From Tubulanus polymorphus (lineage: Eukaryota; Animalia; Nemertea), in contig NC_134032.1 of NCBI RefSeq assembly GCF_964204645.1, forward strand, positions 682,001 to 746,000: 64,000 nt of DNA, given 5' to 3'. The position numbers and the translations under genes are program-made. The notes under the pieces are model-generated. The model was not told the DNA's origin. It saw nothing but the letters and a program-made list of their open reading frames with translations, and ran no database searches. Shown here one piece after another: positions 1 through 64,000 of this stretch (positions within the stretch are counted from its first letter, which is position 1; the number at the start of each line of letters is the position of its first letter).

Positions 1-1358
1 GATTATAACTTATCCATGAGGCTTCTCTCGAGAATTGGCTGGTTAGACAAGTGAACCGATTAGGATACTTAGGTCGGGTTTAGGCTTTAAAACCGACACA
101 GATTGGAACATCGTTACAGCAAACAGTACTCCGTATACCAAGTACGTTTTATCAAACGAGGTTAACGAAAATATAGATATCTACTTATTTTATTATATTA
201 TTATTATCATTATTATTATTACGAGCTACAATTTTGCAATTGATTGGTGGTAACAATCTTCATTTTCTTAAATCAATCATATCAATCCGGGTTTCTAATG
301 TGATAAAGAAAAACCCATTAAAGCAGGTTTTTTGCGGCACGTTTTTTACTGCGAGGCCGCATGTTCGGTGAACTTTAGGGTTAAACGAATATGATACCTT
401 GTTTCTCCGCACGGCCGGGTCATTTTTGTAAAATATGATAACATTTATAACCAGCACATTCCTATAGCTGACGGGTCTGTTACGGGTAAGATCGATCACG
501 ATTTGAAAAAAAACGTATTAATGTATAGGGTAGATAGGCGGCCAGCCGGGTCAACTTTACAGCTCAGCGGGGCGGAGAAACAAAGTATACATTTCTAGCC
601 TTAGTTAAAATATATTCTCTTCTGCGTCTTTTAATGTTAGTTTCATTAAAATCGATTGAAGTCAGTTTCGATACACTAGACCTGACCTAGTTGTCACTTA
701 GTGGAAAAACTGGCGCGAATTTTAGGGCCGATTTTTCATCCTCGAGGGATCTATTAAAATAATAAACATTTAAATCCCCCATAATCGATCTATCGCTCTA
801 GAACTACTGTCGTTCTAATAAAGGACAGTTCCATAAAAAATTCACACTCGACCAAAATTGAGTCCAATTTAAACAATTTTCTCTAATTCAAGACGCTTAG
901 GCGCTACATCCTAGCAGGCGCATAGCGCGCTTCGACAAAACGCAATCCGTGCATTTCGACTAAACTCTCTTTGAGACTGAACCGATATCGGATAACATAA
1001 AATTACAGGTCTGGTCTGGCGTTAGCGCGAGCGTCTGAAATTGGGCACCCTATATACCCTTAAAAATATGTATTTTACTTTGAAAAATATAGATAAAAAG
1101 CTGAAGCACTGAATCCGGTGAATATTGTGGGGTCTGATCCCTTAACGACCTCCCCTGACCCCCAGGGGTAAAAGTTTTGATAGTAACAGGTTTTTTTTCT
1201 GAAAGCCCATCTCGTGTTACATGAACCCGAGTTTGTTACCAATTTCTAACATTCGGCGCCTATAGAAGTATTTTTATGCGTTTTGCCGGCTGACTACGAG
1301 TAGCATTTCATTGTATACACGTCGTTCTCGAACTCTAGAATCGGTTTAGACTTCGGTT

Positions 1359-3733
1359 CTAAATCGGGGGAGTTAATACAGTGTTTATATTGTAGAATCT
1401 CAGTGAGTTCTGATCATCACTGATATCACGGTGATGGATAACTACAGTGTCACTGTTACACACGTGATGTATGTCACATGTCTCACTGTCTGTAGAGTTC
1501 AGTATTATACGCGGGTGATCTATAAACCCCTCATCATTATATCTGATACTAATAACAGATCCTCTGTTACCAGTATTAGAGTATACCGATAGCAATACTT
1601 GATTATCATTAATGACACACGGGAATCCCATACATGGATCAAATGTCAGTCCGCAATCGTTCATAGTAATAAAACTGATCAATTCTGCTTCTGGTTTTAG
1701 ATACAATAATCTGCGTGTACGCAAACAGTAGATAAATATACGTCCCCGCGTGTCGACATCGAAACCGTAGATATAAAAGTAATCTCCATCCGGGAGCTGA
1801 TAGTTCTTCACTCGATTTCTATCGATCAATCTGTTTTCAGGGTTTTCTAATAAACGTAAAACATGAATTTCACTATCTCCTGTCTGTATAAAGATATTGT
1901 GATCACGGATTACGAAGGATCCACAGACTCCAGGCAGGAGATCAGTGATATTTTCTTCGAAGAGTTTTTTCTGATTTTTATATTTTCTCAGGATGTATTC
2001 CCTGTTTTTCCTCACGACCACAAACAGAAACCCGTTACCATCAGCAGCGAGTCCATGTATCCAACCATCAATCTCTATGTATCCCTGTATATTATCATCA
2101 TTCACACTATATATACAATTAGTGGAGCGATACTGCGCACATATAACACGTGACTGTTCACCCTCGTGTTCACCGGGTATTGACGTCACCATGTTGAGTA
2201 CGAAATCTGTATCTACCTGTTTATTGACCGTCAATGAATCGATTAATTCTACACGTAGCCGCGTGACGTCATCGATATATCCCTCCAGTTTATCAATTCT
2301 CCCTATGACGTCCTCAGTAGATCGCTCCGCTCTATCCATTCTCTCTATGACATCATCAACAGATCCCTCCACATTTCCAATTCTCTCTTTGACGTCATCA
2401 GTAGATCTTTCCACTTTATAATTTCTCCGTATGACGTCATCATTGATATTAGTCAGTTTTGTCTCCAATGCTTTAAGTTGCTGTTCAGTACAGCATTGAT
2501 TCAGCCTCTCTTCAAGTTGTTGTTCAGTACAGAACCGGTTCAGCCTCTCTTCAAGTTGTTGTTCAGTACAGAACCGGTTCTGCCTCTCTTCAAGTTGTTG
2601 TTCAGTACAGAACCGGTTCTGCCTCTCTTCAACTATTTCTATAGTGTGTTTCAATTGACAGAATTGATTTTCTAGATTATCGTGAAACTGTCTGACATGT
2701 TCTATAAAAGACCGATGTCGTTCATCAATGTCTGATCGAACTGTTCGGGTTTCACTGATCGACACACCTACTGAATTTACTTTATACAAATTATGTGCCT
2801 GATTTGAAGCGATCACATGAAGCCCCGACACTAATGAATGCGGGGCTTGTTGAAGATGTGTTTTTAAGTTCCGCGCTGTTTCGTCGTCTGAGCATTTAAC
2901 GATAAACACATGAATCGCTGGACAGTGATTAAACCCGATATGATGATTCGGTATCTCTACACCAGGGGGCGCTTCTCTCCATTCTAATTTCACCTGAAAT
3001 TGAAAAATATAGTTATATTAAGGGTGAAACTTAAGGGGGGGGGGGGGGTTGCTGATACAATTTCATCGGAACTTATTGCAGCTCGAGCGCTGTAGGCATG
3101 GACGGGCGAGGCGGAGGTCTAACCCCCAGAAAGTTTTTGGAATTTTGCTGCTTTTAAAAATTATTTCCTGCAATCTCGGAACAGTAACGGAACTCGGTTG
3201 GCTTCATGTCGTAGTAAATAAGATAAAAGATACGATCAGGGTGGAATTTTTCCGGGGGGAGAGGGGTGCACCAACTGCACCTGCCCCCCCCCCACCTACG
3301 GGCCTGAAATTGTTTGCTGTACGAGACTAGAATTGTTGGATTCTTGATATTCGTATTCTGCGAATCGGGGTCTGGGTTTGGTATATTATTCAACATTCAA
3401 GTAAAGAAATCAGACATATATATTTCTATCGGGTCCGAACGATGTATTGTTTACCTCGTCAAACGGCATCATTTGTACATTTATAACTTGTTCCGTATAG
3501 ATCGCTTTCAGTTTTACTTCGATAATAGTCTCTAATTCTTCTGTCCACATCTGTATCGGTAGTTGTAATTGATTACCAGCAGTAGCGATCAGATCACATT
3601 CTAAATCGAACAACGGTTGAAAGTAATAATTCTGTATTGTTCTGTAGTCGTTGTCGTGATCCGACCAAACACCGATCTTGCGACCACGATAAGAAACTGC
3701 GAGCTCGAATCTGTACGTAGAATTAGACGCCAT
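1359..3733 (-). CDS. Array gene copy 1: N-terminal alpha/beta domain + coiled-coil stalk (4 x 13-aa repeat) + NHL-like beta-propeller; exons 3733-3455 and 2993-1359 (~637 aa)
   Basis: Exon 1 ORF MASNSTY...PFDE ends at GAG|GTAAAC (3455/3454). The large ORF starts right after atttttcaatttcag|GTG (2994/2993). Both are phase 0, so they join in frame. The C-terminus has NHL-like blade motifs GLAADGNGFLFVV and GFDVDTRGRIFIY. Confidence 0.85.
2475..2630 (-). repeat. Coding 39-bp tandem repeat (EERLNRFCTEQQL) x4; 3-5 copies in the other paralogs (e.g. 15564-15758, x5)
   Basis: Exact 39-bp periodicity of aagttgttgttcagtacagaaccggttcagcctctcttc. Confidence 0.95.
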
Positions 3734-5680
3734 GTTGTTTTTGGGCGTTTTCTAACTGTAGATTGTGCAGGCGTGACCTCCTCACGCGCGCGGGTCTCAC
3801 GCGTCTTGCCATAAAGTTAAAACCACACGGCACTGATAACACGAAACAGCGATACAAATACAATACTCATCAAATGATGAATAGACATGCTTTGAGATCG
3901 CTTGTTCTGAACGGTGTCTCCTGGTGAGCAGGAGAACCTCTCTTCCAGTGTCGACGCGGTTCCTAACGTGATACCGGCAAGGCTACTGTGCGAAGCGAGG
4001 ATTCATTGATGATCCATAGGTGTCGCTAAGTGGTACGGGGTTTCCGCTATTCAATGTCCTCGCACATTTTTTTTATTCGAGTAGACTTTTACGATTATTA
4101 AATCAATTTTTAGTTAAATGAATACCATACCCTCCTGAACAAAATCTCAAGTAGAATACCCTGTAGTAAATTCGAGTCCGTTTGTCGTTTGGGCTGACTA
4201 TACCAGGAAATATATAGTGGACTTCGGAGCTTTCTCGGTAACTGATTGCTGTTAATGCTTGCTGTTGACTGAACTCACCTGACCAGTATATTTTAGATGT
4301 CACATATCCCAGGGACAATAACTGATTATAACTTATCCATGAGGCTTCTCTCGAGAATTGGCTGGTTAGACAAGTGAACCGATTAGGATACTTAGGTCGG
4401 GTTTAGGCTTTAAAACCGACACAGATTGGAACATCGTTACAGCAAACAGTACTCCGTATACCAAGTACGTTTTATCAAACGAGGTTAACGAAAATATAGA
4501 TATCTACTTATTTTATTATATTATTATTATCATTATTATTATTACGAGCTACAATTTTGCAATTGATTGGTGGTAACAATCTTCATTTTCTTAAATCAAT
4601 CATATCAATCCGGGTTTCTAATGTGATAAAGAAAAACCCATTAAAGCAGGTTTTTTGCGGCACGTTTTTTACTGCGAGGCCGCATGTTCGATGTACTTAA
4701 GGGTTAAACGAATATGATACCTTGTTTCTCCGCAGCGGCCGGGTCATTTTTGTAAAATATGATAAAATTTATAACCAGCACATTCCTATAGCTGCCGGGT
4801 CTGTTACGGGTAAGATCGATCACGATTTCAAAAAAAAAAGTAATGTACAGGGTAGATAGGCGGCCAGCCGGGTCAACTTTACAGCTCAGCGGGGCGGAGA
4901 AACAAAGTATACATTTCTAGCCTTAGTGAAAATATATTCTCTGTTGCGTCTTTTAATGTTAGTTTCATTAAAATCGATTGAAGTCAGTTTCGATACACTA
5001 GACCTGACCTAGTTGTCACTTAGTGGAAAAACTGGCGCGAATTTTTGGGCCGATCTTTCATCCTCGAGGGATCTATTAAAATAGTAAACATTTAAATCCC
5101 CCATAATCGATCTATCGCTCTTGAACTACTGTCGTTCTGATAAAGGACAGTTCCATAAAAAATTCACACTCGACCAAAATTGAGTCCAATTTAAACAATT
5201 TTCTCTAATTCAAGACGCTTAGGCGCTACATCCTAGCAGGCGCATAGCGCGCTTCGACAAAACGCAATCCGTGCATTTCGACTAAACTCTCTTTGAGACC
5301 GAACCGATATCGGATAACATAAAATTACAGGTCTGGTCTGGCGTTAGCGCAAGCGTCTGAAATTGGGCACCCTATATACCCTTAAAAATATGTATTTTAC
5401 TTTGAAAAATATAGATAAATAGCTGAAGCACTGAATCCGGTGAATATTGTGGGGTCTGATCCCTTAACGACCTCCCCTGACCCCCAGGGGTAAAAGTTTT
5501 GATAGTAGCAGGTTTTTTTTCTGAAAGCCCATCTCGTGTTACATGAACCCGAATTTGTTACCAATTTCTAACATTCGGCGCCTATAGAAGTATTTTTATG
5601 CGTTTTGCCGGCTGACTACGAGTAGCATTTCATTGTATACACGTCGTTCTCGAACCCTAGAATCGGTTTAGACTTCGGCT

Positions 5681-8050
5681 CTAAATCGGGGGAGTCAATA
5701 CAGTGTTTATATTGTAGAATCTCAGTGACTCCTGATCATCACTGATATCCCAGTGATGGATAACTACAGTGTTACTGTTTAACACGTGATGTATGTCACC
5801 TGTCCTACTGTCTGTAGAGTTCAGTATTATACGCGGGTGATCTATAAACCCCTCATCATTATATCTGATACTAATAACAGCACCTCTGTTAACATGTTGA
5901 CCACAGTATACCGATAGTAATACTTGATTATCATTAATGACACACGGGAATCCTGCATATGGACCAAATGTCAGTCCGCAATCGTTCATATAAATAAAAC
6001 TGATCAATTCTGCTTCTGGTGTTAGATACAATAATCTGTGTGTACGCAAACAGTAGATAAATATACGTCCCCGCGTGTCGAAATCGAAACTGTTGATAGA
6101 GTAAAATCCATCCGGGAGCTGATAGTTCTTCACTCGGCATCTATCAATCAATCTGTTTTCAGGGTTTTCTAATAAACGTAAAACATGAATTTCACTATCT
6201 CCTGTCTGTATAAAGATATTGTGATCACGGATTACGAAGGATCCACAGACTACAGACAGGAGATCAGTGATATTTTCTTCGAAGAGTTTTTCCATATTTT
6301 TATATTTTCTCAGGATGTATTCACTGTTTTTCCTCACGACCACAAACAGAAACCCGTTACCATCAGCAGCGAGTCCTTGTATCCAACCATCAATCTCTAT
6401 GTATCTCTGTATATTATCATCATTCACACTATATATATAACCAGTGGAGTTATGGCTCGCACATATAACACGTGACTGTTCACCCTCGTGTTCACCGGGT
6501 ATTGACGTCACCAGGCTGAGGAAGTCTGTATCTACCCGTTTATTGACCGTCAATGAATCGATTATTCCTACACGTAGCCGCGTGACGTCATCGATACATC
6601 CCTCCAGTTTATCAATTCTCCCTATGACGTCCTCAGTAGATCGTTCCGCTCTATCCATTCTCTCTATGACATCATCAACAGATCCCTCCACATTTCCAAT
6701 TCTCTCTTTGACGTCATCAGTAGATCTTTCCACTTTATAATTTCTCCGTATGACGTCATCATTTATATTAGTCAGTTTTGTCTCCAATGCTTTAAGTTGT
6801 TGTTCAGTACAGAACCGGTTCAGCCTCTCTTCAAGTTGTTGTTCAGTACAGAACCGGTTCTGCCTCTCTTCAAGTTGTTGTTCAGTACAGAACCGGTTCA
6901 GCCTCTCTTCAAGTTGTTGTTCAGTACAGAACCGGTTCAGCCTCTCTTCAACTGTTTCTATAGTGTGTTTCAATTGACAGAATTGATTTTCTAAATTATC
7001 GTGAAACTGTCTGACATGTTCTATAAAAGACCGATGTCGTTCATCAATGTCTGATCGAACTGTTCGGGTTTCACTGATCGACACACCTACTGAATTTACT
7101 TTATACAAATTATGTGCCTGATTTGAAGCGATCACATGAAGCCCCGACACTAATGAATGCGGGGCTTGTTGAAGATGTGTTTTTAAGTTCCGCGCTGTTT
7201 CGTCGTCTGAGCATTTAACGATAAACACATGAATCGCTGGACAGTGATTAAACCCGATATGATGATTCGGTATCTCTACACCAGGGGGCGCTTCTCTCCA
7301 TTCTAATTTCACCTGAAATTGAAAAATATAGTTATATTAAGGGTGAAACTTAAGGGGGGGGGGGGGTTGCTGATACAATTTCATCGGAACTTATTGCAGC
7401 TCGAGCGCTGTAGGCATGGACGGGCGAGGCGGAGGTCAAACCCCCAGAAAGTTTTTGGAATTTTGCTGCTTTTAAAAATTATTTCCTGCAATCTCGGAAC
7501 AGTAACGGAACTCGGTTGGCTTCATGTCGTAGTAAATAAGATAAAAGATACGATCAGGGTGGAATTTTTCCGGGGGGAGAGGGGTGCACCAACTGCACCT
7601 GCCCCCCCCCACCTACGGGCCTGAAATTGTTTGCTGTACGAGACTAGAATTGTTGGATTCTTGATATTCGTATTCTGCGAATCGGGGTCTGGGTTTGGTA
7701 TATTATTCAACATTCAAGTAAAGAAATCAGACATATATATTTCTATCGGGTCCGAACGATGTATTGTTTACCTCGTCAAACGGCATCATTTGTACATTTA
7801 TAACTTGTTCCGTATAGATCGCTTTCAGTTTTACTTCGATAATAGTCTCTAATTCTTCTGTCCACATCTGTATCGGTAGTTGTAATTGATCACCAGCAGT
7901 AGCGATCAGATCACATTCTAAATCGAACAACGGTTGAAAGTAATAATTCTGTATCGTTCTGTAGTCGTTGTCGTGATCCGACCAAACACCGATCTTGCGA
8001 CCACGATAAGAAACTGCGAGCTCGAATCTGTACGTAGAATTAGACGCCAT
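5681..8050 (-). CDS. Array gene copy 2; exons 8050-7772 and 7312-5681 (~636 aa; 4 x 13-aa repeat)
   Basis: Same splice signals as copy 1; intact ORFs. Confidence 0.85.
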
Positions 8051-9016
8051 GTTGTTTTTGGGCGTTTTCTTACTGTAGATTGTGCAGGCGTCACCTCCTC
8101 ACGCGCGCGGGTCTCACGCGTCTTGCCATAAAGTTAAAACCACACGGCACTGATAACACGAAACAGCGATACAAATACAATACTTATCAAATGATGAATA
8201 GACATGCTTTGAGATCGCTTGTTCTGAACGGTGTCTCCTGGTGAGCAGGAGAACCTCTCTTCCAGTGTCGACGCGGTTCCTAACGTGATACCGGCAAGGC
8301 TACTGTGCGAAGCGAGGATTCATTGATGATCCATAGGTGTCGCTAAGTGGTACGGGGTTTCCGCTATTCAATGTCCTCCCACATTTTTTTTATTCGAGTA
8401 GACTTTTCCGATTTTTAAATCAATTTTTAGTTAAATGAATACCATACCCTCCTGAACAAAATCTCAAGTAGAATACCCTGTAGTAAATTCGAGTCCGTTT
8501 GTCGTTTGGGCTGACTATACCAGGAAATATATAGTGGACTTCCGGAGCTTTCTCGGTAACTGATTGCTGTTAATGCTTGCTGTTGACTGAACTAACCTGA
8601 CCAGTTTATTTTAGATGTCACATATCCCAGGGACAATAACTGATTATAACTTATCCATGAAGCTTCTCTCGAGAATTGGCTGGTTAGACAAGTGAACCGA
8701 TTAGGATACTTAGGTCGGGTTTAGGCTTTAAAACCGACACAGATTGGAACATCGTTACAGCAAAGAGTACTCCGTATACCAAGTACGTTTTATCAAACTA
8801 GGTTAACGAAAATATAGATATCTACTTATTTTATTATATTATTATTATAATAATTATTACGAGCTACAATTTTGCAATTGATTGGTGGTAACAATCTTCA
8901 TTTTCTTAAATCAATCATATCAATCTGGGTTTCTAATGTGATAAAGAAAAACCCATTAAAGCAGGTTTTTTTGCGGCACGTTTTTTACTGCGAGGCCGCA
9001 TGTTCGATGTACTTAA

Positions 9017-9241
9017 GGGTTAAACGAATATGATACCTTGTTTCTCCGCACGGCCGGGTCATTTTTGTAAAATATGATAAAATTTATAACCAGCACATTC
9101 CTATAGCTGACGGGTCTGTTACGGGTAAGATCGATCACGATTTCAAAAGAAAAGTAATGTACAGGGTAGATAGGCGGCCAGCCGGGTCAACTTTACAGCT
9201 CAGCGGGGCGGAGAAACAAGGTATCAATTTTCTTTTTAGCC
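9017..9241. mobile_element. MITE (PIF/Harbinger-like) present in every array spacer; intact here
   Basis: Inner TIR TGATACCTTGTTTCTCCGC...GCGGAGAAACAAGGTATCA with GG...CC ends and TAA on both sides (9014-9016, 9242-9244). Dispersed relatives occur at 33542-33732, 38152-38372 and 48435-48646. Confidence 0.75.
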
Positions 9242-10079
9242 TAACTTCAAATATTTTTTACAATTCTAGTTTATTTATAATTTCAATAAAGAATCATCTG
9301 ACAAAGGTATACATTTCTAGCCTTAGTGAAAATATATTCTCTTCTGCGTCTTTTAATGTTAGTTTCATTAAAATCGATTGAAGTCAGTTTCGATACACTA
9401 GACCTGACCTAGTTGTCACTTAGTGGAAAAACTGGCGCGAATTTTTGGGCCGATCTTTCATCCTCGAGGGATCTATTAAAATAATAAACATTTAAATCCC
9501 CCATAATCGATCTATCGCTCTTGAACTACTGTCGTTCTAATAAAGGACAGTTCCATAACAAATTCACACTCGACCAAAATTGAGTCCAATTTAAACAATT
9601 TTCTCTAATTCAAGACGCTTAGGCGCTACATCCTAGCAGGCGCATAGCGCGCTTCGACAAAACGCAATCCGTGCATTTCGACTAAACTCTCTTTGAGACC
9701 GAACCGATATCGGATAACATAAAATTACAGGTCTGGTCTGGCGTTAGCGCAAGCGTCTGAAATTGGGCACCCTATATACCCTTCAAAATATGTATTTTAC
9801 TTTGAAAAATATAGATAAAAAGCTGAAGCACTGAATCCAGTGAATATTGTGGGGTCTGATCCCTTAACGACCTCCCCTGACCCCCAGGGGTAAAAGTTTT
9901 GATAGTAACAGGTTTTTTTCTGAAAGCCCATCTCGTGTTACATGAACCCGAGTTTGTTACCAATTTCTAACATTCGGCGCCTATAGAAGTATTTTTATGC
10001 GTTTTGCCGGCTGACTACGAGTAGCATTTCATTGTATACACGTCGTTCTCGAACCCTAGAATCGGTTTAGAATTCGGTT

Positions 10080-12484
10080 CTAAATCGGGGGAGTCAATAC
10101 AGTGTTTATATTGTAAAATCTCAATGAGTGCTGTAGGCCTATATTACTGTAATCCCAGTGTCGGATAACTACAGCGTTACTGTTTAACACGTGATGTATG
10201 TCACGTGTCACACTGTCTGTAGAGTTCAGTATTATACGCGGGTGATCTATAAACCCCTCATCATTATATCTGATACTAATAACAGCACCTCCGTTAACAC
10301 GGTGATCAGAGTATACCGATAGCAATACTTGATTATCATTAATGACACACGGGGATCCTGCATATGGACCAAATGTCAGTCCGCAATCGTGCATATAAAT
10401 AAAACTGATCAGTTCTGCTTCTGGTGTTAGATACAATAATCTGTGTGTATGCGAACAGTAGATAAATATACGTCCCCGCGTGTCCACATCGAAACTGTTG
10501 ATATACTTGTAATATCCACCCGGGAGCTGATAGTTCTTCACTCGGCATCTATCAATCAATCTGTTTACAGGGTTTTCTCGTAAAGGTAAAACATGAATGT
10601 CACTATCTCTATCTCCTGTCTGTATATAGATATTGTGATCACGGACCACTAAGGATCCACAGACTCTAGCCAGGAGATCAGTGATATTTTCTTCGAAGAG
10701 TTTTCTCTGATTTTTATATTTTCTCAGGATGTATTCACTGTTTTTCCACACGACCACAAACAGAAACCCGTTATTATCAGTATCGAGTCCTTGTATCCTA
10801 CCATCAATCTCTATGTATCTCTGTATATTATCATCATTCACACTATATATATAACCAGTGGAGTCATAGCGCGCACATATAACACGTGACTGTTCACCCT
10901 CGTGTTCACCAGGTAGTGACGTCACCAGGTGGGGTCTGAAATCTGTATCTACCCGTTTATTGACCGTCAATGAATCGATTATTCCTACACGTAGCCGCGT
11001 GACGTCATCGATAAATCCCTCCAGTTTATCAATTCTCCCTATGACGTCCTCAGTAGATCGTTCCGCTCTATCCATTCTCTCTATGACATCATCAACAGAT
11101 CCCTCCATATTTCCAATTCTCTCTTTGACGTCATCAGTAGATCTTTCCACTTTATAATTTCTCCGTATGAAGTCATCATTGATATTAGTCATTTTTGTCT
11201 CCAATGCTTTAAGTTGTTGTTCAGTACAGAACCGGTTCAGCCTTTCTTCAAGTTGTTGTTCAGTACAGCATTGGTTCAGCCTCTCTTCAAGTTGTTGTTC
11301 AGTACAGAACCGGTTCAGCCTCTCTTCAAGTTGTTGTTCAGTACAGAACCGGTTCAGCCTCTCTTCAACTGTTTCTATATTGTGTTTCAATTGACAGAAT
11401 TGATTTTCTAAATTATCGTGAAACTGTCTGACATGTTCTATAAAAGAACTATGTCGTTCATCAATGTCTGATCGAACTGTTCGGGTTTCACTGATCGGCA
11501 CACCTACTGAATTTACTTTATACAAATTATGTGCAGATGTCTGGTTTGAAGCGATCACATGAAGCCCCGACACTAATGAATGCGGGGCTTGTTGAAGATG
11601 TGTTTTTAAGTTTCGCGCTGTTTCATCGTCTGAGCATTTAACGATAAACACATGAATCGCCGGACAGTGATTAAACCCGATATGATGATTCGGTATCTCT
11701 ACACCAGGGGGCGCTTCTCTCCATTCTAGTTTCACCTGGAATTGAAAAATATAGTTATATTAAGGGTGAAACTTAAGGGGGGGTTGCTGATACAATTTCA
11801 TCGGAACTTATTGCAGCTCGAGCGCTGTAGGCATGATCGGGGAGGCGGAGGTTTAACCCCCAGAAAGTTTTTAGAATTTTGCTGCTTTTAAAAATGATTT
11901 CCTGCAATCTCGGAACAGTAACGGAACTCGGTTGGCTTCATGCCGTAGTAAATAAGACATAAGATACGATCAGGGTGGAATTTTTCCGGGGGGAGAGGGG
12001 TGCACCAACTGCACCTGTCCCCCCCCCCCCCACCTACGGTACTGAAATTGTTTGCTGTACGAGACTAGAATTGTTGGATTCTTGATATTCGTATTCTGCG
12101 AATCGGGGTCTGGGTTTGGTATATTATCAACTCTAAATTTTTATTCAACATTCAAGTAAAGAAATCAGACATATTTCTATCGGGTCCGAACGATGTATTG
12201 TTTACCTCGTCAAACGGCATCATTTGTACATTTATAACTTGTTCCGTATAGATCGATTTCAGTTCACATTTTATGTGGTTCTCTAATTCTTCTGTCCACA
12301 TCTGTATCGGTAGTTGTAATTGATCACCAGCAGTAGCGATCAGATCACATTCTAAATCGAACAACGGTTGAAAGTAATAATTCTGTATTGTTCTGTAGTC
12401 GTTGTCGTGATCCGACCAAACACCGATCTTGCGACCACGATAAGAAACTGCGAGCTCGAATCTGTACGTAGAATTAGACGCCAT
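10080..12484 (-). CDS. Array gene copy 3; exons 12484-12206 and 11735-10080 (~644 aa; 4 x 13-aa repeat)
   Basis: Donor GAG|GTAAAC and acceptor ttcaattccag|GTG conserved; intact ORFs. Confidence 0.85.
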
Positions 12485-14438
12485 GTTGTTTTTGGGCGTT
12501 TTCTAACTGTAGATTGTGCAGGCGTGACCTCCTCACGCGCGCGGGTCTCACGCGTCTTGCCATAAAGTTAAAACCACACGGCACTGATAACACGAAACAG
12601 CGATACAAATACAATACTTATCAAATGATGAATAGACATGCTTTGAGATCGCTTGTTCTGAACGGTGTCTCCTGGTGAGCAGGAGAACCTCTCTTCCACT
12701 GTCGACGCGGTTCCTAACGTGATACCGGCAAGGCTACTGTGCGAAGCGAGGATTCATTGATGATCCATAGGTGTCGCTAAGTGGTACGGGGTTTCCGCTA
12801 TTCAATGTCCTCGCACATTTTTTTTATTCGAGTAGACTTTTCCGATTATTAAATCAATTTTTAGTTAAATGAATACCATACCCTCCTGAACAAAATCTCA
12901 AGTAGAATACCCTGTAGTAAATTCGAGTCCGTTTGTCGTTTGGGCTGACTATACCAGGAAATATATAGTGGACTTCCGGAGCTTTCTCGGTAACTGATTG
13001 CTGTTAATGCTTGCTGTTGACTGAACTCACCTGACCAGTTTATTTTAGATGTCACATATCCCAGGAACAAAAACTGATTATAACTTATCCATGAGGCTTC
13101 TCTCGAGAATTGGCTGGTTAGACAAGTGAACCGATTAGGATACTTAGGTCGGGTTTAGGCTTTAAAACCGACACCGATTGGAACATCGTTACAGCAAACA
13201 GTACTCCGTATACAAAGTACGTTTTATCAAACGAGGTTAACGAAAATATAGATATCTACTTATTTTATTATATTATTATTATCATTATTATTATTACGAG
13301 CTACAATTTTGCAATTGATTGGTGGTAACAATCTTCATTTTCTTAAATCAATCATATCAATCCGGGTTTCTAATGTGATAAAGAAAAACCCATTAAAGCA
13401 GGTTTTTTGCGGCACGTTTTTTACTGCGAGGCCGCATGTTCGGTGAACTTTAGGGTTAAACGAATATGATACCTTGTTTCTCCGCACGGCCGGGTCATTT
13501 TTGTAAAATATGATAACATTTATAACCAGCACATTCCTATAGCTGACGGGTCTGTTACGGGTAAGATCGATCACGATTTGAAAAAAAAAACGTATTAATG
13601 TATAAGGTAGATAGGCGGCCAGCCGGGTCAACTTTACAGCTCAGCGGGGCGGAGAAACAAAGTATACATTTCTAGCCTTAGTGAAAATATATTCTCTTCT
13701 GCGTCTTTTAATGTTAATTTCATTAAAATCGATTGAAGTCAGTTTCGATACACTAGACCTGACCTAGTTGTCACTTAGTGGAAAAACTGGCGCGAATTTT
13801 AGGGCCGATCTTTCATCCTCGAGGGATCTATTAAAATAATAAACATTTAAATCCCCCATAATCGATCTATCGCTCTTGAACTACTGTCGTTCTAATAAAG
13901 GACAGTTCCATAAAAAATTCACACTCGACCAAAATTGAGTCCAATTTAAACAATTTTCTCTAATTCAAGACGCTTAGGCGCTACATCCTAGCAGGCGCAT
14001 AGCGCGCTTCGACAAAACGCAATCCGTGCATTTCGACTAAACTCTCTTTGAGACCGAACCGATATCGGATAACATAAAATTACAGGTCTGGTCTGGCGTT
14101 AGCGCAAGCGTCTGAAATTGGGCACCCTATATACCGTTAAAAATATGTATTTTACTTTGAAAAATATAGATAAATAGCTGAAGCACTGAATCCGGTGAAT
14201 ATTGTGGGGTCTGATCCCTTAACGACCTCCCCTGACCCCCAGGGGTAAAAGTTTTGATAGTAGCAGGTTTTTTTTCCTGAAAGCCCATCTCGTGTTACAT
14301 GAACCCGAATTTGTTACCAATTTCTAACATTCGGCGCCTATAGAAGTATTTTATGATGCGTTTTGCCGGCTGACTACGAGTAGCATTTCATTGTATACAC
14401 GTCGTTCTCGAACCCTAGAATCGGTTTAGACTTCGGTT

Positions 14439-16869
14439 CTAAATCGGGGGAGTCAATACAGTGTTTATATTGTAGAATCTCACTGAGTTCTGATCATCAC
14501 TGTTATCACGGTGATGGATAACTACAGTGTCACTGTCAAACACGTGATGTATGTCATATGTCACACTGTCTGTAGAGTTCAGTATTATACGCGGGTGATC
14601 TATAAACCCCTCATCATTATATCTGATACGGATAACAGCACCTCCGTTAACACGGTAATCAGAGTATACCGATAGCAATACTTGATTATCATTAATAACA
14701 CACGGGAATCCTGCATATGGAACAAATGTCAGTCCGCAATCGTTCATATAAATAAAACTGATCAATTCTGCTTCTGGTGTTAGATACAATAATCTGCGTG
14801 TACGCATACAGTAGATAAACATACGTCCCCGCGTGTCGACATCTAAACTGTCGATATTTAAGTAATCTCCATCCGGGAGCTGATATTTCTTCACTCGGCA
14901 TCTATCAATCAATCTGTTTACAGGGTTTTCTCGTAAAGGTAAAACATGAATGTCACTATCTCTATCTCCTGTCTGTATATAGATATTGTGATCACGGACC
15001 ACTAAGGATCCACAGACTCCAGGCGGGAGATCAGTGATATTTTCTTCGAAGAGTTTTTCCATATTTTTATATTTTCTCAGGATGTATTCACTGTTTTTCC
15101 ACACGACCACAAACAGAAACCCGTTATTATCAGTATCGAGTCCTTGTATCCTACCATCAATATCTATGTATCTCTGTATATTATCATCATTCACACTATA
15201 TATATAATCAGTCGAGCACCACTCCGCACATATAACACGTGACTGTTCACCCTCGTGTTCACCGGGTATTGACGTCATCAGGTGGGGTCTGAAATCTGTA
15301 TCTACCCGTTTATTGACCGTCAATGAATCGATTATTCCTACACGTAGCCGCGTGACGTCATCGATAAATCCCTCCAGTTTATCAATTCTCCCTATGACGT
15401 CCTCAGTAGATCGTTCCGCTCTATCCATTCTCTCTATGACATCATCAACAGATCCCTCCACATTTCCAATTCTCTCTTTGACGTCATCAGTAGATCTTTC
15501 CACTTTATATTTTCTCCGTATGAAGTCATCATTGATATTAGTCAGTTTTGTCTCCAATGCTTTAAGTTGTTGTTCAGTACAGAACCGGTTCAGCCTTTCT
15601 TCAAGTTGTTGTTCAGTACAGCATTGGTTCAGCCTCTCTTCAAGTTGTTGTTCAGTACAGAACCGGTTCAGCCTCTCTTCAAGTTGTTGTTCAGTGCAGA
15701 ACCGGTTCTGCCTCTCTTCAAGTTGTTGCTCAGTACAGAACCGGTTCAGCCTCTCTTCAACTGTTTCTATATTGTGTTTCAATTGACAGAATTGATTTTC
15801 TAAATTATCGTGAAACTGTCTGACATGTTCTATAAAAGAACTATGTCGTTCATCAATGTCTGATCGAACTGTTCGGGTTTCACTGATTGGCACACCTACT
15901 GAATTTACTTTATACAAATTATGTGCAGATGTCTGGTTTGAAGCGATCACATGAAGCCCCGACACTAATGAATGCGGGGCTTGTTGAAGATGTGTTTTTA
16001 AGTTTCGCGCTGTTTCATCGTCTGAGCATTTAACGATAAACACATGAATCGCTGGACAGTGATTAAACCCGATATGATGATTCGGTATCTCTACACCAGG
16101 GGGCGCTTCTCTCCATTCTAGTTTCACCTGGAATTGAAAAATATAGTTATATTAAGGGTGAAACTTAAGGGGGGGTTGCTGATACAATTTCATCGGAACT
16201 TATTGCAGCTCGAGCGCAGCATGATCGGGGAGGCGGAGGTTTAACCCCCAGAAAGTTTTTAGAATTTTGCTGCTTTTAAAAATGATTTCCTGCAATCTCG
16301 GAACAGTAACGGAACTCGGTTGGCTTCATGCCGTAGTAAATAAGACACAAGATACGATCAGGGTGGAATTTTTCCGGGGGGAGAGGGGTGCACCAACTGC
16401 ACCTGCCCCCCCCCCCACCTACGGTACTGAAATTGTTTGCTGTACGAGACTAGAATTGTTGGATTCTTGATATTCGTATTCTGCGAATCGGGGTCTGGGT
16501 TTGGTATATTATCAACTCTAAATTTTTATTCAACATTCAAGTAAAGAAATCAGACATATTTCTATCGGGTCCGAACGATGTATTGTTTACCTCGTCAAAC
16601 GGCATCATTTGTACATTTATAACTTGTTCCGTATAGATCGATTTCAGTTCACATTTTATGTGGTTCTCTAATTCTTCTGTCCACATCTGTATCGGTAGTT
16701 GTAATTGATCACCAGCAGTAGCGATCAGATCACATTCTAAATCGAACAACGGTTGAAAGTAATAATTCTGTATTGTTCTGTAGTCGTTGTCGTGATCCGA
16801 CCAAACACCGATCTTGCGACCACGATAAGAAACTGCGAGCTCGAATCTGTACGTAGAATTAGACGCCAT
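14439..16869 (-). CDS. Array gene copy 4; exons 16869-16591 and 16127-14439 (~655 aa; 5 x 13-aa repeat)
   Basis: Conserved splice signals; intact ORFs. Confidence 0.85.
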
Positions 16870-18900
16870 GTTGTTTTTGGGCGTTTTCTAACTGTAGATT
16901 GTGCAGGCGTGACCTCCTCACGCGCGCGGGTCTCACGCGTCTTGCCATAAAGTTAAAACCACACGGCACTGATAACACGAAACAGCGATACAAATACAAT
17001 ACTTATCAAATGATGAATAGACATGCTTTGAGATCGCTTGTTCTGAACGGTGTCTCCTGGTGAGCAGGAGAACCTCTCTTCCACTGTCGACGCGGTTCCT
17101 AACGTGATACCGGCAAGGCTACTGTGCGAAGCGAGGATTCATTGATGATCCATAGGTGTCGCTAAGTGGTACGGGGTTTCCGCTATTCAATGTCCTCCCA
17201 CATTTTTTTTATTCGAGTAGACTTTTACGATTATTAAATCAATTTTTAGTTAAATGAATACCATACCCTCCTGAACAAAATCTCAAGTAGAATACCCTGT
17301 AATAAATTCGAGTCCGTTTGTCGTTTGGGCTGACTATACCAGGAAATATAGTGGACTTCGGAGCTTTCTCGGTAACTGATTGCTGTTAATGCTTGCTGTT
17401 GACTGAACTCACCTGACCAGTTTATTTTAGATGTCACATATCCCAGGGACAATAACTGATTATAACTTATCCATGAAGCTTCTCTCGAGAATTGGTTGGT
17501 AAGACAAGTGAACCGATTAGGATACTTAGGTCGGGTTTAGGCTTTAAAACCGACACAGATTGGAACATCGTTACAGCAAACAGTACTCCTATACCAAGTA
17601 CGTTTTATCAAACTAGGTTAACGAAAATATAGATATCTACTTATTTTATTATATTATTATTATCATTATTATTATTACGAGCTACAATTTTGCAATTGAT
17701 TGGTGGTAACAATCTTCATTTTCTTAAATCAATCATATCAATCCGGGTTTCTAATGTGATAAAGAAAAACCCATTAAAGCAGGTTTTTTTGCGGCACGTT
17801 TTTTACTGCGAGGCCGCATGTTCGGTGAACTTTAGGGTTAAACGAATATGATACCTTGTTTCTCCGCACGGCCGGGTCATTTTTGAAAAATATGATAACA
17901 TTTATAACCAGCACATTCCTATAGCTGACGGGTCTGTTACGGGTAAGATCGATCACGATTTCAAAAGAAAAGTAATGTACAGGGTAGATAGGCGGCCAGC
18001 AGGGTCAACTTTACAGCTCAGCGGGGCGGAGAAACAAGGTATCAATTTTCTTTTTAGCCTAACTTCAAATATTTTTTACAATTCTAGTTTATTTATAATT
18101 TCAATAAAGAATCATCTGACAAAGGTATACATTTCTAGCCTTAGTGAAAATATATTCTCTTCTGCGTCTTTTAATGTTAGTTTCATTAAAATCGATTGAA
18201 GTCAGTTTCGATACACTAGACCTGATCTAGTTGTCACTTAGTGGAAAAACTGGCGCGAATTTTAGGGCCGATCTTTCATCCTCGAGGGATCTATTAAAAT
18301 AATAAACATTTAAATCCCCCATAATCGATCTATCGCTCTTGAACTACTGTCGTTCTAATAAAGGACAGTTCCATAAAAAATTCACACTCGACCAAAATTG
18401 AGTCCAATTTAAACAATTTTCTCTAATTCAAGACGCTTAGGCGCTACATCCTAGCAGGCGCATAGCGCGCTTCGACAAAACGCAATCCGTGCATTTCGAC
18501 TAAACTCTCTTTGAGACTGAACCGATATCGGATAACATAAAATTACAGGTCTGGTCTGGCGTTAGCGCAAGCGTCTGAAATTGGGCACCCTATATACCCT
18601 TAAAAATATGTATTTTACTTTGAAAAATATAGATAAAAAGCTGAAGCACTGAATCCGGTGAATATTGTGGGGTCTGATCCCTTAACGACCTCCCCTGACC
18701 CCCAGGGGTAAAAGTTTTGATAGTAACAGGTTTTTTTTCTGAAAGCCCATCTCGTGTTACATGAACCCGAATTTGTTACCAATTTCTAACATTCCGCGCC
18801 TATAGAAGTATTTTATGATGCGTTTTGCCGGCGGACTACGAGTAGCATTTCATTGTATACACGTCGTTCTCGAACTCTAGAATCGGTTTAGACTTCGGTT

Positions 18901-21245
18901 CTAAATCGGGGGAGTTAATACAGTGTTTATATTGTAGAATCTCAGTGAGTTCTGATCATCACTGTTATCACGGTGTCGGATAACTACAGTGTTACTATTT
19001 AACACGTGATGTATGCGATACGTCATACTGTCTGTAGAGTTCAGTATTATACGCGGGTGATCTATAAACCCCACATCATTATATCTGATACTGATAACAG
19101 CACCTCTGTTAACACTGTTATCAGAGTATACCGATAGCAATACTTGATTATCATTAATGACACACGGGGATCCTGCATATGGATCAAATGTCAGTCCGCA
19201 ATCGTGCATATAAATAAAACTGATCAGTTCTGCTTCTGCTGTTAGAAACAATAATCTGCGTGTACGCATACAGTAGATAAATATACGTCCCCGCGTGTCC
19301 ACATCGAAACTGTTGATATACTTGTAACCTCCACCCGGGAGCTGATATTTCTTCACTCGATTTCTATCAATCAATTTGTTTTCAGGATTTTCTCGTAAAC
19401 GTAAAACACGAATGACACTACCTGTCTGTATAAAGATATTGTGATCACGGACCACTAAGGATGCACAGACTCCAGACATGAGATCAGAGATATTTTCTTC
19501 GAAGAGTTTTCTCTGATTTTTATATTTTCTCAGGATGAATTCACTGTTTTTCCCCACGACCACAAACAGAAACCCGTTACTATCAGCAGCGAGTCCTTGT
19601 ATCCAACCATCAATCTCTATGTATCTCTGTATATTATCATCATTCACACTATATATATAATCAGTGGAGCCCCAGTCCGCACATATAACACGTGACTGTT
19701 CACCCTCGTGTTCACCGGGTATTGACGTCACCAGGCCGAGGAAGTCTGTATCTACCTGTTTATTGACCGTCAATGAATCGATTATTCCTACACGTAACCG
19801 CGTGACGTCATCGATACATCCCTCCAGTTTATCAATTCTCCCTATGACGTCCTCAGTAGATCGTTCCGCTCTATCCATTCTCTCTATGACATCATCAACA
19901 GATCCCTCCACATTTCCAATTCTCTCTTTGACGTCATCAGTAGATCTTTCCACTTTATAATTTCTCCGTATGACGTCATCATTGATATTAGTCAGTTTTG
20001 TCTCCAATGCTTTAAGTTGCTGTTCAGTACAGCATTGGTTCAGCCTCTCTTCAAGTTGTTGTTCAGTACAGAACCGGTTCAGCCTCTCTTCAAGTTGTTG
20101 TTCAGTACAGAACCGGTTCAGCCTCTCTTCAACTGTTTCTATATTGTGTTTCAATTGACAGAATTGATTTTCTAAATTATCGTGAAACTGTCTGACATGT
20201 TCTATAAAAGAACTATGTCGTTCATCAATGTCTGATCGAACTGTTCGGGTTTCACTGATCGGCACACCTACTGAATTTACTTTATACAAATTATGTGCAG
20301 ATGTCTGGTTTGAAGCGATCACATGAAGCCCCGACACTAATGAATGCGGGGCTTGTTGAAGATGTGTTTTTAAGTTTCGCGCTGTTTCATCGTCTGAGCA
20401 TTTAACGATAAACACATGAATCGCTGGACAGTGATTAAACCCGATATGATGATTCGGTATCTCTACACCAGGGGGCGCTTCTCTCCATTCTAGTTTCACC
20501 TGGAATTGAAAAATATAGTTATATTAAGGGTGAAACTTAAGGGGGGGTTGCTGATACAATTTCATCGGAACTTATTGCAGCTCGAGCGCTGTAGGCATGA
20601 TCGGGGAGGCGGAGGTTTAACCCCCAGAAAGTTTTTAGAATTTTGCTGCTTTTAAAAATGATTTCCTGCAATCTCGGAACAGTAACGGAACTCGGTTGGC
20701 TTCATGCCGTAGTAAATAAGACATAGATACGATCAGGGTGGAATTTTTCCGGGGGGAGAGGGGTGCACCAACTGCACCTGTCCCCCCCCCCCACCTACGG
20801 TACTGAAATTGTTTGCTGTACGAGACTAGAATTGTTGGATTCTTGATATTCGTATTCTGCGAATCGGGGTCTGGGTTTGGTATATTATCAACTCTAAATT
20901 TTTATTCAACATTCAAGTAAAGAAATCAGACATATTTCTATCGGGTCCGAACGATGTATTGTTTACCTCGTCAAACGGCATCATTTGTACATTTATAACT
21001 TGTTCCGTATAGATCGATTTCAGTTCACATTTTATGTGGTTCTCTAATTCTTCTGTCCACATCTGTATCGGTAGTTGTAATTGATCACCAGCAGTAGCGA
21101 TCAGATCACATTCTAAATCGAACAACGGTTGAAAGTAATAATTCTGTATTGTTCTGTAGTCGTTGTCGTGATCCGACCAAACACCGATCTTGCGACCACG
21201 ATAAGAAACTGCGAGCTCGAATCTGTACGTAGAATTAGACGCCAT
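18901..21245 (-). CDS. Array gene copy 5; exons 21245-20967 and 20499-18901 (~625 aa; 3 x 13-aa repeat)
   Basis: Conserved splice signals; intact ORFs. Confidence 0.85.
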
Positions 21246-23279
21246 GTTGTTTTTGGGCGTTTTCTAACTGTAGATTGTGCAGGCGTGACCTCCTCACGCG
21301 CGCGGGTCTCACGCGTCTTGCCATAAAGTTAAAACCACACGGCACTGATAACACGAAACAGCGATACAAATACAATACTTATCAAATGATGAATAGACAT
21401 GCTTTGAGATCGCTTGTTCTGAACGGTGTCTCCTGGTGAGCAGGAGAACCTCTCTTCCAGTGTCGACGCGGTTCCTAACGTGATACCGGCAAGGCTACTG
21501 TGCGAAGCGAGGATTCATTGATGATCCATAGGTGTCGCTAAGTGGTACGGGGTTTCCGCTATTCAATGTCCTCGCACATTTTTTTTATTCGAGTAGACTT
21601 TTCCGATTATTAAAATCAATTTTTAGTTAAATGAATACCATACCCTCCTGAACAAAATCTCAAGTAGAATACCCTGTAATAAATTCGAGTCCGATTGTCG
21701 TTTGGGCTGACTATACCAGGAAATATATAGTGGACTTCCGGAGCTTTCTCGGTAACTGATTGCTGTTTATGCTCGCTGTTGACTGAACTCACCTGACCAG
21801 TTTATTTTAGATGTCACATATCCCAGGGACAATAACTGATTATAACTTATCCATGAGACTTCTCTCGAGAATTGGCTGCTTAGACAAGTGAACCGATTAG
21901 GATACTTAGGTCGGGTTTAGGCTTTAAAACCGACACAGATTGGAACATCGTTACAGCAAACAGTACTCCGTATACCAAGTACGTTTTATCAAACGAGGTT
22001 AACGAAAATATAGATATCTACTTATTTTATTATATTATTATTATCATTATTATTATTACGAGCTACAATTTTGCAATTGATTGGTGGTAACAATCTTCAT
22101 TTTCTTAAATCAATCATATCAATCCGGGTTTCTAATGTGATAAAGAAAAACCCATTGAAGCAGGTTTTTGCGGCACGTTTTTTACTGCGAGGCCGCATGT
22201 TCGATGTACTTAAGGGTTAAACGAATATGATACCTTGTTTCTCCGCACGGCCGGGTCATTTTTGAAAAATATGATAAAATTTATAACCAGCACATTCCTA
22301 TAGCTGACGGGTCTGTTACGGGTAAGATCGATCACGATTTCAAAAGAAAAGTAATGTACAGGGTAGATAGGCGGCCAGCAGGGTCAACTTTACAGCTCAG
22401 CGGGGCGGAGAAACAAGGTATCAATTTTCTTTTTAGCCTAACTTCAAATATTTTTTACAATTCTAGTTTATTTATAATTTCAATAAAGAATCATCTGACA
22501 AAGGTATACATTTCTAGCCTTAGTGAAAATATATTCTCTTCTGCGTCTTTTAATGTTAGTTTCATTAAAATCGATTGAAGTCAGTTTCGATACACTAGAC
22601 CTGACCTAGTTGTCACTTAGTGGAAAAACTGGCGCGAATTTTAGGGCCGATTTTTCATCCTCGAGGGATCTATTAAAATAATAAACATTTAAATCCCCCA
22701 TAATCGATCTATCGCTCTAGAACTACTGTCGTTCTAATAAAGGACAGTTCCATAAAAAATTCACACTCGACCAAAATTGAGTCCAATTTAAACAATTTTC
22801 TCTAATTCAAGACGCTTAGGCGCTACATCCTAGCAGGCGCATAGCGCGCTTCGACAAAACGCAATCCGTGCATTTCGACTAAACTCTCTTTGAGACTGAA
22901 CCGATATCGGATAACATAAAATTACAGGTCTGGTCTGGCGTTAGCGCAAGCGTCTGAAATTGGGCACCCTATATACCCTTCAAAATATGTATTTTACTTT
23001 GAAAAATATAGATAAATAGCTGAAGCACTGAATCCGGTGAATATTGTGGGGTCTGATCCCTTAACGACCTCCCCTGACCCCCAGGGGTAAAAGTTTTGAT
23101 AGTAACAGGTTTTTTTTCTGAAAGCCCATCTCGTGTTACATGAACCCGAGTTTGTTACCAATTTCTAACATTCGGCGCCTATAGAAGTATTTTATGATGC
23201 GTTTTGCCGGCGGACTACGAGTAGCATTTCATTGTATACACGTCGTTCTCGAACTCTAGAATCGGTTTAGACTTCGGCT

Positions 23280-25610
23280 CTAAATCGGGGGAGTTAATAC
23301 AGTGTTTATATTGTAGAATCTCAGTGACTTCTGATCATCACTGTTATCCCAGTGTCGGATAGCTACAGTGTTACTGTTTAACACGTGATGTATGTCACAT
23401 GTCACACAGTCTGTAGAGTTCAGTATTATACGCGGGTGATCTATAAACCCCTGATTATTATATCTGATACTGATAACAGCACCTCTGTTAACACAGGGAT
23501 CAGAGCATACCGATAGTAATATACGATCATCATTAATAACACACGGGTGTCCTGCACATGGATTAAATTCTAGTGCACAATCGTTCATATTGATAAAACT
23601 AATCTCGTTCGCATCTGCTGTTAGAAACAGTAATCTATGAGTCGTTTCACAGTAAAGAAACATCCGTCCCTTTGAATCGACATCGAAACAGTTGATATTA
23701 CCGTAACCTCCATCCGGGAGCTGATATTTCTTCACTCGATTTCTATTTATCAAACTGTTAACAGGGTTTTCTAATAAACGTAAAACATGAACGTCTCTTC
23801 CTAACTGTATATAGATATTGTAATCACGGATCACTAAGGATACACAGACTCCAGGCAGGAGATCATTGATATTTTCTTCAAACAGTTTTTGCTTATCTTT
23901 ATATTTTCTCAGGATGAATTTCCTATTTTTTTTTACGAGCGCAAACAGATCCCCGTTACTATCAGTAGCGAGTCCTTTTACACCACCGCCATCAATCTTT
24001 ATGTATCTATCAAATTCATCATCATCATAATCATAATCATCGTCATCATTCATGCAATATATATAATTAGTGGCGCTGAACTCGGCACATATAACACGTG
24101 ACTGTTCACCCGCATGTTCACCAGGTAGTGACGTCATCAGGTCGGGTGTGAAGTCTGTATCTATCAGTTTACTGATCATCAATGGCGCGCATTCTACACG
24201 TAGCCGCGTGACGTCATCAATATGTATCTCTAATTCATCAATTCTCCTTTTGACATCATCAGTAATTTTGGATAGTTTTGCCCCCATATCATCATTGATA
24301 TTGGTCAGTTTTTCCTCAAGTTGTTGTTCAGTACAGCACCGGTTCAGCCTGATCTCTTCAAGTTGCTGTTCAGTACAGAACCGGTTCAGCCTCTCTTCAA
24401 GTTGTTGCTCAGTGCAGAACCGGTTCAGCCTCTCTTCAAGTTGCTGTTCAGTACAGAACCGGTTCAGCCTCTCTTCAAGTTGTTGTTCAGTGCAGCACCG
24501 GTTCAGCTTCTCTTCAACTGTTTCTATATTGTGTTTCAATTGACAGAATTGATTTTCTAGATTATCGTGAAACTGTCTGACATGTTCTATAAAAGAACTA
24601 TGTCGTTCATCAATGTCTGATCGAACTGTTCGGGTTTCACTGATCGACACACCTACTGAATTTACTTTATACAAATTATGTGCAGATGCCTGGTTTGAAG
24701 CGATCACATGAAGCCCCGACACTAATGAATGCGGGGCTTGTTGAAGATGTGTTTTTAAGTTTTGCGCTGTTTCATCGTCTGAGCATTTAACGATAAACAC
24801 ATGAATCGCTGGACAGTGATTAAACCCGATATGATGATTCGGTATCTCTACACCAGGGGGCGCTTCTCTCCATTCTAGTTTCACCTGGAATTGAAAAATA
24901 TAGTTATATTAAGGGTGAAACTTAAGGGGGGGGTGCTGATACAATTTTCATCTGATTTATTGCAGCTCGAGCGCTGTAGGCATGATCGGGGAGGCGGAGG
25001 TTTAACCCCCAGAAAGTTTTTAGAATTTTGCTGCTTTTAAAAATGATTTCCTGCAATCTCGGAACAGTAACGGAACTCGGTTGGCTTCATGCCGTAGTAA
25101 ATAAGACATAAGATACGATCAGGGTGGAATTTTTCCGGGGGGAGAGGGGTGCACCAACTGCACCTGCCCCCCCCCCACCTACGGAACTGAAATTGTTTGC
25201 TGTACGAGACTAGAATTGTTGGATTCTTGATATTCGTATTCTGCGAATCGGTCTGGGTTTGGTATATTATTCAACATTCAAGTAAAGAAATCAGACATAT
25301 TTCTATCGGGTCCGAACGATGTATTGTTTACCTCGTCAAACGGCATCATTTGTACATTTATAACTTGTTCCGTATAGATCGCTTTCAGTTTTACTTCGAT
25401 AATAGTCTCTAATTCTTCTGTCCACATCTGTATCGGTAGTTGTAATTGATTACCAGCAGTAGCGATCAGATCACATTCTAAATCGAACAACGGTTGAAAG
25501 TAATAATTCTGTATTGTTCTGTAGTCGTTGTCGTGATCCGACCAAACACCGATCTTGCGACCACGATAAGAAACTGCGAGCTCGAATCTGTACGTAGAAT
25601 TAGACGCCAT
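23280..25610 (-). CDS. Array gene copy 6 (most divergent; shortened stalk, acidic loop insertion); exons 25610-25332 and 24884-23280 (~627 aa; 5 x 13-aa repeat)
   Basis: Conserved splice signals; ORF intact despite many substitutions and in-frame indels. Confidence 0.85.
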
Positions 25611-27641
25611 GTTGTTTTTGGGCGTTTTCTAACTGTAGATTGTGCAGGCGTGACCTCCTCACGCGCGCGGGTCTCACGCGTCTTGCCATAAAGTTAAAAC
25701 CACACGGCACTGATAACACGAAACAGCGATACAAATACAATACTCATCAAATGATGAATAGACATGCTTTGAGATCGCTTGTTCTGAACGGTGTCTCCTG
25801 GTGAGCAGGAGAACCTCTCTTCCAGTGTCGACGCGGTTCCTAACGTGATACCGGCAAGGCTACTGTGCGAAGCGAGGATTCATTGATGATCCATAGGTGT
25901 CGCTAAGTGGTACGGGGTTTCCGCTATTCAATGTCCTCCCACATTTTTTTTATTCGAGTAGACTTTTACGATTATTAAATCAATTTTTAGTTAAATGAAT
26001 ACCATACCCTCCTGAACAAAATCTCAAGTAGAATACCCTGTAGTAAATTCGAGTCCGTTTGTCGTTTGGGCTGACTATACCAGGAAATATATAGTGGACT
26101 TCGGAGCTTTCTCGGTAACTGATTGCTGTTAATGCTTGCTGTTGACTGAACTAACCTGACCAGTTTATTTTAGATGTCACATATCCCAGGGACAATAACT
26201 GATTATAACTTATCCATGAAGCTTCTCTCGAGAATTGGCTGGTTAGACAAGTGAACCGATTAGGATACTTAGGTCGGGTTTAGGCTTTAAAACCGACACA
26301 GATTGGAACATCGTTACAGCAAACAGTACTCCGTATACCAAGTACGTTTTATCAAACGAGGTTAACGAAAATATAGATATCTACTTATTTTATTATATTA
26401 TTATTATAATAATTATTACGAGCTACAATTTTGCAATTGATTGGTGGTAACAATCTTCATTTTCTTAAATCAATCATATCAATCCGGGTTTCTAATGTGA
26501 TAAAGAAAAACCCATAAAAGCAGGTTTTTGCGGCACGTTTTTTACTGCGAGGCCGCATGTTCGATGTACTTAAGGGTTAAACGAATATGATACCTTGTTT
26601 CTCCGCAGCGGCCGGGTCATTTTTGTAAAATATGATAAAATTTATAACCAGCACATTCCTATAGCTGACGGGTCTGTTACGGGTAAGATCGATCACGATT
26701 TCAAAAGAAAAGTAATGTACAGGGTAGATAGGCGGCCAGCCGGGTCAACTTTACAGCTCAGCGGGGCGGAGAAACAAGGTATCAATTTTCTTTTTAGCCT
26801 AACTTCAAATATTTTTTACAATTCTAGTTTATTTATAATTTCAATAAAGAATCATCTGACAAAGGTATACATTTCTAGCCTTAGTGAAAATATATTCTCT
26901 TCTGCGTCTTTTAATGTTAGTTTCATTAAAATCGATTGAAGTCAGTTTCGATACACTAGACCTGACCTAGTTGTCACTTAGTGGAAAAACTGGCGCGAAT
27001 TTTTGGGCCGATCTTTCATCCTCGAGGGATCTATTAAAATAGTAAACATTTAAATCCCCCATAATCGATCTATCGCTCTTGAACTACTGTCGTTCTGATA
27101 AAGGACAGTTCCATAAAAAATTCACACTCGACCAAAATTGAGTCCAATTTAAACAATTTTCTCTAATTCAAGACGCTTAGGCGCTACATCCTAGCAGGCG
27201 CATAGCGCGCTTCGACAAAACGCAATCCGTGCATTTCGACTAAACTCTCTTTGAGACTGAACCGATATCGGATAACATAAAATTACAGGTCTGGTCTGGC
27301 GTTAGCGCAAGCGTCTGAAATTGGGCACCCTATATACCCTTCAAAATATGTATTTTACTTTGAAAAATATAGATAAAAAGCTGAAGCACTGAATCCAGTG
27401 AATATTGTGGGGTCTGATCCCTTAACGACCTCCCCTGACCCCCAGGGGTAAAAGTTTTGATAGTAGCAGGTTTTTTTTCCTGAAAGCCCATCTCGTGTTA
27501 CATGAACCCGAATTTGTTACCAATTTCTAACATTCCGCGCCTATAGAAGTATTTTATGATGCGTTTTGCCGGCGGACTACGAGTAGCATTTCATTGTATA
27601 CACGTCGTTCTGGAACCCTAGAATCGGTTTAGAATTCGGCT

Positions 27642-30070
27642 CTAAATCGGGGGAGTTAATACAGTGTTTATATTGTAGAATCTCAGTGAGTTCTGATCAT
27701 CACTGTTATCCCAGTGACGGATAGCTACAGTGTTACTGTTTAACACGTGATGTATGTCACATGTCACACTGTCTGTAGAGTTCAGTATTATACGCGGGTG
27801 ATCTATAAACCCCACATCATTATATCTGATACGGATAACAGCACCTCTGTTAACACGGTAATCAGAGCATACCGATAGCAATACTTGATTATCATTAATA
27901 ACACACGGGAATCCTGCATATGGAACAAATGTCAGTCCGCAATCGTTCATATAAATAAAACTGATCAATTCTGCTTCTGGTTTTAGATACAATAATCTGC
28001 GTGTACGCAAACAGTAGATAAATATACGTCCCCGCGTGTCGAAATCGAAACTGTTGATAGAGTAAAATCCATCCGGGAGCTGATATTTCTTCACTCGGCA
28101 TCTATCAATCAATCTGTTTTCAGGGTTTTCTAATAAACGTAAAACATGAATTTCACTATCTCCTGTCTGTATAAAGATATTGTGATCACGGATTACGAAG
28201 GATCCACAGACTACAGACAGGAGATCAGTGATATTTTCTTCGAAGAGTTTTTCCATATTTTTATATTTTCTCAGGATGTATTCACTGTTTTTCCTCACGA
28301 CCACAAACAGAAACCCGTTACCATCAGCAGCGAGTCCATGTATCCAACCATCAATCTCTATGTATCTCTGTATATTATCATCATTCACACTATATATATA
28401 ACCAGTGGAGTTATGGCTCGCACATATAACACGTGACTGTTCACCCTCGTGTTCACCGGGTATTGACGTCATCAGGTGGGGTCTGAAATCTGTATCTACC
28501 CGTTTATTGACCGTCAATGAATCGATTATTCCTACACGTAGCCGCGTGACGTCATCGATAAATCCCTCCAGTTTATCAATTCTCCCTATGACGTCCTCAG
28601 TAGATCGTTCCGCTCTATCCATTCTCTCTATGACATCATCAACAGATCCCTCCACATTTCCAATTCTCTCTTTGACGTCATCAGTAGATCTTTCCACTTT
28701 ATAATTTCTCCGTATGAAGTCATCATTGATATTAGTCATTTTTGTCTCCAATGCTTTAAGTTGTTGTTCAGTACAGAACCGGTTCAGCCTTTCTTCAAGT
28801 TGTTGTTCAGTACAGCATTGGTTCAGCCTCTCTTCAAGTTGTTGTTCAGTACAGAACCGGTTCAGCCTCTCTTCAAGTTGTTGTTCAGTGCAGAACCGGT
28901 TCTGCCTCTCTTCAAGTTGTTGCTCAGTACAGAACCGGTTCAGCCTCTCTTCAACTGTTTCTATATTGTGTTTCAATTGACAGAATTGATTTTCTAAATT
29001 ATCGTGAAACTGTCTGACATGTTCTATAAAAGAACTATGTCGTTCATCAATGTCTGATCGAACTGTTCGGGTTTCACTGATTGGCACACCTACTGAATTT
29101 ACTTTATACAAATTATGTGCAGATGTCTTGTTTGAAGCGATCACATGAAGCCCCGACACTAATGAATGCGGGGCTTGTTGAAGATGTGTTTTTAAGTTTC
29201 GCGCTGTTTCATCGTCTGAGCATTTAACGATAAACACATGAATCGCTGGACAGTGATTAAACCCGATATGATGATTCGGTATCTCTACACCAGGGGGCGC
29301 TTCTCTCCATTCTAGTTTCACCTGGAATTGAAAAATATAGTTATATTAAGGGTGAAACTTAAGGGGGGGTTGCTGATACAATTTCATCGGAACTTATTGC
29401 AGCTCGAGCGCAGCATGATCGGGGAGGCGGAGGTTTAACCCCCAGAAAGTTTTTAGAATTTTGCTGCTTTTAAAAATGATTTCCTGCAATCTCGGAACAG
29501 TAACGGAACTCGGTTGGCTTCATGCCGTAGTAAATAAGACACAAGATACGATCAGGGTGGAATTTTTCCGGGGGGAGAGGGGTGCACCAACTGCACCTGC
29601 CCCCCCCCCCCCCCCCCACCTACGGTACTGAAATTGTTTGCTGTACGAGACTAGAATTGTTGGATTCTTGATATTCGTATTCTGCGAATCGGGGTCTGGG
29701 TTTGGTATATTATCAACTCTAAATTTTTATTCAACATTCAAGTAAAGAAATCAGACATATTTCTATCGGGTCCGAACGATGTATTGTTTACCTCGTCAAA
29801 CGGCATCATTTGTACATTTATAACTTGTTCCGTATAGATCGATTTCAGTTCACATTTTATGTGGTTCTCTAATTCTTCTGTCCACATCTGTATCGGTAGT
29901 TGTAATTGATCACCAGCAGTAGCGATCAGATCACATTCTAAATCGAACAACGGTTGAAAGTAATAATTCTGTATTGTTCTGTAGTCGTTGTCGTGATCCG
30001 ACCAAACACCGATCTTGCGACCACGATAAGAAACTGCGAGCTCGAATCTGTACGTAGAGTTAGATGCCAT
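27642..30070 (-). CDS. Array gene copy 7 (terminal copy); exons 30070-29792 and 29321-27642 (~652 aa; 5 x 13-aa repeat)
   Basis: ATG of MASNSTY at 30070; conserved splice signals; intact ORFs. Confidence 0.85.
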
Positions 30071-30226
30071 GTTGTCGGTGGGCGGTTTTCTAATTGTAGA
30101 TGCGCATGCGTGATCTTGTGACCTCACGTGCGCGGGCAGATCTCTCACGCGTCTTGCTGTTAAAACCACACGGCACTGATTACACGAAACAGCGATAAGA
30201 GTAGACAAATGTATTTACGAGGACTA

Positions 30227-30885
30227 GGACGGGTGGGAGATCCACTCTTCCAGTCTGAACGGTGTCTCCTGACGGGTGTGAGACCCACTCTTCCAGTCTG
30301 AATGGTATCTCCTGACGGGTGGAAGACCCACTCTTCCAGTCTGAACGGTATCTCCTGACGGGTGGGAGATCCACTCTTCCAGTCTGAACGGTGTCTCCTG
30401 ACGGGTGGGAGACCCACTCTTCCAGTCTGAACGGTGTCTCCTGACGGGTAGGAGACCCACTCTTCCAGTCTGAACGGTGTCTCCTGACGGGTGGGAGACC
30501 CACTCTTCCAGTCTGAACGGTGTCTCCTGACGGGTGGGAGACCCACTCTTCCAGTCTGAACGGTGTCTCCTGACGGGTGGGAGATCCACTCTTCCAGTCT
30601 GAACGGTGTCTCCTGACGGGTGGGAGACCCACTCTTCCAGTCTGAACGGTGTCTCCTGACGGGTGGGAGACCCACTCTTCCAGTCTGAACGGTGTCTCCT
30701 GACGGGTGGGAGACCCACTCTTCCAGTCTGAACGGTGTCTCCTGACCGGTGGGAGACCAACTCTTCCAGTCTGAACGGTGTCTCCTGACGGGTGGGAGAC
30801 CCACTCTTCCAGTCTGAACGGTGTCTCCTGACGGGTGGGAGACCCACTCTTCCAGTCTGAACGGTGTCTCCTGACGGGTGGGAGA
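30227..30885. repeat. 43-bp minisatellite, ~15 copies, upstream of array copy 7
   Basis: Unit ccactcttccagtctgaacggtgtctcctgacgggtgggagac repeated head-to-tail with no spacers. Confidence 0.95.
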
Positions 30886-32004
30886 TGACGGATTCTTTCT
30901 CACTCCGTTTTTTAGTTCATGCTTTCAAAAAGTTACTTTTGAGACAATATCGCTGGTTAAGAGAAGCTCAATTTTACCGTTTAAAATCACCGCGGGATGG
31001 AAGATTGTTTACATGAGACAGAACAGAAATCTACAACGAGTCTGTGAGATAATAACTAAGATAATGAGGGTTTTGTTTTGTTCTGTTGTCGGTTTAGTGA
31101 GCAAACATTGATATTCATGGATGGATCCAGGGCATATAAATTCTTGTAAAGCACACGTGACTTAGGTATATGATAGTAATTGCTGACATGAGAAATTTGA
31201 AAGTCGATTAAAGGCAGCGGGATCACAAACACTGACCAATCAGCTTCAAATCGGATTAACGAGGGATTACTGCAGTTGATTGTTCATCAGGGTAACATTG
31301 AAGCTTGACTGCCTTGAAACTTCGCCGCGGCCACACACGTCTAAAACACGGTCCCGGCCGCGGCCGCACACGTCTTAAACACGGCCGCGGCCGCTCTTTT
31401 ATTCATTTAAATGGTCAAATGAAAGAAAAAAGAGATTTTCTACTATCTATCAAAAGTCCAAATCTAGACTATTTCAACTTTGAACGGTTAAGCTTCGATC
31501 GACTCTGTCATTTTGGCCCAAACTGGATGCCTATCTATCCTTTTGCTTTGCGAGGAGCTATAATTAAATTTTGATAAAATAATACATTTAGTTAGCATGA
31601 GTTTTTTATGTATTGCTATAATATCATTGGGAAGGCAGGAATCAGGGCCCCGAAACCACCCCCTAAATCTGCCCCTGGAAAAAAGGTTTCATGGAGAATC
31701 AGATGACAATAGAAAAGAGGCTATATATTGACATAACATGCTAAACCTAAGATCCATAAACTTAAGATCCCTAAATAGGGCCTATATAGTTATTTTATCA
31801 TACTTGAATGAACCCTTAATATTACGTTTGCCAGACTGGCGGAGATGTTTTGACATCGACAGGAGCAGACAGCAGACATTGGACAGGAGCAAAAGATGCA
31901 AAAAAAAAAATAAAAAATCACTTTCGTAACAAGAGTAGAGAATTTTATTCGCAAAGATATGTCTGTTGTTTTTTTTTTTTGAAAATACAATATATCATAT
32001 CATG

Positions 32005-32010
<6 letters not shown>

Positions 32011-32044
<34 letters not shown>

Positions 32045-32092
32045 GTAATGCTAATAATAATAATAATAATAAAAATAATAATAATAATAATA
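32011..32092. repeat. (AAT)n microsatellite (another at 38093-38150)
   Basis: Direct reading. Confidence 0.9.
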
Positions 32093-33879
32093 ACATGCAA
32101 TATTTTAGAGAAACTTATAATTTTATTAATGAAATATAGATCGATCTTAATAAATAGTTATGGTTTTGATATATATATATTTATTTATTTTTAGAAGGAA
32201 ATCAGCACCACCAGAAATTAATACCATTAGAAATTTTAATATTTAATTAAGAAATCGATTAACATTTAATCACAATTCAACTTCTATTAGTTTTCAAAGT
32301 CACCGTTTCAGGTTATGTATAATTAGTAAGACAATAAATCTTCTATCGGCCCCAGCATCCATAGCTAGCGTTGTACCCGTGAAGTATAAAAGATGATCCA
32401 GTTTTTTTCAGAAAAAAAAAAATAAAAATCATATTTACAAGCAAAATACGGATGGACCTAATTAACTGTTAGCAAGGTAAACAAAAAAAAAATTATCATG
32501 AATTAAACAAGATGCAAATCAGCCGTTTTGGAACAAAATCGAATATTTCGATATCAACGATGATATAAATTTATTTTCGAACGGGTCCGGCGATTCAGTT
32601 TTTGACCGGGTCGCATCTAGGAAAATTGACAAGCGGGGTCGAAAATAACGGGAAGGGCCTCGCTCGCATAGAGCAGTAGCCTGCAATGAGGAAACTACCT
32701 CGATGTTAGATATTCGTGAAAAAAAAAAAAAAAAAACATCTGAAAAAAATGCAACTTTCCACCACACGGGATCAGTGTGAAATCTATTGCAGGGACTGTA
32801 GTTGCTCTGAGGTTATTCTGTAGTTGTATAAACATGATGTGTGCCATTGTTTGAGGAAGGCACACGGCACACGGCACAAGAATCGAAATGCGGCAACTCC
32901 GCAAATATACCTGGTATCAACACAACGTGTGCCTTCCTCTGACTGAAAGAAGGCACACGACGTACACGAAGTCGAGATACAGCATCTTCGCAATATACCT
33001 TGTACAAACACGACGTGTGCTTCGCGCAGACTAAAGCCTATGGCGCGCACGACGCGGCTGTTCGCGTGCTACTCCTGAATAGCGAAAGGCAGGAGTATCC
33101 CTCGAAGAGCAGATCGAAAAAATAAAACAACAGTACATTTCAAAAATCACGCATTAACAATGATAAAACTCTTTAGGTTGACTTAAGCTTCCTGGTGCGA
33201 TACCGGGGAGAAGACATGTTTTTGGTTGTTTTTTAGTCGGAACACAAATAACTCGAGTTAGATATAAAATTAAACATTTTCCTATATACATATATATATA
33301 TAATATCACCTTTCTCAAATATTACAACCGGGACAAAATGGCCGCCTCTGCATTCACCCTATGACATCATTTATACTTTCCTCGGTAAAGCGATTAATTC
33401 GATAGCTTCAACGCATGATCAGTAATTGACATCATAGGGGGCGTTTTGCGGAATCGGCAATCATTTCTAATAATGGGAGCGACCCGTAGACCTAGTTGCC
33501 AGCCCAGCCCAAAGCCATTACAACAATCAATAAAAATGAACGGTCTTAAAAAAATTGATACCTTGTTTCTCGTTTCTGCTGAGCTTAAAAACCGACCCGG
33601 CCGGTCGCCTATCTACCCTGTACATAACTTTAAAAAAAATCAAGCTGACAATAACAGTTATAGAAATGAACGGATTATCCAATTACCCGGCCGATTTGGA
33701 GAAACAAGGTATCAGTTTATCATTTTTCAGCCTAACACTAGTACTCAACTTTTTATTATTACGTTAAGGAATTGCAATGCAGCTACGACCAACAAAAAGT
33801 TCAAAAGGCGTAGATATTGATTGAACTTAAGACTTTGTTTTTCCCGAAATAATCGTGACTTCGGCTGACTTTAAGATGC

Positions 33880-34470
33880 AGGGTCCCTACGGATCGGTCA
33901 TTCCTGGATATAAGGAGTTTCCAAGGAGTTTTAAAGGAGAAAATTTCTTCACTTTCATATCCTAATTACAATAGACTCCTCCTAAATCGGAATTGTTTAT
34001 CTTAGTAAACCATTAATTCAGTGGTTTTGTAAGCAAATTTCTATCCTATATACTTACTAAAGCCAGTTTCAACCAATTTAGGCTTAGTCTCTGTACAACT
34101 GCGAACTAGCTGATTGAGTCATAATTGACTGGACAGCTTCAAACTCTACAAACATCTCTAATTGCCATTTCTCAAAATTGAAAGCGTCTTTTAACAGGGT
34201 CTGATCTAAGCACTTGTCCGATTGTCCGGGACAAGTATATTCTCATCAGGGCAAGTAGGTTATCATTATCACTTGTCCCCCGGGCTAGTGCAATTTTATG
34301 TCTCAAATTTCAGATATGCTTGCCCCCCGGCAAGTGACTTTCATTCCTTAGATCGGACCCTGTTTAAGGAGTTTCGGACATTTTGCCCTAATTTCGGAGC
34401 GATTTCAAGCAGCATTTTCAGTTTAGAAGGTTTTTTTTAAAGAATCAAGTCAAGGAGTTGTAGGGACCGT
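33880..34470. mobile_element. Dispersed TIR-type repeat (cagggtccctac...gtagggaccgtg) with a second MITE nested at 34195-34362
   Basis: The outer element recurs at ~50582-51030 and ~54086-54660. The inner element has TIRs CAGGGTCTGATCTAAG/CTTAGATCGGACCCTG and recurs at 57618-57872. Confidence 0.65.
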
Positions 34471-34508
34471 GTTTTTAGAGCGAAACGTTTACAATCGGTC
34501 ATAATCGA

Positions 34509-37500
34509 TCAGACGACTGCGGAACCGCTACCAGCGCGGCTGATATTCATATTGCTGACGTATGTCCACGTGTCGCGAGTCGGGTCGTAAACCTCGGCCG
34601 TACGCAGCCGGTTGAATCCGTCGAAACCGCCCATGATGTAGACTTTACCGTCGAAGACGGCGGCGGCCGGCCACGCTCGCGGTGTGTTCATCGCGGCCAT
34701 CGTATCCCACTTCTCCGTTAACGTGTTGTATCTGAAGTAGGAAATAATGACGCAATTCAGAAATCGATTATTTATCGGAACTAGGAGTCAATATTCAACG
34801 CCCCCTGGTGACTCTGATGTATTAAAGACCCCTTTCCAAAGAATACCCCTAATACTAAGTTATTCTACTATTCAACGCCCCCTGGTGACCATATAGAATA
34901 ACTAATGTCCTTAAAACTCACCATAATCATAGATGATGTTATGAGCTTTCCAATTGATTGTGATAACACAATATGCTTAGGTATCAATATAATGTGGAAA
35001 AACTTTTTCCAACCTACGAATGAGTACTGCTGACACCAAGATGGCCGCCAATTGTGTCATAATTGGCTGATCAAAAATACCTGGTATAAAACATCCCTTT
35101 CCAAAGAATACCCATCACAAATTGTAATGAGAAATGGCAAACCAGTAGAAAGCTACAGGACTCAGAATTAGGGCCAAAATTGACATTTTTGGGCACTAAA
35201 GAGGTCATAGGACGGCCATCTTGAGTCCAATCGACTCAATTTTTCTTAAGGTGATGGGCCCTTGGGGAATTCACATATATCTTAAAAATCAAGGTATTTG
35301 ATCAAAGCGTCTTCAAAATTTCCCTCGAAAACTTGAAAAATGTGTAAAAAGTGCTGATTTAGGCGAACAACAATGGCTGCCAGTCGGCCATCTTGAATCT
35401 GAACGAGCCAGATTTCGGGCTGAAGATGCGTCTAGGGTAGATACATCTATAAACCAAATAAAGCCTGCTGGGACTCAAGAAAAAACAAATGACGATAGAA
35501 TCTGTTAAGAAAGGCTTCGGTTAATCTCGCCGTACTCTGACTCAATTGGGACCCGCCCGAAAAAGGCCAGTTTTCATTCAGCCAAAATCTTCATCCTTCG
35601 TACATACCGTTCGACAAGGTCTGAATATCTGTCGGTGTGTCGAAACCGTCCTCCGATCGCGAATATGAAATATTCGATCGCGACTAGCACGAGACCCGAG
35701 CGAGCTTTCGACATTTCAGCGGTGAACGTCCATTCCTGATGTTCGGGGTCGTAACATTCGACGCTCGCGCGGTCCGTATGAAACGTTTTATCGTAACCAC
35801 CTGAAAAAACAAATCAATAAATCTACAATTCGTCGATCTAAAAGTCTAAGCCCGAAACGGTTACGTTTGAATTGTTGTCCTTATTGAGAACATGGAGTCC
35901 TAACCGATAGCAATTACGCCAAAAATTTTAGTTAAACTTTTTCGTGAAACTGGGCACTAAATTTCACCAGAGATATTACTAATTGAAAATGAACTACTAA
36001 CACCGGACATTAGACATTTTATCAGCACACTTTCAAAAACTGATCGTCCACACTTCACATGTGTTCAGTGCTTCACCTGAGACATTTCTAATTGAAAATG
36101 AACTACAAACACCAGATATTAGACATTTTACCAGCACACTTTCATAAACTGATCGTCCACACTTCACATGTGTTCAGTGCTTCACTTGAGACATTTTCAA
36201 TTGAAAATGAACTACAAACACCAGATATTAGACATTTTATCAGCACACTTTCAAAAACTGATCGTCCACACTTCACATGTGTTCAGTGCTTCACCTGAGA
36301 CATTTTTAATTGAAAATGAACTACAAACACCAGATATTAGACATTTTATCAGCACACTTTCAAAAACTGATCGTCCACACTTCACATGTGTTCAGTGCTT
36401 CACCTGAGACATTTTCAATTGAAAATGAACTACAAACACCAGATATTAGACATTTTATCAGCACACTTTCAAAAACTGATCGTCCACACTTCACATGTGT
36501 TCAGTGCTTCACCTGAGACATTTTTAATTGAAAATGAACTACAAACACCGGACATTAGACATTTTATCAGCACACTTTCAAAAACTGATCGTCCACACTT
36601 CACATGTGTTCAGTGCTTCACCTGAGACATTATTAATTGAAAATGAACTACAAACACCAGACATTAGACATTTTATCAGCACACTTTCAAAAACTGATCG
36701 TCCACACTTCACATGTGTTCAGTGCTTCACCTGAGACATTATTAATTGAAAATGAACTACAAACACCAGACATTAGACATTTTATCAGCACACTTTCAAA
36801 AACTGATCGTCCACACTTCACATGTGTTCAGTGCTTCACCAGAGATATTTCTAATTGAAAATGAACTACAAACACCAGACATTAGACATTTTATCAGCAC
36901 ACTTTCAAAAACTGATCGTCCACACTTCACATGTGTTCAGTGCTTCACCTGAGACATTATTAATTGAAAATGAACTACAAACACCAGACATTAGACATTT
37001 TATCAGCACACTTTCAAAAACTGATCGTCCACACTTCACATGTGTTCAGTGCTTCACCTGAGACATTATTAATTGAAAATGAACTACAAACACCAGACAT
37101 TAGACATTTTATCAGCACACTTTCAAAAACTGATCGTCCACACTTCACATGTGTTCAGTGCTTCACCTGAGACATTTCTAATTGAAAATGAACTACAAAC
37201 ACCAGACATTGTTATATTCATAATACACAGTTAGATATACACGTATAAGCTAACTTACCAGCAACGTAAAGCCGACCTTCACAGACGGCTGCTCCGGCTC
37301 CCGCGCGCTTCTTCTTCATACTCGACACGTAGCACCAGGAATCCGTTTGAGGACAATAACGTTCTACTAAATCAAAACTACAATTACGATTCTCACCTCC
37401 TAAAAAAAAACAAAATCAAACAGTTAGTGCTCGGATACCAAATTAAACCCACACAACTGTGGAACTGGATCCGGAGTCAAATTAAACCCACACAACTGTG

Positions 37501-40500
37501 AAACTGGATTCAGAGTCAAATTAAACCCACATAACTTTGGAACTGGATCCAGAGTCAAATTAAACCTACACAACTGTGGAACTGGATTCTAAGTCAAATT
37601 AAACCCACACAACTGTGGAACTGGATCCTAAGTCAAATTAACCTCACACAACTGTGGAACTGGGTTCGGAGTCAAATTAAACCCACTCAACTGTGGAACT
37701 GGGTTCAGAGTCAAATTAAACCCACACAACTGTGGAACTCTAAATAAGCACACAAGAATGTGTAACTATCATCCACAGTGAAATAGACGAGATGAAATGG
37801 ATAATTGTAAGCTGATTGATATATATTAACCTATGGCGTATAGATATCCACCGAATGCGACTGTCGCGATGAAAGACCGCGGCATTTTCATATCGCACTT
37901 GTTCGTCCAATCTTTCAGTATCGGGTCGTAGCACTCGACGTTGTGCAGATAAAGCGTGTCTTCGTTCTCGCCGGGCACGGCGCGTTCCCCGCCGATCGTG
38001 TACATCAGCCCGCGCAGCGTCGCGGCCCCGACCGCCGTACGAGGGTGCTTCATACTACCCTGAAATATATACATCACTCGACGTTACTTATCAATAATAA
38101 TAATAATAATATTAATAATAATAATAATAATGATAATAATAATAATAATAAGGCTAAAAATAATTGATACCTTGTTTCTCCGCTCTGCTGAGCTTAAATG
38201 TTGACCCGGCCGGCCGCCTATCTACCCTATACATTACTTTTTTTAAAATCGTGATCAATTTCACCATAACAGACCCGGCCGCTATAGAAATGAACTGTTT
38301 ATAAATTTTATAATGATTTTACAAAAATGACCCGGCCGCTGCGGAGAAACAAGGTATCATTTTTGTTTAGCCTATTAATGTCTCTTTATTTTGTACAAAA
38401 ACAAACTACTGGATTCAAAGTTACGTGAGGGCTACACGACTTAGCAGATGCAGTAATGGTTGATTAGGTCTTTTGTCTCATTTTACGAATATATCCAATT
38501 AATGAGAGCTGGATATCCGGAACAATGGTTTGGAATAGACCGTAGAAAAATTCGTCAATTTCCCTTCCCTTCGATTTCCAGGATTTCTTTTCTTTTAGAT
38601 TCCCAGAATTTTCCGAAACTCTGTTTCCCTGGATTTCTTTTCTTTTAGATTCCCAGAATTTTCCGAAACTCTATTTTCCTGGATTTCTTTTTTTAGATTC
38701 CCAGAATTTTCCGAAACTCTGTTTTGCTCGATTTCTTTTTTTAGATTCCCAGAATTTTCCGAAACTCTGTTTCCCTGGATTTCTTTTCTTTTAGATTCCC
38801 AGAATTTTCCAAAACTCTGTTTTCCTGGATTTCTTTTTTTAGATTCTCAGAATTTTCCGAAACTCTGTTTTCCTGGATTTCTTTTTTTAGATTCCCAGAA
38901 TTTTCCGAAACTCTGTTTTGCTCGATTTCTTTTTTTAGATTCCGAGAATTTTCCGAAACTCTGTTTTGCTCGATTTCTTTTTTTAGACTCCCAGAATTTT
39001 CCGAAACTCTGTTTCCCTGGATTTCTTTTCTTTTAGATTATCAGAATTTTTCAAAACTCTGTTTCCCTGGATTTATTTTTCTTAGATTCCCAGAATTTTC
39101 CGAAACTGTAGCCGGCGATTTGTGAAATAATAAACAAACCATCGGTATCCACTGGTCGCGGACTACGTCGTAACGCTCCATGCTGCTCAACTGACTAGCG
39201 ACACTAGTCCGTCCGCCGACCACGAATATGCACTGCGGCTGCGCGCGCGGGCGGATCGTCGCCAACGCGTTGTTGTCCGTTTTGACGCGCATCGCCATGG
39301 CGATCACGTTCTGGCACTTCGAACACGCGCGAACGAAGTCGGCGCGAACGACCCGCTCTTCAAGGTAGTCCCTGTCGAGGTGCGCGAGTTTCACGTGCGG
39401 CAGAACGCGGCAGACGTTCGGCGCGCGGCGCAACGGGTCCCAATCGATCCACGACATCGCCGCCTCGAATATCTGCTCCTCGCGCTCGACCTGGATCGAC
39501 TCGCTCTTCAGCAACTCGACGAGCCGCGACTCGGGCAGCTGAAAGAACTCGTCGGAACGCACGACGTCGGCGAAGTGACGTTCGACGTAGTGTCGGGCAG
39601 CAGTTTCTAGTTCGACGCACGAGTAAACATCGGCGAACGATTGAATACCTGGAAATAACGACGACGGAATTAAGAATAATAATAGATTAAAGAATAACGA
39701 TAGATAAAGAATAATAATAATGAAGATCAGACAAGCTGAAATGTTTAATCGCAATAATTTTCACCAAAAATTAGAGTATTTTGACATTAAATATAGTAGT
39801 TCAATCGAAAAGGAACGAGAAGTTTCTGATTCAATGTTTTGATATCTTTGGTTGAATAGTTTGAGCTCTTGTAATGAGTTGAAACTATTGCGGAATAGTA
39901 GAGATTTACCCAGCTATTCTATGCACAAGGCGCGAAAGCTGGTAATTTCTAATGAAATCAGACCTGTTTACTTATTTACCCGAGCAAAAAGTTTAGGAAC
40001 TGCTAGGTTCAGTTTCACGCAAAAATTTAACTAAATTTTGTGATTTTTATTGCTTATTGTTTACTTCATGTTTTCGATGACACTTAAACGTTTAGTGAAA
40101 CAGGAACCAGGGCCCAGTTTCACAAAAACAATTGAGGCCTAAAACAATTTAAGATAAACTGAATTAACTAAGAAATTAAGAGTTAAACCTTTTCGCAAAA
40201 CTGGGCCCTGGGTCCAGTTTCACAAAAATGATTAAGGCCTAAATCGATTTAAGATAAACTGAATTAATGAAGAAATTAAATCGATTTTAGAGTTAAACCT
40301 TTTCGTGAAACTGGGCCCTGGGCTCCGGTGGGAGTTTAGGTGCTGATCTAGAGGTCGGTCTCGGGGCCCGGCACCTCGACCTTCCTATTGAGGCTGCCTA
40401 TTCTTCGTCAAGATAGAGATCATTGAACTAAAACCTGCTGTAAATTTGACAATTTCCTCAATAATATCTAAAACCGATGACCGAACTGTGAGGCTTTTGA

Positions 40501-42671
40501 CAAAGCTGCTTTATCCGAAAAATGCCTTTTCCTCTGGGCTACCAATTTTACCAGATCTGCCCCTGGGGTTGGTTCGGGACCAATAGGGCTAAGACCTAAG
40601 ATGAACGAATCTCTTAGTCTTACCTAAGCAGTTGGAAGCCTCGATTTGTGCTTGCAGGAACTGGCAGCAAACGTTCCTCAATCCGGACATGTTCAGCAAA
40701 CTGGCGCCTTGCAGCAACGCCTGCACGTTGCCGGTCGTGATCTCGACGACGCCGCAGTAAATAAAATCCAAAATCAGCCGCATCGTCGGCGACTCGATGC
40801 CGCGTATCGAGACGAGACTCTTCTCCGTTTCGAGCATTCCGTTCGTAAACATCGCGCGTAAATACGGGCTGCAGCCGGCGAGCACGATTTTATGCGCATT
40901 GAACCGGACGCCATCGACGCACAGCGTGATGTCGCAGAGTTCCTCGCGTTCACGCAGTTCGCGCATCACGTGGAACGCATTGTGCGTGTGATTGTCTAGA
41001 CTGACCAGCCGCGTCTCTTTCATGTTCCAAACTCTCTCGCGCGCCCCCGCGTCGTCTAATGTAGCACCATCCTTAAAAAAAAATAGGAATAATAATATCT
41101 TTTATCAAAAGGAAGGACTTAGAGTCAAAAAAGGAATAATAATATCTTTTATCAAAAGGAAGGACTTAGAGTCAAAAAAGGAATAATAATTTCATCAAAA
41201 GGAAGGACTTAAAGTCAAAAAAGGAATAATAATATCTTTTATCAAAAGGAAGGACTTAGAGTCAAAAAAGGAATAATAATATCTTTTATCAAAAGGAAGG
41301 ACTTAGAGTCAAAAAAGGAATAATAATATCTTTTATCAAAAGGAAGGACTTAGAGTCAAAAAAGAAGGACAAAGATGATGTTTGTGTAAACTTTTTCCAA
41401 AAGAATTTCTGACCCAGAAGGAAGGATTTTTTGACTGAGAAAGAAGTAATTCCCAGTAAAATGAGGACCCATAAGGAAGCATTTGAGCGATGCCTTCACC
41501 GAGACAAAGTGTTTTTCACTTCCAAACAAACTGTCGAATTCGCGACAAAATTGGGACCAAAAATACATAAAAATTGAATTCAGAAGGATTTTTTCAGGAA
41601 GCAAGGAAAGACTTATAGTCAAAAAGAAGGACAAAGACGATGTTAGCCCGGACTTTTTCCAAAAGAAGGACTCGGAAGGAACGCTGGAAACCTGGATAGA
41701 TTTCGAATCCCAAATCATCTTCTTTTTTGACTGTAAGGGTTCCTACCTGATGGCAGAGGGATTCAAACCTGATGGCATTGCTACTATACACTCAGCCACG
41801 GCACGAACCCCTGCCACTAGTAATAAATACCTTCTAGAGTCATATTTTACATATTTTTCCGGATATTTCGTTTAAAAAAATTTTGACTTCAAATACGTCA
41901 TCTCGGTTAGCAATAAAATTTCATTGAATTTGATTGATCGACGATCTCATCTCGGTAAATATAAAGTTATTTCTCTACAAAAATATCCGACAAAATATGT
42001 AAAATATGACTCCAGCAGGCATTTACTAATGATATGATTTCAAGTGTTAAAATCGATAAGGAATAAATGAATATGTTAGATTTCATGTCATCTCGGTAAA
42101 TTACGTCATCTCGGTGATAAGGATGACCGCAATAATCTACGTGTACGAGCATGCGTTCGAAAGATCTAGGGTCAGGATTTAGGTGAGGATATATGTAAAT
42201 AAACTTTCATCAAATCCCTGAGCGTACTACAATTACATGGATGACAAAAATGTACAATGAATTTGAGGGTCAAGAATCCCGCAATATTTTAGTCTTTTAT
42301 TCAAAAAAAAATTGATCATGTACAAGTTTGATCAGGAAATGCGCTTGATTGAAAATGAGAAACTTTTGCATTTGGATAAGATAACAGCACTGGTGGCCTA
42401 AAAAACTTAAAAATAAATACCCCCTCCTCTAGTCTAGTACCTAGCCGTCGTTCCACAAACAACTCGTTGTAGCCAGGTAGCCCGTTCGTTAACAACGACT
42501 GGTAGGTATTCAGACTACCCCTGGCTAGATCCTCTCCAGCACCCACCACCACTAGTAAATAAGCAAAAAAATTACGAAATTCCGACAGATTTTCGCAACT
42601 TAATGTCCATGAAATGTGTAGAACGAGAAGAGTCGCTATTTGAATCTAAAACTCACCACGGTAATTACCAT
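34509..42671 (-). CDS. Kelch-like protein (BTB-BACK-Kelch, Cul3 adaptor family), 7 exons: 42671-42657, 41071-40624, 39648-39140, 38059-37831, 37399-37259, 35800-35608, 34731-34509 (~585 aa)
   Basis: BTB (LCDITLCVDGVRFNAHKIVLAGCSPYLRAMFT), BACK (HFADVVRSDEFFQL...EEQIFEAAMSWI) and Kelch repeats (GG..Y..W). All GT-AG junctions are phase-compatible; total 1758 nt. The short first exon (MVITV|gtgagt) is the least certain. Confidence 0.9.
35981..37210. repeat. 109-bp intronic tandem satellite, ~11 copies
   Basis: Unit aattgaaaatgaactacaaacaccagacattagacattttatcagcacac...cacctgagacatt at 109-bp period. Confidence 0.95.
37438..37740. repeat. 39-bp tandem repeat (gagtcaaattaaacccacacaactgtggaactggatcca), ~8 copies
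   Basis: Direct reading; the same family occurs in reverse orientation at 52385-52785. Confidence 0.9.
38152..38372. mobile_element. MITE, same family as in the array spacers
   Basis: TIRs ggctaaaaa..tgataccttgtttctccgc / gcggagaaacaaggtatca..tttagcc. Confidence 0.75.
38575..39108. repeat. ~48-50-bp intronic tandem repeat, ~11 copies
   Basis: Unit ggatttcttttcttttagattcccagaattttccgaaactctgtttccct. Confidence 0.9.
41085..41363. repeat. 47-bp intronic tandem repeat, ~6 copies, abutting the Kelch exon-2 acceptor
   Basis: Unit aaaaaaggaataataatatcttttatcaaaaggaaggacttagagtc. Confidence 0.9.
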
Positions 42672-43587
42672 CAAAATAAACAAACAAATAAATAAACAAT
42701 TTTACTTCCGGGTTATCAATAAATTCTTCGCTTATTGAATTTTGATTGGTGAGAACTAAAACGCGAAGGCGGATTTTGGTAGTGATCGCTATAACGCGGC
42801 GCAGGTATTCGAACTTATATAAAATGTGGGAATTAAAGTCTTTATTAAGAAAAACTTTCGTGAGATAAAGCATTAATTATCGTTGATGGAATTAGCAATC
42901 ATATCTTTCACCCGCTACTGAGTAAAAGTAGAGTGTGTCGGATTTCGACTGTCTAGTGCTGCCCCTAAAAATAACGATAGCGGGAAAAACGTGAACTAAC
43001 ATGATACTCGCGTGCCAGACGCTTAGTACTGGACAAACTATTTTACCGATTCGCGGGCTAGACTGGTTACCAGACTTAAAATATGCTAGACTGAATTACA
43101 TATTGAACCAGGCCCGTGTGTCGAGCTTTTTTTGCGGGGCAGCTCTATTTCAAGAAAAAGGGCACTTTTCTTAATAAGAAAGGGCAGATCTTGAATATGA
43201 AGTGCGGCGGGTACCTGGCCGAATCATTGACTCTCTCCACGACTGAATAAATCATTTGAGAATGCATTTACTTTTACAAAAAAGCATGAAAATTGTATCC
43301 AAACTTCGAAAAATCTCGGCCCAAATTTTTTGACACTGATGAAGGGCACGACTTAGGGGGTTCGTTCGCTTCCCCCTAGAAATAAACTAGAAGAGAAGTT
43401 TCATCTGCAGAGACAAACATTTACTGGTTTTATTTCATAGAAAATATTATGCAAAAAATGACCATTAGGTATTCACATATATATATATATTCAGATAATA
43501 TGTTAAAGATATATCGGAACAAGAGAATTTTCAAATAAACCCACAACAATAAATAGAAGACAAAAGTTAAAATATTCCCTAAAATCC

Positions 43588-43696
43588 TGGACCGAGTTCC
43601 ACAGTTCTGAGTTAAGATTTGACTCGAGAGTTAAGTGAAAAATGAACTAACTTTAACCCAGAGTTAACTCTAACTCACGACTGTGGAACTGGGTCA
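43588..43696. mobile_element. Short MITE with termini (cc)agttccacagttgtgagtta / taactcacaactgtggaactgg; many relatives in the right half
   Basis: Inverted termini seen here and at ~46128-46510, ~55413-55495, ~57363-57462 and ~62637-62710. Confidence 0.65.
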
Positions 43697-44918
43697 TTAT
43701 AGATATCTAAACAACATGTACAGCAACCTGACTGATATTCTGATAGGGGGATCGCAGCAGTGTGGGGGAGGGGGTTAAAGGGGGATATGGGGGGACAAAA
43801 GCAGCAGGGCGGCAACAACAGCAGTAACCGAGAACGAATGATTATCAGTCAGTCAGTTGGGGACGGATGTTGAAATACTTTCAACACGATATTCTAATGC
43901 AGTTTGGAGTTTTTGCCTGCGTATACAAGGCACATATTAAGTACATTAGAAAGATCAAATACATGTACAGAGTAAAACCTTACTATACATGAACTACACT
44001 TAAACTTTCGACTCACTTGGCGGGACACACAAATTTCCTCGCGCCCATTTACACAAAAAGATTAAACTTGAAATTTTGCTGTAAGCCTACTATTTAGATT
44101 ACAGCATGTTTTCAGCGAGGATGCCAATTCAAACCTAACCGATCTAAGTTCTAATGTCTATTTATTAATGGATGAGACCTGTTTTTCTTGGATATTTTGC
44201 TTACTTTTTGGGGTACATACCTCATTTATGTCTTAACAGAATGCCAAAAGTCGCGGACAACAACTGAATATCCGATATATTTCCAGTTCTGTACCAATTA
44301 GATGGATTGGCAAAAAGACTCCTTAAGTCCAGTTGAATGAGAAAATCCTCCATTTTGTGAAATTTCTTGAATTTTTACATTGTCACCATGTATTAGTGGG
44401 ATAAACATACCCTTTCAGTGCGTCTACACCAAGGTGCGGTGTATAGATTAGTGATGGAATACATCGTGGTGCGATGTGTTGATGTTTATAGAAATTGATT
44501 TATATCTCTATTGAAAGATGGCAGCACCTGTCTCAAACATAGTGCAATACAGTCGAATTTGCTTAGTTCGGATCATTTAGGACCAACAAAGCTCATCCGG
44601 TTTACGGTAAATCCGCATTGGAAGTAATTTCTTTTATCATAAATGAACAAACGGGCTGCGAATATCGTCCGGATCAGATCCGGATAAAGCAGGTTTAACT
44701 GTATTAGTAATCAACAATACATCGCACTGCGGTGTAGACGAACTATAGCAGTGTGCCCGATATACATCGCATCGGGGTGAAATTTTTGAAAATTCCGTAA
44801 AAGGTGAAATTTTTTTTCCAAGCACCAGATCTCATTTCTAGTGAGATGAACGAAGTCAGACTGTTTTTTTTACGCGTGGTTCCAATTATTCCGACATCGG
44901 ATTCGACAAGAATTTTCA

Positions 44919-47900
44919 TCACATTTCCGTCGTGATGTTTCGTCCGTAAAGATCGGTGGCGTGCGGCGCGTACGATACCGGTATGTCCCCCTGGTGACCG
45001 TTTAGTTCATTATTATCGGGCGACGAGTACGGAGGGGGCGCCACGTGGCAGTCGTCGTCGCCGTCGTCTTCGAACGCGGCGTTGGCGAAATTCGTTGCGT
45101 TGTTTTCGTCGTCGCGATTTTTTGGGGATTTACGTTTTTTGTGTTTTCGCTGGCGTCGTTCGTAGTCTTCGACGTGCTCGATAGGTGGCAGCGTTTTTCG
45201 TCCGAGCGAATCAGGATTGTCGTTCATTTGCAGTTCGGCGAAGTCGCTGCAAAAAAAAAACAAGAGCAGAAATGAACATGAGTTGAACGCTCATCGATTA
45301 GGCAGGGGTAGAATTTGACAAAATCAAAATTCTCAATTTCGCTAAGCAAAATTATAACTAGTCAATGATGACCTTCTCATTGTCAATGTCAACCAATCAG
45401 TAAAATTATAATTCATTGTTTGAGTGGACTTTCTCTTTCTTAATAATATCCATTGAGACAGTAAAATTATGATTAGTTACTAATCACCATGTTCTCATTG
45501 TCAATGACTTCAACCATTCAGTAAAATTGTTATTAGTCACTGATGATGACCTTCTCATTGTCAATGACTTCAACCATTAAGTAAAATTTGAATTAGTTAC
45601 TGATGATGAACTTCTCAATGTCAATGACTTCAATGATTCAGTACAATTATAATTACATGTAGTTACAAATGGCGAACTTCTCATTCTCAATGACTCTAAT
45701 GGTAAAATTATGATTATTTGTTTATGTAGATTTTTCAAAGACTTCAACTATTCAGTAAAATTATAATTAGTTGCCAATGTCAACTTACTGATTCTCAATG
45801 ATTTCAATGGCAACTTTTGGTAAAATTCTTTACAAACAAACAAGTATAAGATTTGCAAATAAACATTGGAAATTCGATATAAATGACAAATTTGGTAAAT
45901 TCATTGATAGATTAATGAGCAGAAACAAAGATGCAATTGTGTCTTTATTTGGGAATGAATTTGTTTTTTAAGCTCAATCGTCAAAATATGCGCAGCGCCC
46001 CCTAGTGGACCAATCACTGAACTAAGATAGCAATATTTTTCAGCCTGTTTCGAAAAGAAGACATTTAGAATTAAAAGAACAAGATTTTTGAAAGTTACAA
46101 ATACCTTTAAAAATAAAGAAACAGTAGTCAGTTCCACGGTTGTGAGTTAGAATCAACTTAGCCAAAATTAGTTCATTTCAAAATGATTAATTTTTGGGGT
46201 AAAAAGAGTCCATTATCAATCATTTTCAATGAGTTACTTTTCAGTTAGGAAGAGTTCATCTTTAATGAGTTAATTTTAAGGTAAAATGAATTCATTTTCA
46301 ACGAGGTAAAAAGAATTCATTTTCAATGAGCTAATTCGGTTAAAAAGAGTTCATTTTTGATGAGTTCTTTTTCAGTTAAAAACAATTCATTTTCAACTAG
46401 TTAATTTTGAGTTTAAAAACGTTCATTTTTCAATGAGTTAATTTCGCGTTAAAAAGAATTCACTTCCAATAGAGTTAAAACTGTGGGAAACACAACTGCG
46501 GAACTGGATACAGGTTGTCGAGAATTAGAAAGACAAAATACACTGCACATAAACACATTCAGTGAAATATGGAAGTTAAACCACAAAATAACAATTCAAC
46601 ACAATAATGAAGCCTTGAACACCGTCCTCACCTACACACACACCAACTGTCTAGAGTTCAGTAGTAGCTGCCGATTTCCTGCGAAAATAAGAAACGTGTC
46701 AAAAACGTGAAAAAAAGAATCTAGTGAAAATGAGCGTTTATCGATATTTGATCATGCGCGTGTAGCTTTATTCGAGTGAAAAGGTGAAAAGAGAAAAAAG
46801 AAAACAGCGGTTAATTGTTAACGAAACTCCATTAGAGAATATTGAGCATTTTGATAGATAAAGTCAAACTAGCTTAAGTCGTCACATTACTGAAGTCATC
46901 TCTATTTTTGAGTCTCTTTATTCATTTCTAATTCAATTCACTAAGTCTAAGCTTAAGTCATCATTTGGATAAGTCATCACAGTTGATTTGAGTCGCAATT
47001 TGTATTTCTAATTCAATTTACTAAGTGTAAGTCATCATTTGGATAAGTCGTCACTTTACTGAAGTCATCTGCATTCATATTTCTATTCAATCAACTAAAT
47101 CTAAGTCGTCATTTAGATAAGTCATCAACACAATCACAACTATGACAACGACTTAAGCGAGTTTCTCCGTCATGCGACATGCATATATGAAAGATAAGTC
47201 AAAGTCATGAGTATGATAGATGGTCCAGGTCGTGAATCAGTTGCACAAAATATCATTGCAGTCGATTGCAGCAATCTTAGCCCTCATTCGCGACTTAACC
47301 CTTTCAGTGCCGAAAGACAACATCGATACACCCTATTGCGGTGTACTAGTTAAGTTAAACGCCAGTTTATACATCACACTGTGGTGTACACGTATTGAAA
47401 GGTTTAATCCTAAAACTCTTTCAGTGCTGACTAATTAATACCCTAAAGTGCTGGAGATAATTTGAAGATTTTTTTAAAATTCCACCCCAAAACGGTGTAT
47501 ATTGGGTTTACTGCTATATTTCATCTACACCACAGTGCGGTGTATCATTAGTTACTAATAATTCACTTAAGTTTGACAGGTGCTGCCATCTTTCATTAGA
47601 GATTAAAACTGATAACTTATAATGCCAATACACATCAATGCAGTGTACTAGTGAAGTTAGACACATTTTTACATCGCACTGCGGTGAAAAGTTTAATCCT
47701 AAAACCCTTCAGTGCGGGGTACAGATCAGTGATGGACCCAGCTAGTACACCATATCACAATGTATTGTCATAATTTCAATCGAAAGATGGCAGCAACTAC
47801 TGTCAAACGTAGTGAAATATTAGTAACTAATGATACATCGCACCGCCATGTAGACGCACTGAAAGGGTCGTTCCCGCCACAAGGTGTGGATTGTATTTGG

Positions 47901-50900
47901 TGCAACCCGTCGTGAAGATAGTTTAGTTTTCATACCCGGCGCCCGATTCCGAGTTCAAGTAATTATCAGCTTCTGTTTCGACGATGCCGTTCATATCTAA
48001 TCCGCCGTTATCCGTCGAGTAGTCGGGCGGCGGCGGCGAGTCGGTCCGTTCCGCTCCGTCTGCCGTACCGACCACAACTATGCCGACGCCATCTACCGCG
48101 TCGACTTCAACGCCGTCTATACCGTTCGGTTGGTTCGTAGCGCCGGTCTCGTCGGGCTTATCGTCGGCGGTGAGCGCCATCTTATTGAACGACTCGCGAC
48201 TCGAAGAATTCCAACGACTAATTTTTCGAAAAAATAAATCGGTGATTTTTAATAAATCAAGTATACGTACGTAATGTTGAAAACTGGTGGAGGAGGGCGG
48301 CTCCAGTTCCGCAGAACTGGATCCACGGTTTAATAAATCTAAGCAATTCGGTGAACAAATCAAGACACAGTTTTTTAAGCGACATCGAAAACTATTGTTC
48401 TACATCATTCCACATCTACAGTAGAAACCACTTAGGCCAAAACAAATGAATACCTCGTTTCTCGTAATCGGTCGGTTCATTTTTGAAAACTGCTATAAAA
48501 TTCGCAATCAGTTTGTTTCTATAGCTGCCGGGTCTGTTATTGTTAGCTTGATCATAATTTCATAAAAAGTAATGTACAGGGTAAATAGGCGACTGGTCGG
48601 GGCAACTCAGCAGAGATGAGAAACAAGGTTTCAATTTTTTCTAGCCTAAGATCGGATCATTTTGGGAACAATGAAATTCGTCTGGTTTATCAGAAATCCG
48701 AAATAAACATCATCTCTTTCATATGTTTATGTATAGATGCATAATTATGAGTTAGAGTTAACTGTGAACTCAGGCACCAGTTCCACAGTTGTGTGTTCGA
48801 GTTAACTGTGAATTCAGGCTCCAGTTCCACAGTTGACAACTTAGGAGTTAACTGTGAATTCAGGCTCCAGTTCCACAGTTGACAACTTAGGAGTTAACTG
48901 TGAATTCAGGCTCCAGTTCCACAGTTGACAACTTAGGAGTTAACTGTGAATTCAGGCTCCAGTTCCACAGTTGACAACTTAGGAGTTAACTGTGAATTCA
49001 GGCTCCAGTTCCACAGTTGACAACTTAGGAGTTAACTGTGAATTCAGGCTCCAGTTCCACAGTTGACAACTTAAGAGTTAACTCTGAACTCAGGATCCAG
49101 TTCCACAGTTGTGTGTTAGAGTTAACTCTGAACTCAGGATCCAGTAGAAATCAGTTCATTTTCAATGAGTCAAATCCTAACTCAAAATTGCCGAATTGGA
49201 CCCGTTCTTTTTTCTGTATTCGGAATCCTGATAAACCTGATCTGAATTAGCGATTAACAAAGCCATGCATTAAAAAAATTGCGATGAAAAATTCGGCAAA
49301 CATTATTCATGCCTTCGGAAATTCGCTAGTTCTCCCCAAAAAAAAACTTACGCAGGTTTATCGGTCTCGTTTTCTAGGATATGATTAGGAGTCTCCTCGG
49401 GAGACGGTCCGACCTTCGTCTTGTTGTTCTTCGCCTGTGTTTCCAATTTGCGATCGTGTTGTTTTTGGATTCGTTGCTGGCGTTTTTCTTCCTTTTCTTT
49501 GCGTTTGCTGCAAACGGAAAATGAGAATTAGGTTTAAACATCAAAATGTGCCGTATTCCTGAAGTGTTTCATCAATGGTTATAATGAGGACAACATCAGT
49601 ATTCCTGAAGATGACTATTAGGATATAGTGGAAACGTTGAATAAACTACACTAGCTCAAGGAAACATTTCAGACTCTTTTTATTCTTAGTGTGCAGGGAT
49701 TTTATATTATCTTTACAACACGGACTCAGAGTGTTTCATCAATGGTTATAATGAGGACAACATGAGTATTCCTGAAGATGACTATTAGGATATAGTCGAA
49801 ACGTTGAAATAAACTACTATCTCGAAGTTTCATTTTCGGACTTTTTATTATCATTGTGGGATTCTCTCCTCATCGCGTCAACACGGATATTGTGTTCTAC
49901 CTATCGTGACCTGTTAGTAAAATCGCTTGTTAGGGGTTCAGCAACGGTCTGGTTCTCTTTGACAAATGCTATAAACACAACACGAGGAACTGCAGTCGCT
50001 CAATAGTTGGCTAAATAGTTGACCGGTTCGACAAACCCTTTCAGTGCTTCTACACCACAGTGCGGTGTATCGATCAGTGATGGAATTTGCTAGTACATCG
50101 CACTGTGGTGTATTGATGTTACCAGTAATTAGTTTTTATCTCTTTTGAAAGATGGCAGCACCTATCAAACACAGTGAAATATTAGTAAATAATGATTAAC
50201 GATACACCGGACTGTGGTGTAGATGCACTTTGGCGGTTTGTCTGTTATACACCGCACTGGGGTGGAATTTCTAAAGATTTTCCAATAATCTCCAGCACTT
50301 TCGTGTATCAATTAGTCAGCACTGAAAGGGGTCAAATAATCACTTATCAACCTGTTTACTTAAACCGACTTTTGAGCAACAGCAGCCTCTCATTTCTTCC
50401 GGGTAAACACATTGAATCAATGACAGTGACTTTGTTTCTTACTGATAAAATGACGTGAACTACTGAACAGCGTGAAGATCCATTTCGGTGACAATTTACT
50501 AAAGCAACTCGACTCGACTTAAACGCGTAACTGCTGAAGACAAATATAGTAACACGCGCCACAGAGCTGACAAAACTATGACAGTGTCCCTACGGATTGG
50601 TCTTTCCAGAATATAAGGAGTTTTAAAGGAGAACATTTCAAATTTTGAGGAAGCGTCTGCATCCCAATTACTGTAGACTCCTCCTAAATCGGTACTGTTT
50701 ATCTCAGTAAACCATTGATTCAGTGGTTTTGTAAGAAAATTGTCATCCTCTACACCAACTAAAATAGGTTTCTAATTCGGTAACCGCCTAATTGGGTAAA
50801 CATAATTTCCTGGTCCAAACTGGAACCGATTTAGTTGTTGTTTAATGTACAACTTCAAACTAGACAAAAACTTTCTAATCGCTTATTTCTCAAATTTGAA

Positions 50901-51825
50901 GGAATTCTTTCTTCGAAAAGGAGTTTCTGACATTTTGCTCAAATCAAAGGAGCTTCAAGCGCGTTTAAAAAGAACTGTCCGTTTTGAAGTAGTTTTTGAA
51001 GGATTTAAGGAGTCGTAGGGAGACCCGTAGTTACTGTCAGCCGCGCGCAGCGAGTTACCTCATTGTGACCTCCACGTGAACGAACAAATTGTGAAAGACA
51101 AAAAAGATGCAGTGACTCGACACAAGGTGGCAGCACCGTGCGTATTTACCGTTCCAATTTCAGCCTGCGTCTGCGTTTTTTTAATTCGTCTTTCTCAGTC
51201 GAGTGTCTACAGTACGCGTGAAGAAAATACATGTCTTCATTTGAACCCGGTTCATGGCTACAGTTTAACCCAGTTCTTTCGCTACATTCAAAACCGGAGT
51301 TTTTAGCTATATTCAATCCCATTTTTTATTTATACTTGACGCCCCTTTACGGCCTATTTTTACCCCAGAAATTTTTGAAGCAATTCAAAAGAAATTCAAT
51401 ATTTCTTAAATTCAAATCATTAAAACTATGCATAGGTCTCAGGTCAATTGTTCTTTTTTGATAAGTACCTGCTGGTATTTCAAACACCTTGGCCCGGTTT
51501 AATAGACTGGTATTATCTTTAGCCGGCGTGCTAACACTCAATTCATTTTCAATTAAGTTAGCCCGGTTAGGATAATGCCAGTCCATAAAACCGGGCCCTG
51601 AAACCTTTTCTCCGCCCTCTGCCCCGGGACGACTCTCTCCCGTACGACGTACCTGTAACATTCCAATCCGACCGTGATGCAAATTATAATCAACAACACG
51701 ACGAACGAAATCGGAATCATGACGACGTTCATTTGTCGATCGGGCGATTTGTAGTATTCGTCGAGTCCGATCTGCACGACGTCGAACCCTAAATCACGGT
51801 TAATATCCGGCCGCGAAGTGTTCAT
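44919..51825 (-). CDS. Uncharacterised single-pass membrane protein; exons 51825-51653, 49507-49352, 48217-47936, 45246-44919 (~312 aa)
   Basis: All junctions are GT-AG and phase 2. A hydrophobic segment VVMIPISFVVLLIIICITVGL is followed by basic KRKEKEEKR. The tail contains PPDY and PPPY and ends in TTEM. An upstream ATG G|gtaag micro-exon at 53858-53855 would fit the phase. Confidence 0.65.
48756..49145. repeat. 46-bp tandem repeat derived from the ccagttccacagttg MITE end, ~8 copies
   Basis: Unit ttaggagttaactgtgaattcaggctccagttccacagttgacaac. Confidence 0.9.
49553..49830 (+). ncRNA. 167-nt tandem repeat carrying minimal type I hammerhead ribozyme motifs (Penelope-like pLTR / retrozyme remnant); best-preserved core 49767-49811
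   Basis: tattc-CTGAAGA-t-gactat(taggat)atagtc-GAAAC-GTT-gaa(a)ta: stem I tattc/gaata, stem II gactat/atagtc, palindromic ACGT stem III. Cores at 49605 and 49772 are 167 nt apart. Confidence 0.6.
50036..50330. mobile_element. MITE with CCCTTTCAGTGC...GCACTGAAAGGG termini (piggyBac-like ends)
   Basis: 13-bp TIR here. Relatives at ~44410, 47299-47867 (left end preceded by TTAA) and ~60750-61430. Confidence 0.6.
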
Positions 51826-52384
51826 TATATCTGCAACGAAAAATATATATATATATATATGTAACGATTGCGAGACAGTGAAAATTACGCACGCGCTCAC
51901 CGGGGATCGGGGTAATGAAGAAGTAAAAATGGACCGCAAGGGGCATCGAGTATAAATAAAAAATGGGATTGAATATAGCTAAAAACTCCTAGTAGACGCT
52001 TAGTTGAATTTTAATTATTTTTGGGGCCGAAGTTGGCGCAAAAAACGTGAAACTTGGACTTAAAAATGGAGGTCGTCTGCATCCTCTGGTGTCGCTCACT
52101 GACCAGGGATTGAACCTGGGTCTCGTACGTAGAAAACAAATGTGTAATCCAGTAGACAAATAGAACTAGTCCATGTACTACGTCTATACAGCTTGTAGCG
52201 TAACATATGAAAGATCACTTTTTTACCAAATAAATGTTTACTTTGGGTCCTAAGTTACACAATATGTTGACGTATTAACTACTCTAAACCCTAACCCTTT
52301 AGCACGATATCTTTTTACTATATATACATATTTATTTCTCTTTAAACATTTATTTGGATAAAGTTCCACAGCAAACAAGATCTC

Positions 52385-52785
52385 TGGACCAGTTCCACAG
52401 TTGTGTGGGTTTAAGCAGGATGCAGTTCAAACAGTTGGTGTGGGTTTAATTTGACTCTGAATCCAGTTCCACAGTTGTGTGGGTTTAATTTGACTCTGAA
52501 TCCAGTTCCACAGTTGTGTGGGTTTAATTTAACTCAGGATCCAGTTCCACAGTTGTGTGGCTTTAATTTGACTCTGAATACAGTTCCACAGTTATGTGGG
52601 TTCAATTTGACTCTGGATCCAGTTCCACAGTTGTGTGGGTTTAATTTGACACTAGATCCAGTTCCACAGTTGTGTGGGTTTAATTTAACTCAGGATCCAG
52701 TTCAAACAGTTGTGTGGGTTTAATTTGACTCTGAATACAGTTCCACAGTTATGTGGGTTCAATTTGACACTAGATTCAGTTCCAC
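52385..52785. repeat. 39-bp tandem repeat (reverse complement of the 37438-37740 family), ~10 copies
   Basis: Unit ccagttccacagttgtgtgggtttaatttgactctgaat. Confidence 0.9.
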
Positions 52786-52833
52786 ATTACAATGCTATCC
52801 CATTATCACTAGGGCTTGTGTGGCCAGTTTGTT

Positions 52834-53255
52834 TATATCAGTTGACCAGCTGCAGCCAATCAGAAGCTAGGGTTAGGGTTAGTGGTCATGTGCTTGGGGC
52901 TATTTGCATATATCAGGTGACCAGCTCCAGCCAATCAGAAGCTAGGGTTAGGGTTAGTGACCATGTGCTTGGAGCTATTTGCATATATCAGGTGACCAGC
53001 TGCAGCCAATCAGAAGCTAGGGTTAGGGTTAGTGGTCATGTGCTCGGGGCTATTTGCATATATCAGGTGACCAGCTCAAGCCAATCACAAGCTAGGGTTA
53101 GGGTAAGTGGTCATGTGCTTGGGACTATTTGCATATATCAGGTGACCAGCTCCAGCCAATCAGAAGCAAGGGTTAGGGTTAGTGGTCATGTGCTTGGGGC
53201 TATTTGCATATATCAGGTGACCAGCTCCAGCCAATCAGAAGCTAGGGTTAGGGTT
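52834..53255. repeat. 75-bp tandem repeat, ~5.5 copies, containing CCAAT, ATTTGCAT and TAGGGTTAGGGTTAG
   Basis: Direct reading; 25-aa periodicity in the spurious ORF 52710-53300. Confidence 0.9.
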
Positions 53256-53509
53256 ATAACTGTTTCTAGGTGGGAGGAGGTGTATGTTTACATACAGTGA
53301 GATCAGTTCATTGACAGCCGACTCATGATACATCCGACAACCAGAATAAATAGAAATCAACAAACTGAATTGAATATTCATAGGTGAAGTCAAATTTGTT
53401 TTGAAAATAACTCATAGTTTCTTTTGAATGTAATAGTCGACTGGATCATATTAATAACTAATTAGTCTCTTTGTTCTAGGTTGTTTAAATATATCTCATA
53501 ATTTCATTA

Positions 53510-53830
53510 CAACATCAGTATTCCTGAAGATGACTATTAGGATATAGTCTAAACGTTGAATAAACTAAACTAGCTCAAGGAAACAGTTCAGACTCTTTTT
53601 ATTCTTAGTGTGCAGGGATTTTATATTATCTTTACAACACGGACTCAGAGTGTTTCATCAATGGTTATAATGAGGACAACATCAGTATTCCTGAAGATGA
53701 CTATTGGGATATAGTCTAAACGTTGAATAAACTAAACTAGCTCAAGGAATACAGTATTCCTGAAGATGACCATTATTAGGATAGGCCTATAGTGGAAACG
53801 TTGAATTAAGTACAAGCGTCAAGGAAACAT
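53510..53830 (+). ncRNA. Second cluster of the 167-nt hammerhead-type repeat (degenerate cores at 53524, 53691, 53760)
   Basis: Near-identical to the 49553-49830 monomer; two cores have GAAAC changed to TAAAC. Confidence 0.5.
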
Positions 53831-56800
53831 TTCCGTTGTTTAACTATGTCTTACCCATCAGCGCGTTTTTATATAGCACAAATTGTGTAAGTTGCGGAGT
53901 GCTGAGACTACCGCCGGCCGGTAGAGTCACGTACAGGGAGATCACTAGATAATGTTTATTCTGCCTCGGAGCCGGAGAGAAGACGATGTCACTCGCTGAG
54001 AAATTCCTATCCGAGAAGAAAATAGAGAAAGTTACGCACTTTTATTGAAAAATCCTGACAGGTCAACATGGTAATTAGTCAACCCACAGGCTCCCTACAG
54101 GCCAGTGGATATTAGGAGTTTATAGGGAATTTTAAAGGAAGAAGTTTCAAGAAATTACTGTAGACTTCTCCTAAATCGGTACTGTTTAAATCAATCATTC
54201 CTGGATATACAGACCAGTCTCATTCTTGGATATAAGGATTTTCATGGATATAAGGATTTTCATGGAGGTTGACAGGAGAAAATTTCAAATTTCCGAGGAA
54301 GCGTCTGCATCCCTTTCATATCCCAATTACTCCCAATTGACTTCTCCTAAATCAGTACTGTTTATCTCAGTAAACTATTAATTCAGTGGTTTTGTATGCA
54401 AGTTTTACCCTTTTCACTACTTAACTCTGTTTCTAAATCGGTAACTACCTAATTGGGTAAAAACAATCCTGATCCCAACTGCACTGATTTAGGCGTCTAG
54501 TCTACTGTACAACTGTGCAAACATTTATAATTGCTTATTTCTCAAAATTGGAGCTTAAATGTCCAAGTTTTGGGCATTTTGCACAAATCAAAGAATTTTC
54601 AAGCAACCTTTTTCTTTTAGAAAGGGTTTTTAAGGAATCAAGGAGCAGTAGGGCTATCGTCCGGAATCTACCAGGCGTCACAAGTGTGGCATGTATGAGG
54701 ACATCATGCTAACTCAGTGGCTCCACCTGTAGACTGTATCCCATACTATCAAACGATACTTACTTATAGAGAGTTAGATTATTGTTGATTCCGCAAGCGG
54801 CCGGGTTGTTACGACAATAACCGTTTAAATCAATCAGCAAAATATCCTTGAATCTGCTGGTCAACGGGGTCCACTAGCAGAAGAAAAAGAAACATCAATA
54901 TTATACAATTCTGGGGCCAGTTTCACAGTCGTGACTTAAGTCCAAAAGTGGTCTTAAATCTTAAGACTGGCCTTAAGTTGTTAGATTGGCTGTAGAACTA
55001 AGTTGGTCTTAGACTGGTCTTAAGTCTAAGTCATGACTATGCAACCGGCCCCCTGGGGTGCAGTTGCGGAAAAGTTGGTTAAAGATAACCAGCTGATAAA
55101 TACCATAGTAGGCCTAACTATGAACTTGTAATTGTCACTGTGTCATCTATCCACTGGATAAATCTAACCAACTTTTGGACAATTGCAGCCCCAGATAAAT
55201 ACCATAGTAACAATGAACTTGTAACTGTCACTTCATCAACTATCCACAAACAAATTTGTGAGCAACTGCAGCCCCCAGGGCCCGGTTTCACGAAAAAGTT
55301 TAAGCCTAAAACGGTTAAGTTTGAACTGTTGTCCTCATTGAAGATATGAAGTAACCAATGGCAATTACACCAAAAATTTGAGTTTAACTTCTTCGTGAAA
55401 CTGGGCACTGGAGCCAGTTCCACAGTTGTGAGTTAAGAGTTAACTCTTCAGTTATTTGAGTCAAATCTTAACTCGCAGCTGTGGAACTGGATCCTGATCT
55501 TTATCTTGACAAAAAGAAACAATGTCAGCGAAAAGATTAAGACCTTGTAATTGTCACTACATCAACTATCCACTGGTTAACTGTTGGCCTAACCAACCTT
55601 AGAGCAACTGGCTCCTGATTGCTTCGGCACAATATACAGGGACAATGTCCAATATACTACAGGAACTTGCCCTAATGCAGGTACTCGCCCCAATACAAGG
55701 ACTTGCCCCGATGCACTTGCCCAAAATAGACTTATCCAATACAAGGCCTTACCAATGATAATGAAGTACAGAGACGTGCCTATTAATTAAGACTTGCCCA
55801 AAACAGAGGGACGCGCGACTTGCCCCAAGGCCCAATATTTGGCAATAATAAAATGCACTTAAGATTTTGTTAGATTTGATTATTATAGGCCGAAAGCAAG
55901 ATCCCGCCCTCAGTGAAAAATACAAATTCTTAATCTAAGACAAATTAGTAGCAGCTGTTTGAAAAATTTACAAATACAAGTAACAAGGGTCAGGGATGGC
56001 TTTTTCATTTATTCAGCAGTATCTTTAACTCACTTGTGCTGGAGTCATCTGATAAAATTGCGTGGTAATCGTGTTCTGTAATCGTTCACCTGAAATTCGA
56101 ATAACAGTTCAACTAATTAGGCCATTAATTAGACTCATTTTAGAATAGAACGATCGTCGATCGACGGGAGACCGAGTAGTATCTTCTCTTACAAATCCTT
56201 TTAAAATCGCGGCTTACTTTCTAAAGTGGCTGATGTCAGACAAACCAAACAGGCGCCGATTAAAATTAGCTTCATCGGAAACATTTCCAGGCCGATTAAA
56301 TGCAGTTGTGATGGTTAAATGGAATGTTTAAATCGATTTGTTATCCTCCAGTAGCGGTTTCTGTTTACTTTCTCATTTGACAGCTGTCGCATAGGCGGCA
56401 GCACTGTACGGTGTTTATGCGGTTAAATCCTATTAGCGGGTTTAAGCTCAGCCGACACAGTTTCTAATCTTTATCAAATAATCTTAAGCCTTATTAGTCA
56501 ATCGAACTGATCCGGGCACTGATCTCATTCTGAAGGGTGAGTTAGTGCTGACGTATCCATTCCGACGACGTGTCGGTAAAGCATTTTACTTTTGAAATCT
56601 GAGGACGTTCTCGGGACACAGTCCGCGATGAGCGCCAACTACAACCAAAACTATACGATGAAACGATGGCCAAATTTAATGGGTCCAAGATACCCCAAAA
56701 CGCAATTCTAAAGATTGCAATGAAACCAAGCCTCAAACTTTTGGGTGAAGCTATGTGAAACATGCCCAAAAAATTGAGGACAGGGCCCAGTTTCACAAAA

Positions 56801-57154
56801 AAGTGAACTCAAATTTTTGGTGTAATTGCCAGTCTTTAATGAGGACAACAATTCAAACTTAACCGGTGACACTGGGCCCAGATCAAAATCCGAAATCATC
56901 GCAAAGGAACGAACACAAAATCAAACCGTTCTTATTTTCATCAAATAAAAAAACACATTTTTTATTCATATATAAAAGTATTTCATACATAAATAGCACC
57001 AAAATTCAAAGAACTGCCACGAAACTTCGACGCGCGATCTTCAGAGCCTCACCTGCCGCAGATGGTGTCTCCCTTAACGAACCGAACCAACCCATTCGTA
57101 TATTGAAAGTTCATATTTCTTAACAATAGAAACTGTTTATTAAAATAAGAAAAA

Positions 57155-59988
57155 CTACCAATCGTTTTCGTCGTCGGATGATTCAGTTTTCGAGTGAAAT
57201 ATCGAAGCAGACGACATGACGTCGCGAACTTGTTTACGCGGGTTCTCTTCGAGCGTCGTCTCGACGGCGCCCGTCTCCGATAGCAACCACTCCAACTCTA
57301 CAAAACAATCAACCATTTACACTTTAGAAACATCTCTTAATCTACTTGAATGTTTTATCTTCAGGGTCCAGTTCCACGGTTCTGAGTTAGGATTTGACTC
57401 ATTGAGTTAACTCATTGAAAATGAACAAACTTTAACTCTAACTGACAACTGCGGATTTGGGTTCTGTTTTACAATAACTTTATGATTATGAATCTTGTCT
57501 TAAAACTTTTTAATGAATATTTTCATCAGGAATTTCAATGTATTTTTTTCAGTTTACGGTAAACCTAAGTGAGACGCAGTTTAGTGCCGTCTACAAATAT
57601 TCACTACCCTATTAACACAGGGTGTGATCTAAGCACTTGTCCGATTGTTCGGGACAAGTATATTCTCATCAGGGCAAGTAGGTTATCATTATCACTTGTC
57701 CCCCGGGCTAGTGCAATTTTATGTCACAAAGCTTTTTCCCACTCGATGCAACGGATGATAGCGCCACCAATCGGACTGTCTGTGTAGGGCAAGTATTTTT
57801 AGGAAGGCAAGCGAAATTTCAGATATGCTTGCCACCCGGGCAATTGGCTTTCATTCCTTAGATCGGACTCTGCAGAGTCCTAGATTCAACATATGTAGTG
57901 CCGTCTATAAATACTTATTATTTTTATTCCTTATTGTTATTCATTATCATTATTATTATTCTTATTTTGCCCGAGGGATTGAAGCGATAAAATACGAACC
58001 GTCGACAGTTAGTTTCGTTGTTCCGATCGACAGCGGTCCGATGAACTGTTTCTTCATCTCGTTGTCGCGGTAAACGAAAATCGTCGGCAGATTTTTATCC
58101 GGATAATTCTGAATACAAACGTCCGCTTTGCCCTTCAGGAATTTCGTCGACGCGAACTTCTGAGCTAACTTCGATAGATGATTGTTCACTAATCTACACA
58201 GGGGTATCCTAGAAATAAAGAGAAATATCCTAGAAATACTAACATATCCTAGAAATGAGAGAAATATCCTAGAAATAATGAAATATCCTAGAAATACAGA
58301 AATATCCTAGAAAAAGATGAATTTTCTAGAAATAGATGAATTTTCTAGACATAGAGAAATATCCTAGAAATAGATGAATTTTCTTGAAATACAGACACAT
58401 CCTAGAAGAGATGAATATCCTAGAACTAGAAGTATCCCAGTAAAATTACAGACTATTTTTAGAAATACGGAACTAATTTAAATCTCTGTTCCTTCATCGG
58501 TCCAAACTTACGCGTCACTGTAGACATGGACGACGACCCAGATTCCATCTCCGGCTTTATTGACCTCGGTGACCCAGTCGGACTTTGAGATTTCCCGCAC
58601 GTCTCCGAATCGGCATTGATTCAACTTCTCCTTCATTTCTAGAATCCTCTGACGTCTGCCGAGAAAAAATAAATTATGCAAATTAATACAACAATCGAAA
58701 ATATGAAAATAATGGAGACCGTTTCAGAAATGGGTGTTGTTTTAGTGAATGGTTCTCTGAATTGGGAGTTTTTAAGACAATTTCGAAGGTCTAATCCTCG
58801 GAATGAAAACAAACATGTTTGATCTCGGGAACCATGTTTCATGTTTCACATAAAAACACACGACTGTACATGGAAACGCTCGGAAACATGTTTCTGTGTT
58901 TCCCTGCATCGTGTGCATCGGGATTAACAAACTTGTGAGGGACTGCTCCGACGCTCCTGAATGACATCTAGCTAGATACCAACCTGTATTCCTCGAACAT
59001 CCTTTCATCTTCATCGGAAATATCATCTTCATTTTCATTCAATTCGTTGAGATTCATTTCGCCGTAGTCTTTACCTGAAATCACCATCGATTAAACTGTT
59101 TAAAAACAAGGTAAAGGCCACGCACAATAGATGGCGCCATAATACACATAGGCCCTAGTGAAAATTGGTTCATTTTTGATGGAATATTGACGTAGTTGGT
59201 CTACTAAAAGGGGAGACATGGACTACACCAGAAAACGCAGCAGTCTACTCGAAAACATGGACACGGACTGCTTAAAAATACGGGCGCGGACTGCTTGAAA
59301 AGTTGGACATGGACTGATTAAAAACTTGGACAATGGTTTAATAAAAAGAAGAAAATGGACGCGGATACGGACAACTTGAAAACACGGATACGGACTGGTT
59401 TACACTGTAAATACCTGTAGTTTTATCTTGTATTGTCTGTTCGACCATTTTAACGACATCATCCTCGGTTATTTCCGGTTGTTCTTTATCAGGGATGATT
59501 CCTTTAGCTCGTAGTACGTCGTTCCACTGCGTGTCAGCGTTCGGGTCCTAAAATAAAATACACATCACCAGTCAATTTAAATATAATAATAGATGAATAA
59601 ACGTTTTCATGGGTTTGGGATAAATTGGGACTCGATATTCATTCAAATTTTTCAGTTTACTGAAAAGGTATCGTAAATAGAGGTGTAATAAATATTGATT
59701 GAATTGAACTTGAATTTCTAGTTCGATTCCTCAAGTTTTAATCAGAAATCATGACACTAAAGATTTTCATAGGTTAAAGACTGGTTGAGGCATTATTTAG
59801 ACCGAGCTATCAGTAATCAACCAACAACTTCAAAAGTGCCCTAATTTTGTCTAAATAAAATGATTGAATTGAACTTGAATGAGCCGGTTCGATTTATTCT
59901 TCGACTTTTTCTGTCATTTTCTAAAAAAATATCCGACTAAAACAAAGTGGAATTGAGGTGGATTATCGAATTCTTTGTTTACCTGCAT
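57155..59988 (-). CDS. PDCL3: Phosducin-like protein 3 / PhLP2 (VIAF) homolog; exons 59988-59983, 59547-59415, 59074-58984, 58655-58512, 58208-58000, 57297-57155 (241 aa)
   Basis: Spliced protein [21 protein letters not shown]...[30 protein letters not shown]...[16 protein letters not shown]...[12 protein letters not shown] matches the PhLP2 family signature; all junctions are in phase. Confidence 0.92.
58209..58440. repeat. Degenerate ~20-bp repeat (aatatcctagaaat) starting at the PDCL3 exon-5 acceptor
   Basis: About 11 copies of (c)ctagaaat. Confidence 0.8.
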
Positions 59989-60180
59989 TTTCAGTCGATT
60001 TCAACCGGTTTTGAGCGAGTAATCCTGATTAATTCGTCTAACTTCGAGAACGTCGGTGACTAATTGACTTACTTCCGGGATGCGTAATTGTGATTGCGCA
60101 TTGGATATAAAATGGCCGCTCGGAATCGACGCGATTTTCGTCGATTGTCGTCGGATTATTCGCTCTAATGACCGAGGTAA
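59989..60180. promoter_or_regulatory. Bidirectional promoter region between PDCL3 and the PHF20-like gene
   Basis: Divergent genes with ATGs ~450 bp apart. ETS-like ACTTCCGG (~60071), ATTGG (~60100), YY1-like AAAATGGCCGC (~60109) and a donor GAG|GTAAGA at 60176 for a putative non-coding first exon. Confidence 0.6.
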
Positions 60181-60446
60181 GAATCGCCGAAGCGGTCAGC
60201 GGTTCGATTCGACCGGATCGGATCGCTTGGCTCGGGATTCGAACCCGCTCGTCGATCCGGGGAACCCCTGCAACTGGGAAATCCCTTCTTTTTCACACTG
60301 GGCAATCCCTGCTGCCGTTTTCAATTACGTCATTGCCGATTAATTACGTCATTATTGTAAACAAAAACAAAGAAGCACGTGTTTTCATCTAATTCGGTTT
60401 AAATCGTCTGTTTGTTTTTAGGATGTGGAGATTGTTTGGATATAAA

Positions 60447-63400
60447 ATGTCTGAAAACACACCGATCCCCGATGACCCGACGACAATAACGACGACCGCG
60501 GAAACCTCCGCCGCAGACGACGCCAACAATGCGCCGAAACGAGTTACCGCGGCGAGAAGATCGTCCAGTAATTCGGACGCGATGCCGCCCCCGTGCTCCA
60601 CCTCGGCGGTCGCGTACGCGAAGAAGAATTTGCCGATACGTCCCGGAATCGTTTGGGCGATCGGGGCGCGACTCGAGATCATGGACGAATACGGAAAATG
60701 GTAAACACTCCCCGCAACCCTTTACCTAATAAAACGCTTCAGCGCAGCTTCACTTCAGTGCGGTGTATCAATCAGCAATAGAATCTGCTAGTACACTTTA
60801 TCGCTGTGTATTGATTAGACTAATATCTACTGAAAGATGGCAGCACCTGTCAAACACATCTACTACGCCACAGTGCGGTGTATAAAGCAGTGTTAGATTT
60901 GGCTAGTACACCGCACCACTGTGTATTGATGTCATTAGTTACTAGTCTTAAAGCTATTGAAACATGGCTGTAATGTCATTAGTTACTAGTCTTAAAGCTA
61001 TTGAAACATGGCAGCATCTTTAGAACACAGGTTCTACGCCGCAGTGCGGTGTACCAATCAGCAATAGACTTTGCTAGTACACCGCATCGCTGTGTATTAT
61101 TGATGTTTTTAGTAACTAGTCTTATAGCTTTTGAAAGATGGCAGCTATTGAAAGATGTTTCAAACAAACACGTCTACTACACCACAGTGCGGGGTATCAA
61201 TCGGTGATGCACTTTGATAGTACATCGCATAACGATGTGTTGATGTTATTAGCGACCAGCTTTTAATTCTATTGTAAGATGGCAGCACCTGCCTGTCATA
61301 CGTGAAATATATAGGCCCTATTAGTGACTAATGATACATCGCATCATAGCGTAGATGCCCTATAGCCGTATTCCAGTTAAACAACGCACTGGGGTGAAAT
61401 TTTTGAAGACTTTGAAGGCTAAGCACCGAAAGCTTAGCCGGTCATCATAATTTATACCTAATATATATGTTATATCTTTACCATTATCATTATGATCTTT
61501 ACCCTTATCATTATACACACCCTAATCATTATCATCATGATCAGTGGCCAGTTTTATAGACTGGTATCAACTTAAACCAGGGGGCTAACTTAATTCATTT
61601 TTCAATCGAGTTAACCCCTGGCTTGAAGTTAATACCAGTCTATAAACTGATCCCTGGCCTATAAAAGATCATCTGTACCATATTTCAACTTTTACTACTT
61701 TATCCTTATTCCTCACTTTGTCGTCCGTTAAATCTTTACCTCCCTTCAACAGGGCCCAGGGAACTAGGTCCTTAATTCCAGAGGATCGGTTGCATTTTAT
61801 TGTGTGAAACTTATATGGCGAATTTTGTTAAAATCTATCGCAGGTATTCGGGTAGAATCGCTGAAATGGACGAACGTAAGAAGCTAGTTCTAGTTCATTA
61901 CGACGGTTGGAACGTCAGATACAACGAGTGGTTAGAGATGGAAACAGAAATGATTCGACCTTTAATTCGACATTCGGATCGCAACGACGAGAAACAGGCG
62001 AAACAAATGGTGAGCGATTGATTTGAAACCAACAGGGGCAGTTTCGCAGTTGTGGCTTAGATATAAGATCAGTCTAAGCTCATTTTGTTTCTATAACCAA
62101 TCTAACAACTTAAGACCAGTCTAAGCTCATTTTGTTTCTATAACCAACCTAACAACTTAAGACCAGTCTAAGCTCATTTTGTTTCTATAACCAACCTAAC
62201 AACTTAAGACCAGTCTAAGCTCATTTTGGTTCTATAACCAATCTAACAACTTAAGACCAGTCTAAGAGCAACTTAGTTCTATAACCAATCTAACAACTAA
62301 AGACCAGTCTAAGACCAACTTAGTTCTATAACCAATCTAACAACTAAAGACCAGTCTAAGACCAACTTAGTTCTATAACCAATCTAACAACTAAAGACCA
62401 GTCTAAGCTCATTTTGGTTCTATGGCCAATCTAACAGCTTAAGACCAGTCTTTATATTTCACACCGCTCATTGAGCTGAAGTCACAAATACAAATGATAT
62501 GATCTATTTTTGTGCAGATTTTCAAAGTGGATGATGAAGTTTTGGGTAAATGGACCGACGGTAGATTCTACTCCGCTAAAATCATCGCTCTTCTCATGAA
62601 AGACGGTAAGAAGCTTATGACAATTTTTCTAATAGTCTGGATCCAGTCACACAGTTGTGAATAAGAGTTAACTCTGATTTCTGGACCCAGTTTCACGGTT
62701 GTGAGTTGAAGTTAAAGCCCTCGACTTGAAATTAGTTTATTTTCAATGAGTTAAATCTAGATTCACTTGGTCCGTATTTTCGAAATTGAAATTAAGATTT
62801 TTTCACAAAATTTTTTCAGAATTGTATGAAGTGCTGTTTGACGATGGGTTCACCAGAAAACTGTCTCCGACACAAGTGAAAGCCGCCGTTCCAACTTCTA
62901 AGAAGGTAAAATCTTAAGTTATAAAAGAAAATGAAATTTCAGTTTTATACAAATTGAGATCGTAAATTAGCAAATCTTTCGGGAAAGCGATAACGTTTCA
63001 ATGCGAATCAAGTTCATGATTTCCAAATCTTTTACATTTTCTGGTTTACGCAAACAATCTTCATAAATTTGCTTATCTTTCGGGAAAAGAACCATTTCTC
63101 TTTATATGCAAACGTTATGCAAATTATATGAATAAATTTGCATATATTTCAGAAAATCGTGTTCATAAATTTGCGTTTGTTTCAAATAAGTGATTTCTGT
63201 TTTATGCAAATTATATTCATAAATTTGCATACCTTTAAAAAAATAACTATCTCTCTTTTTATGCAAACCCTATGCAAATTATATGAATAAATTTGCATAT
63301 ATTTCAGAGAGTCGATTCGTCGGAGGCGAAAGAAAGCGATTATTTCGAAGGTTTAGATAAATCGGCAACCGTCACGAAGTCCGGACGAAAAGCGACGTTA

Positions 63401-64000
63401 ATAACGACGGCGTTGATGAAAGAACGTCGTCGGAGTTCGAATTCGAACGTCGGAGATAAACGCGAGCGTTCGCTGTCAACCGGATCGCAGCAGTCCGGCC
63501 GGTCACGTTCGCTGTCGAGGAGCTCCCTGCGGGAACGATGCGTATCGGGCGGTTCGGACGCGGTTGAACCGGCGCCATCTAGTGGCGGACTCGCGGATAT
63601 CGTCGACGGGAAAGCTTCGCTCGAGCGGGCGGAATGCAACGCGTCGAGTCCTTTAACCGAATCGGCGAACGAGATAAAGAAAGAGCAGACGGATGAGAGT
63701 ACGTCTGCCGAGAAGGTCACCACCGTGTCTCCGAAGAGCAAAAAGGTCAAGAAGAAACACAAAGACGGCCTGGATTTCGGAAAGAGCAAATCGTCGAAAA
63801 AGGCGACGAGCAACGACGAGGGCGGCTCCGGAGAGAAGAAGAAGAGATCGTCGGACGCGGGATCGAGCGAGAAAAAGAAGAAGAAAGAGCGACGATCGAG
63901 CGAAAAGAAAGAGAGACGACGCAAGTCGGGCGATCGACACCACAGTACGAAAGAAAAAATGTCACCCGTGAAAAGCGGCGTAAAAACGGCGTTGAAGTTC
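60447..64000 (+). CDS. PHF20L1: PHF20/PHF20L1 (MBD-R2)-like protein, 5' part with two Tudor domains; exons 60447(or 60423)-60700, 61844-62009, 62518-62605, 62820-62905, 63308->64000
   Basis: PIRPGIVWAIGARLEIMDEYGKW|YSGRI...LVHYDGWNVRYNEW and FKVDDEVLGKWTDGRFYSAKI...YEVLFDDG match the PHF20-family Tudor pair. Junctions are in phase and the last exon is open to the window end. PHF20 vs PHF20L1 cannot be resolved. Confidence 0.85.
62065..62450. repeat. 46-47-bp tandem repeat, ~8 copies, amplified from the interior of a MITE seen at ~54911-55055
   Basis: Unit aagaccagtctaagaccaacttagttctataaccaatctaacaactt matches the reverse complement of ~54960-55020. Confidence 0.85.

Follow-up and report, generated by a model that had tools for sequence, protein, structure and literature searches.

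How can neighbouring genes be held near-identical over most of their length and yet retain divergence in one coding segment, and what kind of protein might such an arrangement serve? The question is raised by a tandem array in the nemertean Tubulanus polymorphus, which consists of ten intact genes (C8:670322-712070), each array unit being a single gene. Seven of the ten lie inside the window, that is, the whole stretch of 64,000 nucleotides that was analysed, and three lie to its left. The original prediction had described seven intact paralogs in ~4.35-kb units, with no frameshift or premature stop in any copy, and the open reading frames, exons and splice sites bear this out for the seven two-exon genes at 1359-30070 on the minus strand, the array itself extending to ten. 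The seven minus-strand ORFs in the window (532-562 aa, spaced 4.32-4.46 kb) each represent exon 2 of a two-exon gene; exon 1 is intact in all copies, with 93 codons and a GTAAAC donor, and the intron is everywhere in phase 0, 447-470 bp long, with a polypyrimidine tract and CAG acceptor. Exon 2 of copy 1 matches the NCBI "uncharacterized protein LOC141909850" (P0001, 637 aa) at 100% identity over 100%, the exon 1 peptide corresponds to P0001 residues 1-93, and the NCBI model uses the same 2994/3454 junction. This database record, equal to exon 1 plus exon 2, is the spliced protein that was used for folding. The features of the window are as follows.

1359..3733, minus strand: copy 1 (c4), whole gene, LOC141909850 / P0001, 637 aa
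3455..3733, minus strand: copy 1 exon 1; 93 codons beginning at the ATG, encoding the N-terminal half of the conserved N-domain; intact ORF, GTAAAC donor
2994..3454, minus strand: copy 1 intron, 461 bp, phase 0, GT..AG; junction identical in NCBI model P0001
2769..2993, minus strand: copy 1, start of exon 2, encoding the rest of the N-domain (P0001 residues 94-168); AF2 pLDDT 72-93, dN/dS 0.16
2253..2768, minus strand: copy 1 residues 169-340, comprising the disordered linker and the helical stalk; repeats, AF2 helices
2471-2632, minus strand: copy 1 39-bp (13-aa) repeats in the stalk, by tandem-repeat analysis
2264-2442, minus strand: copy 1 84-bp (28-aa) repeats in the stalk, by tandem-repeat analysis
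1362..2252, minus strand: copy 1 residues 341-637, predicted to fold as a six-bladed NHL-like beta-propeller; stop codon 1359-1361
3734..5680, minus strand: spacer between copies 2 and 1, comprising the copy 2 3' flank and the copy 1 promoter region; homogenised across units
5681..8050, minus strand: copy 2 (c5), whole gene
10080..12484, minus strand: copy 3 (c6), whole gene
14439..16869, minus strand: copy 4 (c7), whole gene
18901..21245, minus strand: copy 5 (c8), whole gene
23280..25610, minus strand: copy 6 (c9), whole gene, of a divergent lineage common to c3
27642..30070, minus strand: copy 7 (c10), whole gene, last unit

The locus combines homogenisation of a common backbone with retained divergence of the propeller segment. 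Pairwise nucleotide divergence, from iterative global alignment of the units, is 0.4-2.4% in the spacers (units c1-c9), 0-5.4% in exon 1, where the copies form two haplogroups, 0-2.6% in the part of the N-domain encoded by exon 2, 0-20% in the stalk, and 3.4-19% across the 0.9 kb that encodes the propeller; at the stop codon it drops from 6-15% to 1-3%. The near-identity first noticed in spacers, introns and N-terminus thus holds for spacers and head (0-5%), but the introns, at 0-7.5%, are less uniform than the spacers. Likewise, the impression of a C-terminal domain that differs in every copy is right for the array at large but is broken by one pair, c4 (window copy 1) and c2 (outside the window), whose propellers are identical, and the label "hypervariable" is too strong for full exon-2 proteins that are 77-91% identical to copy 1, with strong variation confined to about 20-60 positions. 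Given that propeller dS is 0.03-0.27 against a spacer divergence of about 0.015, the propeller DNA is older than its flanks. Unequal crossing-over or gene conversion would hold the spacers, promoter and head near-identical, and the propeller exon region retains old, diverged sequence, reshuffled in patches of ~90-200 bp among about 45 cassettes genome-wide, other loci included.

Evidence for such exchange is found well beyond the array. The genome holds about 45 full-length propeller copies, most of them without stops. Propeller segments are mosaic (Rm 34; PHI-like test p<0.001), with the nearest neighbour of a propeller segment changing every ~90 nt. Some donors lie outside the array, as seen in 98-100% matches to the loci C8:214771 and C8:2265649, and in the propeller tree those of the array do not form a single clade. 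The propeller of c10 is itself a mosaic of c1, c5, c4, c7 and c9 segments at 97-100%. A second array, on C12, has the same gene structure and follows the same trend.

What the diverged segment encodes can be answered from structure prediction. The C-terminal domain is, in the AF2 model, a six-bladed NHL-like beta-propeller of 24 strands (pLDDT 86-95); its best structural matches are TRIM-NHL domains, among them RNA-bound Brat (4zlr), and its ESM-feature neighbours are NHL clusters (0.94). The resemblance to NHL or six-bladed propellers that was read from the letters is in this respect confirmed, though Pfam NHL (PF01436) has no match at E<=0.1 in the seven window copies or in 20 paralogs. A profile search finds no NHL chain in the PDB at E<=1, sequence identity to TRIM-NHL is 9-12%, and the sole Pfam match in the propeller is a sub-threshold SBBP propeller-repeat (15.8-20.4 bits).

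One face of this propeller evolves under positive selection. With site classes defined from the predicted structure, and dN/dS computed pairwise by the Nei-Gojobori method with codon bootstrap, the B-C and D-A loops, which share one face of the propeller (the top one, by prediction) and carry most of the variation, have an omega of 2.67 in the close group (bootstrap CI 1.52-7.12) and 2.10 among dispersed C8 copies, with values of 1.62 in the independent C12 array and 1.39 between arrays whose confidence intervals both include 1. Between arrays the strands stand at 0.39 and the opposite-face loops at 0.50; within the close group both are near 1, and relaxed constraint therefore contributes to the recent divergence. 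Four or more residues occur at 12 of the 63 one-face loop sites and at 9 of the 231 remaining sites (Fisher p 2e-4), six of the latter nine being strand ends that adjoin the one-face loops. The original prediction had staked itself against a dN/dS of 1 or below spread evenly across the propeller; since the ratio exceeds 1 on one face, that even pattern is not the one found.

From N- to C-terminus, the complete protein comprises a conserved head of ~165 aa and alpha/beta type, a linker that is disordered, a helical stalk of ~150 aa and the six-bladed NHL-like propeller. The head, a ~165-aa N-domain that is alpha/beta in the AF2 model of P0001, is under purifying selection (dN/dS 0.16), and its invariant residues, including H116 and C127, persist down to 36% identity, only a single Cys and a single His being invariant. 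Word-indexed database searches of the head returned no relatives outside T. polymorphus, an exhaustive sequence search covered the exon-2 half of the head together with stalk and propeller, and no family member was found outside this species in the sequence databases searched. Comparison of the head with Pfam (E<=10), PDB profiles (E<=10) and NCBIfam gave nothing consistent, its ESM-feature search gave no usable match, and the lists from whole-model fold searches (PDB Foldseek, PDB VIA wide, BFVD, ESM Atlas) were all filled by propeller matches. That the architecture belongs to no named family, as had been surmised, is consistent with these searches, in which neither head nor whole protein matched any (Pfam, PDB profile, NCBIfam and sequence databases). 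A Pfam scan likewise found no RING or B-box, and the maximum 19-residue Kyte-Doolittle hydropathy is 1.0, therefore no signal peptide or TM segment is present; on both points the first reading was correct. The stalk, with predicted helices at 183-338 (pLDDT 44-69, AF2), is assembled from 13-aa and 28-aa repeats whose number differs between copies, the 39-bp unit being present 3.2-5.2 times depending on the gene copy. In paralogs the 13-aa repeat, which contains Cys, is matched by Pfam Galaxin_repeat. Homodimer prediction for the stalk gave a score of 0.03, which tells neither for nor against oligomerisation.

Further insight into possible output comes from sister genes in which the propeller is joined to a caspase. 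Four of these (P0010, P0011, P0015 and P0020) match Peptidase_C14 at E 3e-67 to 6e-57 and retain the SHG and QACRG motifs, leaving the active site intact. In several of the sister genes the propeller shares an exon with the opening ~56 aa of the caspase, and P0020 represents a 50%-identical propeller-caspase version on another chromosome. The Pfam scan of the window copies found no caspase domain; a NACHT or NB-ARC NTPase is absent from every family member scanned, ORFs of 932-2230 aa among them, and Pfam finds no other known domain in those long ORFs that might be a further fusion partner. A non-catalytic domain joined to an intact caspase suggests activation by induced proximity. Initiator caspases with CARD or DED prodomains are built in a like manner, and the sister genes differ from them in carrying the propeller in place of a death-fold prodomain, such that sensing would be direct and adaptor-free. 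The fusion, which the original prediction did not have, strengthens the link of the family to cell death or immunity.

In light of a shared head, diversity and positive selection on one face, and caspase-fused sisters, these genes look like an undescribed intracellular recognition family, and we consider them probably to be a family of cytosolic recognition proteins that is restricted to one lineage and diversified in the germline, for which an immune role is argued by analogy and by the caspase fusion. The variable face would bind a rapidly evolving ligand, a protein or RNA that most likely comes from a pathogen, and ligand-driven clustering via the stalk would gather the heads and so produce an output; in the sister architecture the propeller-fused caspase would be activated by induced proximity and the cell killed. 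A more ambitious version, which we offer tentatively and regard as rather doubtful in its entirety, is that nemerteans may possess an NLR-independent intracellular immunity in which a germline-diversified NHL-like propeller, its ~45 cassettes reshuffled by patch gene conversion, is coupled either to a hitherto unknown effector head via an oligomerising stalk or directly to a caspase, binding at the variable face leading to adaptor-free cell death as in a one-protein analogue of the inflammasome.

Known systems offer analogues for the recognition reading. The sea-urchin Transformer proteins (Sp185/333), snail FREPs and Hydractinia Alr are secreted or membrane proteins of unrelated folds and sequence, unlike the Tubulanus proteins, which lack a signal peptide or TM segment, and no result of the sequence and structure searches connects the Tubulanus genes to any of them. 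The likeness to these three that was originally proposed thus survives as an evolutionary pattern only, that of a clustered, rapidly diversifying invertebrate family with mosaic variants, and finTRIM and TRIM5 are the closer analogue (PMC2657112). FinTRIMs are virus-induced and combine near-identical N-terminal regions with a positively selected B30.2 domain that is also shuffled with NLRs (PMC2657112). Like finTRIM and TRIM5alpha, the Tubulanus array is a clustered multigene family with a near-identical N-terminus, a variable C-terminal sensor and selected surface loops, and in both cases the sensor has been moved to a second architecture, B30.2 onto NLRs in finTRIM and the propeller onto caspases in Tubulanus. 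The sequences are unrelated: finTRIM and TRIM5alpha join a B30.2/SPRY sensor to a RING/B-box E3 ligase head, whereas the Tubulanus genes join an NHL-like propeller to an orphan head. By analogy, then, the array would be of the same "constant head, diversified sensor" kind.

The fold itself raises a different possibility. Elsewhere the NHL domain is chiefly known as a conserved module for RNA binding, and the Tubulanus proteins might be post-transcriptional regulators of the TRIM-NHL type, binding RNA on the top face as Brat, Mei-P26 and Lin41 do, with the array tracking endogenous RNAs that evolve quickly (transposon transcripts or germline mRNAs, for example) instead of pathogens, and the head acting on the bound RNA. 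We judge this unlikely, but it draws on the closest structures, all of them RNA-binding TRIM-NHL domains, and on a domain order, predicted stalk helices followed by propeller, that recalls the coiled-coil-then-NHL order of TRIM-NHL proteins. It could also appeal to a PADLOC match of the head to Cas6b, an RNA endonuclease (E 1e-3, 16.7 bits, 8 of 12 members), which neither PDB profiles nor genome-level search support and which we treat as a weak lead. The six-bladed NHL-type propeller fold is common to the Tubulanus genes and the TRIM-NHL proteins (Brat, Mei-P26, NHL-2, TRIM2/3/32/71/Lin41), but the latter have a RING/B-box where the former have an orphan ~165-aa alpha/beta domain, the low identity and missing Pfam NHL match set the two propellers apart, and TRIM-NHL genes are for the most part single-copy and are conserved, in contrast to the positively selected multi-copy array of Tubulanus.

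Selection might instead arise from intraspecific conflict, with the family serving conspecific recognition (gamete, or self versus non-self) or behaving as a selfish element of the toxin-antidote type. An omega above 1 on one face, mosaic conversion and copy-number flux also mark allorecognition systems, for example the HNWD genes of Podospora anserina (het-d/e/r), NLR-type STAND proteins in which a WD beta-propeller is the specificity domain (PMC2873952), and the restriction of the family to one species in current databases would fit as well. HNWD proteins differ from the Tubulanus family in carrying a NACHT NTPase and a HET effector and in shuffling WD40 repeat units, where Tubulanus diversity comes from patch conversion between whole propellers and not from changes in repeat number. 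Against conflict within the species, no partner "toxin" or "antidote" gene alternates with the genes in units that each hold only one, and a recognition role at the cell surface is unlikely because the proteins have no signal peptide or TM segment. Further, Tubulanus is not known to be colonial or to fuse, and we hold this explanation to be improbable. Very improbable is a segmental duplication that was amplified recently and now drifts, its constraint relaxed, without diversified function, the contrast of spacer and propeller being a by-product of where conversion tracts fall: the near-neutral omega of strands and opposite-face loops in the close group and the one pair of identical propellers could be so explained, but ~630 codons stay open in ten of ten copies at nucleotide divergence of up to 19%, most of the ~45 propellers lack stops, only one structurally defined face, on which the variable sites cluster, has an omega significantly above 1, the head is under purifying selection, as are the strands at deeper divergence, and the stop codon marks the end of the divergent block.

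A diversified recognition family in this setting would have implications beyond the locus. To our knowledge, such families have been described in very few invertebrate phyla beyond arthropods, molluscs, echinoderms and cnidarians, and we found none described in Nemertea. An NHL-type propeller as a positively selected sensor would be an unusual use of the domain, the orphan head under purifying selection could represent a novel fold for an effector or for signalling, and the natural sensor-caspase fusion makes the proposed output testable. Even if the immune reading is wrong, the compact 4.35-kb units, in which homogenisation of the backbone and diversification of the sensor can be separated base by base, provide a good model of concerted evolution from which one exon segment is selectively excluded.

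Several smaller observations complete the description of the locus. Contigs from sequencing runs X1-X3, whose kind is unrecorded, cover intron and spacer alike and are for this reason read as DNA; a search of one possible RNA run for the locus gave no match. Joints at 3005/3006->3420/3450 were considered as splicing and rejected, as they lie off the 2994/3454 splice sites and have sides of 26-30 nt. The lineage of c9 and c3 carries a 28-aa deletion in the stalk, and its propellers are 16-19% diverged from those of the other copies. At the end of the array, the common upstream spacer of c10 stops ~100-170 bp above the ATG, the promoter region is 19-22% diverged, and the sequence further upstream is unrelated.

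The array genes code for proteins of cytosolic type in which a conserved head is followed by a predicted helical stalk, made of repeats and differing in length between copies, and by an NHL-like propeller. Within the window the array comprises seven minus-strand ORFs of 532-562 aa at 4.32-4.46 kb spacing, each forming exon 2 of a gene with two exons. Exon 1, which starts at the ATG and is 93 codons long, is intact in every copy, as are the splice signals (donor GTAAAC; acceptor polypyrimidine tract and CAG) of a 447-470 bp, phase 0 intron. Window copy 1 exactly matches the NCBI 'uncharacterized protein LOC141909850' of the nemertean Tubulanus polymorphus (database record P0001, 637 aa), which served as the spliced protein, residues 1-93 being the exon-1 translation and residues 94-637 the exon-2 ORF. 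The splice is predicted from two lines of sequence evidence, the canonical signals in all copies and a peptide spanning the junction of exons 1 and 2 that stays conserved in paralogs down to about 33% identity. In one study's sequencing runs, whose kind is unrecorded, contigs extend over intron and spacer in addition to exons, which shows these runs to be DNA; one possible RNA run gave no match to the locus. Two 'joints' near the intron lie off the splice sites, have short sides and were rejected as splice evidence. The array proteins contain neither a hydrophobic stretch (hydropathy over 19 residues peaks at 1.0) nor a Pfam match to RING or B-box, in keeping with the original prediction of proteins lacking a signal peptide, transmembrane segment or RING/B-box pattern. 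The array extends left beyond the window (C8:682001-746000) to ten copies (c1-c10, contig C8:670322-712070; window copies 1-7 are c4-c10). Given that the upstream spacer of window copy 7, the last unit, is unrelated to the spacers of the other units, the array edge lies there. Directly upstream of this copy, where the common spacer stops, is a repeat that may mark the boundary:

Window 30228-30885: 43-bp tandem repeat, 15.3 copies, 96% matches, relatively GC-rich

The claim that a constant head is joined through a stalk to a diversified propeller was confirmed when the ten units were aligned globally by an iterative method, with one qualification: over their full length the exon-2 proteins keep 77-91% identity to copy 1, and strong variation is therefore confined to a few dozen positions.

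Pairwise nucleotide divergence along the repeat unit
Spacers: 0.4-2.4%
Exon 1: 0-5.4%, two haplogroups
Intron: 0-7.5%
Head, exon-2 part: 0-2.6%
Stalk: 0-20%
Propeller: 3.4-19%

c2 and c4 have the same propeller sequence. Scanned in 50-nt windows, the region of divergence begins in the stalk repeats and stops at the stop codon, past which divergence drops to 1-3%.

One propeller face is under positive selection. By the Nei-Gojobori method, dN/dS is 0.16 in the head, 1.1-2.7 over the whole propeller in the close group (c2/4, 5, 6, 7, 8, 10), and 0.63-0.90 against the deep lineages c1 and c3/c9. Codons were partitioned by predicted secondary structure, not by variability; as propeller loops alternate between faces, the B-C and D-A loops all lie together on a single face, however the strand register is set. 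Rather than being spread evenly at or below 1, dN/dS is elevated in these one-face loops.

Propeller dN/dS by structural class
C8 close group: one-face loops 2.67 (bootstrap CI 1.52-7.12); strands 1.07; opposite-face loops 1.04
C12 array (a second array, on contig C12): one-face loops 1.62; strands 0.90; opposite-face loops 0.43
Dispersed C8 copies: one-face loops 2.10; strands 1.43; opposite-face loops 0.84
C8 array versus C12 array: one-face loops 1.39; strands 0.39; opposite-face loops 0.50

A separate run with the identical partition put the one-face loops at 2.86. Four or more residues occur across the nine distinct copies at 12 of 63 one-face loop sites versus 9 of the 231 sites elsewhere (Fisher p 2e-4), and six of those nine outside sites are strand ends abutting the same loops.

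Propeller diversity is built by patch conversion from a genome-wide pool of cassettes, the array backbone being homogenised meanwhile. Propeller dS (0.03-0.27) is 2-18 times spacer divergence, so the propeller DNA is older than its flanks, which argues against simple recent amplification and implies that the backbone was homogenised while propeller sequence was excluded or re-imported. The nine propeller sequences hold 126 informative sites, which take no fewer than 34 recombination events to explain; incompatibility between neighbouring sites is lower than in shuffled order (matched by 0/1,000 shuffles, p<0.001). Compared in 90-nt windows, each copy switches its nearest relative repeatedly along the propeller, window copy 7 itself being a patchwork of c1, c5, c4, c7 and c9, and nearest relatives include 98-100% matches outside the array:

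c7 to C8:214771, 100%
c8 to C8:2265649, 99%
c1 to C8:214771, 98%

Array propellers are not monophyletic in a maximum-likelihood tree: c3/c9 and c1 fall outside clades holding dispersed C8 copies, including the caspase-linked C8:929665 (P0011) and C8:3083282 (P0015), and C8:214771 and C8:223560 are nested within the close group. What the C8:214-224 kb locus has in common with the array is limited to exons plus roughly 60 bp of 3' flank and does not include the spacers; its likeness therefore reflects exchange or shared ancestry of a coding cassette, not segmental duplication. Immediately 3' of the stop codon, a block of some 61-63 bp (window 5618-5680 and equivalents) is 100% identical between the two, whereas the adjoining propeller coding sequence is merely 91-94% identical; the block may represent a conserved element of the 3'UTR or the limit of a conversion tract.

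Searched in six frames, the whole 268-Mb assembly gave 90 matches, among them about 45 full-length propellers spread over at least nine contigs; all database homologs are from T. polymorphus. The head-stalk-propeller order is kept in members down to 30-36% identity (P0023, P0024), and P0029 is head and stalk only. The second tandem array (C12:2.00-2.06 Mb) has eight copies with the same exon structure, the 5' part being 1-3% diverged versus 4-8% for the propeller. Interspersed with its units are three identical-looking 344-aa ORFs (L034-L036, at C12:2007099, 2020515 and 2033801), which may represent a mobile element or a gene amplified along with the array.

The propeller cassette of the array is also fused to active-site-intact caspases. 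P0010, P0011, P0015 and P0020 have an N-terminal propeller and, after it, a caspase domain (Peptidase_C14, E 3e-67 to 6e-57) with SHG and QACRG motifs kept. Residues 1-375 of P0010 (the propeller and the first ~56 caspase residues) lie on one uninterrupted exon, and likewise in P0011 and P0015, which rules out an annotation artefact; these caspase-linked propellers show about 75% identity to those of the array. The other caspase exons of the three genes lie 1.4-4 kb downstream.

Exons holding both a propeller and the caspase start
L041:1485-2609 (stretch at C8:3.716 Mb)
L042:6362-7558, minus strand (stretch at C8:0.929 Mb)
L045:1267-2394 (stretch at C8:3.083 Mb)

Pfam found no further known domains in larger family members. 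Two family propellers share one 1061-aa open frame 13.5 kb right of the window (L049:2553-5738, plus strand; C8:759553-762738), and two lie in a single 2230-aa frame (L046:2351-9043, minus strand); neither frame has another recognisable domain.

Neither head nor propeller is matched by a sequence profile from Pfam, NCBIfam or PDB. The AlphaFold2 model, for which 56 rows of aligned family members were used (mean pLDDT 77), agrees with the predicted NHL/six-bladed propeller, the C-terminal domain being NHL-like by modelled structure, not by sequence profile.

Regions of the AlphaFold2 model
Head, residues 10-165: pLDDT about 72-93, mixed alpha/beta
Linker, residues 169-193: disordered
Stalk, residues 183-338: helical, low confidence (pLDDT 44-69)
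Propeller, residues 341-634: pLDDT 86-95, exactly 24 strands

TRIM-NHL domains are the top structural matches by both Foldseek and VIA-align (Brat, E 1.8e-8, TMt 0.69), with only a slight margin over other six-bladed propellers; NHL clusters are ESM-feature neighbours at 0.94. Propellers fill every match list of the whole-model fold searches, and a weak PADLOC match of the head to Cas6b was uncorroborated by further searches. The 13-aa Cys-containing stalk repeat is expanded to many copies in paralogs P0005, P0019 and L048:3055-5853 (minus strand), where its score against Pfam Galaxin_repeat exceeds the threshold (up to 93.9 bits); window copies have 3-5 repeats and give no such match. The match may reflect homology with the di-Cys repeats found in secreted galaxins or may be an artefact of periodicity, and a 'coiled coil' reading of the stalk is tempered accordingly.

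The variable face may bind fast-evolving ligands, whether pathogen proteins or RNA, the latter being plausible in view of the RNA binding by the top face of the nearest structural relatives. Ligand binding would cluster molecules through the stalk, and clustering would activate the head or, where the propeller is fused to a caspase, that caspase through induced proximity. By analogy, the closest system in logic is finTRIM/TRIM5, in which the N-terminal parts are nearly identical, the C-terminal sensor is positively selected and the sensor domain has also been joined by shuffling to another immune scaffold (PMC2657112). For a propeller that serves as a diversified specificity domain tied to cell death, the nearest parallel is found in the fungal HNWD genes (PMC2873952). 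In the predicted order of helical stalk and NHL-type propeller the array proteins resemble TRIM-NHL proteins, with an orphan domain in place of RING/B-box; lacking RING, B-box and an NHL profile match, the family is not a TRIM-NHL member and, lacking an NTPase, it is not an NLR. It is also unrelated to 185/333, FREPs and Alr, with which it had been compared.

Other features in the window include a KLHL-like gene, an ordinary neighbour unrelated to the array:

Window 39041-41023, minus strand: BTB-BACK-Kelch (KLHL-like) gene exons; BTB E 2e-30, BACK E 3e-28, Kelch E 3e-6
Window 35963-37210: 109-bp satellite, 11.4 copies, 97% matches
Window 37439-37739 and 52382-52786: 39-bp repeat in both orientations, in two places 15 kb apart

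Follow-up and report, generated by a model that had tools for sequence, protein, structure and literature searches.

Diversifying selection on the top face of NHL-fold propellers encoded by a tandem gene array of the nemertean Tubulanus polymorphus, a putative repertoire of cytosolic immune sensors

We found that a tandem gene array in the palaeonemertean ribbon worm Tubulanus polymorphus encodes proteins with a C-terminal six-bladed propeller whose top face differs strongly from copy to copy. That this face evolves under positive diversifying selection, in a gene that is otherwise homogenised, is the evolutionary part of the best explanation, and we hold it with high confidence. The functional part, that the array constitutes a germline repertoire of putative cytosolic immune sensors, we regard as probable. 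The propeller family is real and statistically robust and, since our literature search found no publication on it, apparently previously undescribed.

The analysed stretch of DNA (the window) is 64 kb long, and its first 30 kb are filled by seven head-to-tail units of 4.3-4.5 kb; three further units lie just before the window start, so that the whole array comprises 10. Each window unit contains a minus-strand open frame of 532-562 codons and, 447-472 bp upstream of it, a 93-codon exon with GT-AG ends. The resulting two-exon gene encodes a constant 170-aa N-terminal domain, followed by a predicted repeat coiled coil and then by the six-bladed NHL-fold propeller. For copy 1 this model agrees with the RefSeq protein LOC141909850 (P0001), 637 aa in length (93 + 544 aa); the gene model was searched exon by exon, with the database record P0001 standing for the full-length protein. 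All seven reading frames are intact despite many indels. The parts of copy 1 and the remaining copies are as follows.

1359-2231, minus strand: copy 1, predicted NHL-fold six-bladed beta-propeller, 290 aa plus stop, end of exon 2 (AlphaFold2 model and structural matches)
2264-2632, minus strand: copy 1, coiled-coil-like spacer built from coding repeats of 42 bp (14 aa) and 39 bp (13 aa) (weak coiled-coil-type Pfam matches only)
2701-2993, minus strand: copy 1, start of exon 2, second half of the N-terminal domain (1.7% diversity, AG acceptor)
2994-3454, minus strand: copy 1, GT-AG intron of 461 bp (agrees with the RefSeq model P0001)
3455-3733, minus strand: copy 1, coding exon 1, 93 aa, first half of the N-terminal alpha/beta domain
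5681-8050, minus strand: copy 2 gene (exon 2 5681-7312, exon 1 7772-8050)
10080-12484, minus strand: copy 3 gene (exon 2 10080-11735, exon 1 12206-12484)
14439-16869, minus strand: copy 4 gene (exon 2 14439-16127, exon 1 16591-16869)
18901-21245, minus strand: copy 5 gene (exon 2 18901-20499, exon 1 20967-21245)
23280-25610, minus strand: copy 6 gene, a chimera with an acidic insertion in a bottom loop
27642-30070, minus strand: copy 7 gene (exon 2 27642-29321, exon 1 29792-30070), a mosaic chiefly of copy 2- and copy 4-type segments

Between pairs of copies, diversity reaches 10.2% in the propeller (the final 870 bp of exon 2); the corresponding figure is 1.7% where exon 2 begins, 2.1% for the intron and 1.6% for the 3' flank. 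An assembly artefact was ruled out on the grounds that the propellers of the copies differ by 3.5-17.5% and the flanks are distinct; the 3' flank differs even in the upstream duplicate most similar to copy 1 (99.4%). This duplicate (L002, G000:C8:674735-675604), located in an upstream unit 8.6 kb away, encodes a propeller protein identical to that of copy 1 and shares 99.4% of its DNA over 3.2 kb, which points to duplication or conversion in the very recent past. A 24-bp block of exon 1 (window 3505-3528) exists in two clearly distinct versions, one in copies 1, 2 and 6 and the other in copies 3, 4, 5 and 7, and reads as a conversion tract that alters several residues of the otherwise constant domain. 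The number of 39-bp spacer repeats ranges from 3.2 to 5.2 among the copies; among the paralogs the 13-aa/14-aa coding repeats grow from 3 to dozens (P0016, P0017 and a C11 frame of 2257 aa). Upstream of copy 7, a 43-bp tandem repeat of 15 copies (window 30228-30885) resembles a single stretch (3906-3968) present in the upstream region of every unit, and marks the array edge. The rest of the window includes an exon of an ordinary BTB-BACK-Kelch gene (39041-39754, minus strand; Pfam BACK E 3e-28) and satellite arrays with units of 109, 39 and 75 bp (35963-37210, 37439-37739, 52382-52786 and 52834-53256). The two 39-bp arrays are inverted copies of each other, and the 75-bp unit contains telomere-like hexamers.

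The initial annotation, made from the window sequence, had proposed an NHL propeller whose variable loops lie in the DA and BC connections of the top face, and structure prediction bears this out. The AlphaFold2 model of the propeller, built from a 30-row family alignment (pLDDT 88.9, pTM 0.88), has 24 strands forming six four-stranded blades closed by an N-terminal strand. Structurally it comes closest to the NHL domains of Mei-P26, Brat, NHL-2 and TRIM2/3 (Z 23-24.5, rmsd 2.7-3.2, 8-12% identity), headed by Mei-P26 (Z 24.5, rmsd 2.7, 250 aligned) and Brat (Z 24.0). By its model, then, the domain is an NHL-fold six-bladed beta-propeller. At the sequence level, the Pfam NHL repeat (PF01436) gave zero matches across 30 family members and profile search returned one weak match to an NHL protein (E 7.5e-6); the protein is NHL-fold but stands outside the Pfam NHL and TRIM-NHL families. 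Top and bottom were assigned from the DSSP strand list and strand parity rather than from model coordinates, the direction of all neighbouring strands being fixed by residues 57-75, which carry a typical A-B strand motif. The two classes were defined from structure, independently of variability, and the DA and BC loops form the top face of NHL propellers by definition (PMC4015489). In copy 1 the variable top-face loops are the following.

2193-2207, minus strand: DA loop from the closing strand to blade 1, codons 9-13, hypervariable with an indel
2118-2135, minus strand: BC loop of blade 1, codons 33-38, the most variable of all loops
2055-2072, minus strand: DA loop and start of strand A, blade 2, W57 and H59 variable
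1998-2012, minus strand: BC hairpin of blade 2, codon 74 R/W/G/K
1920-1949, minus strand: DA loop before blade 3, codons 99-101 and 104 variable
1764-1796, minus strand: DA loop before blade 4, codons 150, 152, 155 and 156 variable, with an indel
1713-1724, minus strand: BC loop of blade 4, codons 170-173
1623-1664, minus strand: DA loop before blade 5, codons 198, 201 and 203 variable
1563-1583, minus strand: BC loop of blade 5, codons 219-221, with an indel
1473-1493, minus strand: DA loop and start of strand A, blade 6, codons 250 and 252
1407-1436, minus strand: BC hairpin of blade 6, codons 266-275, with an indel

Every loop variant, codon series and in-frame indel reported in the initial annotation is present in the sequence. 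Propeller codon 35 (window 2127-2129 in copy 1) reads CGC/AAC/GAC/TGC/GGC/AGC/AAC in copies 1-7, codon 38 takes the states AAT/GGT/GAT, codon 250 GAG/AGG/GTG/ATG and codon 252 TGT/GGT/CGT/TAT. The stronger statement, that hypervariability is confined to the top loops, holds as an enrichment only. Across the seven copies, at least three amino acids occur at 32/137 sites of the top half and at 7/141 of the bottom half (p=9e-6), and at 19/60 sites in top loops against 5/52 in bottom loops (p=0.005), so that variation does not scatter over all faces of the propeller. Yet all 117 variable residues are distributed more evenly than the multi-state sites (65 top, 52 bottom), and the bottom half still holds those 52 together with 7 of the 39 multi-state residues. 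The claimed preference for codon positions 1-2 is likewise clear in columns with at least three nucleotide states (18/12/4 by codon position), but weak when all variable nucleotide columns are counted (87/66/67), 70% of which fall at positions 1-2, close to the neutral two thirds.

Codon models, run in our own implementations rather than in PAML or HyPhy and with naive empirical Bayes posteriors, gave an omega of 1.35 for the whole propeller. M2a was favoured over M1a whether a single tree was used (likelihood ratio, LRT, 118.5) or six segment trees (102.3), with 15-19% of sites at an omega of about 8; sites with dN/dS above 1 therefore persist after correction for recombination. With gamma site rates, which absorb locally deep segments, the LRT was 40-53 for the window copies, 47 for paralogs fused to caspases and 28 for the clade of a second array, C12 (C12 site model p=1e-6). 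Because recombination is heavy, null data were simulated in which positive selection was absent and the tree changed every 5-15 codons. In 16 such simulations the LRT reached at most 21.8 (plain) or 9.5 (gamma rates), while the matching six-copy values were 125.7 and 43.6, that is, 4-6 times the null maxima.

Divergence counts place this signal on the top half. Across all seven copies pN/pS is 1.65 in the top half versus 0.78 in the bottom half, and without the divergent copy 6 the values are 2.28 and 0.95. Top-half pN (0.126) exceeds pS (0.055; bootstrap P<0.001), fourfold-site diversity (0.036) and flank diversity (0.017), while in the bottom half pN (0.052) and pS (0.055) are similar; with pN/pS about 1, the bottom half is barely purified in this young array. 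Tree-free minimum change counts in the top loops gave 59 nonsynonymous against 8 synonymous changes (p=0.023). A few bottom or side sites also score as selected, namely Q87, K88 and N139. The same bias recurs elsewhere in the family: multi-state sites are divided 25 vs 3 between top and bottom in nine C12 genes and 24 vs 12 in five caspase fusions, with per-site diversity correlated from clade to clade (rho 0.46 and 0.52). In the caspase fusions pN/pS is 1.94 in the top half and 1.18 in the bottom half. In the C12 clade the bottom half is under strong purifying selection (0.28) and the top half stands at 1.22, a value not significant by bootstrap. The proposal of strong diversifying selection on one surface thus withstands segment trees, site-rate variation and a recombination-only null, as an enrichment and not as confinement.

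Recombination among the copies is evident from the neighbour-incompatibility test (p<0.001; Rm 22-33), and the nearest relative of each copy changes along the propeller. Copy 7 alternates between copy 4-type and copy 2-type segments. In copy 6 a propeller diverged by 16-17.5% lies within flanks diverged by only 1-2%, which identifies it as a chimera, and statistics were therefore run with and without it. DNA-identical loops recur in distant paralogs; for example, two caspase fusions that lie 1.5-3 Mb away contain the blade-1 BC loop found in copy 5. For such single short loops, either gene conversion or recent common ancestry can account. As read from their sequences, the copies are gene-conversion mosaics, and their loops, too, bear the mark of conversion. 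A Sawyer-type tract test, in which shared gap columns acted as a confounder, was left out of this evidence. Samples differ in their repertoires as well. In an independent DNA run from another sample and study, read at about 7x depth, the copy-1-specific bases shared with its duplicate were missing (0 of 87-91 reads at 2084, 2120 and 2192), as was a flank base common to copies 1, 5 and 6 (0/82 reads at 1334). The RNA runs gave no coverage of the gene.

In the genome we counted about 42 uninterrupted propeller frames on seven contigs, plus many fragments. For the upstream units and the long paralogs, the analysis drew on loci and on protein records from the databases. Most of these propellers are preceded by the same N-terminal domain, with spacers of very different length, and P0017 carries two propellers in one protein. 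The second tandem array (G000:C12:2002000-2057000, L021-L029), on another contig, is about 61% identical and varies largely at the same top positions as the window array. In turn, at least five family genes on the window's contig encode a propeller at the N-terminus and a caspase (Peptidase_C14) at the C-terminus. These fusions (L012-L015 and L019, G000:C8 about 0.93-3.72 Mb; P0005-P0007) have propellers 83-90% DNA-identical to the window copies and the same top-face selection pattern. The P0005 caspase domain matches PF00656 with E 3e-67, and the His motif and QACRG were read in P0005 and P0007; caspase identity applies to these paralogs only, the window array genes being devoid of a caspase domain. 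A more distant propeller-caspase fusion, P0018 (LOC141912658), has an altered QACRG motif and is possibly a pseudo-caspase. Three short annotated members on the same contig (P0024, P0026 and P0027) consist of the N-terminal domain and a propeller fragment only, and may be truncated copies or model errors. Outside T. polymorphus no homologs were found by profile search of 1.84 billion representatives or by word searches, an absence that weighs little given how few nemertean proteomes exist.

As for the N-terminal domain, its 170-aa model is of moderate confidence (pLDDT 82.6) and matched no solved fold or family in Pfam, NCBIfam, PDB-sequence, Foldseek, VIA-wide and ESM Atlas searches (best Z 5.7). 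Viral and prokaryotic scans were empty, and no F-box, BTB, SOCS, RING or B-box match was detected by sequence or fold. Hydropathy indicated neither a signal peptide nor a membrane helix, and Pfam and NCBIfam scans of the window proteins and long paralogs revealed no NACHT/NB-ARC NTPase. The top loops, counting loop residues only, carry a net charge of -3 to -10, and only five of their residues are invariant, none of them basic.

Taken as putative cytosolic immune sensors, the array proteins would bind a fast-changing foreign ligand with the propeller top face; since the top loops are net acidic and lack conserved basic residues, this ligand is probably a protein rather than RNA. The coiled coil may dimerise and space the propellers, and the constant N-terminal domain would link binding to an effector of the host. 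Outside the top face the units are homogenised by gene conversion and unequal crossing-over, which also reshuffle loop segments among copies. In the propeller-caspase paralogs ligand binding may activate the protease, which would connect the family with cell death or innate defence, shared sequence being the only link between array genes and fusions. The comparison of the loops with CDRs, drawn in the initial annotation, holds as an analogy only, because the variation is germline and the ligand putative.

Several known systems resemble this organization. In the Podospora anserina HNWD/NWD family (het-d, het-e), positively selected residues occupy the d-a loop and b-c turn on top of the propeller (PMC1805685). 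The nemertean genes share this selection on d-a/b-c loops combined with sequence exchange between genes, the cytosolic multigene character (putative here) and a connection with cell death (which the caspase-fusion paralogs suggest). They differ in lacking NACHT or HET, in their NHL instead of WD40 fold, and in that their blades are not near-identical repeats, exchange occurring between whole-gene paralogs and not repeat units. TRIM5alpha, finTRIM (PMC2657112) and zebrafish NLR-B30.2 (PMC4852459) likewise join a constant N-terminal module to a C-terminal recognition domain with selected loops, and show tandem expansion and recombination or gene conversion; here, however, the recognition domain is a propeller and not B30.2, the N-terminal domain is unclassified and the sensor role is putative. 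Like initiator caspases with their CARD/DED prodomains, the same-contig paralogs P0005 and P0007 join a binding module to Peptidase_C14, but their prodomain is a variable propeller, and the window genes carry no caspase. By analogy, the family would work like fungal HNWD, TRIM5/finTRIM and NLR-B30.2 proteins while belonging to none of these groups.

We also weighed a role as substrate adaptors without signalling: foreign or selfish proteins would be captured by the propeller, and the constant N-terminal domain would bring in a machinery for their degradation. Expanded F-box and BTB adaptor families offer a model for such a role, and a constant N-terminal module with a variable C-terminal binding module, in a putatively cytosolic protein with the same selection pattern, speaks for it. 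The lack of any F-box, BTB, SOCS or RING match in the N-terminal domain and the caspase fusions, which point to signalling, make it unlikely. Conflict within the species in place of pathogens (allorecognition, gamete or meiotic conflict, toxin-antidote systems or transposon control) would leave an identical signature and agrees with the difference in repertoire between samples, and the fungal HNWD propellers do work in allorecognition (PMC1805685). Yet the proteins have no signal peptide or membrane anchor for recognition at the cell surface, and dozens of dispersed paralogs are more readily reconciled with a broad repertoire than with a single polymorphic locus; we consider such a driver improbable.

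Relaxed constraint on surface loops of redundant copies, with heavy gene conversion mimicking positive selection, could draw on the pervasive recombination, which inflates the test as far as the null maximum of 21.8, and on the near-neutral bottom half of the young array. It is largely refuted and very unlikely: the observed LRTs exceed the null maxima severalfold, top-half pN surpasses every neutral measure above, equally exposed bottom loops stay at pN/pS about 1, and the seven frames have remained open despite indels. Just as slim is the chance that the proteins bind RNA in the manner of TRIM-NHL proteins, their top face keeping pace with RNA targets that change. The closest solved folds are indeed RNA-binding NHL domains, and TRIM-NHL proteins (Brat, Mei-P26, LIN-41/TRIM71, TRIM2/3) likewise place a six-bladed propeller C-terminal to a coiled coil and give a colinear structural match (Z 22-24.5). 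The nemertean proteins, however, lack RING/B-box, are 8-14% identical to these, give no Pfam NHL match, and present a variable and, by loop residues counted, acidic top face with no invariant basic residue, whereas that of TRIM-NHL proteins is conserved and basic; the top surface of RNA-binding NHL domains is positive (PMC4015489).

The fixed-third-base codon series might also suggest a targeted mutator. Diversity-generating retroelements (DGRs), with their adenine mutagenesis, are marked by adenine-only variation, a template repeat and a reverse transcriptase. Although several series fit an AAY/AAS template and A is present in 80/105 variable columns at positions 1-2, a DGR-like origin has next to no chance, as 22/89 two-state columns lack A, all twelve substitution types are seen, variation spans 870 bp, selection alone yields first- and second-position change, and neither template repeat nor reverse transcriptase was seen within the window, leaving the array outside the DGRs.

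We return to the reading of the array as a repertoire of putative immune sensors. In its broadest form, which we advance tentatively and at somewhat less than even confidence, the family may represent an undescribed class of animal intracellular immune receptors, in which the variable recognition module is an NHL-fold propeller. Selection and the shuffling of loops would diversify this module in the germ line, and its output would run through a new effector domain or directly through a caspase, the two types having loop variants in common. Little is known of how nemerteans and related invertebrates recognise intracellular pathogens, and this family provides a repertoire that is defined and testable: about 40 propellers on a common scaffold, with some 20-30 variable positions mapped to one of its faces. 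The constant domain is unclassified, and the caspase fusions that occur naturally provide a direct read-out. The propeller would also be a compact natural scaffold for binder engineering. If the proposal is true, T. polymorphus would possess an animal parallel to the fungal HNWD receptors, built on a different propeller fold.
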